Source of the DNA: Octopus sinensis
Lineage: Eukaryota
NCBI RefSeq assembly: GCF_006345805.1
Contig: NC_042998.1
Location: forward strand, 83,452,001 to 83,516,000
Length of the DNA stretch: 64,000 nt
Direction of reading: 5' to 3'
The position numbers and the translations under genes are program-made. Shown here piece after piece: positions 1 through 64,000 of the stretch. How positions within the stretch are numbered: the stretch's first letter is position 1; every line of letters begins with the position of its first letter. Below the pieces are notes generated by a model, which saw nothing but the letters and a program-made list of their open reading frames with translations, had not been told where the DNA came from and did not search any database.

Positions 1-330
1 CGTGTTTTCCCACTTCAAACAGCACAGCTCTATTTATTAGACACTTGTTCACCGCGTCTTCCACCTACTTGCTCATTTGTGATTATACCATTAGAATCGC
101 AATGCTATTGAAGGAATTGGTTCAAGCAGTTGTGTACAGTTTGAACAAGTGTAGGTATACCACAGGCTTATGCCATGTCAGCACAAATGTCGTTGGAGGC
201 TAATCATTTTTTTCTTCAGGTAACTGATAACACCACGATACCAAATTTTGTCCATTTTCAAGAGAAGTCACTACAAGTTACTTTTGAAGTGTTCTTTGAA
301 CAGTCAGATGTCAGTTTACCTGAAAAGAAA
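1..330 (-). mobile_element. Degenerate mariner transposase 5' fragment
   Basis: Minus strand from 255 reads MDKIWYRGVISYLKKK then (frameshift) ..NDICADM, like the mariner N-terminal HTH; disrupted. Confidence 0.45.
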
Positions 331-719
331 CGATGCAGTTATTAGTAAGGAGAGTTTGAAATTAATGTATGCAAAATTTCACAGCTCTAGCATCACTTCT
401 TCATAGCCAGCCTACGAACGTTTTAGCCCACTCTTGTAGTTCTCTGCCAACGGTCCAAAGGCAGATATTTCATTCTTTAGTGCAAGATCTGCGTATGGCA
501 AGCCAATTCACTATGTCAAACTAACTTTCCATACATACATAAGTACGTATGGACGTATGTACATATGTATGTACAGTGTTATGCAATGAGTTCTACCTTT
601 CCTGTTTGCGTAACTAAATCTCACAAGCAGCCTTCAACTTTTTCTATCGAAAAGGTTTTTTAACCCAATATTATTTATAGCTTTTCTGCTTCGAGTTCAA
701 CCGTTAAAAACGAAGTAAG

Positions 720-997
720 TATGTATGTATGTATGTATGTATGTATGTATGTATGTATGTATGTATGTATGTATGTATGCATGTATTTAAGCATGTTTAT
801 TGAAATATGTAGCAAGAGAAAAGAAAACGAGAGAGAAAGATCTTTCAAGAAAACATGGTACTAAGACAATAGAAGAGAATCTTCTGCAATTTGAACGTAT
901 TAATATCAAGATACCACCAACATGGATGACATTAGCGGTAAATCAGACAATAAGACGAGGAAAGTCATTTGCAGTGAAAATTATCTCAGACGAATGC

Positions 998-1052
<55 letters not shown>

Positions 1053-1179
1053 TATATTACAAGAAGAAAACACAAAAACACCTTAGCAATAAGAGAAAGT
1101 ATTTTACAGGAAAATCAAGTTACTGGAATAGTTGAACATAAAACAAGAAAACTGACTAGAAGAACACTGATTTACAGTA

Positions 1180-1226
<47 letters not shown>
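720..1226. repeat. Microsatellites (TATG)n, (AAT)n, (GT)n; similar (TA)/(CA)/(TATG) tracts recur at about 6330-6540, 8440-8770, 10815-10925, 12805-12945, 19580-19820, 22770-22860
   Basis: Read directly. Confidence 0.9.
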
Positions 1227-1229
<3 letters not shown>

Positions 1230-3140
1230 GTGAATTTATGGAACGTTATCCCTTAACATCTCTTCTCCATTTTTAACAAATTTGTTGAGTTTTATGGGAT
1301 ACCGTTCCATAAATTTACATAACACACCATATACAAGTATTATTTTCATGCTCGCAAATTTACGCCAGTAAGCTGCCAGCAAAATATGAAGAATCTTTAT
1401 GAGAAATCGTTTTTTGGAATCCTCCATATTAAAGGACGAAATATAATTCAACCTTTTCACACACACACACAGCTGGAATTTACAACAAAAACAAATAAAA
1501 CAAAAGACGAAGACGGGTGTGTAAACAACAAACAGATGTATTAGTTTAACGCTCGAGAAGTGAGAAAGTCTTTTACGTTTCGAGCCTACGCCCTTCAACA
1601 GAAAGGAACACAGAAATAAACAGAGAGAGAAAATAAAAGGTTTAGTGGCTAGCGATCAATCATGACATATATATATGGTATGCGGTAGTGGTGCTGTGGT
1701 GGATCTCCGTCACTCATCGAGGAGGATTCAATAAGGCTGTCGGTACTGTCAGGCCACGAATTTTCTGGAAAATATCCAAGGGCCCCGACAGTCCTCCGGG
1801 AACAGATCAGCCGTTTGATTTTCATTGACATCTTGAGTTTCCCTGAAAATGTCATCGCTTTTGCTTACCACTAATCCTCTATACTACGCCTTTGTGCAAC
1901 TTCTGCTTACTGCATTGCCAGGCTGAAAGAGAGCTGTAAGTGCTTGACGACATTACAGATGTCAAACGCCCGAACGCAGCTCGAATAATAATAGATTCAA
2001 ATTTTGGCGCAAGGCCAGCAATTACGGGGAAGAGGTTAAGTCGATTACATCGACTCCAGTACTCAACAGCTACTTATTTTATCGACCTCGATATAATGAA
2101 AGGCAAATTCGACCTTAGCGGAATTTGAACTCTGGGCGTAAAGACGGACGAAATGCCGCTAAGCAATTTGCACAGCGTGCTAACAATGCTGCCAACTCAT
2201 AATAACAATGATAATTCTTTCTAATATTGAGAGGAGGAGCGAGTTGATTACATCGACACCAGTGCTCAGCTGATATTTTATTTTATTGAACCCAAAAGGA
2301 TGAAATGCCAAGTTGACTCGACAGGATTGAACTCAAAACGCAATGAGCTGGAAGAAATTCTATTAAATTCTATACGTATACACATATAGTACTAAATGTT
2401 ATTTGTGCAACATAGCTGTATGCATACGCATATTCAAATGTTTGTTTATTAACAAAGTGAGAGAGTTAAATGTAAAGGTTTATTCAAAGCGGTTTTCATT
2501 TTCTTGCCACTCGAGTTTCACGCAATTGAGATCGTCAAGAGATCAAGAAGGAATTTTAATTTTTTTTGGTTCAGTTTTCGAGCTGGAATTTATATTTGAA
2601 ATGGATTCATCGTTTTTATCAATGGTTATTGTTTTTCATTAGTGTTTTTTTTTTCTAATATTGTTTTACAGAATCTACGATGCTTTATTGATTACACAAA
2701 TTAGAAATATGTAGGGGAAAAATCCAATACAAGTTTTCAAAGATAGCGCAAAATAGATCTGCCCATAACAAATTTACTAAACATAGACAAAGGAAATCAT
2801 TATCTTTTTAGAAAACCGAACGAAGAACAATTCTATTCAACTCTAGGCACAAAACCCAAAATTTTCGGAGAGGGGGCCTCTCGGTAAGATAGACTCTAGT
2901 ACACAACTGGTACTTAATTTATGGGCCCCGAAAGGATAAAAGGCAAAGTCGACCTCGGCGGAGTTTGAACTCAGAATATAAAATCAAGCGAAACGTGTAC
3001 TGTTGGCAAATTTTAGGGAGCATCAAACTTTTTAAAGGATTTAGTGTCTCAACAGCTAAAAACTGATGCAGGTCCAATCAAAGATCGCTATTTATTCTGT
3101 AAATCGGATTTCTTGATTTGAGATAGTCGGTAGGCAGAGA

Positions 3141-5460
<2,320 letters not shown>

Positions 5461-5480
5461 AAAATAATAATAATAATAAC

Positions 5481-5847
5481 AATAATCCTAGGATGGAATT
5501 TATAAACGTTTACTGCATCGTTACGCGCGTTTCCACAAATCACTTGATTCTTAGGATCTCAGTCCGTATTCCTAGGATGATTTCAATGTAGTCCATAATA
5601 TATGTGGGCATCAGGTTGATCATCATCATTGATTCATTTCTTCAGGCGATATAATATTAGTGGATGTACCACAGAGGGATGCTTTTCCCTTTTTATCAGT
5701 ATGAAGGCCAAGCGGGCTATATGATTATTTCTGTGTGTATCTGGTGAGGAGGAGGGGAATGCGAGCTGTAATCGTAAGAGTTGTGTGATTTGTGGAAACG
5801 CGCGCAGCAATGGCTTAAATGCTTATAAATTCGATCCTAGGATTATT
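5481..5847. mobile_element. Foldback/MITE-like element with 63-bp imperfect terminal inverted repeats
   Basis: 5481-5543 is the reverse complement of 5785-5847 (aataatcctaggat.gaatttataa...cgcgcgtttccacaaatcac). Confidence 0.6.
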
Positions 5848-6370
5848 GCTATTATTACTATATATATTCCTCGATGCAATCCCGAAAAACTGGTTCACCA
5901 GTCAGCATCATTAAACTGTGGCTGGCATAATGGAATAGGAGCTTTATTTGCATCTTCAAAACGTTTCCCATTAACAAATTTAAAAGATACGTGTATGTGC
6001 GTGTGTATGTGTGTGGGGTGTGTATAACTGTATATATATATATATATATTCAGATATACATTCACACACGCGGGCGCGGGCGCGGGCGCGTATGTTTATA
6101 TACACATAAATATAACACACGATTTTTTCAAAAGATTACCTCAGAAGAAACATCAGCTGGTTTTATATGAGAAGTTAGGTCTATGTTACGTACTTTTACA
6201 TACTAAAAAAAATGTATATTTTTACTTTGAATATGCGCTGCTGAAATTGGAGTGCTTCTAATATACCCGTTTGTTTTTTTTATACAACCAAATATGGTAT
6301 TTGCATTCATCTATCTCTCCATTTATACATACATATATATATATATATATTATATATATATATATAGAAT

Positions 6371-6409
<39 letters not shown>

Positions 6410-6508
6410 TATATATATAAAATATAAATATATATATATATATATATTCATGTGTGTGTATACATATGTATGTACGGTTATATGTATGTATGTATGCTTT
6501 TTGCATGC

Positions 6509-6542
<34 letters not shown>

Positions 6543-6719
6543 ATAATTGTGCAGTGAAGCGCTAGTCTCAGCCTCACACTCTTCCATAAGGTGTCTGCTA
6601 CTGCCATTGGCTGTCATCACTTGGACTAAGTTCAAGATTCTTGTTGATCTACGTTGCATTTATAATAATGCCAACACCCCCGTATCATATATTATTACAT
6701 CACTGGCGTCATCACTAGA

Positions 6720-6935
6720 ACCACCACCACCACCACCACCACCACCACCACCACCGTCATCATCACCATCATCGTGGTCGTTGACATTGTTGTCATCATC
6801 ATCACTGCTTTAAAGGTCACATCATCACGGTTACCATCATCATCATCATCGTCGTCGTCGTCGTCGTCGTCTTCGACACCGTCACCATCATGATGACAGT
6901 CATACTCATGATCATCATCATTATCATCAACGTCA
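6720..6935. repeat. Compound trinucleotide tract (CCA)n/(CAT)n/(CGT)n
   Basis: Read directly; source of the poly-P/T/D/V ORFs in the track. Confidence 0.9.
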
Positions 6936-7179
6936 TCGTGGAGATAACTAACGAAGCAGCCTCTACGTGGGCGTTCAAACAACCAGATATAGCTGTTAAA
7001 ATCACTCACTCAAATCACACGTTATGTCTTGAATAAGATGACGTAGTCCTCTTTCTTGTTAGAAAGAAGACGAAATGGTCACGGCTGGAATTACAAGAGT
7101 CTCGGTTAGGATCAGAGGCGTACCTAGATCGTGGGCCACCAGGAGCATCCCTTATTTTTGCCGATCTTATGATCCCCGA

Positions 7180-7552
7180 GCCTATACAGCGGCCCAATGG
7201 TTAGGGCAGCGGACTCGCGGTCGTAGGATCGCGGTTTCGATTCCCAGACCGGGCGTTGTGAGTGTTTATTGAGCGAAAACACCTAAAGCTCCACGAGGCT
7301 CCGGCAGGGATGGTGGTGATCCCTGCTGTACTCTTTCACCACAACTTTCTCTCACTCTTACTTCCTGTTTCTGTTGTACCTGTCTTTCAAAGGGCCGGCC
7401 TTGTCACTCTCTGTCACGCTGAATTTCCCGAGAACTGCGTTAAGGGTACACGTGTCTGTGCAGTGCTCAGCCACTTACACGTTAATTTCACGAGCAGGCT
7501 GTTCCGTTGATCGGATCAACCGGAACCCTCGTCGTCGTAACTGACGGAGTGC
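7180..7552 (+). mobile_element. tRNA-derived SINE, family C (well preserved)
   Basis: tRNA-like head (cagcggcccaatggttagggcagcgg...ggtttcgattccc) and tail gttaatttcacgagcaggctgttccgttgatc. Decayed relatives at about 26900-27150(+), 30050-30300(+), 44620-44790(-), 45780-46050(-), 60700-60995(-). Confidence 0.8.
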
Positions 7553-7682
7553 TTCCCCACAGCGGCCCAAAAGTGCTCCTAAGGAGGAATCAGCCCTTGT
7601 CATCCAGTTCCACAACAATCTTTTATATCTGACATCCGTCTTTGGATCTTTTCTTATTAAACTTTAAACCTCTCTTTTACTC

Positions 7683-7895
7683 TCTTTTACTTGTTTCAGT
7701 CATGTGACTGTGGCCATGCTGGAGCACCGCCTTTAGTCGAGAAAATCGCCTCCAGGACTTATTGTTTGCAAGCCTGGTACTTATTCTATCGGTCGCTTTT
7801 GCTGAACTCTAAGTTGTCAAGCGATGTTGGGGGAACAAACACAGACACACAAACACACACACACACACACACACCACACACACACACACACACAC

Positions 7896-7946
<51 letters not shown>

Positions 7947-8108
7947 ATATATATACGACGGGCTTCTTTCAGTTTCCGTCTACCAAATCCACTCACAAGG
8001 CTTCGGTCGGCCCAATGCTATAGTAGAAGACACTTGCCCAAGGTGCCACGCAGTGGGACTGAACCTGGAACCACGTGGTTCGTAAGCAAGCTACTTACCA
8101 CACAGCCA
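7683..8108 (-). mobile_element. tRNA-derived SINE, family A, with internal (TA)/(CA) microsatellite
   Basis: Head gctgtgtggtaagtagcttgctt..., core ccttgtgagtggatttggtagacggaaactgaaagaagcccg, tail ggcggtgctccagcatggcc.cagtc. Confidence 0.85.
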
Positions 8109-8456
8109 CTCTATAACTTTTTTTTTTTTTTTAATTCTGGAAAAAGTGAAATATCTCTTGAGATTCAGCTTCGAAAACTACATTAATTTACCAAATTTTA
8201 AAATTTTCAATAAACTTTGAATTTTCGAAAATCAGCAACGAAACTGAAAAGTTGTTCCATCTTTTATTGTATGACTACCTAAAATAATCTTTTATTCTGT
8301 ACGACTGCTACTAATAACAACTATAATCCGTTACAACCGCGATGTGTATGTACCCCACATGTTCAACAATATGTGGTTCCTGAATTAGTTTGTACGTGCA
8401 CCCTCATCCTCAGACGATATTAAGGATATATGTATACGTGTGTGTGTAGTTGTGTG

Positions 8457-8562
<106 letters not shown>

Positions 8563-8821
8563 GTGTATGTGTATATATATGTATATATGTGTGTGTATGT
8601 ATGTGAGTATATGTATCTATACTTATATAGTCTTATGTGAATACGTACTTCTTTATTTTACTTGCTGTATCTTGTTTATCCCTCACGCTTGCACCCCTGT
8701 ATGTGTATGTGTGAGTGTATGCACGGTTTTGTTTGTGTGTGTATTGTGTAGGTATGTATGTGTATGTGTATGACTGTATATCCTTATGTGTTAAGTGTAT
8801 ACGTTTTTTCTATCACTTGTA

Positions 8822-9815
8822 AATTTAGGATCTTTTCTTTTTGAAGGCCAGATTTTCCAAGTTAACTAAACAATTTGAAACTTCGTATACTGGTAGAATG
8901 TGTCAAAAGAAAACATTATCGTAAACAAAATTGAAAACAAAATTGTAATTTGTAACTTAAACGTAGTTTAATTTTTACGAATTTTAACCAATGAAATCCC
9001 AACATCTTCGAATATTAACCAATGAAATCCCAACATTGCTGCGTTATCGATATTGATAAAGAAATATAGCAGACGCACGACACACACGACACACACACAC
9101 ACACACACATTTGCACAAGCACATAGTAATTAATATATAAGCGTACACACACATACAAACGGACATATACATACACACACATACGCACACAAGCAAAAAT
9201 ACACGTTGTGTTTTGCCACTTGCACAGATTTGCACAGAGGGGGGGGGGTCAATGTTTTATCGTTTCGGGGTCGATAAATTAAGTACCAATTACGCACTGG
9301 TGTCGAGGATTTTTTTCCCAATTTATATCACAGCTTCCGACAAGCTGGGGGCATCCTTTTATGAAAAAATATTTCGCAAATTTTTACAATACGACTCACA
9401 CTCCACGCGCAAACTCGAGACCGATTTAGGCATATTATTGTTTTGTTTTTGTTGTTTCTGGCCCTTCAAAACCACGGGAGAAGCCTTTTTGGTAAAAAAA
9501 AAAATAAAGATAATATTAAAAAAATATCGTTAATATTTTTATTGGGCGACGAAATTCATCGATTTAAGAGATATAGCTGTTATTTCTAGCACATGTAGAA
9601 GACAGAAGAAGAGGTAAATAATTTGAGCTCAAATGCTGCGATTTCATTGGTTAAAATTCTTAAAATTAAACTACGTTTAAGTTACGAATTACAATTTTGT
9701 TTTCAATTTTGTTTACAATAATGTTTTCTTTTGACACATTCTACCAGTATACGAAGTTTCAAATTTCTTAGTTAACTAGGAAAATCTGGCCTTCAAAAAG
9801 AAAAGATCCTAAATG
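8822..9815. mobile_element. MITE with about 175-bp TIRs, TA-flanked (Tc1/mariner-type)
   Basis: 8823-8997 is a near-perfect reverse complement of 9638-9814; a SINE fragment and (AC)n lie inside. Confidence 0.8.
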
Positions 9816-10842
9816 TATAATAATTTTCTCCTTCATACATTCATTTTTGTTCCTACTTTTTTTCTGATTGTCTCCCCTACCGCGGGCTAGTTTTTGAGTA
9901 AGGTAACTCTCTCGAATACATCGGCCGGTCTTGTCTGTGATCGATGTTTTTTCCTTGTTAAGTTCTCTTTGTTTTTTTCTCTGCTTGTATGTACATTTTT
10001 ACTTAAATATTTTTTTCAAACAGTCTTGCCTATCACTTTAAGCATCGTGTAATATATATATATATATAAATTTTTCCGTTTTTCGATATTAATTTGTATA
10101 TGTATAACTCTCTATGGTTTTTCTGCTAGTGCACCTGTTACGTTATATTCTACTATACACACGTGGCCCTGTTTACATTATACTTCATCTTGGCCTGTTA
10201 CCATTTTTTAAAACACATTCATTAGATTTTTATTCTTATTTTGATGTTATAGTTTACTGCACATACAGACGTGCATACACATTTATATGTCCGTCTTTTT
10301 TTCATTTTCCGCCTCTCTCATTATTATTATTACTGTTATTTTTTCCTCTTTTAAAACTTGCTTGCAAATATCCGATTTTTTTCCCGATTATCCCACTTGT
10401 ATCCTCCCTTATTGTATCTTATTTTACATTACTTTATTTTATTAAACTTTTTTTGATGTCCTTTCAAAAATTCTTCACACTGATGAGAATGACAATGCAT
10501 AAATTTTATTATAATTACTATGATTATAATTTTTTTGTTACATATTTGTATTGTCCTTTGAAATGTGCGTATGTATTGAATCTTATTTTGTATTAAATCT
10601 AATTTTGATGCAGCATCTTTTTCTCCTCCACTTTTCTATATATAATATATTTATACATATAACAATATTTTTCAACTACAATTTTCATATTCTTATTACT
10701 TGCTCTGGATGCTTTTTATGAATATGATGAATCTTTATTAGAAATCATTCTTTCTCTCTTTTTGGACCTCCGAAAATGTTTGAGTTGTTCTTTTTTGAAC
10801 TTATTTTTTCCCCATATATATATGTATATGTATATGTATATG

Positions 10843-10876
<34 letters not shown>

Positions 10877-10882
10877 TGTATG

Positions 10883-10917
<35 letters not shown>

Positions 10918-10929
10918 CACACACACAGA

Positions 10930-11739
10930 CAATTGTCAACATCTTATATTATCAATTTCGCGCATGCGCATTGTTTGTTTTTAATTTTGTCGACTACACT
11001 GTATGGTAGGGTCAGTTGTGCACCGTCAATGAGAAAAAACACCATGACGCAGTTCACTCTGTCAGAAATTTGGAAACGATATGCTATACTGTTTGGCATT
11101 CGCGCCGGAAGTGATAAAAATCGCCCTGAGAGTGACAAAAATCAAACATCCAATTAACATCATAGTGTCTAGAGTGATCACTAGCGATGGCGACGTTATG
11201 CCTCCAGTCATCTTCCCACACGGCTTCAGACTCAACACAGAGGCCTACCAAGTGCCTGGAGGAGGTAGTGCTGCGCTGGGTCAAGAGGATGGCTACTGGA
11301 AGACCCTATGCCTGAACAGGACTCTGCACCATGCCACACAAGCTGGGGAACCAATTCATGACTTTCAAACAATTTCTACAACCACATTACCCCTAACATC
11401 TGGCCACCCAACTCCTCAGACTGCAACCCACTTGATTATTATGTGTGGGGAAAAGTTGAGATAGAAACCAACAAACGCCTTGTAACACCAAAGATGAACT
11501 GAGGGCAAGGATTAAGGCAGTATTCACCAACTTAAATAAAGAGACCATCCAGAAGAGTTGCAGATTCCGAAGGCGTCTTGGGCCGTGGTTGAAATCAATG
11601 GCAATTTTATTGAATAAATTTACTCTTTAATATTTTAAGATATTTTAATGTAATTTTGATAAATATATCTGTTAAAATGACATGTCTGTGTTGTATCTTC
11701 ATTTCTGCTTAATTTAGACAGTTTATTCACCGCACCCTG
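10930..11739 (+). mobile_element. Internally deleted Tc1/mariner (maT/DD37D-like) transposon
   Basis: Remnant peptides KIKHP.NI, VITSDGDVMPP.IFPHG.RLNTEAY, QDSAPCH, WPPNS.DCNPLDYYVWG; right TIR ...ttattcaccgcaccctg|TA; left TIR lost in a microsatellite. Confidence 0.7.
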
Positions 11740-12079
11740 TATATCAAGAATTTTTATAAAATCGGATAATTTGACAAAATCAAACACACGGGAAATTTGT
11801 AGCTAATTTCTCATCAGTCAACGTCCAAGGCATCACAACAGTTTAGCGTCGTTATCGTTCATTGGAGGCGCCAGAGCAAAAAAATCACGGGGAATAGCTA
11901 ACGAACGTACAGAACAATGACGAAAACAAACAAGACAAACTAAAATAATTATATTATACAATAAATGAGAAATGGTTGAAAAATGTTCTTGCAAAACAGA
12001 TTTCAATGCAGAAAAGATTTCACGGCAAATCGAAATGCAAAGTTCATAGTTGTTTTTGGCAAAAGAAAGCAGTCATTTG

Positions 12080-12568
<489 letters not shown>

Positions 12569-12595
12569 CATATATAATATGTGAATAAATGTATA

Positions 12596-12805
12596 TAAAA
12601 GTTCCTGGCTTTGGGTAAAAGAAAATACAGGGGGATCCGTAAGTTATGATTTTGTTCAACATATTCCCCTCTCAGATTCACACACTTATTGCAGCGGTCC
12701 TTTATTTATTCCAAGCCCCGTAAAAGAACTCGAAAGTTTGGGCCTCCAGCCAGGCCTTTCGCGCAGATATCCTTAAAACCAGGAACTTTTCAGCCACCCC
12801 CTCGT
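12596..12805. mobile_element. Mariner-derived MITE
   Basis: aaaagttcctggcttt at the left is inverted relative to aaaaccaggaacttttcagccacc..ctcgt at the right. Confidence 0.55.
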
Positions 12806-12811
12806 GTGTGT

Positions 12812-12848
<37 letters not shown>

Positions 12849-13885
12849 GTGTGTGTGTGTGTCTGTCTGTGTGTGTGTCTGTGTGTCTGTATGTATGTAC
12901 GTATGTATGTATGTAAGTATGTATGTATGTATGTATGTATGTATGTATAAGGAAGGAGAGAAGGAAAGAAAGAACAATCTTAACTACTTATAATTCAAAC
13001 GATAAATATCCAAAATGTTCAGTGATGTATTAAACTCAGTGAAGCGTTGGAGGAAAAGATTTCCAGAATCGATTATTTACATCATTAATGTAGTTTAATC
13101 TCATCCAGGAATCAGGAATCCAATAATATCAACCAAAACAATTACGCTAAGACTTTATTTCTCTCAATCATGTACTGACACCATAACATTAGATTCTTAC
13201 ATAACAACAAATGTTTTTAATTAGATATTTGATGCTCACAGGATTAAGTGCGTACTGACTTAACTTCTGTTCCTTATACAGATAGTTTCTATGAATGGTA
13301 GAGTGGTTAAGAACTTCGCATTGCAGTCATAAGATCTCGGGTTCGAAGCCCATTGCGTGGCATCTAGCTATATTATCGTCTCAGGTAAAGCGGCAAGCTG
13401 GCAGGGACATTAGCACGCGGAGCTGACTGCTTAGCGGCATTTCGTCCGTCTTTATGCTCTGAGTTCAAATGCGACTTTGCCTTTTATTCTTTCGGGGTCG
13501 ATAAAATAAGTACCAGTTGAGCACTGGGGTCGATGTAATCTACTTATCCCTTCTCCCGATATTTTTGGCCTTGTGCCAAAATTTGAAGTCAATATTATAG
13601 TTGCTGGTATACCCAGTCTTAATGAGTAAAATAGGATGGACAGAAATTGTATGAGACCTCGTCGGGTGAATTGTACTTGGAATTCAAAGGTCCAAGCTTG
13701 TCATGTATCACGATGTTTCTAGTTCAGAATTACGTTAAGGATACACGAGTCTGTGGAATATTCATCCACAAAGTAATCTAATTCAATAAGTTGCTCGTTC
13801 AGTTGATCGAACTTGACGCTCATGCGCCCAAATTGACACAAGCGTCCTTCATCATAATTAACCTCAATGATTACATATACATCGT

Positions 13886-14212
13886 AGCTGTGTGGTAAGA
13901 AGCTTGCTTACCAACTACATGGTTCCGGGTTCAGTTCTTCTGTGAGGCACCTAGGGCAAGTGTCTTCTACTATAGCTTCGGGCCGACCAAAGCCTTGTGA
14001 GTGGATTTGGTAGACGGAAACTGAAAGAAGTCCCCCACCATCGCTTGACAACTGATGCTGGTGTGTTTACGTCCCCGTAACATAGCGGTTCGGCAAAAGA
14101 GACAAATAGAATAAGTACTAGGCTTACAAAGAATAAGTCCTGGGGGCGATTTGTTCGACTAAAAGCGGTGCTCCAGCATGACCGCAATCAAATGACTGAA
14201 ACAAGTAAATGA
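13886..14212 (+). mobile_element. SINE family A copy
   Basis: Head through tail recognisable; central microsatellite missing. Confidence 0.8.
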
Positions 14213-14395
14213 AGAAATGAATACACACATACACACACACATCTTTGCGACGAGCGGGAACGTGAAGCTCTGAGTTACAGCTTATGAAGATATAAGAAGT
14301 TATATAAGAGAAAAAAACATGTAATAATCGAAGTAGGAAAAAGTTCAAATTCATACATGAATTTGTGTTTGTTTATTATATGATAATAATGAATT

Positions 14396-17150
14396 TGTAG
14401 TGATCCTATAACGGTGCGCGCGCGCGCACCGTCCATTTTCTATTTCGCGCGTGCGAGTGTTGGTGCCTTCACCAAGGCACAGAAAGGAAGAGCCCTCTCG
14501 CGCATGCGCGAAGCACCGGAAGAAGAACCCTATTGCCTACGTAGCAGTTAGCGAGGCAAGGGGGTCGTAGAACGTTTGACCGCTAGCAGCAGCAGCGGGA
14601 CTTTGAGACATGGCTATCGAAGGCAACGGTCACGTATATTCTCTCTCCGTCAGGACTTGATTCTAGCAGCAGTCGGCCGAATGCCTTTAACCAAATTGTT
14701 GCCGACCACATTCAACTTCCCTGTTCGACGCCATCTTGAACCCGTTCTGGTTTTAGCGGCTGAATATTGTAAATATTATAATCGATTAACTTTCAGCCTT
14801 GCGCGCCCCGAACCAAGGACATCAGATAACCACTTATTGTTATTGTTACCAAGAAAGAGAATAAAGTAGTATATATATATTTTACGTCTGCGTCTTGTTG
14901 TTTCTGACTGGTAGAATTCTGGATTATTAAAGCAACAGCTAGTGATTGCTTTCTTGTACCCCGAAAGTACAAGAGAAGATATTTACACTCACGAAGTTCG
15001 TTACAGTGGTGACCCCCCGACGTGATTCTGGTCTAAAACCAGAGATCACTTAACAACAAAAAAAATCCAGGTTTTCTGCGAAGTCGGAACACGATTTAAC
15101 TCTACGCATTCATCTTTCGACGATTTGTTTCCGGCCACCACAAACAGTTGTAGAAGGAGCCTCTTTCTTATTCTACAGCCATGATGACGGACGCCATCAT
15201 ATATTCGATGCCTTTTCTCCACCTTCGTCATCGCCATCGTCGTCTTTCTACTTCACGTCGTCGTTATCTTCGTCGCCATCATCACTAAGAACGATGTTGT
15301 CTCAAGTCCACTACAGTCGCCTTCCTCCACCACCGTCGCCTTTCAACACCGTCGACCAAGATGTAGATAGCAACTCGCGGAACTTTAGCGTGCACGCTGT
15401 ATGTGCATATGCACACCAAGGATTTACAGCACCGTCAATCTACGAGATTCTTCTGTTCCAGTTAACCTGTCACAGCATTGAAGCCACAACCGCTACACGA
15501 TATGTGTTCAATCGGCATCTGCATTTGTGATCTCAACATTCTGTTACAGAACGAACTGCTATTGGGCATCAGGCTATTACAGACTGCTAAATTAACTCTT
15601 GTCTGGAATAGCCCCGAGAGACATTTTTTTCTATGCGCTGTATTTTTTGTATTTTGCTCGCATTCACCTTGCATGTATTTCTGTCGCACACACGTACACA
15701 CACATAAATGCTCTCTCTCACATACATACGTCACACATGCTTTTCTCGCTTGTTTTTTCCATGCTAAATTTGCCTTTTGTGGACACACCTCATTTCTATA
15801 GACCCTAGCGGTCACGTATACATAGAGAGGGTTGTTTGTCCATTATAACGCGCCAGCATGTCATGCCTTTGTTCCTGTACGAACGAGGCATATAATCGCT
15901 CAACCACTGGCATATTCTTGCTGTTTTTTGGTCTGGCAAGCACTATTGCATTTCATGCGCCTTGCTTCGCACGTGTATTGCCTTGTTTTTTGCAACACGT
16001 TTGCGCTAGCTTAATTCTTTTCCCGACTCATAGGGCGTCGGATGTTCACATGCGCTGCGCCATGTTTAGGCGTAATTATTTTTCCCTGTTAGACCACTGT
16101 TGGTCACGTAATTAACAGAAAATTATCTGTGTCGCGCATCACACCAGCATGTTTGCACTTTTGCCTTTTGTGTTACTAGCGAGCTTCTGTCAATTCCATT
16201 TTCTCTCCTGCAGCAATTGATTTAACTGCTATTTTGCAGGATTAACCACCTTTAGAGAAGTTGGATTTAATTTCGCCTAGGTTCATTAACTGTGAGTTTT
16301 GCTTTCCCTCCGCTTCCTACAGCGGAAGGCTCTATACTTTGTGACGTATACACTTTCATGCATGCACTCTTGATTTTTGCTCATTGAGTATTTTTTCTCT
16401 TTTTCCTTTAGTAAATTTCTTGTGTATGTTATAAATTTTGCCATTATATTATTGTGTGCTATTTGGTTATCTGGTGTCCACCTTGAGTTTTGCAGTCACT
16501 ACAATAAGTTTCCTTTCGTGCGTACGCACTGGAGGGGAGCCTTGTAGTGATCCTATAACGGTGCGCGCGCGCGCACCGTCCATTTTCTATTTCGCGCGTG
16601 CGAGTGTTGGTGCCTTCACCAAGGCACAGAAAGGAAGGGCCCTCTCGCGCATGCGCAAAGCACCGGAAGAAGAACCCTATTGCCTACGTAGCAGTTAGCG
16701 AGGCAAGGGGGTCGTAGAACGTTTGACCGCTAGCAGCAGCAGCGGGACTTTGAGACATGGCTATCGAAGGCAACGGTCACGTATATTCTCTCTCCGTCAG
16801 GACTTGATTCTAGCAGCAGTCGGCCGAATGCCTTTAACCAAATTGTTGCCGACCACATTCAACTTCCCTGTTCGACGCCATCTTGAACCCGTTCTGGTTT
16901 TAGCGGCTGAATATTGTAAATATTACAATCGATTAACTTTCAGCCTTGCGCGCCCCGAACCAAGGACATCAGATAACCACTTATTGTTATTGTTACCAAG
17001 AAAGAGAATAAAGTAGTATATATATATTTTACGTCTGCGTCTTGTTGTTTCTGACTGGTAGAATTCTGGATTATTAAAGCAACGGCTAGTGATTGCTTTC
17101 TTGTACCCCGAAAGTACAAGAGAAGATATTCACTCACGAAGTTCGTTACA
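14396..17150 (+). mobile_element. Non-autonomous LTR retroelement (LARD/TRIM-like), young
   Basis: LTRs 14396-15005 and 16543-17150 (TG...CA; 4 transitions and one 2-bp indel by eye); AATT TSD (14392-14395, 17151-17154); PBS 15007-15026; PPT GGAGGGGAG 16531-16539; 1537-bp interior with no recognisable gag/pol. Confidence 0.92.
15007..15026 (+). promoter_or_regulatory. Primer-binding site, tRNA-Trp type (TGGTGACCCCCCGACGTGAT)
   Basis: Matches the tRNA-Trp PBS TGGTGACCCCGACGTGAT with two extra C; starts 1 nt after the 5' LTR. Confidence 0.8.
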
Positions 17151-18087
17151 AATTGTATGTCTTATTTCATTTATTAGTACAATAATGACATGCAAATTGA
17201 ATTACAAATGCTGTGTTCTGTCAGTCAGATTTAAGTTTATTCGTCCTGTATGCGTGTATTACATAAGAGAAAAACATGTAATAACTGAAGTAGAAAAATG
17301 ATGAATTTCATATACGAACTACTGTTTGTCATTCAAGCAGTAATCCAGCAACTTTTAGTGTTTGGCCCTGGCTTTTATTAATGCTGATTGCAAAAGAAAG
17401 CAGAATAGGAAAGTGTAAGGTCTAAAATTTGAATGGGACATTAGATGGTATAACTGGTATTCGAGGAACGGAGACGGTATCACTTTTACCACAACCAGTG
17501 AGAATATTTGCCTCAATGCAGTTTGTCATAGGTTTGTGCACAATTAGTGTTGCCTCCCTTGGACCATTTACTTTCATTTTATGGGACAAACAAACACACA
17601 AACGAACAGAATCTCTCTTATATATATATATGATGTAATAGTTTAGTGTTTAATTAGAGATGACATGGTTATTATACGGTAATGATTTATTTGGTCAGTG
17701 TGATAACACAAAGGCGATATATTTAGAATATTTAGTTAAGAAGTTTTGGTATCCAGAAGACCCAAAAGACAGGTAAGGCTATGTAAGTGCTACGGAAGGA
17801 GCGCTGTTAGACTCCTGGTTCGATAATAGTATGAGTGAGGTGTCTAACAAGGGTCGTGTATGAGTGTGTATATGTTAAAAAATGAGACAACAAAGCCAAA
17901 GCAGAGTGAAATTTCTAGAACATTTATAAAGAGAAAGGTAGTCTTACAGCTGTTTCAAGGATATAACAGACGTCCCATCATCAGAGACGATATGAGAGAA
18001 TTAAATAGAAGGAAATAGTAGAGTTAAATATTTTGGAAAGGGGTAGATATAGGAAGTACAAAGGGAAATATGATAGGTGAATATATA

Positions 18088-18315
18088 CTGGCTGGCCAAA
18101 AACACCTGGCAGTAAACTAAAACCATTTAATTCCAAGATTTTATGTTTAACAACTGAATGAATTTAATAAAATCATCTAAATATGAAACATCGTGAAAAT
18201 CGTTCAAACTGAAGTCCTTCTTGAGCGACACATTTTTCCATTCAAGTCAATACAGAATTACAGATAGTATTTATGGAATTTTGATTTACTGTCGGGTGAC
18301 TTTTGGCCAACCCTG
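18088..18315. mobile_element. Tc1-like MITE
   Basis: TA|ctggctggccaaaaacacctggcagtaaa ... tttactgtcgggtgacttttggccaaccctg|TA imperfect TIRs. Confidence 0.6.
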
Positions 18316-19590
18316 TATATTTAACAATTAGTGACGTAACAGTGGCGGATGTAGGGGTGTCGCCCTAGTTGCCTGGGCAACACCCTTTCTAGCCAAGCTG
18401 ACATCAGATATAACATTGTTATTTTATTTCCGGCAGTTTCACAGCATTAAAGTTTTATATGCATATGGTCTGCTAAAACAAAGTTAGAATACTTAAAAAT
18501 GTATCTATTTGTTACGAATTGCGATTCCCACCTTACTTTTTTTACTCTTTTATTTGTTCCAGTCATTTGACTGCGGCCATGCTGGAGCACCGCTTTTAAT
18601 CTAAGAAATCGACCCCAGGACTCATTCTTTGAAAGCCTAGTACTTATTCTATTGGTCTCTTTTGCCCAACCGCTAACTTACGGGGACGTAAGCACACCAA
18701 CTTCGGTTGTCAAGTAATGGTGGGGGACAAACACATTCACACAAAGACACACACACATATGTATATATATATTATGCAGGTGTGTGTGGGGGGAGGAGAT
18801 CGAGGATATTTTTGGGGGCGTTGCCCAAAAGTTTGTGGGTGTTACGAAAAATTGACACAAGCATTCTTCATCATAATTAACCTCAGTGATTACATATACA
18901 TCGAAGCCTTGCAGAATATCGACGGTGGCGCTGCCCACTATAATAACCAGAGCATTCCGATGAGCGCGTAGTTGCCCAAGGTGCCATGCAGTAGGACTGA
19001 ACCCGGAACCATGTGGTTGGCAAGCAAGCTACTTACCACACAGCCACGATGTATATGTAATCACTGAGGTTAATTATGATGAACAATGCTTGTGTCAATT
19101 TTTGGCAACACCCCCCAAAATATCCTCGATCCCCTCCCCCGACACACCTGCATAATTATTAATAATTCTTTCTAATCTTAGCACAAGGCCAAGAGTTTTG
19201 GGCGCGCGGGTTGGGGTGGGGAAAGTCAATTACTCTTACCCCATTGATTGACTTGTACTTTATTTTATCAATGATATTTACCGCAGTACATAACATGTTC
19301 TTGATTTAACGACTTAACAAATGTGAAAAGCAAGGTCGAATACGGCAGGATTTGAACTCAGGGCATAAAGGATTGTAGTTAAATTCCGCAAGGTATTTAT
19401 CATGTGATTTATCATTTTGTATCAATCGCATTTTCCAGTCCGCCGCAGTCACAAATGTAAAGGTGGATGTCCTTTTATTTATATTATTTACATTATTTAC
19501 ATTTGATGGATATTTGTTCTCAACTTGTTTGTTGTTAACACAACATTTCGGCTGATATATCCTCCAGCCTTCATCAGGTATATATATATA

Positions 19591-19624
<34 letters not shown>

Positions 19625-19749
19625 CTTGATGTGAATCGTCTATGCCAGAAATACATAGAGAAAGAAAAATAGAAATACCGAGACTGAAAGATGACTGAAT
19701 TACACGTCATACAAATGTACAGCCGCCATCATCTCCATCGCTTCCCCCC

Positions 19750-19820
<71 letters not shown>

Positions 19821-21064
19821 CATTCCCCTCCTCCGCTCTCCTTATTCCACTATTCCACACAGAGAAGAGGGACGTTTGACACAGCCATTTCATTTCAAAC
19901 TATCTTACTCTACAACGTTTCCTGACTGACAGAGGTTTGTGGTTTGTGGGAGATTTAGCTGTTAGGTCTCAAAATAAATGTTATGCAATACTTCCCAGTA
20001 AGATGGCGAACAATGATTTATATAGTTTTGCGGGTGCTTGGGCTTACAGACATAGTTAATTCATATTTAGAAAAACAGTTGATATTGAAACAATGATATG
20101 TTACATATGTTGCACAGCAAATGTTTCTAGAATCAATCTTTATTATATGATTATCTTCAAGACTGTTAATTGCGCAATTTATGTTTGAAACACATATTCT
20201 CGTCTGAACAGAAATCCGTGTTTAACACAGTATGCTATTTCTGGCTTAAGTTGCTGATGGTAGAAATCATTTTCATCTGCAATCAGCTGTGATTAGCTGC
20301 TGTCAGTCTCCGAATTAGATTAGAGGTTTATCAACAATCGACAAAGTAATAAACTGGCCAGAGTTGGCTGCACTGATAAGTCTGTAAAACATTAAAATAA
20401 ACCCTAGTTTCGTAAGCTTTGGTTTTTATAATTATTAATTAACATTATTGAAAGATTATTGGCACCTGAACTGGCAATAGAAACGGAACTGCATTTTCAG
20501 GATAATACCATAAACTGTCTTACAAAAATTATATACTGACAAATGTTGATGTAACACGAATGCCATTTTCTAACTGTTTGAAGATGTTAGACCGGCAACA
20601 AGAGAAAGGAAACTAAAAACAAAGGTTGGCTAGATACTACCGCACGTTTCAAACGACAGTATTTTTCACTCATATGAATTTACATACACATATAAATGTA
20701 CTCACATTCACATAAAGCATACATACATATATACATGGATGGCACTCCGTCGGTTACGAGGGGATTTGGTAGAGGGAAACTGAAAGAAACCCGCCATATA
20801 TATATATATATATATATTTGTGTGTCTGTTTGTTCTCCGATCATCGCTTGACAACCGATGCTGGTATGTTTTCGTCCCCATAACTCAGCAGTTCGGCGCA
20901 AGAGACCGATAGAATAAGTACTAGATTTACAAAGAATAAGTCCTGGAGTCGATGTTTTCGACAAAAGGCGGTGCTCCAGCACAGCCGCAGTCAAATAACT
21001 GAAACAAGTAAAAGAACATATGCTACATATCCTACAGGAGTGGATGTGGTAAGAAGCTTGCTTC

Positions 21065-22632
21065 TCGCGCATGCGTCTGTGTATTCGCTGTGTTGATTTT
21101 TGACGAGTCGGACGGAATTTTTTGTGCTGCTTGGCAGCGGGTGTTATACCGGTAAAAACAATGTATTCAGACCTTAGCGAGCATGAGTTATCCTCAGTGG
21201 AAGAGGAGCTCGTTGAGGCGGTAAATAGAATGGACGAGCATTTGGAAAGGGTAAAGAGTTTTGCTGAGGCTGCAGAGGTTAAAAAAAGGGAGGTGGATCT
21301 AGCCGGACTGAAAGAGCTGAGTAATATAACACAGATGGTGGGCGGTGACGTAAAGTTATTACCCCCGAAAAGGGTAATGGAAAATATGGAAAAGAAGACT
21401 ATTACCTACAAGGTGTACTCAGTGGAGAGTAGGAAGGTGGAACAGAGAGTAGGAAGGTGGAGCGGAGAGTAGGAAGGTTGAGCGGAGAGTAGGATGGTGG
21501 AGCGGAGAGTAGGAAGGTGGAGATGGAAAAAGTAGAAAAAGCATTGAAGGAGCTTTCGAAGGAAGTGACATACATAGCGAAAGGAAATGGATATGGGACG
21601 GTGGTTGTCCAGTTTCAGACAGCGGAGGAGGCAAAGAGGCTGGCGAGTGCAACTGTAAAAACGGAGGAAATGGTACTTCTGCCCATGTACCTTGGAAGAA
21701 AGACTTCTAAGGTGAGGCTAGAAGGAATTCCATCCGATATAGAAGTGGCTTGGATTGCGGCAGCCGTCCTCGTTGGAAGTGAGGAGGAGGTGGCTGTCCT
21801 CCAAGCCACGGAAACGGAGGACGGAGGATGGAGAGGAAAAAGACTGGACCTCATTATACAGGCAGAGGAGAAGCAATTGGAGAGTTTGGCGGAGACGGTG
21901 ACGTTGGGAGAGATTGTGTTAAGAGTGTGGGTGTAGGGCAGAATCCCACGATGTTTTAAATGTGGCCAAAACGGCCACATTAGAGCACACTGCCCTCTGC
22001 AGAGGAAAACGACAGAAGAAGCGGTGATGGAGACGGAGGAGAAAAAGGAAGAAGTACAGATAAATGGAAGGAACAAGGAGGATGAATGGACAGTAACAGA
22101 GAATAAAAGGAAAAATAGAAAGAAGAGGAAGAACAGTCAGTGTGATGTGGGACCCCAGACCAACTCCATCCTACCCAAGACCACTCAGACCCACCCTCCC
22201 CATACAGACACGAAACCCACCCACCCCTCTCCCCACAGGAAAAAAGAAGAAAGAATGGACATCACAAAATTTACAAGACCCCTCCCCCAGTGAAAAAGGT
22301 TACGTATACATGGAGGAGAAAGTGTTGTCACTCAGCGATGGAGAAGACGGTAAACGAAAGACTAGATCAAAGACTAAAGAGGATTCAGGACTCAGAGGTG
22401 GCGAGTGGTGTTACTCAGTGTGGGGTGAGTAACACACTTTTCATATTCTCATTTCTCAAGTTATCATTCATGTGTCATTATTTTAATATTTTGATTTTAA
22501 TGCTTTTCATGTTCATTTTCATGTGTCATTCATAGCATCATATTTTTATTTTAATTGTTATATGTCCTCACATCTGTTGTTGTGTCCCCCTCTATGTAAT
22601 GCCTTTATGGCAATTTAAAAGAAATAAAAAAT
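21065..22632 (+). mobile_element. ORF1-only L1/Tx1-like non-LTR element (HAL1-like) inserted in a SINE head
   Basis: ORF1 21161-22293 with a helical N-terminus, an RRM-like region (GTVVVQF) and a CX2CX4HX4C knuckle CFKCGQNGHIRAHC (21952-21993). One frameshift and one TAG (21934); AATAAAAAA end; TSD GCTTGCTTC (21056-21064, 22633-22641). Confidence 0.8.
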
Positions 22633-22767
22633 GCTTGCTTCCCAACCACATAGTTCTGGGTTCAATCCCACTGCTTGGCGCTTTGGGCAAGTGTCTTCTA
22701 CTATAGCCTCGGGCTGACCAAAGCCTTGTGAGTGGATGTGGAAGACGGAAACTAAAAGAAGCCCGCG

Positions 22768-22841
<74 letters not shown>

Positions 22842-23075
22842 CATGTATGTATGTATGTATGAATATGTTTGTGTGTCTGTGTTTGTACCCCCACCATCGC
22901 TTGACAACCCATATTGGTGTGTTTACGTCCCCGTAACCTAGCAAAAAGAGACCGATAGAATAAGTACTTGACTTATAGAGAATAAGGCCTAGGGTCGATT
23001 TTTTTCGACTAAAAAAGGCGGTGCTCCAGCATGGCCGCAGTCAAATGACCGAAACAAATAAAAGAATAAAAGAAT
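22633..23075 (+). mobile_element. SINE family A copy, split (5' head at 21035-21064)
   Basis: Resumes at gcttgcttcccaaccac... after the ORF1-only insertion. Confidence 0.8.
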
Positions 23076-23459
23076 ATATATCGGGTTGGCAGATGAATTT
23101 GTTCGTTTTTTGGTTTCTTCTTGACATTCCGTCATATTAATGAAAAGCGGTAAAATTTATTCAGTTCAAAAACGATAAGCAAAAACTGTAGAGGAAAACT
23201 AAAGCTACAAAAAAAAAAGCATAAAATAATACGATGAAAATAATTTTCCTCTTAATTCAAATAACAATGTGAAGGGTCACAATAAAATGCAAACAAACAA
23301 ATTCCAACTTTTAATTCTGGACACTCTTGCTGTGATAGTAATCGATCCCGTTGTTTATTGATCCCAACTAGATAATGTAAATATTTATAAATGCACTTTG
23401 AACATCTCGCAACTTCAAAATGGTATCTCCCAAAAATATGCAAATAATATCAAGATTAT

Positions 23460-23468
23460 TATATAAAG
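23460..23468 (+). promoter_or_regulatory. Possible TATA box (TATATAAAG) about 110 bp upstream of the ATG
   Basis: Motif only; the context is AT-rich, so a chance match is plausible. Confidence 0.2.
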
Positions 23469-23577
23469 AAAAGTTTGGCACTTTAGATTTTCACGCGGAC
23501 TTGTTAATTACCCTGTTGTTGTTCATAGTATAGAGAGAGGAAGCCGGGAACTAAGCCGTATAAGAAAAGACGAAACT

Positions 23578-23741
23578 ATGCCGGTTAATATCAACAGAAA
23601 AGACTTTTCTTCGAGAAAGGGATTAATCGAAAAAGAAGCAAACCTTTTACTTCACCAATTATTTACGATTTATGATGAGAAATATTTTTATTGCAAACTT
23701 ACAGGAAATGTAAGAATTAGCTGGAGCAAACGAATGACCTC
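23578..23741 (+). CDS. SPRTN: SPRTN-like exon 1 (54 codons + 2 nt; ...FTIYDEKYFYCKLTGNVRISWSKRMTS)
   Basis: ATG with A at -3; ends TC|gtaagt (phase 2); WSKRMT matches SprT WSxRMT. An upstream exon via the AG at 23527-23528 cannot be excluded. Confidence 0.9.
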
Positions 23742-26700
23742 GTAAGTGTTAATGACGGATATGATGCGATGTCTTCTTTTAATTAATCTTTCAAATATGT
23801 CAATTTGTGGGAAAGACTTCCTCCCGTCCCCACCCCATTTTCTCGCAAATTAATGTTTTTTGTTAATTTTTGGGCTAAAAGCCCACCTTTTCGCATTACG
23901 GAGATTCCAGAAAATTGCCAAAAGGTCGGAATTTTGAAATGTTTTGCCCCACCTTACTTCTCCCCAATTTCTTCATTTTTCACTTTTTTCCATAATCCTA
24001 AAACCCCAACCCTATTTAGAAAATCTCCGCATTTTTCCGCCTATTTTGACAAAAAAATATTTGTGGAAAATTTTTATAGAAATTTTTGGAAAAATTTTTT
24101 TTTTCAGAGTCATAATCTCCGTATTTTCTCGCATATATTGTAGGGGACAAAAAACTCTGAAAAAAGTTTGAAATGAAGAATTTGGGTGAGCGGGAGTTAA
24201 TTTTAAAATGCTGTTTTTTTTTTTTTTTTTTTTTGCTTGCCAATTTTTTTGCTGATTCGTATTCTCTCCTTAGCCGTGTACAAAAAAAAAATTTTTTAAG
24301 GGGTATTTGGGGGTGGGATACAAAAGGAAGTCTTGCCCAATTTGTGTTTACGTGTAATATTTACATCACAGCAAATTAACGGTTCGATAAAAAACGACCG
24401 ATAGAATAAGTATCAAAATTTAAATGAAAATAAGCCCTGGGGTTGATTCGTTCGACTAAAATTCTTCCAAGCAGTGCCCCAGCTTGGCCGGAATCTAATA
24501 ACAAATAGGGAACAGAATTCCTTTGTGTGGTCGCTTGAGCTGGTAGCAACAGCAGCCAAATTTCCCTTCCACCACAACCTAATTGTTAAAAACAAAGACT
24601 ATCTCAAGTATATAATAGGGTGTTTGCTTTTAAACCCACATCAAAAGATTGTTCGACTAAAAAAAGGTGGTGCTCCAGCATGGCCGCAGTCAAATGACAA
24701 GCAAAAGAATATATATCGGGTTGTCAGATGAATTTTTTTTTCTTGACACTCCGTTACATGTCTGAAAAGCAGTAAAATTTATTCAAAAACGATAAGTAAA
24801 AATTGTAGAGAAAAACTAGAGCTACAAAAAAGTATAAAACAAAACGATAAAAATAATTTTCCTCTTAATTCAAATAACAATGTAAAGGATCACAAGGCAA
24901 TAATTCTTTTTGTACCCCACCCCCAAAACACCCCTTAAATAAATTTTTTCTACACAACCTGCCCCCTTTTCAGCTACGGAGAATGCTTTGGTCCGCCCGA
25001 GGTACCACACTGCGGGACTGAACCGAGAACCATGTAGTTGGGAAACAAACTTCTTATCACACAGCGACTTCTGTAATATCATGCACAGGTCGACTTCAAA
25101 CCGGAGTTGGACTCAAACAACTGTTATCTCTGCCAATGATTTCTGTTGCTGTTTATTTACACATCCAGCCGATTTGGGAAAAGGCTTTCCAACCGAAACC
25201 ACCCTGATATTTTTATATCTGGCTTCATTATCTAATAAGTTCTCTATCCACCTTTCACCCCAAAATTAGTATTTGTGGATAATGTGACTGTTTTGGGTGA
25301 CCATATATCGGCCCCTTAGTAGCTGTTGCCTTGATTTATACTTCAGTGGCTGGAATAATTGTTTGTGTCGTATGTGCTTGACAGTTTTGTCCAGATTAAG
25401 ATACCTGTATGAAATCCTCGAGCAGAATCGAAATTCTTAGTAGCATTTCGTCCGTCTTTACGTTTTGAGTTCAAATTGCGCCGTGGTTGACTTTGCCTTT
25501 CATCCCTTTCAGGATTGATGGATCGGTTTCCCCTTCTCCAAACTTGCTGGCCTTGTGCCGAAATTTGAAATCTTCATTTAATCCATATTTAGATATACCC
25601 ATCTATATTTTTTGCCCATATTAAGAAGCGAATCCGATCCTCCTCTATTTCTCTGCTCATTTTGACCTCCGTATACAATATGCACCTGTCCACCAAATAT
25701 CTTCATGTACCATTCAGAAGTTATTGTTCTAGCATTAAAGGACAATCATTCTGTATCGGATTTACCTACAAGATTGGAAGGCTTAAACCAAGAGCTTCAA
25801 TCTAGGGAGCTTCCAACCAAGGTGTGTATAATATAATTCTAATCGTGAGAGACTGGGAGCCACCTCGCGAATGAAATACCATAGGATTTCTCTTCATCTC
25901 AACTTGGCGCTGACATCACTTCATAACTTATGTCACCAATTAATTCCGGTTAACAATTATGAAATATCGTGATATTATTCACAAGCAGTTTCGACTTTCA
26001 AACTTAAACATTCTATGTTCGAATTGAACGGCCATCTTACATTTGTGTCGAAAAGTAAAGGAGAGCGGCAACAAGGTTACATTATCATTTGGAATCTTTT
26101 TACTTAGATACTAATGTTAAATATATTTAACGCTCCTTAGTTGCAAATTTAGACTTTACACCCCAATACATATATTTGTTGGTTTTAAATACACAAGCTA
26201 TAGACATCAGTTCTCATAACTGAAATTTTTCGTTGTTTCATTTTAAACACCTAAATATCTAGGTTCGAAAAGTTTTTTCTTTTTTTTAACCTTTAATTTT
26301 TTTTAATAAGATGTGCTGGTTGTACCCTACAACCTGACGTAGACAGGATATGCAATATATCTTTGAGTCGACCACTTCTTGAACTCAGACCACTAGAGGA
26401 TCTACTGGAGACGTTACTGGTAAATATATCCGTGTTTATACTCATTACTGCCAATGTTCCAGCTCTTTAAATATATCCACATAGTACTAATTGTAAAGTT
26501 AATTTCCAGTTTCATGTATTTGTCTCCTTATTCAGTGTTTCTTAGCCTTTCATAATGGCAAGAGGTAACCAAATTGGCCACCCAACTTCATTAAATGTAA
26601 CACATGTAAAATGGCCGCCCTCTGCAGTCTGCACATTCTACACCACTGAATTTTCATAATATTCAATATCATTTTGTAATTTTTTTTTCTTAGTTAAAAG

Positions 26701-29700
26701 TCTCCTAAATTTCAGTTTTTGCTGTAATTGAAATTTTACCAGACTCAATTTTAGTTTTAGCAAAAACTTTCAAAAAACGAGTGGGAATTAGACAGACTAA
26801 AAGAAACAACCAAAATAAAGCTTTCGGTTGTCTCTCTTGGCCTTATATTGTCTTCTTTCCACTTGTAACTATACTGTGTGTGTGTGTGTGTGTGTGTATT
26901 AAGGTATCCGGCTCACGATCGTAAGGTTGCAGGTTGTATCCTTGAGCAAGACTTTCACGTTGCTTCTGTTCACTCAGCAGGCAAAAATGAGTTGTATCTG
27001 TAATTCAAAGGGACCAGCCTTGTAACATTCTGTTATGCTGAATCTCTGAGAACTTAAGGGTTCACGTGACTGTAGAGTGCTTTAGTCAGTTGCACATTAA
27101 TTTCAGGCGCAGGCTGATCTAATCAAATGGAACACTCGTTCTCGTAGCCGGAGTGCCCAGTCGGAGGCGCATACACGCACTCCCACTCCTGAAGCCCTAT
27201 TGTTCGATGTACCTTTCCCCTTGTGCAATAATACATTTAATTTCTTATAAAATTGTACCACATTTAATTTGTTAATTTGGGTTTATAAATTAGATTTGTA
27301 CAAATAATTTTAAAATATTTTAAATTTATTTTTCAGCACGAAATGATCCATGCTTATCTTTGGGTAACTAAGGAGAATGTAAGTAAAATAAAATATATCT
27401 ATAACTCTAGTTTTCTTGCGTAATGGCAAAGAATCGTATTTGACGTGTTTATTCTGATAAAATAAAACTTCATTATTTTTCTTTTATATGGAGGGCGTTA
27501 TCGATTTGAAGACAAAATGTGAGTTTTAAAACGGAAGCTGAATCTAAGCACTTATGGAAAAGAACTATGAATCTTGGGGTTTGTAAGGATATTTAACCAC
27601 TGTAATACGCGGATCAACACTCGTAGGATATTGCGCTAACATTTTGTAGTTAAGTTATCCAGACTAGATTTCTGGGATGCGTTTAATTGGCGGAAACTAG
27701 TATCTCACAATATGTCCTAAAGTACCCACACTATTTTATATCACTATTACATTGTGACAGTGAGTCACCTTTAAATTGTTTCGATATAATTGGTCAAATA
27801 TATCTGAACTAATAGTTATTCCTAACCACTGATAAAGGGTCGTATTATTTTTTGGTAGTAGGGCATGTTTGATTAAATCGACTCCAGTACTTGTCTGGTA
27901 CTTTAAGCTCAACGACATTCAAATTCAAATCAGAGCTGTCTTATATTTCAACAATTCTGTCACGGTAAAATATTACCCGATGAAATTCGTTGTGACTGAA
28001 AAATAGTATTTGATTTAAAGCCTCTTCTACGTTTTTCTTTCAACTTATCAATTTTTATGGGTGACACCAAATTCCGAAGTTTCGAACTAGCGCAAAATTT
28101 CAATTATCAGCTGAAAATTATTTTCCACTTTTGAATCTTCAAATAGTCGTGGGTCTAACTTTTAATGTATAACTCCTTCCTGCATTGGCACTTTTTTACT
28201 TTTGCAATTAACTTTCTAGAGATTTTTGTGCACAATGAAACGTTTTCTATGGAATTGAATTCCCAGTTCGGATTTCACGGTTTTTCTGATGTCTGGGTCC
28301 AAGTGTAGGCCTGGCATCATTGTCCGGACACGGTTTGGATTAGTGATTTTTTTTTCTATCAGATTGTGATTGGATTTTAAATGACTTTGCCTTTAGTCAT
28401 TGAGGTACTTCAGTCACTGCCCAACATGGCGATCCTGTGTAGTAACAGGGAAAGTATCATGCATAACCTAATACACTCAATATATCAGGTTCGCCTGTCT
28501 TTGCCTTCCGGTCGCCTGTCTTTGCGTTTCGAGTGCAAATTCTGCTGAGGTCTACTTTGCCTTTCATCCTTTCGGGGTCGATAAAGTACCAGTTGCGTAC
28601 TGGGGTCGATCTAATCGACTGGCTCCCTCCCACCAAATTTAGGGCCTTGTATCTAGTAGAAAAGAATATATCGGGTATCTCAATAAAACCTAGGGCGCTG
28701 AGTTGCGCTGTCTGGCCACTTCGATCCCGAGTAGGAATAGAACTATGTATGAAACCAATCGATACAGCAAATGGATCTCGAAAATAAATATAGAGGTATG
28801 TAACATTATGGCTGTGTGATCGTTTGCTTCGTAAGCCCTTGATTTCGGGTTCAATCCCACTACACAGCACCTCAGATTTTTTCCACAGTTCTAGGCTGAC
28901 AAATTCCTTCAGTGAATTTGGACGATAGAAATTACGCGTAAGATTGTATGTGTATAATTTCCCCGCTTCTTGGAAACCAGTGTTGGTTAATGTCTCCGTA
29001 ACAGGTTCAGCAAAAAGAGATCGGTGGAATAAGCAATGGAGTAGATTTGTTCGACTAAATCTTTCAAGGCGGAACTCCAGCATGGCTGCAGTCCAATTGC
29101 TGAAACGAGTAAAAGAATAAAATGCAGTTGTATACGGAAGTTAAATCTAAAGTCAGAAATGCGAAGTGCGGATAATTTTTAAAATTTTATTTTAGACGTG
29201 ATGGTGGGGTGGTGAAGTCTATTGCAATTTATTGGAAACTATTCGCCTGTATTAATATTAGAACATTTTTAAAAATTCGTCTTTTTAATTATTTCTTTGC
29301 AGGAGCACCAAGAACATGGCCCGAAATTCCACGCGGAAAAGAAAAGAATTGAGAAACGGTCGGGAATGAAGCTAGAAGTGATTATAACTAATTTATTGAA
29401 TTTATGTAAATTTCTGGCAGCGTTTGTTATTTGGTGTAGAATGTAAGAAACCAGCGCCAAAGAAAATATAATTTAAGATAATCATTAAAAAAAATTAACA
29501 ATTTAGCGCTAGTTTGGAGCATTGCCCAAATATTTAATGTAAGTTATCTTTCAAACGTAGTCTTGTTTATAACAAAAGTGTATTGGTGAGTTTGTCTGCC
29601 AGCTGCATTTTATAATGCAATACAGCAATCTTTCTTTTGACGCTGTTTATTGAAAATCGGACACGAGTACCTTGCGGCACTTGGGCAATGTGTGGCCTTT

Positions 29701-32700
29701 TATGATTTGTATGAAACTCAGTACCACTATGTAAACATTACTTTCTAAACTGTAACAATCTCCAGATTCAATCGCGCTTTCTTCTCAGTTTGACGTCGTG
29801 CATTTTCTCTCCGAATTCTCAACGGAAGCTTACTGTATACAATGTTCTTTAAATCATTTTACTGCTACAACCTGCTTTATGAATAAAATTTCATAAAACT
29901 TAAAATGGTTTCTATACTAGTAAATTATATACACATAGTAAATGATGTACATAGTAAAAATAGCTTTAAACTCATGAAGTCGACTACGCGACATCTGTAA
30001 TCACCTAAAGCTTTACTACAAAGTGTAAGTATATGGAGTTCTGTGTGAAGGCGCGTGGTCTAGTGGTTAGTGTTGCACTCACAATTGCTAGATCGTGAGT
30101 TCGATTCCAGGACGAGGGTGGCGCGCTGTGTTCTTGAGCAAAAACACTTCATTTCACGTTGCGCTTCAGTTCATTCGGTTGTAAATGGGTATCCATGCGA
30201 TGGAATCTTCTGATAAGGGGAATGTTGGCTTGCTCGCCTAACCTGCAAGGCGGCATCGTCCGAAGGCTAAAACTATGCAAAGCGCATTGGGACCAACAAC
30301 CGATCAGTACCGTGATATCAAATTCTAATAATTGGCTATTACTATATTTAAGTAAAATTCTTAAAATATAATCTAATATCTTTTATTTCTACAAAATTAA
30401 TCGAATTGTCTCGTAAATAGTCTTTAATTAAAGACACCAAAACAATCCTTGAAATTTCTCTATCGATTTTAGAAACTTGTCCATAAGACGTGAGTTTGAG
30501 TTGCACGGGAATCCATCGACCCTTTTCTCTTTAAATGCGTTTTTCTACCCAATATTTACATGATATCCATAGCTTTTTGTGCTTAAAAATTTACTTCTCC
30601 AAAAACAATTTTACAAGAAAACTACTGAATAGTCTGCCATTGAATCATTGACTAAAGTCTGTTACATTTTAATCTATCGCCTAAATATTCTTTCTTCTAA
30701 AACAGATTTTCCATGAATTCCATTCTGAATGTCACCATCTGCAGACTCATGTTTGGAAATGTAACGGTCCATGTCGAAAATCTAACTACGAGCATAGAGT
30801 TATTCGACGAGCTCAAAACAGGCCTCCTTCCAATAAGGAGAAATGGTTTCGTATCCATGCTAATATCTGTGGCGGTACTTTTGTTAAAGTAAAAGAACCT
30901 TCAGAAAAAAAATTTGGTAATTTTGTGTTCATTTAAAAAAAATATTTATGTTGGCATGTAGGGTCAGCTGGCCAATTCGTTAGCATGACGGGCAAAACGA
31001 TTAGCAGCATTTTTGTTCTTTACAATGAGTTCAAATTCCGCCGAGGTCGACTTCGCCTTTCATCCTTTAGAATTCAATAAAATAAGTATCAGTCGAGCAC
31101 TGGAGCCGATGTAATGGAATTACCCTCTTTCCCGAGATCATTGCCCTTGTGCTAATATATGAAACCAATATTTATGCAGACAGAATCGTTAGCACGCCGG
31201 ACAAAATGCTTAGCGGCCCTTCAGATTCTGTTCTGAGTTCAAATTCTGCTGAGATCGACTTTGTCTTTCGGGGTTGATAACAGAAGAGCCAGTCAAATAC
31301 TGCGGCCAATATAACTGACTGCCCCACTCCCTATAAAATTGCTGGCCTTGTGCCAAAATGTGATCATTACTTTGCGTTGAAATCCCATTTGTTGTAAAGC
31401 AAATACTTTTAATTTCATTGGTTTTGTTTCACTTGTTTAATCAGTGGGTGTGTATTCCTGACACTTGTACTCTCAATAGTCATCAAGCAGAATCTTGATA
31501 CAGGGCTCCTTTTAACTGTATATTCTATCGCGTCAGTAAAAGTTAAATATTTCGATTTGCACGTTATCTTCACAATTACATTATATTTGCGCGTTATTAG
31601 GGCATCAAAGGAAATGAGTGGGGGACACAGAAGTAAATAGTTTACGGCACAAAAGAAATCACTTTAAACTTCCTTAAATAACATTCCAAGTAATTTACAT
31701 GGTCGGAAAAAATATTTTTGTAGTGTTTCTGCTGTTATAGTGAGGATTTGATCAGATTTTGCAATTAAAGTAGAAAAATGTGTAAGTATACAAAAGTAAA
31801 CATTTTTCATCTTAGTTTGTTCAATTTTGAAAAATAAAAATTCATTTTATGGTTTGTTTACATTTTGAATTACATATAATTGGACACCAAGATCTTAAGA
31901 GATAAAGGATTCTTAATCTTAATCTGACCCTGTTTTAGCAATTATATTTTATACAATTGAATAATGGCGTCCTGATTATTGATTCCAGAGATCCAGTTCG
32001 TTGTTCACTGCATTTCGAGGCGTGACAAGGGAATGTCTATAACTCCATGCAAAACGGATCTCGAAGGACATTCATAAAATGCCGTTATTTCGGATCTGCA
32101 GCCAATATTTATCTGCACAAGAATACATATGCTTACGCCTGTAGAATCCCAGTCAGAAAATATATTACCCTAACCAAAGTAATGCCGCACCTTTCCCAAG
32201 GTATCGCACGGTGGGTGGTCGAACTCGGAACCATGTAGTTGCGGAGCGAACATTAACTACTCAGCCAATTCTTTCTTAGTTTGGATTTCACAAAGTTATA
32301 TCGCTTATGCAACACATAGACATTAAACAAACTGTCTCAAATTAGTTTCTGACTAAAACTATCTTGAATATTAATTACAAACGAGTAATGAATTTGATGC
32401 TGACGTTTTGGGCGAGGAGATGTTTTACGGTGTCTTGTTCGGTGCTTTAGTTAAATTATTTCTGCTTGGCTAGCCTTTGTCAGGCCTACACCTGAAAATG
32501 CTGAAATTAAGCCTAGCAGGTATTCACTCATCGCTTAAAATCTCATTAAAATAGTACAGCACTTGCACAAACTGCAAAAAAATGCAGACGGTATAAGTTA
32601 CCATTTTCTCCGTATTGTTTGGTTTGCAGTCACGATGAAACTGAAGAAAATAATGCAGCTTCATGCTGAGTGGTTGGGTAAAATATTGTTTTTATAAATT

Positions 32701-35700
32701 CGGTTCATTATATTGCTCTAACAATCACTACTTTGAAATTCATTTCCACATTTCTGAACGAAACAAGGCTTTACGATAAATCTCATTTGATAGGCGAATA
32801 GTAAGGTTTTTCTTGTTTATAGTCGATTAATTTTTTTTTTCACCTAAAATATTTTTCATTGCGTAAATCATTTCCTGTGTTTTCGTTTTTTCAAGAAAAG
32901 CATGTGATCAAAGCATTGCTTGTGTAGCAATTTTGATTACAAGCGCAATGGTATAGCCCTTGTCTGACCCCGTCTCCTCGCCCTTTATACAGGCTTATAC
33001 AATACACAAAAGATGCAATCATAAAAGCGACTCTCCACCCCAGCTACGTTATTAGGTAATGTAGATATTTTTTTCTACTCTAGGCACAAGGCACAAAATA
33101 TTGGGGGAGGGGCCAGTCCATTAGATCGGCCCAAGTTGGCAACTGGTACTTAATTTATCAACCCGAAAGGATGAAAGGTAAAGTCGACCTCGGCGGAATT
33201 TGAACTCAGAACGTAGACAGACGAAATACTGCTAAACATTTCGCTCGGCGTGCTAACGTTTCTGCCAGCTCGTTGCCTTAGATAATGTCTCCAGCAACAG
33301 ATACAAGCGAACAAGTCACAGCGAGGTCATTCGATGGGCTAGAAATAGAAACCATATATTCCGCAAATCAATTTGTCTTTAATCCCCTTTTCCGCGGGCC
33401 TTTATTAAAGACAAAAGATTGCTGTTTTATCTGTTAATTTCAAACTTTAAAAGAAAAGTTGAAAAAAAAAATTGTATTCGAAATTTCCATTCTACATTTC
33501 TACTAATTTCGTTGGTTATTTTCCCCTCAGCTGTATCTAATCAAGAATCCGTCCAGGCAACTTTTGTTGGGTTCAGTCGGTAACTGAATCTTAAATGGTT
33601 TGAACAACGCTTCTCGATGTTCCCCAACGAAGTAATCCTCTGGGTACAGGAGTTGTACCAAAGTATCAAGTCTGGAAACCGAACTGTTAAGTGTACACAG
33701 ACCTGCATCTGTTCGAACATGGCTAAATCAATGCCTATTACTCCCTTTTGGTAACAGAATATGGAAACCTCTTAAATCTCATCTCTAGAGAGATAGTTGT
33801 CTAGAATGACTCGAGTATTTGTTCCAAATCTTTTCTGAGATCAAATCCTGTAAAGATCGATTTTGCTTGTCATTCTCTAGGTATCGTTAAAAAATAGTAT
33901 CAGTCTAGGATGCTGTATTGGTGGAACTGTTTCAGAGTTGGACATGGTGCCTTGTGTCTGTTCTGGTCCTCTGAGTTCTGAATGCGACGACACCAGTTCC
34001 AGGATGTATAGACCCAAATTAGTGACCTTTCGCGTGGATAAACATCAGCGGCGTGGAGAGACAACTTGGATGCGTGAATCAAATCAAGTCCTTCCGCAGA
34101 AAGAAAATCAGGCAAATTTATGAACTTCAACGTGGCGGGCGGCAGGCGTGGGGTGGGCACACATACATCATACGAATTGGTTTTTAACGGTAGAACTGTA
34201 AGTAGATAACACTATAACTGCGCGTAAGTATTGGTTTGAAAAAATCCTTACATTGACGCGCTGCTTATAGTTAGATCTACTTCGTGTTCTACCGTTAAAA
34301 ATCATTTCGTGTCTGGAAGTTTGTAATTTCTAATGACATAAAGTCTATTTCTCTCTCTCTCTCTCTCTCTCTCGTTATTATGCAAAATTATCGTAAGTCC
34401 AAAACGTTTTTTTTCACCATTCCATGGCAAAACCGTTATACTACACTGACAATTTATGATATATTGGCAGCTGAAGATACAATAGTTTGACCAAAAGAAC
34501 CGGCTATTGCAAGCAAAAATATTGAAAAAGATTTTTTAAAACGCCGAATTTGGATATACGACAGTTTAACATAATAGCAACGATATATATATAGTTACCA
34601 TGTTTCAAGAAATATGGCATTTAAATATGGAATATTGGAAATTTTTTTTTCTCTAGAATTTAATCCAAGAATTGAAGAGGAACTAAGAACATATATTTCC
34701 AAAACGTGGAAAATTACCATAGAAGGTATTTATAGATTTTTCTAAAATTGTTGAAAACTTGGCATTTTTAAAAATATCAAATTCGTCAATGCTTTCGGGG
34801 TTTTATCAAAATTGTTCTTGCTATAAGTATTGGTCTTTATCAGTCACATTTGAGAATTGAGCCTTTTCCAAGATTCTAAATTAGTTTATTCTACAAACTG
34901 TTAAACATTCTTAGTCTAGGTTTAATGAACCTATATGTGGTCGTTTGAGTTGCTAGAAATATCGGTCAGGTTTCTCGAATCATACTTCATCGTCGTTAAA
35001 AATAAATAAAATTGTTTGGTAATCAGATTAACTGTTCCGGTTCGAATGGCTTTCAGATCTGTTCAGTCAGGGCAGATCCGGGGCTAAGTAACCGTACATA
35101 AAATCCGAGGTAGATATTGCACTGTATGTTGTCCTTCCACCTACATGGAAGATCCCTTGCGCTATGACTTCTGGAATGTCTGTACATGAGCTTGATATTT
35201 CAGATTTACAAAGTGGATACATCAATTCTTTAAGCCGAAGTTGACTTCCTTCTTCGAAAAGCGGTGGATAATATCAACATTTCCCATTTGTATTGCAAAA
35301 TATTTTAGTTATTGACGTTTGCGATAAGATGGTCAAACGACTGTTTCATTGTCCAAAACTGTTAAAGAAATTAACAAGAAACTAATGGATAAGTCCCATA
35401 CCATAAAATGAGTTAGTATTAAATTAACCAAGTTCTTCATGAAGTTCCTTGAAATTTGCTTTTAGCTTTTGTCACTGCACTGCGCCATGCTGAGGCACTG
35501 TCTTGAGTTTAGAACAAATAGACCCCGCCCCAACCAGTGCTAATTTTTAAAGCTTGATACGGGGACGTAAATAAATCAAAACTGGTTGTCAAGCGGCGGC
35601 AAGACATACATATACACATAACGGGCTTCATCCAGTTTCCGTCCACTAAATTCAATCACAAAGCTTTAGTTATCCCGGCACTATAGAAGACACTTACCCG

Positions 35701-36475
35701 AGGTGCAACGCAGTTGGACTGAACCTGGAACCATGTGGGTGGGAGATTCTTTGATCTCTACTTCAGAGTACGAAACTTGCTTTGAAGAGATTTAATAAGA
35801 CCGAAACATAGTTGTCTCCCGTATTTACCAGATGAAATATAGCCATTGGCTAATAGTTTTTTCCTTCTCACTACATAGCTATTTCTAATTAGTTTTCGTA
35901 CTGCTTACATTAAAGAAAGGTACATTTTTTAAGTACATTCTGCACATTTCTTGCAAAATCTCTTAAACCTTACTTTATTGCCTGGTGTTTTGCGTTCATT
36001 TGAGTTCATTTGTAGTCTCTTACTTATACAGTAGTTGACAGCTGTATTTACGATTTCGGAGTGAAATCTATTAACCCTTCTAGGGCCGGTGGGGTTGGAA
36101 TTACACAAAAAGCCATTGGGGTCCCCTTTTATTTTTGCGCATTTTCGCACTATCCATAAAGTAATTTTTTAAAATCTTGTACATGATACAAAACAAGAAA
36201 TTTAGCACTTTTATTAACTATACATTTGGCACTAAATATAGAATAAAAGAAAAAGTATATCGATTCCTACCAGTACAAATACGAAGAAAATTAACATAGT
36301 TTATCAGAATATCTGAAAAAGAACAAAAATTTCGCAAAAGACCAATGGGGTCCAGTTAAATCCTAATGACCGTATTTTATAACATCCATATGACTGGAAA
36401 TTTATAACTACAAATTTGTATGTGCATACAGTAGGACCTCGGTTTTCGAACAACTCAGATCACGAATAAATCACG

Positions 36476-36543
<68 letters not shown>

Positions 36544-39500
36544 AATAAAGTGCGATTAGGTGTTCGAAAATCGAGGTATTACTGTATATAAACTATTGAC
36601 AAGTCATGAGATTTAAAATCACTTAAATAAAAATTGTAAAAGTTGCATGACTTTTAAAATCTGCTGGGGCCCCAAGGGACCCCCGCCGGCCCACGAAGGA
36701 TTAAGTATATGTATTTTAGACAGTCACCGTATTCATTGTTACTCTAAAGTGTTAAAACCTTTGAAAATCCTACACTTCAATTTGATGGTTTCAAAAACAG
36801 AATCAAGACAGCTTATATTTCTTGATTTCGAACATTTGTAATTTAAACACAAATTTAATTTTTTTTTACCCCATTATATTTATCCCATTTGAGCTTCGGA
36901 ATTGACCAATGTTTGATTGTAATAAATGAAACTGTAAATTTTCGAAGATAAAACAGCCATCTAATTAATTTTGTGCAAATTGTTTGAAAATTGTTTCCAT
37001 TTCCCAGGTCTTTACTAACCAGACCCGACTACGTATAACAAGGAGGATTATCTTGGTTTCTTTAGATCGTTTATCAAATTTGATAAGCAACTATAAAAAG
37101 AAATTTAGACAATACTTAATATATTCTACCAAGCTTATTTCTTACAGCAAGCGGATATCTTTAATATGAAATACAACTATGAATTGTTTCCGTTTTAAAT
37201 CTTGGGATTAGTCTTTCATTTACTTGAATTCTGGGTTACTGATGTGGAAAAAATCAGAATATCTCAGCATTCTTTCTTTCCAAGAAAGAATACTTAATTC
37301 TAGCTGTTCGAAGGCTGAAAATGTAAATTAATCTGTATTTGTCTATGAATACTGTCAGATCTAAATATAAATGTGTACAACAATGTAAAATTACTTCCCG
37401 AATTGAAATGGGTCAAGGATTCCGTTTTGCAAAACATTTAGTAGACGAAATGGATTTTCAGGCAGCTTATTTCTATGTGATGTATAAAAGATCGATCGGA
37501 TAATTTTGTCTGTGATAAAATAAAACCCTGATCTTTTTTCTTTCTTAGATTTCTAAGATTGGACATCCTTTATACTTAAACAATTTTTTGTATTAGACTT
37601 TCTCGGTCTTTTCAACGTAACACTAAAATAGAAATGCAATTCAGAAAGTTTAGTAGCTTTGCTTGGACTTCAAAACTAGGATCGCCGCTGTTTTGAAAGA
37701 AAACCCAATCTAATTATCGTTCAGTTCTTAGTGGAAACCAGTTTACTCGATTTATGTTGCAAATGTTCTTTGAGAAAGTGGTAATGTTGTAGCTTTGTAT
37801 TTCCTCGATGACTTTATTTTATAACCCGTTTTGTGTATGTGTCTATTAAATGTTAGTCTATTAAATGTTAGTCTATTAAATGTTAGTCTATTAAATGTTA
37901 GTCTATTAAATGTTAGCCTATTAAATGTTAGTCTATTAAATGTTAGCCTATTAAATGTTAGCCTATTAAATGTTAGCCTATTAAATGTTAGCCTATTAAA
38001 TGTTAGCCTATTAAATGTTAGCCTATTAAATGTTAGCCTATTAAATGTTAGCCTATTAAATGTTAGCCTATTAAATGTTAGCCTATAAATGTTAGCCTAT
38101 TAAATGTTAGCCTATTAAATGTTAGCCTATTAAATGTTAGCCTATTAAATGTTAGCCTATTAAATGTTAGCCTATTAAATGTTAGCCTATTAAATGTTAG
38201 CCTATTAAATGTTAGCTCAATAATCTAGATATGAAGTGTTATCACTGAGGAGTAACCACTTTTGAAGAGGACTTCATCTATAGTCAATAAAATGTAAAAA
38301 AAAAAAATGATTAATTCTGTTTACTATAGCTAGACCTTTTTTTTTTATAAGAAAATGTACAATTAAATCAATTTTTTAGTTGGAAACCAAACGTTGACTT
38401 GTAAAACAAAACAAATTGATCTTATCTCTTGGATAAATCGGAAAAGAACAAAATGGTATTATCTTTCATTCAAGTCTTGGATACCAGAATTTTTAATTTA
38501 CAACATGGAAGTTATTTTACCCAATTTCGAAGTTACATTTATTTTCATTTGTTCATTATCAGAACTATACCAATCGAATACACTTAAGTTTCTTAACGGA
38601 AGTCCCTTTTGATAGTTGTCTTATTCTAATGCCATCATTAATTTTGACTCAATTTACTTCAAATCTGCTTGCTGTTCTCATACTTTCTCATATAAAGGAA
38701 ATATTTAGACAGGGTTGTATGGTTACCAAATTCTCTTCGCGACCACGTAGTTCCGAGTTTACACTGGACAAGATTTTCCAATAAAATTGAATAAATTCAG
38801 TAAGCGAGTTCACCATTTTTGTACATTTTCATGAGACTTGCTAACTGAAATGTCCGATCCTTTAAAGAATTATGGGTGTTGTAAAGTGCAGCTGCCACAA
38901 ATGACAGACTGAGGTTGGATTTCGATATTTGCTAAGCCAGCCCTCAGATTAAGTCTGTTGGCTTCGTGTCTGGAGAATATAATATTCGATTGTTTAAATC
39001 CATTCAGTGTATTGAAACCGTTAATGCTACATTTCCAGATCTGTTTTTCACAAGCATAGAACATTCTGGTCAGAGCCTTAAATTTTGCAAGGTTGAACAA
39101 GACTTTTCTGGATGTAAGTTTAAGAGGGTCCTCGACTTTCTATCGCTCAGAATTATGCACCAGTTGAGCTTCCTATAGGACCTAAACTCTTGCTTGTTTG
39201 AAAAACATTTTAGGAAGTATAAAAATTTCATTAGTTTCAAGTAAGTATAACGGTAACGCAGCGGTATCTTTTAGTAAATGGGTTAAATCTAATATTCGAG
39301 CGACTTAAGGTAAGTCAGCCAGTGGGAGAATGGTATGGCTCCATCTAGGAACAGCAGGTGAATCATAGTCTGTAAAAGACATTACATAATGAAATATTAG
39401 ATACACTGGTAGGACGTAGATGGTCTGAGATGGAATTCCTATGATCAGATTTGTTTGATCATAGCTGACCTGAAACTAAACAACGCCAAAGATAAACAAC

Positions 39501-40013
39501 GAACCATTTTTGATTCCCAATTGTTGGCATTTAATTCTTGCTAAAGTTGTTTAGAAATCTTCACAGGAGCTCTTGTCTATTTCATAAATCTAGTCTCGTT
39601 GATCTGAATCACCAATTACAAACTCTAATTGAATTCGGATATAAGTTTGTGTGCATTATATTAAAACTTTGAAATATAAACTCCAGCTCTAAATGTACAA
39701 ATATAAATTACTTGCAACGACGACTTTTCAAATCGATTTTTGAAACTGCTGTCAATATAATTTCGAAACTCTTGTACCACACCCTATTAGTTTTTTATTT
39801 TTTAATGTTTTTTTTTTTTCGAACAATGGTTAGATTTTAATCGTTACTTTTAAACATTCTCTTAAAGCTATGAAAAAACCCGCGTCATCTTCAGAAAGTG
39901 ATTTCTCAAGCGACAGTGATGACATGATTCTCAATTGTTATTCATGGAGTAGCTATTCCGATTCTTTTAGCGATTCAGGTGAGCAAGAACGAAATGTCTC
40001 TTTCTATCTCCAT

Positions 40014-40044
<31 letters not shown>

Positions 40045-43000
40045 ATCTTTCGAGCATTTCATTGCGGCCATGTTGGAGCCCCGCCTTAAAGGGTTTTAGT
40101 TGCAGTAATCGACCCCAGGACTTGTTTTATCGATCACTTTTGCCGAACTGCTAAGTTGCGGGGATATATATAAACACAATCATCGGTTGTCAAGCGATGG
40201 TGGGTGAGGAACATAGATGCATGTATATATATAGTATACAACAGGCTCCCAGTTTCCGTCTACCAAATCCACTCACAAGGCTTTGGTCGGCTCGAGGCTA
40301 AAGTAGACATTTGCCCAAAGTGCCATGCAGTGGGACTGAACCCGGAACCATGTGGTGTTGGGAAGCAAACTTCTGAACTTTCTCTTTCTCTCTAGTACGT
40401 GTGTTTGTGCTTTCAAAAAAAAAATAGTGACCAGAGATGCGTTTCTGCAAAATCTCCATTTGTATTGATTTACCATTATGTCCGACTTAACCATTCTTTC
40501 TCAGAACTACTTCCTTTTAACTTGCAATAATTCGAATCCTTTTTTCAATATGCAAACCTTCTGTCCTAATCTATGGAAGGTAGTTTTACTAAGGTCAAAC
40601 GTTGACAATTAAGTCTGTAGCAAGATTTCAGTTTTTATTGCTATAAGTTATGCACTTCAATTGAGCACAAAATGGAGCAAGTTTCTATGACCCTACAATA
40701 CCCAACCGTAGCTAATAGCTAAGTTCTTTTGTTAAATACAAAAGGATATTCAACGCTTCATTCACGCTTGTGAATTTTATTGGTCAATTCTTGTCTTTAT
40801 TCTAAGCCAGAGTATTTTGTTGAAAACAATTTCAATATTTATGTATTTAGGAAAAAAATCAACTTATTGTAATCACATTCGTTCAGGCTTACATCATTAA
40901 AGAATTTCCACTTGACTTCAAATTTGCCAGATATTTATGCTTTCTCAAATGAAGGAAAAATTAGTCTACAGACATGATCATTTTACAAATTCCCTTTGTG
41001 AACACGTAATTTTTTAGCTCAATCGCAATGCGCGCCACATTGTGCAAGTTCCTTCTACTCTGAACAAATTCAATAAGCGAGTTCGCTATTTTTTCTCTTT
41101 TCATGACTCCATTTCTGAAATCTTCAATTTTTAAAAGGTCATCTGGAGCTAGATTTCGACATATAAACCGGCCCACATTAAGTTTAAGACCTCTATATCT
41201 GTTGCAGAGAATAAGACCGCATTATTTAATCGGCAAAGAAATATGTTCAGTTTCAACATTTCATGAATATTTAAATGTCATTTTTTTTATTTCAGATTTT
41301 TCTACCGATGAAGAGTCAGGTGAGCTTAGCTACCCAAAACTTAATCCAGATGACATAGTATATATTCAAATCTAATAAACCCTATATTCTGTTTTGATTT
41401 TCAGTTTAACCTAAATCTTAATGGTTGTTGAATGATTAAAGATAGTTTTGTCGACACGTGTTGGAAGAGAGACGGACGATTAGCAGACATTAGAGATTGA
41501 TTTGCGATAGTCACTTCGGCTGTCGACGCTCTTGGGTTAAATCTCACTGAAGCCAACTTTGCTTGTCATACTTTCAGGGTGATAATATACTAGTCATCTC
41601 GACATTCTCTAACTCTTTGTTTTCTAATTTCTGGTAGAAATCGGCTGTCGTCAGACCTGAGGAGAGATGAGCTCCTCCATGTCTTAAAATGTATCACACG
41701 TTATATCATGACGGGATCTTACGATTCTATCAAAGAATTGAGGATTCAAGCCAAAGCAAGGCAATATTGACATATTTATCTTGCAGTTCGAAAATCTTCA
41801 ATTCTAGGTTTTCTTTACAAATCTATTTTAACAAATAGACCATTTCGAACGTATTTATTGATTTCAGCCTAGTCTAAATCTATTCACATTACATAGCTGT
41901 AAGATAATGTAACAACTGGATTCACCATCAACTTTGAGTCATCGGTTTATCAAATCAATGTAACGTTTTCTTTTGGGATTGTAAAAATATTTCAAAAACA
42001 GGGTTGATAGTTTAATCTAAAGACTGTTAGGATTTGATCACTAGTTTAAGTAGACGATTGACAAATTTCAATATTTAGTTGAACATCACCAACTTGTTAG
42101 AATAAACTTATCGCAGGAATTATGAAATAACTTATTAGTTCAGATTAGGTAGATGACTTGCATTTTATTTCATTTGCATTAAAGAATTTGTAATCAATGT
42201 TTTGTTTGACTTTCTAAACTAGATAATTTTGCATCTAATGAAAAAACCGAAATGAAAGCACCAAAGACCAGTTACTATAACTGATATTTTTTTTAACATT
42301 TTGCATTTCTTGACTGATTTGAAATCGTTGACAGTTTGACGCAACATTTTAAACAATTGAATAATTTTTGAGTCGGAATAATCAGCTATCTAATAAGGCG
42401 AAAATAGACAATGAAAACCAAAAGTTGTTTTGAAACAGGAAAAATAACATTTTTTCACAAACGCTTAATGATCAATACAAACTAATTGCTATTCCATGCA
42501 TAGCAACTCTATAATTGAAGAGTATTTTTAAAGTCAGTAAATTTAATTGAATTTCCGACGAATTCAAATTAAAATGGATGAATTGAACTGTGGATATAGT
42601 AAATTTATGGTTTAATTTCGATTTTTCATAGTAAATTTACTTACGTCGTTGGTGGCTATCGACAGACGTCAAAGCTAACATATCCCTGCAGCCTTCACCT
42701 CAAGACTTTTAATTTGAAAAATTAACTTCTATCTCTTAATAGATTTCTTAACTTTTATTTAAGCAACTAAAATGGTTACTTTCAGCTAAATCAGTTAAAC
42801 CACGGATGGAAAATAAATGTGAGTTTAGTTCAATTATTTTAAAATAAAACTAATATTTGGGGATAAAATGAGCTGTTCATTAAAAAAAAAAAATCTGGTT
42901 TTTCATTTTTCATAATTAACACTTTTCCTAGCTAGAACCGCTTTAACTGGAGCTGTATCAGTTACACTTCTAACAAATGATAAACATTACTAAAAATTAA

Positions 43001-46000
43001 ATTCGAATTAAAACAATTAAGTTCACGTAGGGATGAAATTCCTTTCACTAAAATCTCTATCATTCGAGCACAAACTCTTTCAACATTGAACAAGTAAAGT
43101 AGAGACTTATCATTTAAGACTAATATTTTAGGATGAGTACAGCTAAAATGTCCATTTTAGTTGTTGCTTGATCTCTTTGTTCAGAATTTAATTTAAAATT
43201 CTTTTTAGCTGCAAAATCCACAGCTCAAGTTACACCAGTAAAGGAAAATCGATGTAAGTATAGATATTAAGGTTATTTTGGTTTTCGTAATTTTTTCTAG
43301 CTAAAACCGTTTAAACTCTAGCTACAGCACTCACACTACCACCAAGATAAGATAAACGCGAGTAAAAATTCTAGTTAAAACTATAATTGTCAAGTAGATG
43401 AAATTACTTTCAACAAAATCCCTATCACTCATTCCCCCACAATTGAACAAGTAAACTTCTCATTTAAAACTAATATTAATGGAGGAGTACAGCTAAAATG
43501 TCCATTTTAGTTGTTGCTTGATCTTTGTTCAGAATTTAATTTCAAATTCTTTTTAGCTCTAAAAACCACAGCCCAAGTTAAAGTCGTAACCCCACCAAAG
43601 GAAAATCGATGTAAGTATAGATCTTAAGGTTAAGATCTATACTTAACCTTGCTTTCTGATCTTTGTAAAGTTTTCAAGTTAAAACCGTTTTAACTCTAGC
43701 TACAGCACTTACACCACCAACAACAGAAGATAAACGAGAGTAAAAAATAAATTCCAATTAAAACTATAATTGTCCTATTGATGAAATTCCTTTCAATAAA
43801 CTCCATCACTCAAGCTCAAACTCTTTCACCATTGAACAAGAAAAGTAAACTGATTTAAACCTAATATTCATGGATGAGTACAGATAAAACGTCGAATTTA
43901 GTTGTTACTTGGTCTCTTTGTTCAGAATTTAATTTTTAATCCTTTTTAGCTACAAAATCCTCAACTCCACTTAAACCAGTAACACTACCAAATGAAAATC
44001 GATGTAAGTTTAGATCTTATTCGTGGATAAGATGTTCAATTTAGCTTGTCGCTTGCCTTCTGATCTTCGTAATTTTTTTTCCAGCTAAAACTGCTTCAAC
44101 ACAAGATGTATTATTAACACCACCTCCGACAGAAAATAAACGTGAGTAAAAAAAAATGTAATTCCTATTAAGACTGAGACATGTAGGGATGAAATCTAGA
44201 TTTATAGATCATATGCTTTGCTTTCTGTTAACTTCACATGACTGCTTGACATGCTTGTATTGCAGCCAGACCACCCTCAAATCACAAACTTTCACCTTAG
44301 AAAAAAGATGCAATGGATACTTTGGGCCTTTGTTACCTGTACACAGGAAAAGAATGACTGGTCATAGCTGCAACCCACTTCATCCTACATCTGCTCGATC
44401 AAGGATGACAAATGAAAATGCCAAGTTCCTTCTTGGTATAAAGTTAAACATACTTGTATTCCGCTCTGCGGATCTGGCTGGGCTCATGTCACCTCCAGGT
44501 TTTGCTAGCCTATCTCTCCCCATCTCATTATCCTACTTGTGTCCAATTGCCATCAAACCCCTGCACATTAGCCTCGAGTCCTATGATTCATAGTCGCTCA
44601 CTTGCTTTGCGTGGCGTATTGATGACCTAGACCACAACATTCCCCCTGAATGGGACTCCAGTCCATATCATAGTTACTGGTTTACAGCGGAGTGAAGCTG
44701 GAAAAAGTAATTTGCTCAAGAGCACAACACCCGATCTGGGAATCGAAACCATCTTGTAAATGAGTGCAATATCCTAACCACTAGTGCTTTCGTGTCTTTT
44801 CTCACAGGCCCTCTACACCCAAACTTCCCTTTCTGGAATGTAAACCTCATAGAAGTCCCTTACTGTTCATATATCCCGCTGGCGTTGATTTATAAAGGTT
44901 CAAGAACCGGTCTCGGAGTCTGAGATACATGGACTCTGGCACTGCCTTCAGACTCAGCATTAGGACCATTGAACTTTTAGATTTAGCTTCTTTCCTGCTC
45001 GTGCATTATCCACTTAAGTTATACTTATAGATATATATGAAACGACTCGATACCTATTTTTTCTCTTTAAGTCTTTAATGCTGATATAGATTTCAAATTA
45101 CTATTTACATGTCTGCAGAGAATATCTAATTTCTTTAGTTGCTAAATTTACGGTCACTATTTCACCATTGGAGAAAAAAAAAGTGAGTAAAAATTTTAAT
45201 AAAACACGGACGAAATGTCAATTTAAAAGTTTGCATATTGTTCGTCTTTTTATTCCTAATTTAATTTTACTCTTCTAGATACTAAAATGAGAGTTCTGTT
45301 TAAATCATCAACAGAAAGTAAACGTGAGTAAAAATTAAATTCTAATTAAAACAATAGTCATGTAGAGATGAAATATAGATTTATAGATCATATGGTTTGC
45401 TTGTTACTTTGAAAACATGATTGCTTGGCATGCTTGAATAAAACTAAATTGCCCTCAGATTACGAACTACATGACAGAAAAGACATAGTATTCTGTGGAT
45501 CTTAGTTACTCTCACTCAGGAAAAGACTTACTATGGGTGAAATGCTTTTCACAATAGGCTTGCTCCATCGGGGCGACACAATACTAAAATCTTATTTTCT
45601 CTGGCATGAAGTTGCATATACGCTCCAGCATACTATCCCGCCGCTCTGCCCTTTCTGTCTCTACTACAACGGTCTCTACTCCACGGGTCTGGCTGGGCTC
45701 GTGTCATCTCCACTGAAGCTGTGCCATCCTATTTATCGCTTCTCTTCTCATCGCTCTATTTGGGTCCAACTAATTACTGGCACTCTGGTTAGTTACAACA
45801 AGGGTTCCAGTTGATCAAATCAACGGAACAATCTACTCGTGAAATTAACATGCAAGTGAGTGAGCACTCCACAAATATGTGTACATTTAGCATAGTTATC
45901 AGTAAGATTCAGCGTAATACAGAATGTGACAATGCTGACCCTTTGAATTATAGTTCATTGTCCCCAGCTGAGATAGTATCTCGCTCAATAGCGCAACGAA

Positions 46001-49000
46001 TCTCCTGGAATCGAACTTGCTGTCGTGAGCCGAATACCTTAACCACTGTCATGTGCCTTTATTACTAGGCCCTCAGCAAATTCCTTCCAAGATTCTCAGC
46101 AAATTCCTTCCAAGACTCTCAGCCCTCTGAACTCACCCTCTAATAACATCGGTTTCATTGATTTAGGAGCGCTTGTGAAGATACAAGAGTATAGCCGGTC
46201 TTCATCGAGACCAAACATGTAGAGAGAGAAAAAATGCCGATTAGTGCCGTAGAACTTTAGATTTAGCTTGCCTTCTATTCGTGACGTATTCACTTCGATT
46301 GTTTGTACTTCAAGAAAGATATGAAGCGATGTCCAATCTTGTCTCAAATTCTTCAATAGTATAACAGATTGAAAAATATTTGCAAGACTTAGGATATTTC
46401 ATTTCTTTTTTAGTTTCTAAAATCAGTTTCACCGCTGAACAATAGTAATGACTTTTCATTTAAAACAAATGTATGTTGAGAACAGATAAAATGTCGATTT
46501 TAGTTGTTGCTTGGTCTCGTTGCTCAGAATTTAACTTTTTAGCTACAAAAACCACAATTCAAGTTGAATCAGTAACACCACTAACAAAAAATCCACTTAA
46601 GACCTTGAGGCTGTTCGTGAATAAGATGTTCAATTTAGCTTGTCATTTGCTTTCTGATTTTCTTAATTTTTTTCTAGTTAAAACCGCTTCAACACGAGAT
46701 GCATTAGTTATACCACCACCAACGGAAAATAAACGTTAGTAGAAATTAAATTTTGATTAAAACTGAGACGTGTCTAGGTCATATGATTTGCTTTCTATTC
46801 ACATGACTACTTGACATGCTAATATTGCAACCAAACCGCCTTCAAATCATGAACCTTTCAAAAAAGATATTAGGCACTGTGAGTTTTCGTTACCGATACA
46901 CAGGAAACGAATGCCATCGGTGGATACCGCTTCGTCTTAGATCTCCTCGATCAGGGCGGGAAAACATCTAATTCCTTATTGCGGTAAAATTAGACACATT
47001 CTAGCCTGATGTCTCACAGGTATGGTGTCTCCTCACTGGCTCTGGCTGGAATTGTGCCACCTCTACTAACGCTTTGTCTCTCTTTTTCTCCCCATCCGTC
47101 CCATTCTTAATTACACCCAATCCTTCCTTCCCAGAACGTCTTCCTTCTGGAATTCATTCTCTGCTTGTATTTCTCGCTAGTATTGACTCAGTTTCAAGAG
47201 GAATGTTAATGATATCGATCTCATAGGTTTTAGGAGAGCTTACAAAGGTAATGGACCCTGCCCTCTCTTTGAGCCTCAGAAAACAATTAGCACCATAGAA
47301 TTATAAATTTATTTTGTTTTCTGTTTGACTCATTTAAAATTCTCCAATTTTCTCTTTAAAATTCTTCCACTTTCTCTTTAAAATTCTTCCACTTTCTCTT
47401 TAAAATTCTTCCACTTTCTCTTTAAAATTCTTCCACTTTCTCTTTAAAATTCTTCCACTTTCTCTTTAAAATTCTTCCACTTTCTCTTTAAAATTCTTCC
47501 ACTTTCTCTTTAAAATTCTTCCACTTTCTCTTTAAAGTTCTTCCACTTTCTCTTTAAAGTTCTTCCACTTTCTCTTTAAAGTTCTTCCACTTTCTCTTTA
47601 AAGTTCTTCCACTTTCTCTTTAAAGTTCTTCCACTTTCTCTTTAAAGTTCTTCCACTTTCTCTTTAAAGTTCTTCCACTTTCTCTTTAAAGTTCTTCCAC
47701 TTCTCTTTAAAGTTCTTCCACTTTCTCTTTAAAGTTCTTCCACTTTCTCTTAAAGTTCTTCCACTTTCTCTTTAAAGTTCTTCCACTTTCTCTTTAAAGT
47801 TCTTCCACTTTCTCTTTAAAGTTCTTCCACTTTCTCTTTAAAGTTCTTCCACTTTCTCTTTAAAGTTCTTCCACTTTCTCTTTAAAGTTCTTCCACTTTC
47901 TCTTTAAAGTTCTTCCACTTTCTCTTTAAAGTTCTTTCTCTTTAAAGTTCTTTCTCTTTAAAGTTCTTTCTCTTTAAAGTTCTTTCTCTTTAAAGTTCTT
48001 TCTCTTTAAAGTTCTTTCTCTTTAAAGTTCTTTCTCTTAAAGTTCTTTCTCTTTAAAGTTCTTTCTCTTTAAAGTTCTTTCTCTTTAAAGTTCTTTCTCT
48101 TTAAAGTTCTTTCTCTTTAAAGTTCTTTCTCTTTAAAGTTCTTTCTCTTTAAAGTTCTTTCTCTTTAAAGTTCTTTCTCTTTAAAGTTCTTTCTCTTTAA
48201 AGTTCTTTCTCTTTAAAGTTCTTTCTCTTTAAAGTTCTTTCTCTTTAAAGTTCTTTCTTTCTTTCTCTTTAAAGTTCTTTCTCTTTAAAGTTCTTTCTCT
48301 TAAAGTTCTTTCTCTTTAAAGTTCTTTCTCTTTAAAGTTCTTCTCTTTAAAGTTCTTTCTCTTTAAAGTTCTTTCTCTTTAAAGTTCTTTCTCTTTAAAG
48401 TTCTTTCTCTTTAAAGTTCTTTCTCTTTAAAGTTCTTTCTCTTAAAGTTCTTTCTCTTTAAAGTTCTTTCTCTTTAAAGTTCTTTCTCTTTAAAGTTCTT
48501 CTCTTTAAAGTTCTTTCTCTTAAAGTTCTTTCTCTTTAAAGTTCTTTCTCTTTAAAGTTCTTCTCTTTAAAGTTCTTTCTCTTTAAAGTTCTTTCTCTTT
48601 AAGTTCTTTCTCTTTAAAGTTCTTTCTCTTTAAAGTTCTTTCTCTTTAAAGTTCTTTCTCTTTAAAGTTCTTTCTCTTTAAAGTTCTTTCTCTTTAAAGT
48701 TCTTTCTCTTTAAAGTTCTTTCTCTTTAAGTTCTTTCTCTTTAAAGTTCTTTCTCTTTAAAGTTCTTTCTCTTTAAAGTTCTTTCTCTTAAAGTTCTTTC
48801 TCTTTAAAGTTCTTCTCTTTAAAGTTCTTTCTCTTTAAAGTTCTTTCTCTCTTTAAAGTTCTTTCTCTTTAAAGTTCTTTCTCTTTAAAGTTCTTTCTCT
48901 TTAAAGTTCTTTCTCTTTAAAGTTCTTTCTCTTTAAAGTTCTTTCTCTTTAAAGTTCTTTCTCTTTAAAGTTCTTTCTCTTAAAGTTCTTTCTCTTTAAA

Positions 49001-52000
49001 GTTCTTCTCTTTAAAGTTCTTTCTCTTAAAGTTCTTTCTCTTTAAAGTTCTTTCTCTTTAAAGTTCTTTCTCTTTAAAGTTCTTTCTCTTTAAAGTTCTT
49101 TCTCTTTAAAGTTCTTTCTCTTTAAAGTTCTTTCTCTTTAAAGTTCTTTCTCTTTAAAGTTTTTCTCTTTAAAGTTCTTTCTCTTTAAAGTTCTTTCTCT
49201 TTAAAGTTCTTTCTCTTTAAAGTTCTTTCTCTTTAAAGTTCTTTCTCTTTAAAGTTCTTTCTCTTTAAAGTTCTTTCTCTTTAAAGTTCTTTCTCTTTAA
49301 AGTTCTTTCTCTTTAAAGTTCTTTCTCTTTAAAGTTCTTTCTCTTTAAAGTTCTTTCTCTTTAAAGTTCTTTCTCTTTAAAGTTCTTTCTCTTTAAAGTT
49401 CTTTCTCTTTAAAGTTCTTTCTCTTTAAAGTTCTTTCTCTTAAAGTTCTTTCTCTTTAAAGTTCTTTCTCTTTAAAGTTCTTTCTCTTTAAAGTTCTTTC
49501 TCTTTAAGTTCTTTCTCTTTAAAGTTCTTCTCTTTAAAGTTCTTTCTCTTTAAAGTTCTTTCTCTTTAAAGTTCTTTCTCTTTAAAGTTCGTTCTTTCTC
49601 TTTAAAGTTCTTTCTCTTTAAAGTTCTTTCTCTTTAAAGTTTTCTCTTTAAAGTTCTTTCTCTTAAAGTTCTTTCTCTTTAAAGTTCTTTCTCTTTAAAG
49701 TTCTTTCTCTTTAAAGTTCTTTCTCTTTAAAGTTCTTTCTCTTTAAAGTTCTTTCTCTTTAAAGTTCTTTCTCTTTAAAGTTCTTTCTCTTTAAAGTTCT
49801 TTCTCTTTAAAGTTCTTTCTCTTTAAAGTTCTTTCTCTTTAAAGTTCTTTCTCTTTAAAGTTCTTTCTCTTTAAAGTTCTTTCTCTTTAAAGTTCTTTCT
49901 CTTTAAAGTTCTTTCTCTTTAAAGTTCTTCTCTTTAAAGTTCTTTCTCTTTAAAGTTCTTTCTCTTTAAAGTTCTTTCTCTTTAAAGTTCTTTCTCTTTA
50001 AAGTTCTTTCTCTTTAAAGTTCTTTCTCTTTAAAGTTCTTTCTCTTTAAAGTTCTTTCTCTTTAAAGTTCTTTCTCTTTAAAGTTCTTTCTCTTAAAGTT
50101 CTTTCTCTTTAAAGTTCTTTCTCTTTAAAGTTCTTTCTCTTTAAAGTTCTTTCTCTTTAAAGTTCTTTCTCTTTAAAGTTCTTTCTCTTTAAAGTTCTTT
50201 CTCTTTAAAGTTCTTTCTCTTTAAAGTTCTTTCTCTTTAAAGTTCTTTCTCTTTAAAGTTCTTTCTCTTTAAAGTTCTTTCTCTTTAAAATTCTTTCTCT
50301 TTAAAATTCTTCCACTTTCTCTCTTCAAAAGTTATGTATTTTCTTTTTCAGTTACTGGAGTCCGTACCGTTGAAGCTGAAACTTCTTTACCATTGGACAA
50401 GAAAAGTAAATATTTGATTTAAACGAGCAGATACGAAATATCGATTTAGTTCTCTTTATTCATAATCTATTTTCAAAAATATTTTTTATTTTCTTTTAGC
50501 CACTAAATCCACAACTCGGGATAAACCAGCTACATTACTAACGAAAAATACATGTAAGACCATTTTCTTGAAGCTAATTATCAAGGATAAGATTCAATCT
50601 GCTTTGTCGTCTTTGTTTTGTAAGTTTTTTCCAGCTAAATTCATAACTCGTGCTAAATTGCTTACACTCAGCGAAATGCAGGCAAAGATAGTTTTATTTG
50701 AAATTCTAATGCAAAATTTGTCTTGATGAACTGGAAATCTCGATACTGTGGTTTGTTTCCATTCCTCATGCCTTTACTATTAAGGTTACGTCCACTTGAT
50801 CGTCGACTTGTTAGAAATGTAGCCAAATTTCCCTCAAGTTGTACCCTGCCGTCTTAGAAAAGGGCGCGTTGAAAAGACAGACTGGTAATATTTTGGTCAT
50901 AGATCTATTGTCCGAGCTAACCTTGAGCTAAAAGAACATGTAAAGAGTAATTTCCAATGAGATCACTTTTATACGGAAGCTGAATGCATTAGATTCAATC
51001 TTTCTGTTCATAACTTGTGCCAAACATTTTAAGGAAAATTTGAAATGTTATTGTAACCTTTTCTCCAAAAGATTTTGAATGCTGATGAGATTTTGAAGGG
51101 TTTTTTTTACATGTACGGCACATAGGATTGTGCGAAAATGGAATTTTTGTTACTAATGTAGTCTCAAGTTTTTACTGTAACCTCGAACCGGCCAAATCAC
51201 TTGTGTGAAATTTGGTAGACGGAAACTGTATGGAAGCCTATTTATGTATAGAAATGTATGTTTACATTCAGACTTCTAGCATGAAGCGTTGAGAAAAAAA
51301 AAACGGTGGCGTTTGTTGATAGTCCTTAACGAATCACTTCGTAACTTTGTGCGTTGGAAAAGGGGTGGAATGGAGTAACAATATCTCTAACCCGAGCAAT
51401 GGTTAGCGACAAGAAAAATATCGATATAAAACAATGTTTTGATACGTATTCGTCCGGTCCATGCTATGCTAGCATAGAAAAACGAACGTGAAATGAAGAC
51501 TTCGGGCGATATTTAATTTCTATTTAGCGGCTGAAACTCCTGTTACTGCAGCTCAAATTCCTTTGCCATCAACGAACAAGGAAAGTAAATAAGGTTGATT
51601 TAAATAAAGCTAATATTCGTGAGTTTCATGAGAAAAAAGGGAGATGACGTATCGATTTAAGTAGTTTAATTTCTTTTTATTCACAATTCAATTTTAAATA
51701 CTTTTTTAGCGTCGAAAGCTACCGCGACCCGAACGAAATCAGTATCACCACCACCAACTAAAAGTAAAAGTAAAAATCAATTTTTAATTCAATAAAACTA
51801 AGAGCATTGTAAAGAGTTATAGGTCGTGCGGTTCGCTTTCTATTTCCTCTTCACATTACCATCAGTGAACAAAAAAGTGAAAATCAATTTTCAACGAAAT
51901 CAATTGGAAGATGAACGTAGTTGAAATTAACTCTTTTCATAGCTTTCTTTTCATAACTTAGTCACTTATAGTTTATACGTATAAAGATATATAAAAACGT

Positions 52001-55000
52001 CATGATATACTAGTTAATCTTGCTTTCTAAAGATCTTGGCTGCTGAAACACAGCTGAGAGTGGATCTCATGGAGCAGTTAGTTCCCAGATCGTATCGTAC
52101 TAACACTTTATCCGGACTAGAAATATTCTCAAATTCCACTAAACAGATGATCACTTGGGGAGGAAGTTTGCCATATATCAGCTGGTGCAGCAGTGCAGAA
52201 ACCAGGGCTTGCAGGCAGGTTGCGACGCAATAGTAGTGGGCTGTCGAGGGTTTTGTGGGGCATTCATTCTGCAAAGCCTTTGATGCAACAAAGAGGGCTA
52301 TAAATTTCATTATTGAAGCTGCAAAGATAGCCTCTTGGGGACATTGAATAAAGGGCAGACCAGTGATTTGCTGCAACAGGAATGCAAACTGGGACTTCAT
52401 CAAACTTGATCAACCCGGGGTGAGTCAACTAGGCGAAGTAAATATTATGTTGAAAGACCCTACCTCCACTTCCCTTTGAAACACAAGAAACATCACTGAT
52501 GATGCATTCCAAAGCATCTGCGAGACATCTTAAAACTAACATACAAAAATATTCGAAAATATTTGCGTCGTTTAAATGAATGTCTTCAATCAAATAACAT
52601 TCTTTTTATTTATTTAGCAAAGAAATTGCCTGAAACTTCTAAAAATTCAGCGGCGAAGGAAAAAGGTAAATGAAGTACCAACAACTATAAATAATGAATA
52701 CTGTTTGAGTAAATTAGTTTACAACCTTTCGCTTCTTCAGAATTTACTTACTTGAGTTCCATTAAACAAAAGAACGTGAGGACTTCACAAGTCTGTCGTT
52801 CTATTAATAAAGGATTTATCCGTAAGAGTGTTAAAAGCGACAAATAAACTGAAAATCGTTACTGTGAAGTTCAATAACGGTGAACATGTTTTTGAATTCA
52901 GTGAAATTATTTCTCTAAATTTATTCAACCTGTATAGTACAGATATTCTGAAGTTACATGAGGTTTGTATCAAGAACTAATGGACGATAACTGGTATTTT
53001 AAGACTAGAGCAACTACTTTTAAAAATAGCAAGAGAAAATGCCAGATTTTAGAGATAGGGTATTGCAGTATGTAGTCGTTGACAACTGCGAATTTCTCCA
53101 GTCTTTTTCACGAGCTAGCGAGAAATACAAGCAGAGGCAATTTTTCCAATCTTTTTCACATGCCAGATCAAAAATGCTTTCCCCCTACTCTCAAAAATGC
53201 TGTTGAGTAAATACCTCCTTTAAAAAAAAAAAGGCTACTTAATTCTAAACCTAGTTTCCAATTCTAGTCGTCTCCACTTTTGACAAAGTTTAAACGTATT
53301 TCAATGATTTTATAGATGGCCCATTTTACAAATTAAGATATGCAGTTATTCCTGAACTGCTTCTACGAAGATAAACGTCACGATAGCTTAATCTTGTTTC
53401 CCAAAAAATCTTAAATACATTTAAAGTATAACGGAATAACATTTTTAAACAATTTGTTTTAAGCTAAGAAAACTGAAGCTCCAGCTAAGGTTTCATCAGT
53501 GAAGAAAAAACGTGAGTAATTTTACAAAATCAAATGTTATGACCTTTCGATTTTAATGAGTATGCAGCTAGTTTTCAATTCCAATCAACAAAAACACAAA
53601 ACCTCACAACAGACTTTTTTCCCTTAATTCCTTTCTTTAATGAATTTAATAAAGGTTAAAAGCAACAATCAAAGTTTACTTTCCTAACATTCTGGTCAAA
53701 TATTGATTTCAAATTCTGGCACAAAGCCAGCAATTTCGGGGCAAGTCGATTACGTTGACCCAATATTTACCTGGTACTCAGAGATCCCAAAAGAATGAAA
53801 GGCAAAGTCGATCCCGGCGGAATTTGAACTCAGAACTCGACGAAATGCTAAGTATTTTCATTGGTGTGTTAACGATTCTGCTCGCTGCCTAATTGTCAAA
53901 TTATTGAAAATAATAAATAGTACAGATGTTGCAGTGGCACTAATTAAAACGAAATTTCTATTTGAAGAATTTTTTTCATTAACGTGAAATGTTTGAAGAT
54001 ACGTTGTCGAGATTGTATGCGCTGTAAAATATTCTTGAATGTCTTCTGATGTCTTAGCGTTGTACATTGTGAAAATCACTCAAAGAAGTAAAATGGCAAA
54101 TTCTTGAATTTTACTTATAAAAACATTTTCTATCTCCAAAGTTTGAAATACAACAGAAATCCAGCATTTTGGGGTCTGAACTTGAAAATGAGATCCAAGC
54201 CGTTTCAAGTCTTTCTAAATGAAGTTCTCTCATTGTTATGCAGGATTACAATTAAAGAAATGTTATTGTAACAGTAACTAAAATGAATATTTTTCCAGCA
54301 AAAATATTTTTCACACTTTTTACACACTTCAGCAATTATTTTTGTTCATTTTCATTGTATGTCAAACCTACATTAAATCTTTGTTCTGAGAGTATGTGCT
54401 AAGGTGCCAAAGAAAAGTTCTGACTGCGCCTGAGGTGTGATGGCTAACACGGTTCCGAATACACATACAGACGCAACATCTGACGAAGTGTTTCCCACCG
54501 CATCTACGGTTGTAGTGGTTAGCTATGCGATTACGATGTCACACCGGCTGTGACAGCCTAATTGAAATTGCGATACTTCTATTCTCCAGTCATACATCAC
54601 TCATGATCTTGTATACAGGCTTTATATATATACAGTCATTTGGCTGCAGCCATGCTGGGGCACCGCTTTGAATTTTAGTCGAACAAATCGACCCGGGACT
54701 TTTGAAAGCTTCGTATTTTATCGATCTTTTTGCCGAACCGCTAAGTTACGAGGGCTTAGACGCACCAATACCGGTTGTCAAGCGATGATGGACACACGGA
54801 CATACACAGATACGACGGGCTTTCAATTTCCGTCCACCAAATCCACTCACAAGGCTTTGGTCGACTAGAGGCTATAGTAGACATTTGCCCAAGATACCAC
54901 GCAGTGGGACTGAAAATGAAACCATATGGTTGAGAAGGAAGCTTATCACACAGCCATATGTAAATATACTGCATGAAGAGTAGAACTGATGCTCCCCACT

Positions 55001-58000
55001 CAGTCCCCACCTCCTCTTTTTTTTTGAAAATGCAATAGTTTGCGTGCTCCATAATTCTATGCCTTGATGTTGGACAACTTCAAACTTTTAAACCATCGAA
55101 TTAAGCATAGCAATTTCCTTTTTTTTTTTTTCCAACTCTCACAGCCCTATTTAGGAGTGCTTATCCCACTGTTATGAGAAATACTGTGAGTAAAAAAACC
55201 TCATTGAGCAGTATTTCCTTTGATTTTTTGCTAGGCGTGTTCTAATTTTCTCTTTACAAAGTATGTACGCTTCTTTGTGAGCAACCATCTTCAATTAAGA
55301 ATGTTCGATTGCATCTTAAGCTTCGTGTGTGCATATTTCCTTTGTTCTCTAATTAAGGTAGTGCATTGCTGTTGACTTTAACTCACATAGTCTTAAGCTT
55401 AGTTTCGAATTCCTATGTTGAGTCCCGCCCCCTCTCTTCAGTTCGCGAATCAATAACAGATACTTATCAAGTTCTCTCCTAACCTCAAATGATTCCCTTC
55501 GATTCAATTAAAACTAAATACCCCGTTTCAACTGTATTGATCATAGCGTATTGATTATATTGGTTTTATCTTCTAAAGACTATAGATAACTATAATATTA
55601 GAAATTTTAACTTTTAGCCGCTGATTCTTCTTCAAAGACTGCAAAAACTAAGAAAAAGGGTAAGTAAAGATCAATTTCTAACAAAATCAAATTTAACGTG
55701 TCTGAAACTTTTTTTTCATGGCGTTATTTGAGTCTTATTGGTCAGTTTGTTACTAAGCCCTCAGCAAATTCATTCGCAGACTCTCAGCCCCTTCTGTTTA
55801 TATTTCTCACTGGTTTTGATTTTATAAAGTCTCGAGCCAGCTGTCACTCATGAACAAGTATGGCTTAGAAAGAGGTTTCACGCTTTTACTAATTCTTTGA
55901 ACTGTCTACGCTATTGCGAGCAGACAAGGGCACCCATACGGTTCTTCTGTATTGACACTTAAATATCAATAACTAGAGCTTTTTTACCAAAATCTCTTCC
56001 TGCAAATGACTGTCCGATTTATTGAAATGTTGAGATAATACTTGTTCTTCCTGAATAAATCCTTATAGCTAAAGATCATGAAGTGCAATTCAAATCCTGT
56101 CTCCTAAAGATTATAACTGCTGACATAGTTACATTTGTCTCCAAACAAGAAATTTTTACGCTACTAAAAATACTGAAACTCCATCTAAAACAAACAAAAA
56201 GAAATGGGAGTCGAGATCAATTTGCAGCCAATTTTCCCCGTTAATTTAAAGCAACAAGATCGCAAGGTGGGTCATGTTCTATATTGTCTTGTCACGTTGC
56301 TTCTCACTTTATCAATATTGCAGAACGATTACTGTTCTGAAGCTACCAATAGAAGGGGTGAAGAAGACCGACCATCTGAGGCGACACTTTTATGCAGGGT
56401 AACACTCGTATATCTACAGTGTAAACCTGTACAGGGTTCGGGGCCTAGCTGTGGCGGCAATCTCAAGGTCTACCCATGCAGTACTTTTACTACGCTACTA
56501 GTTGCAAAGGACATAGTGATAAGTTTCCCAAAAAGAGAAACTGCTTTTCCATTCAATCGAAATTTTATTTCTAGATGCTATTTAGGTGATTATTTCTAGA
56601 TACTCAATGCTAGATATTTTTGATTTTTACCTAGAAATAATTTCCTTTCCAGAATTACCAACAAATGAGAAAACGAAAATGGCTCCTAAATTCCCTGAGA
56701 GTAATATTACTTTTTTATATTTAATTTATATTTCGTAGAGTAAGCATAGCAAACTCAATATAATCAATTAGAAGCTGGTCTTTTGTTCAATAACAAGTTT
56801 TTCTACAACATAAGGTGGGCAGACAAATCGGCAATTGTTTGTGATGGTTTTAGATGCTCTGCACTAATCATTACGATTCGTTGTGTTGAAATCCCTCAGA
56901 AGTCAACTTTGCCTATCGTTCCTTCAAGGTTGATAAAATACCCGTCAAGTACTGAGATCGATATAGAGTAGATAACCCACTTGTCCCACAAATTTCAGAT
57001 CTCGTGCCAAAGAAATCATGGCAGAACTCAGTATCTGTAAAAATTTATTGCAATATGTTTTACGCTCAAACTCTCACCGAAGTAGTTTATCATTTTGAAG
57101 CCGATAGTACTAATCTAAAACAGGCTGCGAACAGGTCTGACACTGCCATTTTGGACCACTCGTTTAGCGTCGCTGATTTGACGCTGCCTTGCTTGCTATG
57201 TATTGTCACCGGGACATCATGGCACCGTAAAAACTTACTACTCTAGTTAACAACTAACTTATAATCACTTCTAAACTTTTAGCTTCCTGCTCCACATGTG
57301 AGATTGCTGGTGAAATAGTGATGAAATGTGGAAAACAATTTTCTTACAATGGGTTTCTGCAGGTTTTTGACAAAGTAGAACCGAGTTAATTTAAATTTTA
57401 ACGCTGTGAGCAGAAAAATTAAAGAGAAACAAGATTTATTAGATAACACCTATTACCACAAACACTTCTCCATCTTGCCTCTTTGTATTTCTGTACGTGC
57501 GTGTGTGTATTTGCTTCTGTCACTAAAAGAAGCCATTACCAAAATGGATTCGGTGTCCACTCCGCCGTACAAAATAGCCAGCGTCTAAACAGCCGCACTA
57601 CATCGTTTCATTCGGGAGGTTTGCTTTAAGGGGAAATCTAACGTAAATTCGAACAAAACTTTAATCTTTGCTTCTAATTTGTAATTTTTTCACATGCTAC
57701 GCCGCGGCACATCAGCAAATAGATTCCAGTCTTTTTGCAAATAAGCCATAGACCAGCGATTAACTTTGTTTGGAGATTATCCGGGTACTTGGTATTAATA
57801 CGTTACAATTGACAAAATATCGATATCTATCATTTTCAGGGATTCCGAGGTGAGTTGTCTCGGCTGGTCAGTGACATTCAGGTGTTCTTTAACACTCGGC
57901 GTCAGTTGAGGAGCTTTCCTTGAACGCTATACCGCAGCAAATTTGACTAAAATATATACACTATGTAAGTGCGACCAATAATGTTCACATTACTTGAACG

Positions 58001-58195
58001 GTTTTTAATTCGGGACTTAAATTTAATATTTCAGAAACCAAGAAATACAAATGGCAATGTTATGGCCCATGTCAAAACGAGGCTCCAATGTTTGGTCGTG
58101 TAGAACGTTTAATTAACAGACCACCAAATACAAGAGAAAAATGGTTTTTGCTTCACGAAAAAAATTGTGGAGGAAGTTTCGTTAGGCTCGATTAA
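23578..58195 (+). CDS. SPRTN: Spliced gene: divergent SPRTN/Spartan-like SprT metalloprotease with a microexon-encoded linker and a second C-terminal SPRTN-type zinc-binding domain (about 550 aa minimum from the confident exons)
   Basis: Manual joining of GT-AG exons gives one open frame. N-terminus: MPVNINRKDFSSRKGLIEKEANLLLHQLFTIYDEKYFYCKLTGNVRISWSKRMTS/CAGCTLQPDVDRICNISLSRPLLELRPLEDLLETLL/HEMIHAYLWVTKEN/EHQEHGPKFHAEKKRIEKRSGMKLE/IFHEFHSECHHLQTHVWKCNGPC...HANICGGTFVKVKEP. This is colinear with the SPRTN SprT domain (WSxRMTxCAG, LSxPLLxLRP, LLHEMIHAYL, HGPxF, WxCxGPC, HxxxCGG). Probably a paralog rather than the canonical ortholog. Confidence 0.88.
26311..26419 (+). CDS. SPRTN: SPRTN-like exon 2 (CAGCTLQPDVDRICNISLSRPLLELRPLEDLLETLL)
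   Basis: ttttaataag|A...CTG|gtaaat; 109 nt, phase 2 to 0; matches SPRTN CAG...LSEPLLKLRPRKDLVETLL. Confidence 0.94.
27337..27378 (+). CDS. SPRTN: SPRTN-like exon 3, HEXXH active site (HEMIHAYLWVTKEN)
   Basis: tttttcag|CAC GAA ATG ATC CAT GCT TAT...AAT|gtaagt; 42 nt, phase 0 to 0. Confidence 0.95.
29303..29377 (+). CDS. SPRTN: SPRTN-like exon 4, third Zn ligand (EHQEHGPKFHAEKKRIEKRSGMKLE)
   Basis: tttctttgcag|GAG...GAA|gtgatt; 75 nt, phase 0 to 0; matches SPRTN GHGPEF..HM.RIN..G..I. Confidence 0.92.
30706..30916 (+). CDS. SPRTN: SPRTN-like exon 5, zinc-binding domain ZBD1 (IFHEFH...WKCNGPC...NRPPSNKEKWFRIHANICGGTFVKVKEPSEKKF)
   Basis: ttcttctaaaacag|ATT...TTT G|gtaatt; 211 nt, phase 0 to 1; CxGPC and HxxxCGG Zn ligands intact. 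Confidence 0.95.
33080..33280 (-). mobile_element. SINE family B copy (others at about 2025-2198, 2843-2995, 13385-13595, 19180-19400, 25415-25570, 28530-28665, 30960-31355, 53715-53890, 56880-57010)
   Basis: Shared core gagttcaaattccgccgaggtcgactttgcctttcatcctttcggggtcgataaa and tail ggccttgtgcc; boundaries approximate. Confidence 0.75.
34172..34310. repeat. Short foldback (about 55-bp arms, about 30-bp loop), intronic
   Basis: acgaattggtttttaacggtagaac...cgcgtaa versus the reverse complement of tgacgcg...gttctaccgttaaaaatcatttcgt. Confidence 0.7.
36075..36700. mobile_element. piggyBac-like MITE (TTAA TSD, CCCTT terminus)
   Basis: TTAA|cccttctagggccggtgggg ... ccccgccggcccacgaagga|TTAA. 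Confidence 0.7.
36429..36584. mobile_element. Tigger/pogo-like MITE nested in the piggyBac MITE, with (TA)n at its centre
   Basis: TA|cagtaggacctcggttttcgaaca ... tgttcgaaaatcgaggtattactg|TA. Confidence 0.65.
37841..38216. repeat. 15-bp minisatellite, about 25 copies (CTATTAAATGTTAGC/T)
   Basis: Read directly; explains ORF 37831-38088 (NVSLL)n. Confidence 0.97.
39039..39113 (+). CDS. Candidate linker exon (DLFFTSIEHSGQSLKFCKVEQDFSG)
   Basis: catttccag|AT...GGA T|gtaagt; 75 nt, symmetric phase 1, open frame; no homology support. Confidence 0.45.
39868..39978 (+). CDS. Linker exon, acidic Ser/Asp-rich (AMKKPASSSESDFSSDSDDMILNCYSWSSYSDSFSDS)
   Basis: ttctcttaaag|CT...TCA G|gtgagc; 111 nt, symmetric phase 1. 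Confidence 0.8.
40045..40375 (-). mobile_element. SINE family A copy, intronic (others at about 18545-18770, 20755-21015, 28800-29120, 35480-35745, 51180-51480, 54630-54960)
   Basis: Shared core and tail motifs; boundaries approximate. Confidence 0.7.
41296..41319 (+). CDS. Linker microexon, 24 nt (DFSTDEES)
   Basis: ttttttttatttcag|AT...TCA G|gtgagc; symmetric phase 1. Confidence 0.8.
42223..42270 (+). CDS. Candidate linker exon, 48 nt (DNFASNEKTEMKAPKT)
   Basis: ttctaaactag|AT...ACC A|gttact; symmetric phase 1; peptide and length resemble exon 56653-56700 (NEKTKMAPK); weak donor. Confidence 0.45.
42786..42818 (+). CDS. Linker microexon, 33 nt (AKSVKPRMENK)
   Basis: ttactttcag|CT...AAA T|gtgagt; symmetric phase 1. 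Confidence 0.78.
42932..42985 (+). pseudogene. Dead type-B linker exon (open frame, donor lost)
   Basis: Paralog of 44085-44141; acceptor cctag intact, donor position reads ATTACT. Confidence 0.6.
43209..43253 (+). CDS. Type-A linker exon, 45 nt (AKSTAQVTPVKENR)
   Basis: ttctttttag|CT...CGA T|gtaagt; symmetric phase 1. Confidence 0.78.
43301..43357 (+). pseudogene. Dead type-B linker exon (two in-frame TAA, GC donor)
   Basis: CT AAA ACC GTT TAA...AGA TAA GAT AAA C|gcgagt. Confidence 0.62.
43557..43610 (+). CDS. Type-A linker exon, 54 nt (LKTTAQVKVVTPPKENR)
   Basis: ttctttttag|CT...CGA T|gtaagt; symmetric phase 1. Confidence 0.78.
43679..43735 (+). pseudogene. Dead type-B linker exon (open frame, donor GA)
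   Basis: tttcaag|TT AAA ACC GTT TTA...GAT AAA C|gagagt. Confidence 0.6.
43950..44003 (+). CDS. Type-A linker exon, 54 nt (TKSSTPLKPVTLPNENR)
   Basis: cctttttag|CT...CGA T|gtaagt; symmetric phase 1. Confidence 0.78.
44085..44141 (+). CDS. Type-B linker exon, 57 nt (KTASTQDVLLTPPPTENK)
   Basis: ttttttttccag|CT...AAA C|gtgagt; symmetric phase 1. Confidence 0.8.
45139..45182 (+). CDS. Type-C linker exon candidate, 44 nt as assembled (AKFTVTISPLEKKK)
   Basis: tttctttag|TT...|gtgagt with good sites, but it ends in an A9 run and is 1 nt off symmetric; 3' end resembles 50352-50405. Confidence 0.4.
45279..45323 (+). CDS. A/B hybrid linker exon, 45 nt (TKMRVLFKSSTESK)
   Basis: tcttctag|AT...AAA C|gtgagt; symmetric phase 1. 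Confidence 0.7.
46543..46596 (+). other. Type-A exon with lost donor (TTAAGA): dead, or read through into the next exon
   Basis: Acceptor intact; frame stays open across the following 81-nt ex-intron to 46734. Confidence 0.55.
46678..46734 (+). CDS. Type-B linker exon, 57 nt (KTASTRDALVIPPPTENK)
   Basis: ttttttctag|TT...AAA C|gttagt; symmetric phase 1. Confidence 0.72.
47333..50331. repeat. 3-kb intronic satellite: about 26 x 22-bp unit, then about 147 x 16-bp unit (TTCTTTCTCTTTAAAG)
   Basis: Read directly; copy numbers estimated from length divided by unit. Confidence 0.97.
50352..50405 (+). CDS. Type-C linker exon, 54 nt (TGVRTVEAETSLPLDKK)
   Basis: ttctttttcag|TT...AAA A|gtaaat; symmetric phase 1. 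Confidence 0.72.
50500..50553 (+). CDS. Type-A linker exon, 54 nt (TKSTTRDKPATLLTKNT)
   Basis: ttcttttag|CC...ACA T|gtaaga; symmetric phase 1. Confidence 0.75.
50635..50690 (+). pseudogene. Degenerate type-B exon (no phase-1 donor found; 3' end approximate)
   Basis: ttttttccag|CTAAATTC..., exactly 81 nt after the type-A donor, as in the other units. Confidence 0.45.
51528..51584 (+). CDS. Linker exon, 57 nt (AETPVTAAQIPLPSTNKE)
   Basis: tttctatttag|CG...GAA A|gtaaat; symmetric phase 1. Confidence 0.75.
51710..51763 (+). CDS. Linker exon, 54 or 60 nt (SKATATRTKSVSPPPTK)
   Basis: cttttttag|CG...AAA A|gtaaaa; second in-frame donor 6 nt downstream (end 51769). Confidence 0.7.
52030..52545 (+). 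mobile_element. Degenerate 3' end of a Hero/R2-superfamily REL non-LTR element, intronic
   Basis: QLRVDL..QL, STKQMI, RK...Y.LVQQCR.QG...C.AIVVGCRGF, followed by a Hero-like 3' UTR (tgttgaaagaccc..gaaacac..catcactgatgatg). Confidence 0.65.
52618..52665 (+). CDS. Linker exon, 48 nt (KKLPETSKNSAAKEK)
   Basis: tttatttatttag|CA...AAA G|gtaaat; symmetric phase 1. Confidence 0.77.
53464..53511 (+). CDS. Linker exon, 48 nt (KKTEAPAKVSSVKKK)
   Basis: tttgttttaag|CT...AAA C|gtgagt; symmetric phase 1. Confidence 0.78.
55618..55659 (+). CDS. Linker exon, 42 nt (ADSSSKTAKTKKK)
   Basis: aacttttag|CC...AAG G|gtaagt; symmetric phase 1. Confidence 0.8.
56161..56205 (+). pseudogene. Dead linker exon (TKNTETPSKTNKKK); both splice sites mutated
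   Basis: tttttacg|CT...AAA T|gggagt; open K/T/P-rich frame like its neighbours. Confidence 0.55.
56653..56700 (+). CDS. Linker exon, 48 nt (LPTNEKTKMAPKFPE)
   Basis: tttcctttccag|AA...GAG A|gtaata; symmetric phase 1. Confidence 0.68.
57840..57849 (+). other. 10-nt microexon candidate (GGATTCCGAG)
   Basis: ctatcattttcag|GGATTCCGAG|gtgagt; strong sites, but length is not a multiple of 3. Confidence 0.45.
58035..58195 (+). CDS. SPRTN: Terminal coding exon: second SPRTN-type ZBD (TKKYKWQCYGPCQNEAPMFGRVERLINRPPNTREKWFLLHEKNCGGSFVRLD*)
   Basis: aatatttcag|AA..., phase 1; CxGPC and HxxxCGG intact; TAA at 58193-58195; donor g|gtaagt 4 nt after the stop. Confidence 0.9.
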
Positions 58196-59461
58196 ACCGG
58201 TAAGTTTAAACTGAACGCTTTTAGTGTGTGTGTGCGTGTGTTTAATGAGCTACTTTCCATAAGTAGTTATTTACAGCTGTTCAACACTAGGTTAGTTTTG
58301 ATTGATCAAAAGCCTTCCAACCGTGATCGTTCCATCTATTTCAGCTACGGCTACATTATTTTACCTTTTCTAAGACGGGATGATTTAAAAGAATTTGGAT
58401 CTTTTTCGTTTGACGTACAAAGCGATATTTTTGAAAATATCTACATAATATACTTTTGTATTTTAATTACGAAAAATTTTTTTTGAGGCCTTTTTGTAGC
58501 AAGCATTCAGGATAGATTTCTAGTTCGAGAATCCTTTTTCCTCCTTCCCACCAGTCTTAGAGACTAAGTAATGCGTCATGGATACTGTCTTCCTTATCTC
58601 TAAAAAGATGAAAAAAATAGAACTCTTTCTGGTGTAGCTTTACTCGATGGGCTACACAGCTCAGTCGTAAGGAGTCCCTCCAGGTCGAGCTGCTGCATCT
58701 CCATATTAAAAGCTCGGGTACATTGAACACGTGTTCAGAATGTCACAGGAAATAATCGTAAGACAGATTCTTCAAGCCAACTCTCAGGAGAGCCAAGGAG
58801 TGACAAAGAACGAGATAGCTAGATAATATCCATAGTTTTCGTTGGTCACACTTGAGCATCTAGCCAGAAATCAGTTGCTTCTGATAGGACCAGGCTTTTG
58901 AAAACTTTATCCCAACATTATCATAGGAATACTGGGCGGGAAAAATTGCTAAATGGGCAGAATTTTAACTTAAAATTGTAATTGCATGCGCGCAATTGTA
59001 GACATTTAATGTTGTCCGAGTTACAAAAATTTGATTTCAATCCTTAACTATTCTTGGAATTTGCTTTCTATACACATTGATCGAGTGGCTTATTTTTGGA
59101 TCAGCTGACAGTTGGAGTTAACTTGGTTGGGATTTTTTTGGCTACAAGTGGAGGAAAGGAATATACAGCCAAGTTTTGAGTACTTTTAGCCCCATTTGTG
59201 TACGTGTGCTAGCGAGAACATGAGTGCAAAACAGTGGAAAAGTAAAGTGAACCTTAGCTGCATTCATGCTGAAAATTTTCATGTTCATTCCAACTTCCAC
59301 GTAACAGATCGGATCGGTTACATGAAAGTCACTCCCCGCCACCGGCTTCTTTTTCTCTGTATAACTGTTACTCACTTGAAGACCAATAATTCAATCAGAC
59401 CAGTTTTTCTCCATGTTTAAAATTATTTGAAAGGTTTTTTTGTTTTTTTTTTTTCTTCCAG

Positions 59462-59990
59462 GTTTCACATTTCGCCCATTTTCATTATTCTGAATCGAAG
59501 CCTCAAATTTCAGCATCCGTTAAAGACTCGCGAGATAGGTTTTAAACTACTTTTCTTCGGAATTGTTTCGAAATCCTTTTAGATTTGTGAAATCTAAAAG
59601 TTTCTAAAATGTCATTCTTGGCTTTTAAAGAACTTTTTGTTTTGTTTTTTTCGTTTTAACAATATTTCTTGTTTTGCATCTACTGTATGATTTGTTTGTT
59701 ATGACAGCGATATTTCTATATAAAGAGTTACGATTATCTATTTCATAAGATATCCAAAGCGTACCAAATTTCCCGTCAAGAATAAATTGTCTTCTGTCTT
59801 TAATTTTTTTGTTAGGAAATTTCATTAAAGCCTGAATGCTCGTTACAGTAACTAATACTACTGTTTTTATTTTTTTACAATTTCATCTGAACAGAACTAA
59901 TTTTTTTTTCTTTGTCTTCATTTGAATGAAGTCTTAATGTTTTTATATTTGTTTTAAACTTCTACAATAAAATGCGCTTTTATCTGAAAT
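59462..59990 (+). other. Putative 3' UTR exon of the SPRTN-like gene (3' end approximate)
   Basis: Long T-tract ...ttttcttccag| acceptor; AATAAA at 59781 and 59966. Confidence 0.5.
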
Positions 59991-60310
59991 CTCGCAAAAA
60001 TGTATTAAATGCTGATTGAAAATATTAAACCAAAACATTTAATCTCAAGCATCGTGTTGAGTTTTTAATTTTTATATTTAACAAGTTTACTCTGCAAATA
60101 ATTAACTAACCTAGATACTAGATAGTTGGTTGATAATTCTTTCACCGGTTCACTGATTGAATTAATATCGATTTAGACGAAGCCGAGCCAAATATGACGT
60201 ACTTGTCACTAGGACAGATGTAATGAAGTTTATCTTGGACCTATGCCTAAAGTAGTAACCCACACTCCTCTACAAAGTACACTAACAACTGGTTATGTCA
60301 TTTTGAATGT

Positions 60311-60440
60311 TTACACCTCTAGTCTCTCGGGTGACTCAAAGTTGACTATACCCCGTCTCCTCTCTCTGCTCTGAGGTGAGATGGTTCGACACCACAAATT
60401 GCCAACTTTGATGCGGGGTGGGTGTGGGGGCAGTGCTGCT
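60311..60440 (-). CDS. Possible terminal exon of a convergent minus-strand gene (unidentified)
   Basis: Minus-strand acceptor cattcattttgcttag|, GC-richer than its flanks; all three frames run 30+ codons; no family recognised. Confidence 0.25.
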
Positions 60441-61499
60441 CTAAGCAAAATGAATGAAATTAGAACTTTGGTCCATGCATTGCAAATTCGACTTAAACAT
60501 CGAACCAACTAAAACAAGTAGAGATAATGGTACCTGTAATTCAAGCAGCATTCGTGTTGGTGAAATGATCTAGTTTAATTTGAAGTTTTAAGTCCTTATG
60601 TTCTAAGGAAATGAGAAGGTAAAACCGTTCATAACAAACACGAAATTTGATTCCTCTTTGCATTTCCATATAGTTGCATTGTTTACTCTATAGACTGACA
60701 CTCCATCGGTTACGAGGGTTCCAATTGATCTAATCAACGGAACAGCCTGCTCGTGAAATTAACGTGCAAATGGCTGAGCAATCTACAAACACGTGTACCT
60801 TTAATATAGATCTTAGGGAGATTCAGCGTGATACAAAATGACAATGCTGGCCCCTTGAATTACAGATTCAACTCCTTTTTGTCAACTCATTGGACTGGAG
60901 TAACGTGAAATAGTGTCTTACACAAGGCCACAACATGCCCCCGGGAATCGAACTCTCGACTTTAGGACCATGAACCAAATACCCTAAGCCACGCACCTTC
61001 GCACTAGTTTAGATAATACACTCGTAATTATTGAATGTATCGATTTAAGCCTATGTAGGGAATTTCTGTTTTTAAATGTAAAATTAAATATGAAAAATTT
61101 AACAATGCAATTATTGACAGTATTAATAAAGCCACAAATGAACGTAGCTTGAGAACATTTTAGAAAGTAGTATATTAATCTTAATATTTGGTCATATGAC
61201 ACGCTTAATATTGATTATATATTTGATGGGTAAATGAAGAAAATTGTCAAAATGATCGTAAATTTTCCAACTGCATAAACCAAAATGAAAATTTAGAGTT
61301 GAAGTCGAATGTTCACTGACTGCTGCTCGCCATGCCGTGAACATCTCCACTGAAACTAGTCGTTATTCTGCCTTTCTAAGTAGCTAGCTGTTAAAAATAA
61401 CTACTGAAAAGGTAGACCAATACATTTACAATTTGCTGTTGAACAGGAAAATATCTGCCAAAGTCTTTCATCAGAAATGTATCTAAAATGTCAGTGCCA

Positions 61500-62950
61500 T
61501 CAAAAATGAACTAAAAGGTTCGAGTTTGTGACGTTGCACGTAGAAAACAAATGCACATTTCTCTGAAGAACGGATACTCTTGCATACAAATGAACAATTC
61601 ATGCATACTAACATTACATATCCAGTGGAGCAAACTAGATTCATATATTTTTCTCTAGTCTTTGCAATGGCCTACATCTTTCTATCGTACAGCAGTTGCA
61701 AATAAGCACCATCCTCTTCCACGCAGACTTTTTTTCAACCTGTTTTGAAATTTCTCAGCTTTTCCACATGTACACTAATCAGATGTTCTAAAATATTTCA
61801 AATGCCCTGACAGCACCCCTACAAGTAAATGACAGCTGCCTAAGTGTTAAACTTCTCAGGATTTATCGTAGTGTCTTTTCTTAACCTTTAATGCCACTTA
61901 CACACCTTGCACATCCATAGTTTACACTGAAGAATTCCTAATTTTTTTACGGCTTAGAATTTTTTAATGGGTTTAGTTGTAAGAACTGTCATCAGCTTAT
62001 GGGTGTTCACATGGGCAAATGACCTGGCCATGATAGACTAAGAAATTTTTTAGTCTTACCTAATGAGCAAAATTCATTGCTGATTGCACCTCTGTACAAC
62101 ATAGCTTGTGCAGAGATTGCAGGCCATTCATCTATCGCTAATTTCCTTAGCAACCCTCAAATTAGTGGAGCCTTATCAAAGACCTTGTAGTATGAGTATT
62201 TCTCTCCAGCACAAAATCAACCTGCATCTCATCTAGGCTGTTTTGTTTGTAATGAATTCCATAACTTAATCCTACAGTTTGAAGCCCTCAAGTGTATCTC
62301 CTGTTGCCCTTGACTCTCATGGTGCTATGCTAATTATTAGCTTTTACATCTTTATTACCTAATTAATCACACAAGTGACCAATATGTGACCTTGCATTGT
62401 TAAGCATCTTGGTGACTTCCTTAAAGACCAGCTGCCTTCATATCCTTAATTGTGCTTGCTACTATACTGTCAACTTCATTGACTGGTCTCTCTGATCAAC
62501 TTTATAGAGATTCTGTTTCTCCCATGCATTCCCCACATTGACATCTTGTAATAGCACTTTCACACCTTTCTTTTCAATGTCACTAAGAGAAAGTGTCATT
62601 TCATACACATTTCCCCCCATTAACATCTCATTTCATTGTAGTACAGTGCCTTGCCATGTGGAACATTATCACATGCCATTGGTAAATCATTTCCTTTTTG
62701 CTTCTCTTACTAATTACTAGCTTCTAATTACTTGATATGGTTCGGTTGCCCCTTTCTCTTAGCTTTTATAGCTCTAACTACAGTATTATTCCATCACCAT
62801 GTTATGTTCTGTCTTGCACATTTATATCTAGTTATTCAGTTTATCTATTTCTCTACTTTTCTCAAATCATCTACATTCAAAATCCACATCCCTTTTTACC
62901 ATGCAACATTGCATGGTAGATATGTGGGTCCTTTATGTTCTTTCTCTAGA
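61500..62950 (-). mobile_element. Old RTE-clade LINE RT fragment
   Basis: Minus-strand remnants AWEKQNL, SLDEMQ.DFV, K.FDKAP, LRKLAIDEW; many stops and indels; ends approximate. Confidence 0.6.
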
Positions 62951-64000
62951 AATTAGCTAATTATCTTTTGCTTCCTTTTGAATGTAATTTTAAAAAACCA
63001 TTTAGCTTGCAACATTATATATATAAACACCCACTTCAAAGACTGGAAGAGCTTTCTTTGGTTTTTATTTTACATCAAAAAACAGTCACCATAATCTACA
63101 ATTCACAACTCAAAATAAATTGAAAATACTAGTCCAGGATAAAAAATTGTAAATATACATTTACATTTGACAGATATTTGTCCTCATCTTGTTAACTACT
63201 ACACCATATGCCCATGGTGTTAACAGCACTGGCTACTTAACCCCAAGATTCAGAGTTCAATTCCAGGTAGTGACCTGAATAGTAATAATATTGGAAATTA
63301 CCTTAGGAATGAAAACCCAGGTTCGAAATTTCCCCCAAGACACCTGATGAAAGCTGGAAGGTATATCAACAGAAATGTGTTAACAACAAACAAGATGAGG
63401 ACAAATATCCATCCAAATGTAAATAATTCCTCATCTCTTAAATATAGAACTGTATCAAAAATTAATCTAATCCACTCACAAATCATATCAGCCCACAAAG
63501 CTGATACTTAACTTTGGTACTGTTAAGAATCTCTTTTAGATGAAAGATAATTGTCTTGTAACTATTATGCAATGGAATATAAGTTTTAGTTGATGCTAGT
63601 TGGATGAACAGGGCAAATGGAAGCAAATAAACTTTCCATGAGTAGAAAACAGGGGAGGGGGTTGGTCAAGTGGGTATAGTCCTACTTGGATACACAAGAA
63701 CTTCTCACCCATTATGTCATGCTAACCCTATTTCTATGCACATAAATTGTATAGGCATTCATTAATATTTTCCTGGCACATCCAATTAAACATGCAGTTT
63801 TGGCTAAAAGGTATACTGCAATAAATTTACAATTAGTTTTTAAAAACTTGCTACTTCGACCGTTTTAATGTTATGCTGTCACAGTTAGCTTCTATTATAG
63901 GCAGCTGTGTTTGTACATGTCATTGTCTCTGGATGAACTGAGTGTGCATATCTTTTATTTGCTTCAGTCAATCTGCAGCCATGCATGTGTATATTATATA

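What the first reader, a model, noticed from the sequence alone, without database searches (positions are those of the whole stretch)
30706..58195. Two SPRTN zinc-binding domains in one protein: protease-ZBD1-long linker-ZBD2
Seen: exon 58035-58195 encodes a second WxCxGPC...NRPP..EKWF..HxxxCGG.FV unit, 20/47 identical to ZBD1 by manual alignment. Both share NRPP and EKWF where I recall human having NREP and DYWW, implying internal duplication. Known: the SPRTN ZBD binds ssDNA and gates substrate access, and canonical SPRTN ends in SHP, PIP and UBZ motifs, none of which I find here. Inference: a tethered second DNA sensor replaces ubiquitin/PCNA/p97 recruitment. I know of no such architecture.
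Basis: partly seen in the sequence, partly recalled or inferred. Interest (0 to 1): 0.92.

Follow-up and report, generated by a model that had tools for sequence, protein, structure and literature searches.

The report
Octopus Spartan paralog with two ZBDs
The window holds a 20-exon octopus gene for a Spartan-type DNA-repair protease that carries a second, conserved copy of its small zinc DNA-binding domain at the end of a long floppy tail, an unusual but already-annotated variant of a known protein family that sits beside a normal Spartan gene elsewhere in the genome.

Summary
One + strand gene (23578-58195, 20 exons, all AG/GT) encodes SprT protease, ZBD1 (exon 5), a ~250-aa disordered linker and ZBD2 (last exon, 58035-58195, then TAA). 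Both ZBDs match Pfam SPRTN_ZBD end to end (E 4e-20 and 3e-21). The model reproduces annotated Octopus sinensis and O. vulgaris Spartan isoforms; 11 of 12 keep both ZBDs. An unidentified, more distant relative (Logan contig, one uninterrupted ORF) has the same layout, and there ZBD2 is the best-conserved part (dN 0.33; protease 0.41; linker 0.76).

The interpretation needs correcting. This is a lineage-specific paralog, not the octopus SPRTN: a canonical, human-like SPRTN with a UBZ exon lies on another chromosome. The paralog lacks the basic region, SHP, PIP and UBZ. ZBD1 and ZBD2 form an exclusive clade (UFBoot 99) and share EKWF, seen in 0 of 205 other ZBDs, so an old internal duplication is likely; NRPP is not diagnostic.

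Most likely ZBD2 plus the lysine-rich tract before it is a tethered second DNA-binding module. ZBD1 has lost the near-universal aromatic-Gly motif, which ZBD2 keeps. No DNA binding was tested.

It is a new variant of a known kind, present in databases; my searches found no paper describing it. Interest is moderate.

The parts
23578..23741 (+). Exon 1: ATG and the N-terminal part of the SprT domain (MPVNINRK...WSKRMT)
   Evidence: Exact match to annotated proteins; donor gtaagt
26311..26419 (+). Exon 2: SprT domain (CAGCTLQP...LLETLL)
   Evidence: AG/GT sites
27337..27378 (+). Exon 3: catalytic HEMIH motif (HEMIHAYLWVTKEN)
   Evidence: within the Pfam SprT-like match, 1.1e-24
29303..29377 (+). 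Exon 4: third zinc-ligand His (EHGPKF) and the end of the protease domain
   Evidence: aligned to human H130
30706..30916 (+). Exon 5: linker helix plus ZBD1 (HVWKCNGPC...NRPPSNKEKWF...HANICGGTFVKVKEP). It starts in phase 0 and ends in phase 1.
   Evidence: Pfam SPRTN_ZBD 4.4e-20; AlphaFold2 pLDDT above 90
34657..34725 (+). Exon 6: conserved acidic amphipathic helix EFNPRIEEELRTYISKTWKITIE, in the place of the human basic region
   Evidence: predicted helix 205-226 with pLDDT about 90; similar in Argonauta and P0001
39868..39978 (+). Exon 7: Ser/Asp-rich acidic tract (AMKKPASSSESDFSSDSDD...)
   Evidence: residues 201-268 have net charge -10
41296..41319 (+). Exon 8: DFSTDEES
42223..42270 (+). 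Cassette exon (DNFASNEKTEMKAPKT), used in the 521-aa O. vulgaris isoform P0232 and in the O. bimaculoides model
43209..56700 (+). Eleven short Lys/Thr/Pro-rich linker exons, every length divisible by 3 and every exon phase 1 to phase 1: 43209-43253, 43950-44003, 44085-44141, 45279-45323, 46678-46734, 50352-50405, 50500-50553, 52618-52665, 53464-53511, 55618-55659, 56653-56700. Three are cassettes (43950, 46678, 56653). A further unannotated candidate lies at 43557-43610. Several are tandem exon-plus-intron duplicates.
   Evidence: net charge +23; pLDDT below 50
58035..58195 (+). Exon 20: ZBD2 (KYKWQCYGPC...NRPPNTREKWF...HEKNCGGSFVRLD) and the TAA stop. Its phase-1 acceptor matches the phase-1 donors of exons 5-19.
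   Evidence: Pfam SPRTN_ZBD 3.2e-21; 47/52 identical to O. bimaculoides and 31/52 to P0001; pLDDT 72-86 with the same order of secondary-structure elements as ZBD1

Best explanation
The region is one gene for a cephalopod-lineage paralog of the DNA-protein-crosslink protease SPRTN. The window appears to be Octopus sinensis.

Layout: an intact SprT metalloprotease (HEMIH plus a third His); ZBD1; a conserved acidic helix where human SPRTN has its basic region; a Ser/Asp-rich acidic tract; a Lys/Thr/Pro-rich disordered tether whose length varies by alternative splicing; and a second ZBD as the extreme C-terminus. The canonical SPRTN, with a basic region and a UBZ, is a separate gene on another chromosome.

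Shown here:
- the gene structure and the two bona fide ZBDs;
- paralog status;
- loss of the basic region, SHP, PIP and UBZ;
- purifying selection on ZBD2;
- conservation of the four zinc ligands and of the Arg and Trp that matter in human ZBD.

Inferred mechanism: ZBD2, together with the most basic stretch of the tether just before it, acts as a second DNA-binding module. It would anchor the protease on DNA, probably single-stranded or junction DNA, without PCNA, ubiquitin or p97. It may also supply in cis the DNA-dependent opening that human SPRTN gets from the basic region next to its ZBD. ZBD1 has lost the near-universal aromatic-Gly motif and would mainly keep the lid/autoinhibitory role on the protease. 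The acidic segments may shield the basic modules until DNA displaces them.
For: Gene model:
- 20 exons with AG/GT sites translate to the 505-aa O. vulgaris isoform with one substitution, and that residue matches the O. sinensis protein.
- RefSeq O. sinensis isoforms X1-X3 lie on a contig of the same length as G000:C2.
- 11 of 12 annotated isoforms have both ZBDs. In the O. vulgaris annotation, alternative forms come from PASA assemblies of Iso-Seq and RNA-seq (PMC10700109).
- P0001 and P0222 (two sequencing runs) carry the same architecture in one uninterrupted ORF on 1.7-kb contigs.

Domains:
- Pfam SprT-like 1.1e-24; SPRTN_ZBD 4.4e-20 and 3.2e-21.
- Human SPRTN structures 6mdw/6mdx are the top sequence hits (E 4e-44) and fold hits (E 6e-16).
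- A ZBD2-only model has pLDDT 82, and its only meaningful fold hits are 6mdw/6mdx (probability 0.98).

Paralogy:
- A ZBD exon on C12 is 33/48 identical to human, against 20/48 for the window's ZBDs. It is flanked by SprT exons and followed by a UBZ4 exon.

Selection:
- Against P0001, dN is 0.33 for ZBD2, 0.41 for the protease, 0.44 for the ZBD1 exon and 0.76 for the linker, with synonymous sites saturated.
- Against O. bimaculoides, omega is 0.26.

Key residues:
- C169, C173, H201, C205, R185 and W197 equivalents are kept in both ZBDs.
- The Y180-G181 equivalents are kept only in ZBD2. Octopus and Argonauta ZBD1 are the only 2 of 218 ZBDs without that Gly.

Charge and motifs:
- The acidic segment has net charge -10; the basic tether has +23 and is most basic just before ZBD2.
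- No SHP, PIP or UBZ motif.

Background in human SPRTN:
- ZBD and basic region together sense DNA structure (PMC7534798).
- ZBD autoinhibits the protease, and the basic region plus DNA relieve this (preprints).
Against: - No DNA-binding or protease assay exists for this protein.
- Neither ZBD keeps an aromatic residue at the human Y179 position, so ssDNA binding may differ from human.
- No PAE or coordinates were available to see whether ZBD2 docks on the protease.
- ZBD2 was not found in the Argonauta hians locus or in 10 kb downstream of it, so it is dispensable in at least one octopod, or was missed.
- One annotated isoform (P0231) splices inside the ZBD2 exon and destroys it.
- I saw no reads myself; transcript support in Octopus is through annotations.
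- The organism of P0001 is unknown, and its contigs could be genomic rather than cDNA.
Confidence: 0.6

Rival explanations
1. ZBD2 is an intramolecular regulator rather than a recruiter. It would compete with ZBD1 for the protease surface or for the acidic helix, or mediate dimerisation, setting the activity threshold. The alternatively spliced tether would tune its effective local concentration.
For: In human SPRTN the ZBD holds the protease autoinhibited, and an acidic linker helix binds the basic DNA-binding domains. The paralog has a conserved acidic helix and an acidic tract directly after ZBD1. Tether length varies through four cassette exons.
Against: ZBD2 keeps the Arg and Trp needed for DNA-dependent activity in human and is preceded by a strongly basic tract, as expected for nucleic-acid binding. 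No docking evidence was obtainable.
Confidence: 0.2
2. The ZBD2 exon belongs to a separate downstream gene or is a decaying relic, and the join to the protease exons is a gene-prediction artefact.
For: UniProt A0A0L8IF26 (O. bimaculoides, 183 aa) models the linker plus ZBD2 alone. The newer O. bimaculoides model P0003 lacks ZBD1. The Argonauta model lacks ZBD2.
Against: The O. bimaculoides models are explained by a 583-N assembly gap that starts 25 nt into the ZBD1 exon. All exons from 5 to 20 share phase 1. Eleven of 12 isoforms in two species, built with long-read evidence, join them. P0001 encodes both in one ORF. ZBD2 is the slowest-evolving part of the protein. No second protease copy lies between 31 and 58 kb.
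Confidence: 0.04
3. ZBD1 and ZBD2 are alternative, mutually exclusive exons, so that each protein has only one ZBD.
For: They are similar exons within one gene, a common source of mutually exclusive splicing.
Against: Exon 4 ends in phase 0 while the ZBD2 exon needs a phase-1 donor, so a 4-to-20 join shifts the frame. No annotated isoform skips exon 5. The P0001 ORF holds both.
Confidence: 0.02

Closest known systems
Human SPRTN / Spartan (PDB 6MDW, 6MDX)
   Same: SprT metalloprotease with HExxH plus a third His, immediately followed by a C-x3-C...H-x3-C zinc-binding domain. About 43% identity over 170 residues. The R185 and W197 equivalents are conserved.
   Different: It is not the ortholog; that is the gene on G000:C12. 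It has no basic region after ZBD1, no SHP, PIP or UBZ, and it has a second ZBD at the C-terminus. The Y179 aromatic is lost in both ZBDs.
Drosophila Spartan-family paralogs (duplicates of mh, CG2694, Gcna; Brand et al. 2024, PMC11210505)
   Same: Lineage-restricted duplication and divergence of a Spartan-family protease alongside a conserved parent gene, with change concentrated in the C-terminal regulatory part.
   Different: That paper's text mentions no zinc or ZBD domain at all. Germline-restricted expression is shown there and is not tested here.
GCNA / ACRC
   Same: A SprT-family protease joined to a long acidic, Ser/Asp-rich disordered region.
   Different: From my own knowledge, GCNA's disordered region lies N-terminal to the protease. 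Here it is C-terminal, and both zinc domains match the SPRTN-type Pfam model.
P0114, an unnamed 382-aa protein on a Logan contig (SRR18067493)
   Same: SprT plus two SPRTN_ZBD domains separated by a linker (Pfam finds 2 stretches).
   Different: It is an independent duplication: its two ZBDs are each other's sisters (UFBoot 100). The gene is intronless on a compact 7.3-kb contig, its linker is short, and it has sequence after ZBD2.

Membership tests
SPRTN/Spartan family (SprT-like protease + SPRTN_ZBD) | SprT-like metalloprotease domain with HExxH and a third His ligand | tested here: met
   PF10263 E 1.1e-24; HEMIH in exon 3 and EHGPKF in exon 4, aligned to human H111/E112/H115/H130
SPRTN/Spartan family (SprT-like protease + SPRTN_ZBD) | Zinc-binding domain (C-x3-C...H-x3-C) directly after the protease | tested here: met
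   PF22934 E 4.4e-20 for ZBD1. ZBD2 also scores 3.2e-21 over 48/48 profile positions. The four ligands are invariant in all 218 ZBDs compared, including both of these.
SPRTN/Spartan family (SprT-like protease + SPRTN_ZBD) | Basic DNA-binding region right after the ZBD (human K220-K223) | tested here: not met
   An acidic helix, EFNPRIEEEL..., follows ZBD1. The canonical octopus copy has GKKKESKVSKTDKK there.
SPRTN/Spartan family (SprT-like protease + SPRTN_ZBD) | C-terminal SHP box, PIP box and UBZ4 zinc finger | tested here: not met
   Regular expressions find all three in human SPRTN and none in the octopus, Argonauta or P0001 proteins
SPRTN/Spartan family (SprT-like protease + SPRTN_ZBD) | One-to-one orthology with vertebrate SPRTN | tested here: not met
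   The C12 locus is the human-like copy (ZBD 33/48 identical to human, with a UBZ exon). The window's ZBDs are 20/48 and 19/48.
SPRTN/Spartan family (SprT-like protease + SPRTN_ZBD) | DNA-dependent proteolysis of DNA-protein crosslinks | not testable with these tools
   Needs biochemistry
Wss1 / WLM proteases | WLM domain | tested here: not met
   PF08325 E 0.045, 14.3 bits against a cut-off of 26
GCNA/ACRC | Acidic disordered region N-terminal to a C-terminal SprT domain | tested here: not met
   The protease is N-terminal (residues 25-128) and the disordered region is C-terminal. The definition of the family is from my own knowledge.

The most novel reading that the evidence does not exclude
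After an ancient internal duplication, the two jobs of the SPRTN ZBD were split between two copies. ZBD1, whose aromatic-Gly DNA pocket has decayed, survives as the lid that keeps the protease shut. ZBD2, fused to a basic tract and held on an alternatively spliced tether of variable length, is the actual DNA-structure sensor and opens the enzyme in cis. This would be a natural separation-of-function version of SPRTN, independent of PCNA, ubiquitin and p97, and possibly specialised for a particular tissue or chromatin context.
Probability: 0.25. Interest if true: 0.65.

Novelty: new variant of a known kind. Interest (0 to 1): 0.48.

Why it matters
How the ZBD and basic region convert DNA binding into opening of the SPRTN active site is an active question (PMC7534798 and two 2026 preprints).

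This paralog is a natural rearrangement of those parts. It has no basic region next to ZBD1, an acidic helix in that place, and a second ZBD with a basic tract at the far end of a tunable tether. Comparing ZBD1 with ZBD2, and the full-length protein with a version lacking ZBD2, would test whether the lid function and the DNA-sensor function of a ZBD can be separated.

It also adds cephalopods to Drosophila (PMC11210505) as a lineage in which the Spartan family has duplicated and rebuilt its regulatory tail.

The architecture is rare. Among 223 ZBD-bearing proteins examined, drawn from a search of 1.84 billion representatives, only this group and one unrelated protein have two ZBDs.

Tried and rejected
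- **Second protease copy between 31 and 58 kb (tandem gene):** none found with human, octopus, Argonauta or P0001 probes.
- **ZBD2 as a processed pseudogene.** The tblastn alignment to human ran upstream of the exon ('KYIHYVSATNNVHIT*TVFNS'). It contains a stop and lies beyond a good acceptor. I treat it at most as a faint trace of the old 5' part of a duplicated exon 5, unproven.
- **Mutually exclusive exons:** the phases are incompatible.
- **Raw identity as evidence of internal duplication:** fails. ZBD2 is 20/48 identical to ZBD1 and a median 21/48 to any ZBD. The case rests on the tree and on EKWF.
- **Identifying the organism of SRR8281686/7:** no paper names these runs. Its protein is more distant from Octopus (53%) and Argonauta (51%) than they are from each other (60%).
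- **Third homolog search, with the P0001 tail:** found only itself.
- **IQ-TREE on all 218 ZBDs:** timed out. FastTree put two unrelated sequences (a frog fragment and an unnamed protein) inside the ZBD1+ZBD2 group. The 58-sequence IQ-TREE run did not.
- **Synteny between the Argonauta flanks and the window:** only repeat hits.
- **Foldseek on ZBD2 alone:** the right top hit but weak (E 9e-3, TM 0.43).
- **SHP and PIP in the canonical C12 gene:** not found by my regular expressions in the 5.6 kb searched; only the UBZ was found.
- **O. sinensis versus O. bimaculoides dN/dS:** only 9 differences in ZBD2, and a hand binomial estimate of p about 0.07. Suggestive only.
Full report
**1. What is in the sequence**

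The exon at 58035-58195 follows a ttcag acceptor. It reads (E)TKKYKWQCYGPCQNEAPMFGRVERLINRPPNTREKWFLLHEKNCGGSFVRLD and ends in TAA. It matches Pfam SPRTN_ZBD (PF22934) over the whole 48-position profile at E 3.2e-21.

The exon at 30706-30916 gives ZBD1 at E 4.4e-20. The exons upstream of it give a SprT-like protease at E 1.1e-24. Human SPRTN has NREP and DYWW where both octopus domains have NRPP and EKWF.

**2. Gene model**

A probe search located protease exons at 23578-23741, 26311-26419, 27337-27378 (HEMIH) and 29303-29377 (EHGPKF), then ZBD1.
- Exon 5 ends in phase 1 and the ZBD2 exon begins in phase 1.
- Homology searches returned annotated proteins identical to these exons. [quoted passage not shown]
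- The O. sinensis proteins lie on a contig of 207,928,902 bp, the length of G000:C2 that holds the window. The window is therefore most likely O. sinensis.
- Mapping the 505-aa isoform onto the window gives 20 exons, all with AG/GT. The translation is identical except for one residue, and that residue matches the O. sinensis protein.
- Exons 6-19 all have lengths divisible by three and sit between phase-1 introns, so any of them can be skipped in frame. Four are cassettes in the annotated isoforms (42223-42270, 43950-44003, 46678-46734, 56653-56700).
- Eleven of the 12 isoforms contain both ZBDs and end in GGSFVRLD. One (P0231) uses a donor inside the ZBD2 exon and runs on to an exon near 59489.
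- In the O. vulgaris annotation, alternative forms were added by PASA from Iso-Seq and RNA-seq assemblies (PMC10700109). This is indirect transcript support; I did not see reads.

**3. Apparent counter-examples**

O. bimaculoides has a model without ZBD1 (P0003) and a 183-aa model with only linker and ZBD2 (P0065). In the O. bimaculoides locus a run of 583 N begins 25 nt into the ZBD1 exon. Both models are assembly artefacts.

The Argonauta hians model has ZBD1 and a long Lys-rich tail but no ZBD2. I found no ZBD2 in its locus or in 10 kb downstream.

**4. A deeper relative**

P0001 (399 aa) is a complete ORF on a 1725-bp Logan contig from SRR8281686. A near-identical ORF (1198 of 1200 nt) comes from SRR8281687.
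- It has SprT, ZBD1, the same 'EF(D/N)xR(L/I)(D/E)EE' helix, a disordered linker, and ZBD2 as its last residues.
- Its protease-ZBD1 part is 53% identical to Octopus and 51% to Argonauta, which are 60% identical to each other. It therefore branches outside the two octopods. I could not identify the species.
- Against it, dN is 0.33 for the ZBD2 exon, 0.41 for the protease, 0.44 for the ZBD1 exon and 0.76 for the alignable linker. Synonymous sites are saturated.
- ZBD2 is thus the most constrained part of the protein, which excludes a relic. The shallow comparison with O. bimaculoides gives omega 0.26 on only nine differences.

**5. Paralog, not ortholog**

A scan of the whole genome with PF22934 finds five places.
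- The best (89.8 bits, G000:C12) reads HWWRCNGPCQNWKPFYGWVKRATNRAPSKNDFWWERHRMTCGGQYIKVKEPEGYGKKKESK. It is 33/48 identical to human and is followed by a basic region. Human-like SprT exons lie upstream and a UBZ4 exon (CPVCEKRVPENIINQHLDEC) downstream. This is the canonical SPRTN.
- The window's gene lacks the basic region, SHP, PIP and UBZ. The same regular expressions find the three motifs in human SPRTN.

**6. Origin of ZBD2**

Raw identity does not help: ZBD2 is as similar to any ZBD (median 21/48) as to its own ZBD1 (20/48).

A maximum-likelihood tree of 58 ZBDs is more informative.

| Group | UFBoot |
|---|---|
| ZBD2 of Octopus and P0001 | 98 |
| ZBD1 of Octopus, Argonauta and P0001 | 96 |
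| ZBD1 and ZBD2 together, as an exclusive clade | 99 |

A FastTree of all 218 ZBDs agreed except for two stray sequences inside the joint group.

EKWF occurs in 0 of 205 other ZBDs, while NRPP occurs in 71. An internal duplication before the Octopus/P0001 split is therefore the best reading. The caveats are that the domain has only 48 columns and that both clades evolve fast.

**7. Rarity**

A search of 1.84 billion representative proteins with ZBD2 gave 605 hits. Only two of the best 150 had two matched stretches. A local HMM over all 223 proteins collected finds two ZBDs only in the octopus/P0001 group and in P0114.

P0114 is an intronless gene on a compact contig. Its two ZBDs are sisters (UFBoot 100), so it is an independent duplication.

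**8. Structure and residues**

AlphaFold2 on the 487-aa isoform gives:

| Segment | Residues | pLDDT |
|---|---|---|
| Protease and ZBD1 | to about 195 | above 90 |
| Helix | 205-226 | about 90 |
| Disordered linker | 237-429 | below 50 |
| ZBD2 | 439-487 | 72-86 |

ZBD2 has the same order of strands and helix as ZBD1. Foldseek finds 6mdw/6mdx for the whole model (E 6e-16). For a ZBD2-only model they are again the top and only meaningful hits, but weakly (E 9e-3, probability 0.98).

Across 218 ZBDs:
- The four zinc ligands are invariant, and the equivalents of R185 and W197 nearly so (217 and 216 of 218). All six are kept in both octopus domains.
- The aromatic at Y179 (204 of 218) is lost in both.
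- The Y180-G181 pair is kept in ZBD2 only. Octopus and Argonauta ZBD1 are the only two sequences of 218 without that Gly.
- In human SPRTN, Y179A/W197A and R185A reduce DNA-dependent activity (PMC7534798).

**9. Linker**

Residues 201-268 are acidic (net -10). Residues 269-452 are Lys/Thr/Pro-rich (net +23) and most basic just before ZBD2. Several linker exons, with their flanking introns, are 73-78% identical to one another, so the tether grew by tandem exon duplication.

**10. Mechanism (inferred)**

In human SPRTN the ZBD binds ssDNA and the basic region binds dsDNA (PMC7534798). The ZBD holds the protease closed, and the basic region plus DNA open it (preprint 10.64898/2026.04.29.721615). 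An acidic helix contacts the basic DNA-binding parts in the closed state (preprint 10.64898/2026.06.16.732584).

The paralog has no basic region next to ZBD1 but has a basic tract plus ZBD2 at its far end. The most economical reading is that this distal module provides DNA anchoring and perhaps the opening signal. ZBD1 would be mainly a lid, and the acidic segments would shield the basic parts until DNA displaces them. None of this has been assayed.

**11. Verdict**

The feature is real and well conserved. It is already present in sequence databases, and my literature searches found no description of it. It is a new variant of a known family rather than a new kind of system.

Noticed in passing
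G000:C8460:185900-187000 (loci L005, L013): A third SPRTN-like gene (protease, ZBD, UBZ) sits on an unplaced 670-kb scaffold. Its GT-AG introns are only about 24-27 nt long, and local GC is 33.6%, unlike the kilobase introns of the octopus genes. The scaffold may come from another organism in the sample; from my own knowledge, dicyemid kidney parasites of octopus have such tiny introns. Not verified.
   Followed up: partly
G000:C6:80479630-80479725 (locus L006): An isolated fragment resembling the second half of ZBD1 (IIRRAQNRLPSDNEKWFRTHANICDGTF) lies in an ORF next to low-complexity sequence. It looks like a relic copy of part of exon 5.
   Followed up: no
window 47333-50311: About 3 kb of satellite sits inside the intron between exons 13 and 14: a 22-bp unit x28 and a 16-bp unit x151, 96-98% matches. 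It accounts for the very low GC (0.25) and strong strand skew there.
   Followed up: partly
window 37843-38216: A 15-bp tandem repeat (CTATTAAATGTTAGC x25, 98% matches) lies in the intron between exons 6 and 7.
   Followed up: no
window 3280-4911 (+): A retrotransposon fragment: reverse transcriptase (RVT_1, E 5e-22) followed by a weak zf-RVT match, preceded by a Leu/Ile homopolymer-like run.
   Followed up: partly
window 21104-22293 (+): Open frames upstream of the gene's first exon, with a CCHC zinc knuckle (E 1e-4) and a weak RRM_3 match. This is probably a gag-like remnant of a mobile element.
   Followed up: partly
L015 7883-8465 (O. bimaculoides CM046602.1): An assembly gap of 583 N starts 25 nt into the ZBD1 exon. 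It explains why the RefSeq model XP_052821850.1 skips ZBD1 and why an older UniProt entry models only the linker plus ZBD2.
   Followed up: yes
window 58099-59500: One O. vulgaris isoform (CAI9718177.1, P0231) uses a GT inside the ZBD2 exon (after ...APMFG), resumes near 58186 in another frame and continues to an exon near 59489. The product lacks an intact ZBD2. It may be a minor or noise transcript.
   Followed up: partly
L017 1030-2178 (Logan SRR18067493 contig): P0114, an intronless SprT protein from an unidentified organism with a compact genome, also has two SPRTN_ZBD domains. They arose by an independent internal duplication.
   Followed up: partly
window 43557-43610: A well-formed phase-1 exon (AG...GTAAGT, 54 nt, LKTTAQVKVVTPPKENR) is paralogous to exons 9 and 10 and conserved in O. 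bimaculoides, but is used in none of the 12 annotated isoforms. It is a candidate extra cassette exon.
   Followed up: partly

What the first reader, a model, noticed from the sequence alone, without database searches (positions are those of the whole stretch)
39868..56700. Array of about 17 symmetric phase-1 short exons: a modular, length-tunable linker
Seen: exons of 111, 24, 33, 45, 54, 54, 57, 45, 57, 54, 54, 57, 54, 48, 48, 42 and 48 nt. All are multiples of 3, all phase 1-1, and none of the sequential junction codons is a stop (about 295 aa). Inference: almost any subset can be skipped in frame, giving combinatorial control of protease-to-ZBD2 distance and charge. This resembles schistosome micro-exon genes or tropoelastin-type arrays, but on a genome-maintenance enzyme. 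Exception: T-ending exons joined directly to the AA-starting exons (56653, 58035) make TAA.
Basis: partly seen in the sequence, partly recalled or inferred. Interest (0 to 1): 0.85.

Follow-up and report, generated by a model that had tools for sequence, protein, structure and literature searches.

The report
Short-exon array in octopus Spartan gene
This region encodes the disordered middle of an octopus DNA-repair protease (Spartan family), built from about nineteen tiny same-phase exons, some made by tandem duplication; only four are optionally spliced in annotated transcripts, so the "tunable linker" idea holds in kind but is much narrower than claimed.

Summary
All 17 segments exist exactly where stated. 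Each has AG/GT borders, a length divisible by 3 and phase 1-1, and none has a sequential junction stop.

The window is the Octopus sinensis Spartan-like gene. Splicing window exons reproduces RefSeq isoforms X1-X3 residue for residue. Twelve annotated isoforms (3 O. sinensis, 9 O. vulgaris) use 13 of the 17 segments:
- Constitutive: exons 1, 2, 4, 7, 8, 10, 11, 14, 15, 16.
- Cassette: exons 6, 9, 17.
- In no isoform: exons 3, 5, 12, 13.

Exons 3-13 derive from tandem duplication of a roughly 370-bp three-exon unit, and at least five decayed pseudo-exons remain. Array content differs in O. bimaculoides and Argonauta hians.

The array encodes a predicted disordered tether with an acidic head and a basic body. 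It spans 216-269 aa across isoforms and lies between a canonical SprT+ZBD1 core and a second C-terminal ZBD. Among the 184 family proteins examined, only Octopus has two ZBDs.

So in-frame modularity and cassette splicing are real. The range is about 53 aa from four exons, not "almost any subset", and any functional tuning is untested. I rate it a new variant of known kinds, of moderate interest.

The parts
23578..23741 (+). First coding exon (MPVNINRK...SWSKRMTS), start of the SprT-like domain
   Evidence: Needed to rebuild O. sinensis isoforms X1-X3 exactly.
26311..26419 (+). Exon CAGCTLQPDV...LEDLLETLL
27337..27378 (+). Exon with the catalytic HEMIH motif
   Evidence: Pfam SprT-like, E = 1.4e-23.
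29303..29377 (+). Exon EHQEHGPKFHAEKKRIEKRSGMKLE
30706..30916 (+). ZBD1 exon. It starts in phase 0 and ends in phase 1, and holds the canonical zinc-binding subdomain next to the protease.
   Evidence: Pfam SPRTN_ZBD. Aligns to human SPRTN 6MDW through residue 194.
34657..34725 (+). Exon E0, 69 nt, phase 1-1, constitutive (EFNPRIEEELRTYISKTWKITIE).
   Evidence: Predicted helix 204-218, pLDDT 70-80.
39868..39978 (+). Exon 1, 111 nt, constitutive. Acidic, Ser-rich head with one SIM-like DDMIL.
41296..41319 (+). Exon 2, 24 nt, constitutive (DFSTDEES)
42223..42270 (+). Exon 2b, 48 nt, phase 1-1 cassette (DNFASNEKTEMKAPKT). The donor is GTTACT here and GTTAGT in O. vulgaris and O. bimaculoides.
   Evidence: Present in 4 of 9 O. 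vulgaris isoforms and in O. bimaculoides models.
42786..42818 (+). Exon 3, 33 nt. Intact AG/GT and open frame, but in no O. sinensis/O. vulgaris isoform.
   Evidence: Its orthologue AKSVTPLMENK is used in O. bimaculoides.
42932..42985 (+). Pseudo-exon psiB1 (B family). Donor lost (ATTACT).
43209..43253 (+). Exon 4, 45 nt, A family, constitutive
43301..43357 (+). Pseudo-exon psiB2. Two in-frame stops; donor GC.
43557..43610 (+). Exon 5, 54 nt, A family. Intact, but in no O. sinensis/O. vulgaris isoform.
   Evidence: Its closest O. bimaculoides counterpart is used there.
43679..43735 (+). Pseudo-exon psiB3. Open frame, but donor GA.
43950..44003 (+). Exon 6, 54 nt, A family, cassette
   Evidence: In 6 of 9 O. 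vulgaris isoforms and 0 of 3 O. sinensis isoforms.
44085..44141 (+). Exon 7, 57 nt, B family, constitutive. It follows an 81-nt intron.
   Evidence: The O. bimaculoides orthologue has a 2-bp deletion.
45279..45323 (+). Exon 8, 45 nt, constitutive, with a B-family 3' end
   Evidence: No orthologue found in O. bimaculoides.
46543..46596 (+). Pseudo-exon psiA (A family). Open frame, donor lost (TTAAGA).
46678..46734 (+). Exon 9, 57 nt, B family, cassette, weak donor GTTAGT
   Evidence: In 3 of 9 O. vulgaris isoforms and 2 of 3 O. sinensis isoforms.
47333..50311 (.). 3-kb intronic satellite (22-nt unit x28, then 16-nt unit x151) between exons 9 and 10
50352..50405 (+). Exon 10, 54 nt, C family, constitutive
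   Evidence: (D7).
50500..50553 (+). Exon 11, 54 nt, A family, constitutive
50635..50681 (+). Pseudo-exon psiB4, no donor
51528..51584 (+). Exon 12, 57 nt. Intact signals, but in no annotated isoform of any species.
51710..51763 (+). Exon 13, 54 nt, weak donor GTAAAA, in no annotated isoform
   Evidence: The donor is AT in O. bimaculoides.
52618..52665 (+). Exon 14, 48 nt, Lys-rich, constitutive
   Evidence: The O. bimaculoides orthologue carries a stop and has lost its donor.
53464..53511 (+). Exon 15, 48 nt, Lys-rich, constitutive
55618..55659 (+). Exon 16, 42 nt, Lys-rich, constitutive
56653..56700 (+). Exon 17, 48 nt, cassette, donor GTAATA. Paralogue of exon 2b (shared NEKTxM..PK).
   Evidence: Absent from O. 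vulgaris CAI9718181, O. sinensis X2 and O. bimaculoides P0042.
58035..58195 (+). Terminal coding exon. It is entered in phase 1 and encodes ZBD2 and the TAA stop.
   Evidence: Second and best-scoring Pfam SPRTN_ZBD match, 472-519.

Best explanation
The region is the central part of the Octopus sinensis Spartan-family (SprT-like) metalloprotease gene.

Shown:
- After the SprT protease and its canonical zinc-binding subdomain (ZBD1), the reading frame passes through a run of at least 15 used short exons, all phase 1-1.
- It ends in a terminal exon that encodes a second complete ZBD.
- The central exons arose by tandem duplication of a ~350-390-bp unit holding three exon slots (families C, A and B). 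This was followed by birth-and-death turnover: at least five copies are now pseudo-exons, and copy content differs between O. sinensis/O. vulgaris, O. bimaculoides and Argonauta.
- Because every exon is symmetric in phase 1, duplication, loss or skipping of an exon keeps the frame.
- Annotated transcripts use this for four cassette exons (2b, 6, 9, 17), giving linkers of 216-269 aa.

Predicted:
- The encoded segment is intrinsically disordered. It has a short helix (exon E0), an acidic Ser/Asp head with one SIM-like motif, and then a Thr/Ser/Pro/Lys-rich basic body ending in a Lys-rich tail.

Inferred:
- The segment acts as a flexible, DNA-attracted tether that lets a second single-strand-DNA-binding ZBD anchor the protease at DNA lesions. 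It would stand in for the SHP, PIP and UBZ recruitment modules, which this protein lacks.
- Exon number sets the reach of the tether, mostly over evolutionary time and to a small extent by splicing.
For: - Gene model: window exons spliced in silico equal XP_036370670 (X1), XP_036370675 (X2) and XP_029658544 (X3) exactly.
- Isoforms: 12 isoforms across two species differ only by whole exons 2b, 6, 9 and 17, apart from one alternative 3' end.
- Transcript basis: the O. vulgaris isoforms come from PASA updates on Iso-Seq and RNA-seq data. That annotation averages 31,799 transcripts for 23,423 genes; this gene has 9 (PMC10700109).
- Domains: Pfam gives SprT-like 25-128 and two SPRTN_ZBD stretches. 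Residues 25-194 align to human SPRTN 6MDW/6MDX at E = 4.5e-44. Both ZBDs keep the Cx3C...Hx3C pattern.
- Duplication: repeat families with in-register flanking intron sequence, and pseudo-exons with lost donors or in-frame stops.
- Turnover: in O. bimaculoides the exon 7 orthologue has a 2-bp deletion and the exon 14 orthologue has a stop and no donor. The segments holding exons 8-11 are absent, and there are five A-type units.
- Argonauta hians: the tail exons are also phase 1, but the repeats sit inside one 327-nt exon, and no ZBD2 lies within 10 kb downstream.
- Disorder: AlphaFold2 gives pLDDT below 50 and no secondary structure for about residues 230-454, with confident SprT/ZBD1 and a folded ZBD2.
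- Composition: head pI 4.05, body pI 10.15.
- Motifs: no PIP, SHP or UBZ pattern. By the same patterns, 66 of 148 family representatives have SHP and 96 of 148 have UBZ.
Against: - No reads were inspected. PASA isoforms can combine partial alignments, so not every exon combination need exist in a single molecule.
- Four intact-looking exons (3, 5, 12, 13) are unused in these annotations for no visible reason, so the rules of inclusion are not understood.
- DNA binding by the tether and by ZBD2, and any effect of linker length on activity, are inferred from human SPRTN biology (PMC9240642), not tested.
- Exon-level conservation between O. sinensis and O. bimaculoides (83-95%) barely exceeds that of introns (about 80-84%), so constraint on the linker sequence is weak.
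Confidence: 0.7

Rival explanations
1. The array is only a fast-evolving disordered spacer, and the isoform variety is splicing noise. Young or weak-signal exons are included or skipped at random, and linker length is neither regulated nor functionally important.
For: - Three of the four cassette exons have weak donors: 2b GTTACT/GTTAGT, 9 GTTAGT, 17 GTAATA.
- Sequence constraint is weak and whole exons die or differ between species.
- The length range is only about 20% of the linker, and net charge changes by at most 4.
Against: - Exon 6 has consensus signals (TTTTTAG / GTAAGT) yet is optional, while exons 10 and 14 have weak GTAAAT donors yet are constitutive.
- Skipping of exon 17 is annotated independently in three species.
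- The strict phase 1-1 symmetry is kept in every used exon.
Confidence: 0.25
2. One reading: all 17 exons are used, and almost any subset is combined to give wide combinatorial control of length and charge.
For: Arithmetically, 200 of 210 exon-exon junctions are stop-free. Nine of the 16 combinations of the four cassette exons are annotated.
Against: - Ten exons are present in all 12 isoforms, and exons 3, 5, 12 and 13 are in none.
- No protein in the 5.8-billion-sequence collection contains the exon 12 or exon 13 peptides.
Confidence: 0.04
3. The gene model is a fusion artefact: an upstream SprT+ZBD1 gene, and a separate downstream gene that starts at the ATG in exon 1 (MKKPASS...) and ends in ZBD2.
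For: Exon 1 begins with an in-frame Met. An older O. bimaculoides model (P0042, 183 aa) starts exactly there.
Against: - Three independent annotations join the two parts through exon E0, with matching phase.
- The O. bimaculoides break coincides with assembly gaps.
- The Argonauta orthologue also continues from ZBD1 through an E0-like exon into a basic tail.
Confidence: 0.04

Closest known systems
Human SPRTN / Spartan (DVC1), structures 6MDW and 6MDX
   Same: - SprT-like metalloprotease with an HExxH motif, followed directly by a zinc-binding subdomain (E = 4.5e-44 over residues 25-194; Pfam PF10263 + PF22934).
- A long disordered, Lys/Ser-rich C-terminal half.
   Different: - No SHP, PIP or UBZ pattern.
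- A second complete ZBD at the C-terminus. This was found in no other protein among the 184 examined, which include the best 150 representatives of the family.
- The tail is built from duplicated single-repeat exons.
- Identity to any non-octopod relative is at most about 49%.
Argonauta hians Spartan (GAB1604946.1)
   Same: - Closest non-Octopus relative: 58% identity over SprT+ZBD1.
- Has an E0-like exon.
- Short phase-1 tail exons and a Lys/Thr/Pro-rich repeat tail.
   Different: - The repeats (PLKAKTVKDI) lie inside one 327-nt exon instead of one exon per repeat.
- No second ZBD in the model or within 10 kb downstream.
Tandem exon-duplication arrays that encode repetitive or disordered segments (titin PEVK, tropoelastin, fibrillar collagen 54-bp exons); named from general knowledge
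   Same: - One short exon per peptide repeat.
- Exons and their flanking introns are paralogous.
- Uniform phase, so copies can be gained, lost or skipped in frame.
- Some copies are cassette exons.
   Different: - Here the array sits in a nuclear DNA-repair protease, between two copies of a DNA-binding domain.
- The array is small and includes many dead copies.
- None of these families was compared by sequence here.
Schistosome micro-exon genes (MEGs)
   Same: Runs of very short symmetric exons separated by much longer introns, with protein variants made by exon skipping (abstract of bioRxiv 10.1101/2023.06.21.545858).
   Different: - MEGs encode small secreted proteins made almost wholly of micro-exons of 3-81 bp.
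- Here only the linker is built this way, the exons are 24-111 nt, and the protein has large conventional domains.
- No homology is implied.
GCNA / ACRC (SprT-family germ-cell protease); named from general knowledge
   Same: A SprT-family protease combined with a long acidic disordered region that carries SUMO-interaction motifs. The octopus linker has an acidic head with one SIM-like DDMIL.
   Different: - In GCNA the disordered region is N-terminal to the protease.
- The octopus protein matches the SPRTN-type ZBD (PF22934).
- GCNA itself was not compared here.

Membership tests
SPRTN / Spartan family | SprT-like metalloprotease domain with an HExxH active-site motif | tested here: met
   HEMIH at 27337-27351. 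Pfam PF10263 E = 1.4e-23, 83 bits against a cut-off of 25.6. Aligns to 6MDW.
SPRTN / Spartan family | SPRTN-type zinc-binding subdomain directly after the protease | tested here: met
   PF22934 at 132 bits against a cut-off of 27, in two stretches. Cx3C...Hx3C is kept in both copies.
SPRTN / Spartan family | C-terminal recruitment modules (SHP/VCP motif, PIP box, UBZ), as listed for human SPRTN in PMC9240642 | tested here: not met
   Pattern searches find none, even in the maximal 19-exon protein. By the same patterns, 66 of 148 family representatives have SHP and 96 of 148 have UBZ. These are regular-expression tests only.
SPRTN / Spartan family | DNA-dependent proteolysis of DNA-protein crosslinks | not testable with these tools
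   Needs biochemistry.
SPRTN / Spartan family | Orthology: the single SPRTN gene of the species | tested here: inconclusive
   No cephalopod protein is among the best 120 hits to a canonical mollusc SPRTN, although fishes and amphibians are. Only 120 of 1272 hits were listed, and the genomes themselves were not searched.
Tandem exon-duplication array | Exons paralogous to one another together with their flanking intron sequence | tested here: met
   Families are A (exons 4, 5, 6, 11 and psiA), B (exons 7, 9, the 3' end of 8, and psiB1-4) and C (exon 10 and relics), with a unit spacing of 350-406 bp. Exons 1, 2, 2b and 14-17 show no DNA-level paralogy, apart from peptide similarity between 2b and 17.
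Tandem exon-duplication array | Uniform symmetric phase, so copies are interchangeable in frame | tested here: met
   All 19 exons are phase 1-1.
Cassette-exon (combinatorial) alternative splicing | Transcripts that differ by independent inclusion of individual exons | tested here: met
   Met for exons 2b, 6, 9 and 17 only: 9 of 16 combinations appear in annotated isoforms. This rests on annotation, not on reads.
Schistosome-type micro-exon gene | Small secreted protein whose coding sequence is made almost wholly of symmetric micro-exons | tested here: not met
   About 250 of 470-520 residues come from conventional exons that encode folded domains. The N-terminus is the SprT domain, not a signal peptide; signal peptide prediction was not run.

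The most novel reading that the evidence does not exclude
Octopus may have rebuilt its Spartan protease into a two-anchor enzyme: a catalytic SprT+ZBD1 head and a second single-strand-DNA-binding ZBD, joined by an exon-modular basic tether. The length of that tether, set by exon gain and loss between species and by four cassette exons within a species, would act as a molecular ruler for how far from a DNA junction or gap the protease can cut. The second ZBD would replace ubiquitin/PCNA/VCP-based recruitment.
Probability: 0.12. Interest if true: 0.7.

Novelty: new variant of a known kind. Interest (0 to 1): 0.45.

Why it matters
SPRTN proteases are switched on by two-point DNA contact through the ZBD and a basic region (PMC9240642).

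- **Natural experiment.** A version with two ZBDs, no UBZ/PIP/SHP and a tether of variable length shows how recruitment and reach could be re-engineered. It offers ready-made isoforms for testing whether linker length matters.
- **Gene-structure evolution.** The locus is a compact, datable example of how phase-1 symmetric exons let a disordered segment grow and shrink by tandem duplication. Live exons, optional exons and dead exons sit side by side, and three related species can be compared.
- **Limits.** The gene is already annotated, and the principle of symmetric duplicated exons with cassette splicing is well known. It is an instructive case, not a new category.

Tried and rejected
1. The O. 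bimaculoides RefSeq model lacks ZBD1, which at first suggested that the array separates the protease from its only ZBD. I rejected this because the missing part falls exactly in a 583-N assembly gap (L001 14883-15465).
2. An AG/GT, open-frame, pyrimidine-tract scan cannot pick out the exons: it gives 64 candidates on the + strand and 39 on the - strand.
3. A homologue search with the SprT+ZBD1 part alone scored only 48 candidates and returned no cephalopods beyond O. bimaculoides, so it was uninformative.
4. A search with a canonical mollusc SPRTN, meant to find a second, canonical octopus gene, listed no cephalopod in the best 120 hits. This is suggestive but not conclusive.
5. The Rfam and tRNA scans of the whole window found nothing.
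6. Literature searches for SPRTN plus cephalopod, and for SPRTN/ZBD/paralog/GCNA, returned no papers.
7. I looked for a remnant of the 5' part of the ZBD1 exon upstream of ZBD2. Only the ZBD-coding part aligns, and weakly, so the duplication is old.
8. Splice-signal strength does not explain why exons 3 and 5 (GTGAGT and GTAAGT donors) are unused.

Full report
**What the window is.**
- The window is AT-rich, repeat-laden animal DNA.
- A + strand gene runs from 23578 to beyond 58195. It has an HEMIH exon at 27337 and SPRTN-like exons on either side of it.
- A protein search with the conceptual tail found annotated proteins: "sprT-like domain-containing protein Spartan" isoforms of Octopus sinensis, nine unnamed isoforms of O. 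vulgaris, and a partial O. bimaculoides SPRTN.
- Joining window exons in silico reproduces O. sinensis isoforms X1 (487 aa), X2 (471 aa) and X3 (468 aa) exactly.
- The window is about 97% identical to the O. vulgaris locus. It is therefore the O. sinensis gene, and every exon border used below is fixed by those models.

**Check of the observation.**
Each has AG before and GT after, each is open in phase 1-1, and the total is 885 nt = 295 aa.
- The preceding ZBD1 exon (30706-30916) ends in phase 1 and the terminal exon (58035-58195) is entered in phase 1, so the chain is consistent.
- The TAA exception is correct: it accounts for 10 of 210 possible junctions.
- The pattern alone is not above chance. 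The same mechanical criteria give 64 candidates on the + strand of this region and 39 on the - strand.

**Which segments are exons.** In the 12 O. sinensis/O. vulgaris isoforms:
- Exons 1, 2, 4, 7, 8, 10, 11, 14, 15 and 16 are always present.
- Exons 6, 9 and 17 vary.
- Exons 3, 5, 12 and 13 never appear.
- Two more phase 1-1 exons belong to the series. E0 (34657-34725, 69 nt) is constitutive. Exon 2b (42223-42270, 48 nt) is in 4 of 9 O. vulgaris isoforms.
- No protein in the searched collection carries the exon 12 or exon 13 peptides.
- Orthologues of exons 3 and 5 are used in O. bimaculoides models.

**Isoforms.**
- The four cassette exons occur in 9 of the 16 possible combinations across the two species, plus one alternative 3' end.
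- The O. vulgaris isoforms were added by PASA from Iso-Seq and RNA-seq evidence. That annotation averages about 1.36 transcripts per gene (31,799 for 23,423), against nine here (PMC10700109).
- Skipping of exon 17 is annotated in all three Octopus species.
- I could not inspect reads, and PASA can assemble combinations from partial alignments.

**Origin of the array.**
- Repeat analysis shows ~350-406-bp units in tandem.
- Exon-plus-flank comparisons define three families:
  - A: exons 4, 5, 6 and 11, more distantly 3 and 13.
  - B: exons 7, 9 and the 3' end of 8.
  - C: exon 10 and relics.
- Dead copies lie between the live ones: psiB1 42932-42985 (donor lost), psiB2 43301-43357 (two stops, GC donor), psiB3 43679-43735 (GA donor), psiA 46543-46596 (donor lost) and psiB4 50635-50681 (no donor).
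- Exons 1, 2 and 14-16 are unique at DNA level. Exons 2b and 17 share the peptide NEKTxM..PK.

**Comparison between species.**
- In O. bimaculoides (locus L001) there are five A-type exons. The exon 7 orthologue has a 2-bp deletion. The exon 14 orthologue has a stop codon and an AT in place of its donor. The window segments 44200-46165 and 46500-51278, which hold exons 8-11 and the satellite, have no counterpart.
- The apparent lack of ZBD1 in that species is an assembly gap.
- The nearest non-Octopus relative is the Argonauta hians Spartan protein. Its tail also uses short phase-1 exons, but its 10-residue repeats lie inside one 327-nt exon. No second ZBD lies in the model or within 10 kb downstream.
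- Phase-1 tail exons therefore predate Octopus. The one-repeat-per-exon array and ZBD2 are, on present data, features of Octopus.

**The protein.**
- Pfam finds SprT-like (25-128) and two SPRTN_ZBD matches, the better one at the C-terminus.
- Residues 25-194 align to the human SPRTN crystal constructs 6MDW/6MDX.
- No PIP, SHP or UBZ pattern is present, although most relatives have a UBZ-like pattern.
- AlphaFold2 models SprT/ZBD1 confidently. It gives a helix for exon E0, no structure and pLDDT below 50 for about residues 230-454, and a folded ZBD2.
- The linker has an acidic head (pI 4.05) and a basic body (pI 10.15). It spans 216-269 aa across isoforms, with net charge +10 to +14.

**Interpretation.**
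- Shown: a real gene, a real run of symmetric phase-1 exons, tandem-duplication origin with exon death, whole-exon isoform differences, a dual-ZBD architecture, and a predicted disordered linker.
- Inferred from what is known of human SPRTN, where the ZBD binds unpaired DNA, a basic region binds duplex DNA and both are needed for activation (PMC9240642): the basic tether and ZBD2 give a second DNA anchor in place of the missing UBZ/PIP/SHP modules, and exon number sets its reach.
- The main rival is that linker length is not under selection and the isoforms are noise. Weak donors on three of the four cassette exons and weak sequence constraint favour that view. The optional status of the strong-signal exon 6 and the three-species recurrence of exon 17 skipping argue against it.

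**Whether this is the octopus SPRTN orthologue or an extra copy.** This remains open. No cephalopod protein appears among the best 120 hits to a canonical mollusc SPRTN, where fishes and amphibians do appear.

**Verdict.** The case is a new variant of known kinds: a Spartan-family protease with a duplicated ZBD and an exon-array tether.

Noticed in passing
window 58035-58195 compared with 30706-30916: The protein carries two complete SPRTN-type zinc-binding domains, each with the Cx3C...Hx3C pattern. No other protein among the 184 family members examined has two, and the Argonauta orthologue has one. The two coding segments are only weakly alike at DNA level, so the duplication is old.
   Followed up: partly
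window 34657-34725: A constitutive 69-nt phase 1-1 exon, not in the finding, encodes EFNPRIEEELRTYISKTWKITIE. It is predicted as a helix (pLDDT 70-80) just after ZBD1, and an equivalent exon exists in Argonauta.
   Followed up: partly
window 42223-42270 and 56653-56700: Exons 2b and 17 share the peptide NEKTxM..PK and bracket the repeat array. Both are alternatively included. The 2b donor is GTTACT here but GTTAGT in O. vulgaris and O. bimaculoides, where 2b is used.
   Followed up: partly
window 58035-58195 and about 59465: One O. vulgaris isoform (CAI9718177) leaves the ZBD2 exon at an internal donor and continues in a downstream exon. This truncates ZBD2 and adds an unrelated 31-residue end.
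   Followed up: no
window 47333-50311: A 3-kb satellite fills the intron between exons 9 and 10: a 22-nt unit x28, then a 16-nt unit x151, T/C-rich on the + strand. It is also present in O. vulgaris and absent from the O. bimaculoides locus.
   Followed up: partly
window 37825-38225: A 15-nt minisatellite, read as (NVSLL)n in one frame, lies in the intron before exon 1.
   Followed up: no
window 3280-4908: Long + strand open frames with a reverse-transcriptase motif (FYMDDLKLY): a non-LTR retrotransposon fragment.
   Followed up: no
window 21104-22290: Gag-like open frames with a CCHC zinc knuckle (CFKCGQNGHIRAHC) lie about 1.3 kb upstream of the Spartan-like start codon.
   Followed up: no
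window 14393-14866 and 16540-17013: Two segments carrying identical open frames lie 2147 bp apart, which indicates a local tandem duplication.
   Followed up: no
window 40056-40360, 54645-54930 and about ten other sites: A ~300-nt interspersed SINE-like repeat occurs on both strands, including inside introns of the array. It matched no Rfam family and no tRNA.
   Followed up: partly
L001 14883-15465 (O. bimaculoides): A 583-N assembly gap removes the ZBD1-coding part of the exon, so RefSeq XP_052821850 is a partial model without ZBD1. This is an annotation artefact worth flagging.
   Followed up: yes
one search hit list: No cephalopod protein is among the best 120 hits to a canonical mollusc SPRTN, while many fishes and amphibians are. 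The octopod gene is unusually divergent, with at most about 49% identity to non-octopod relatives.
   Followed up: partly
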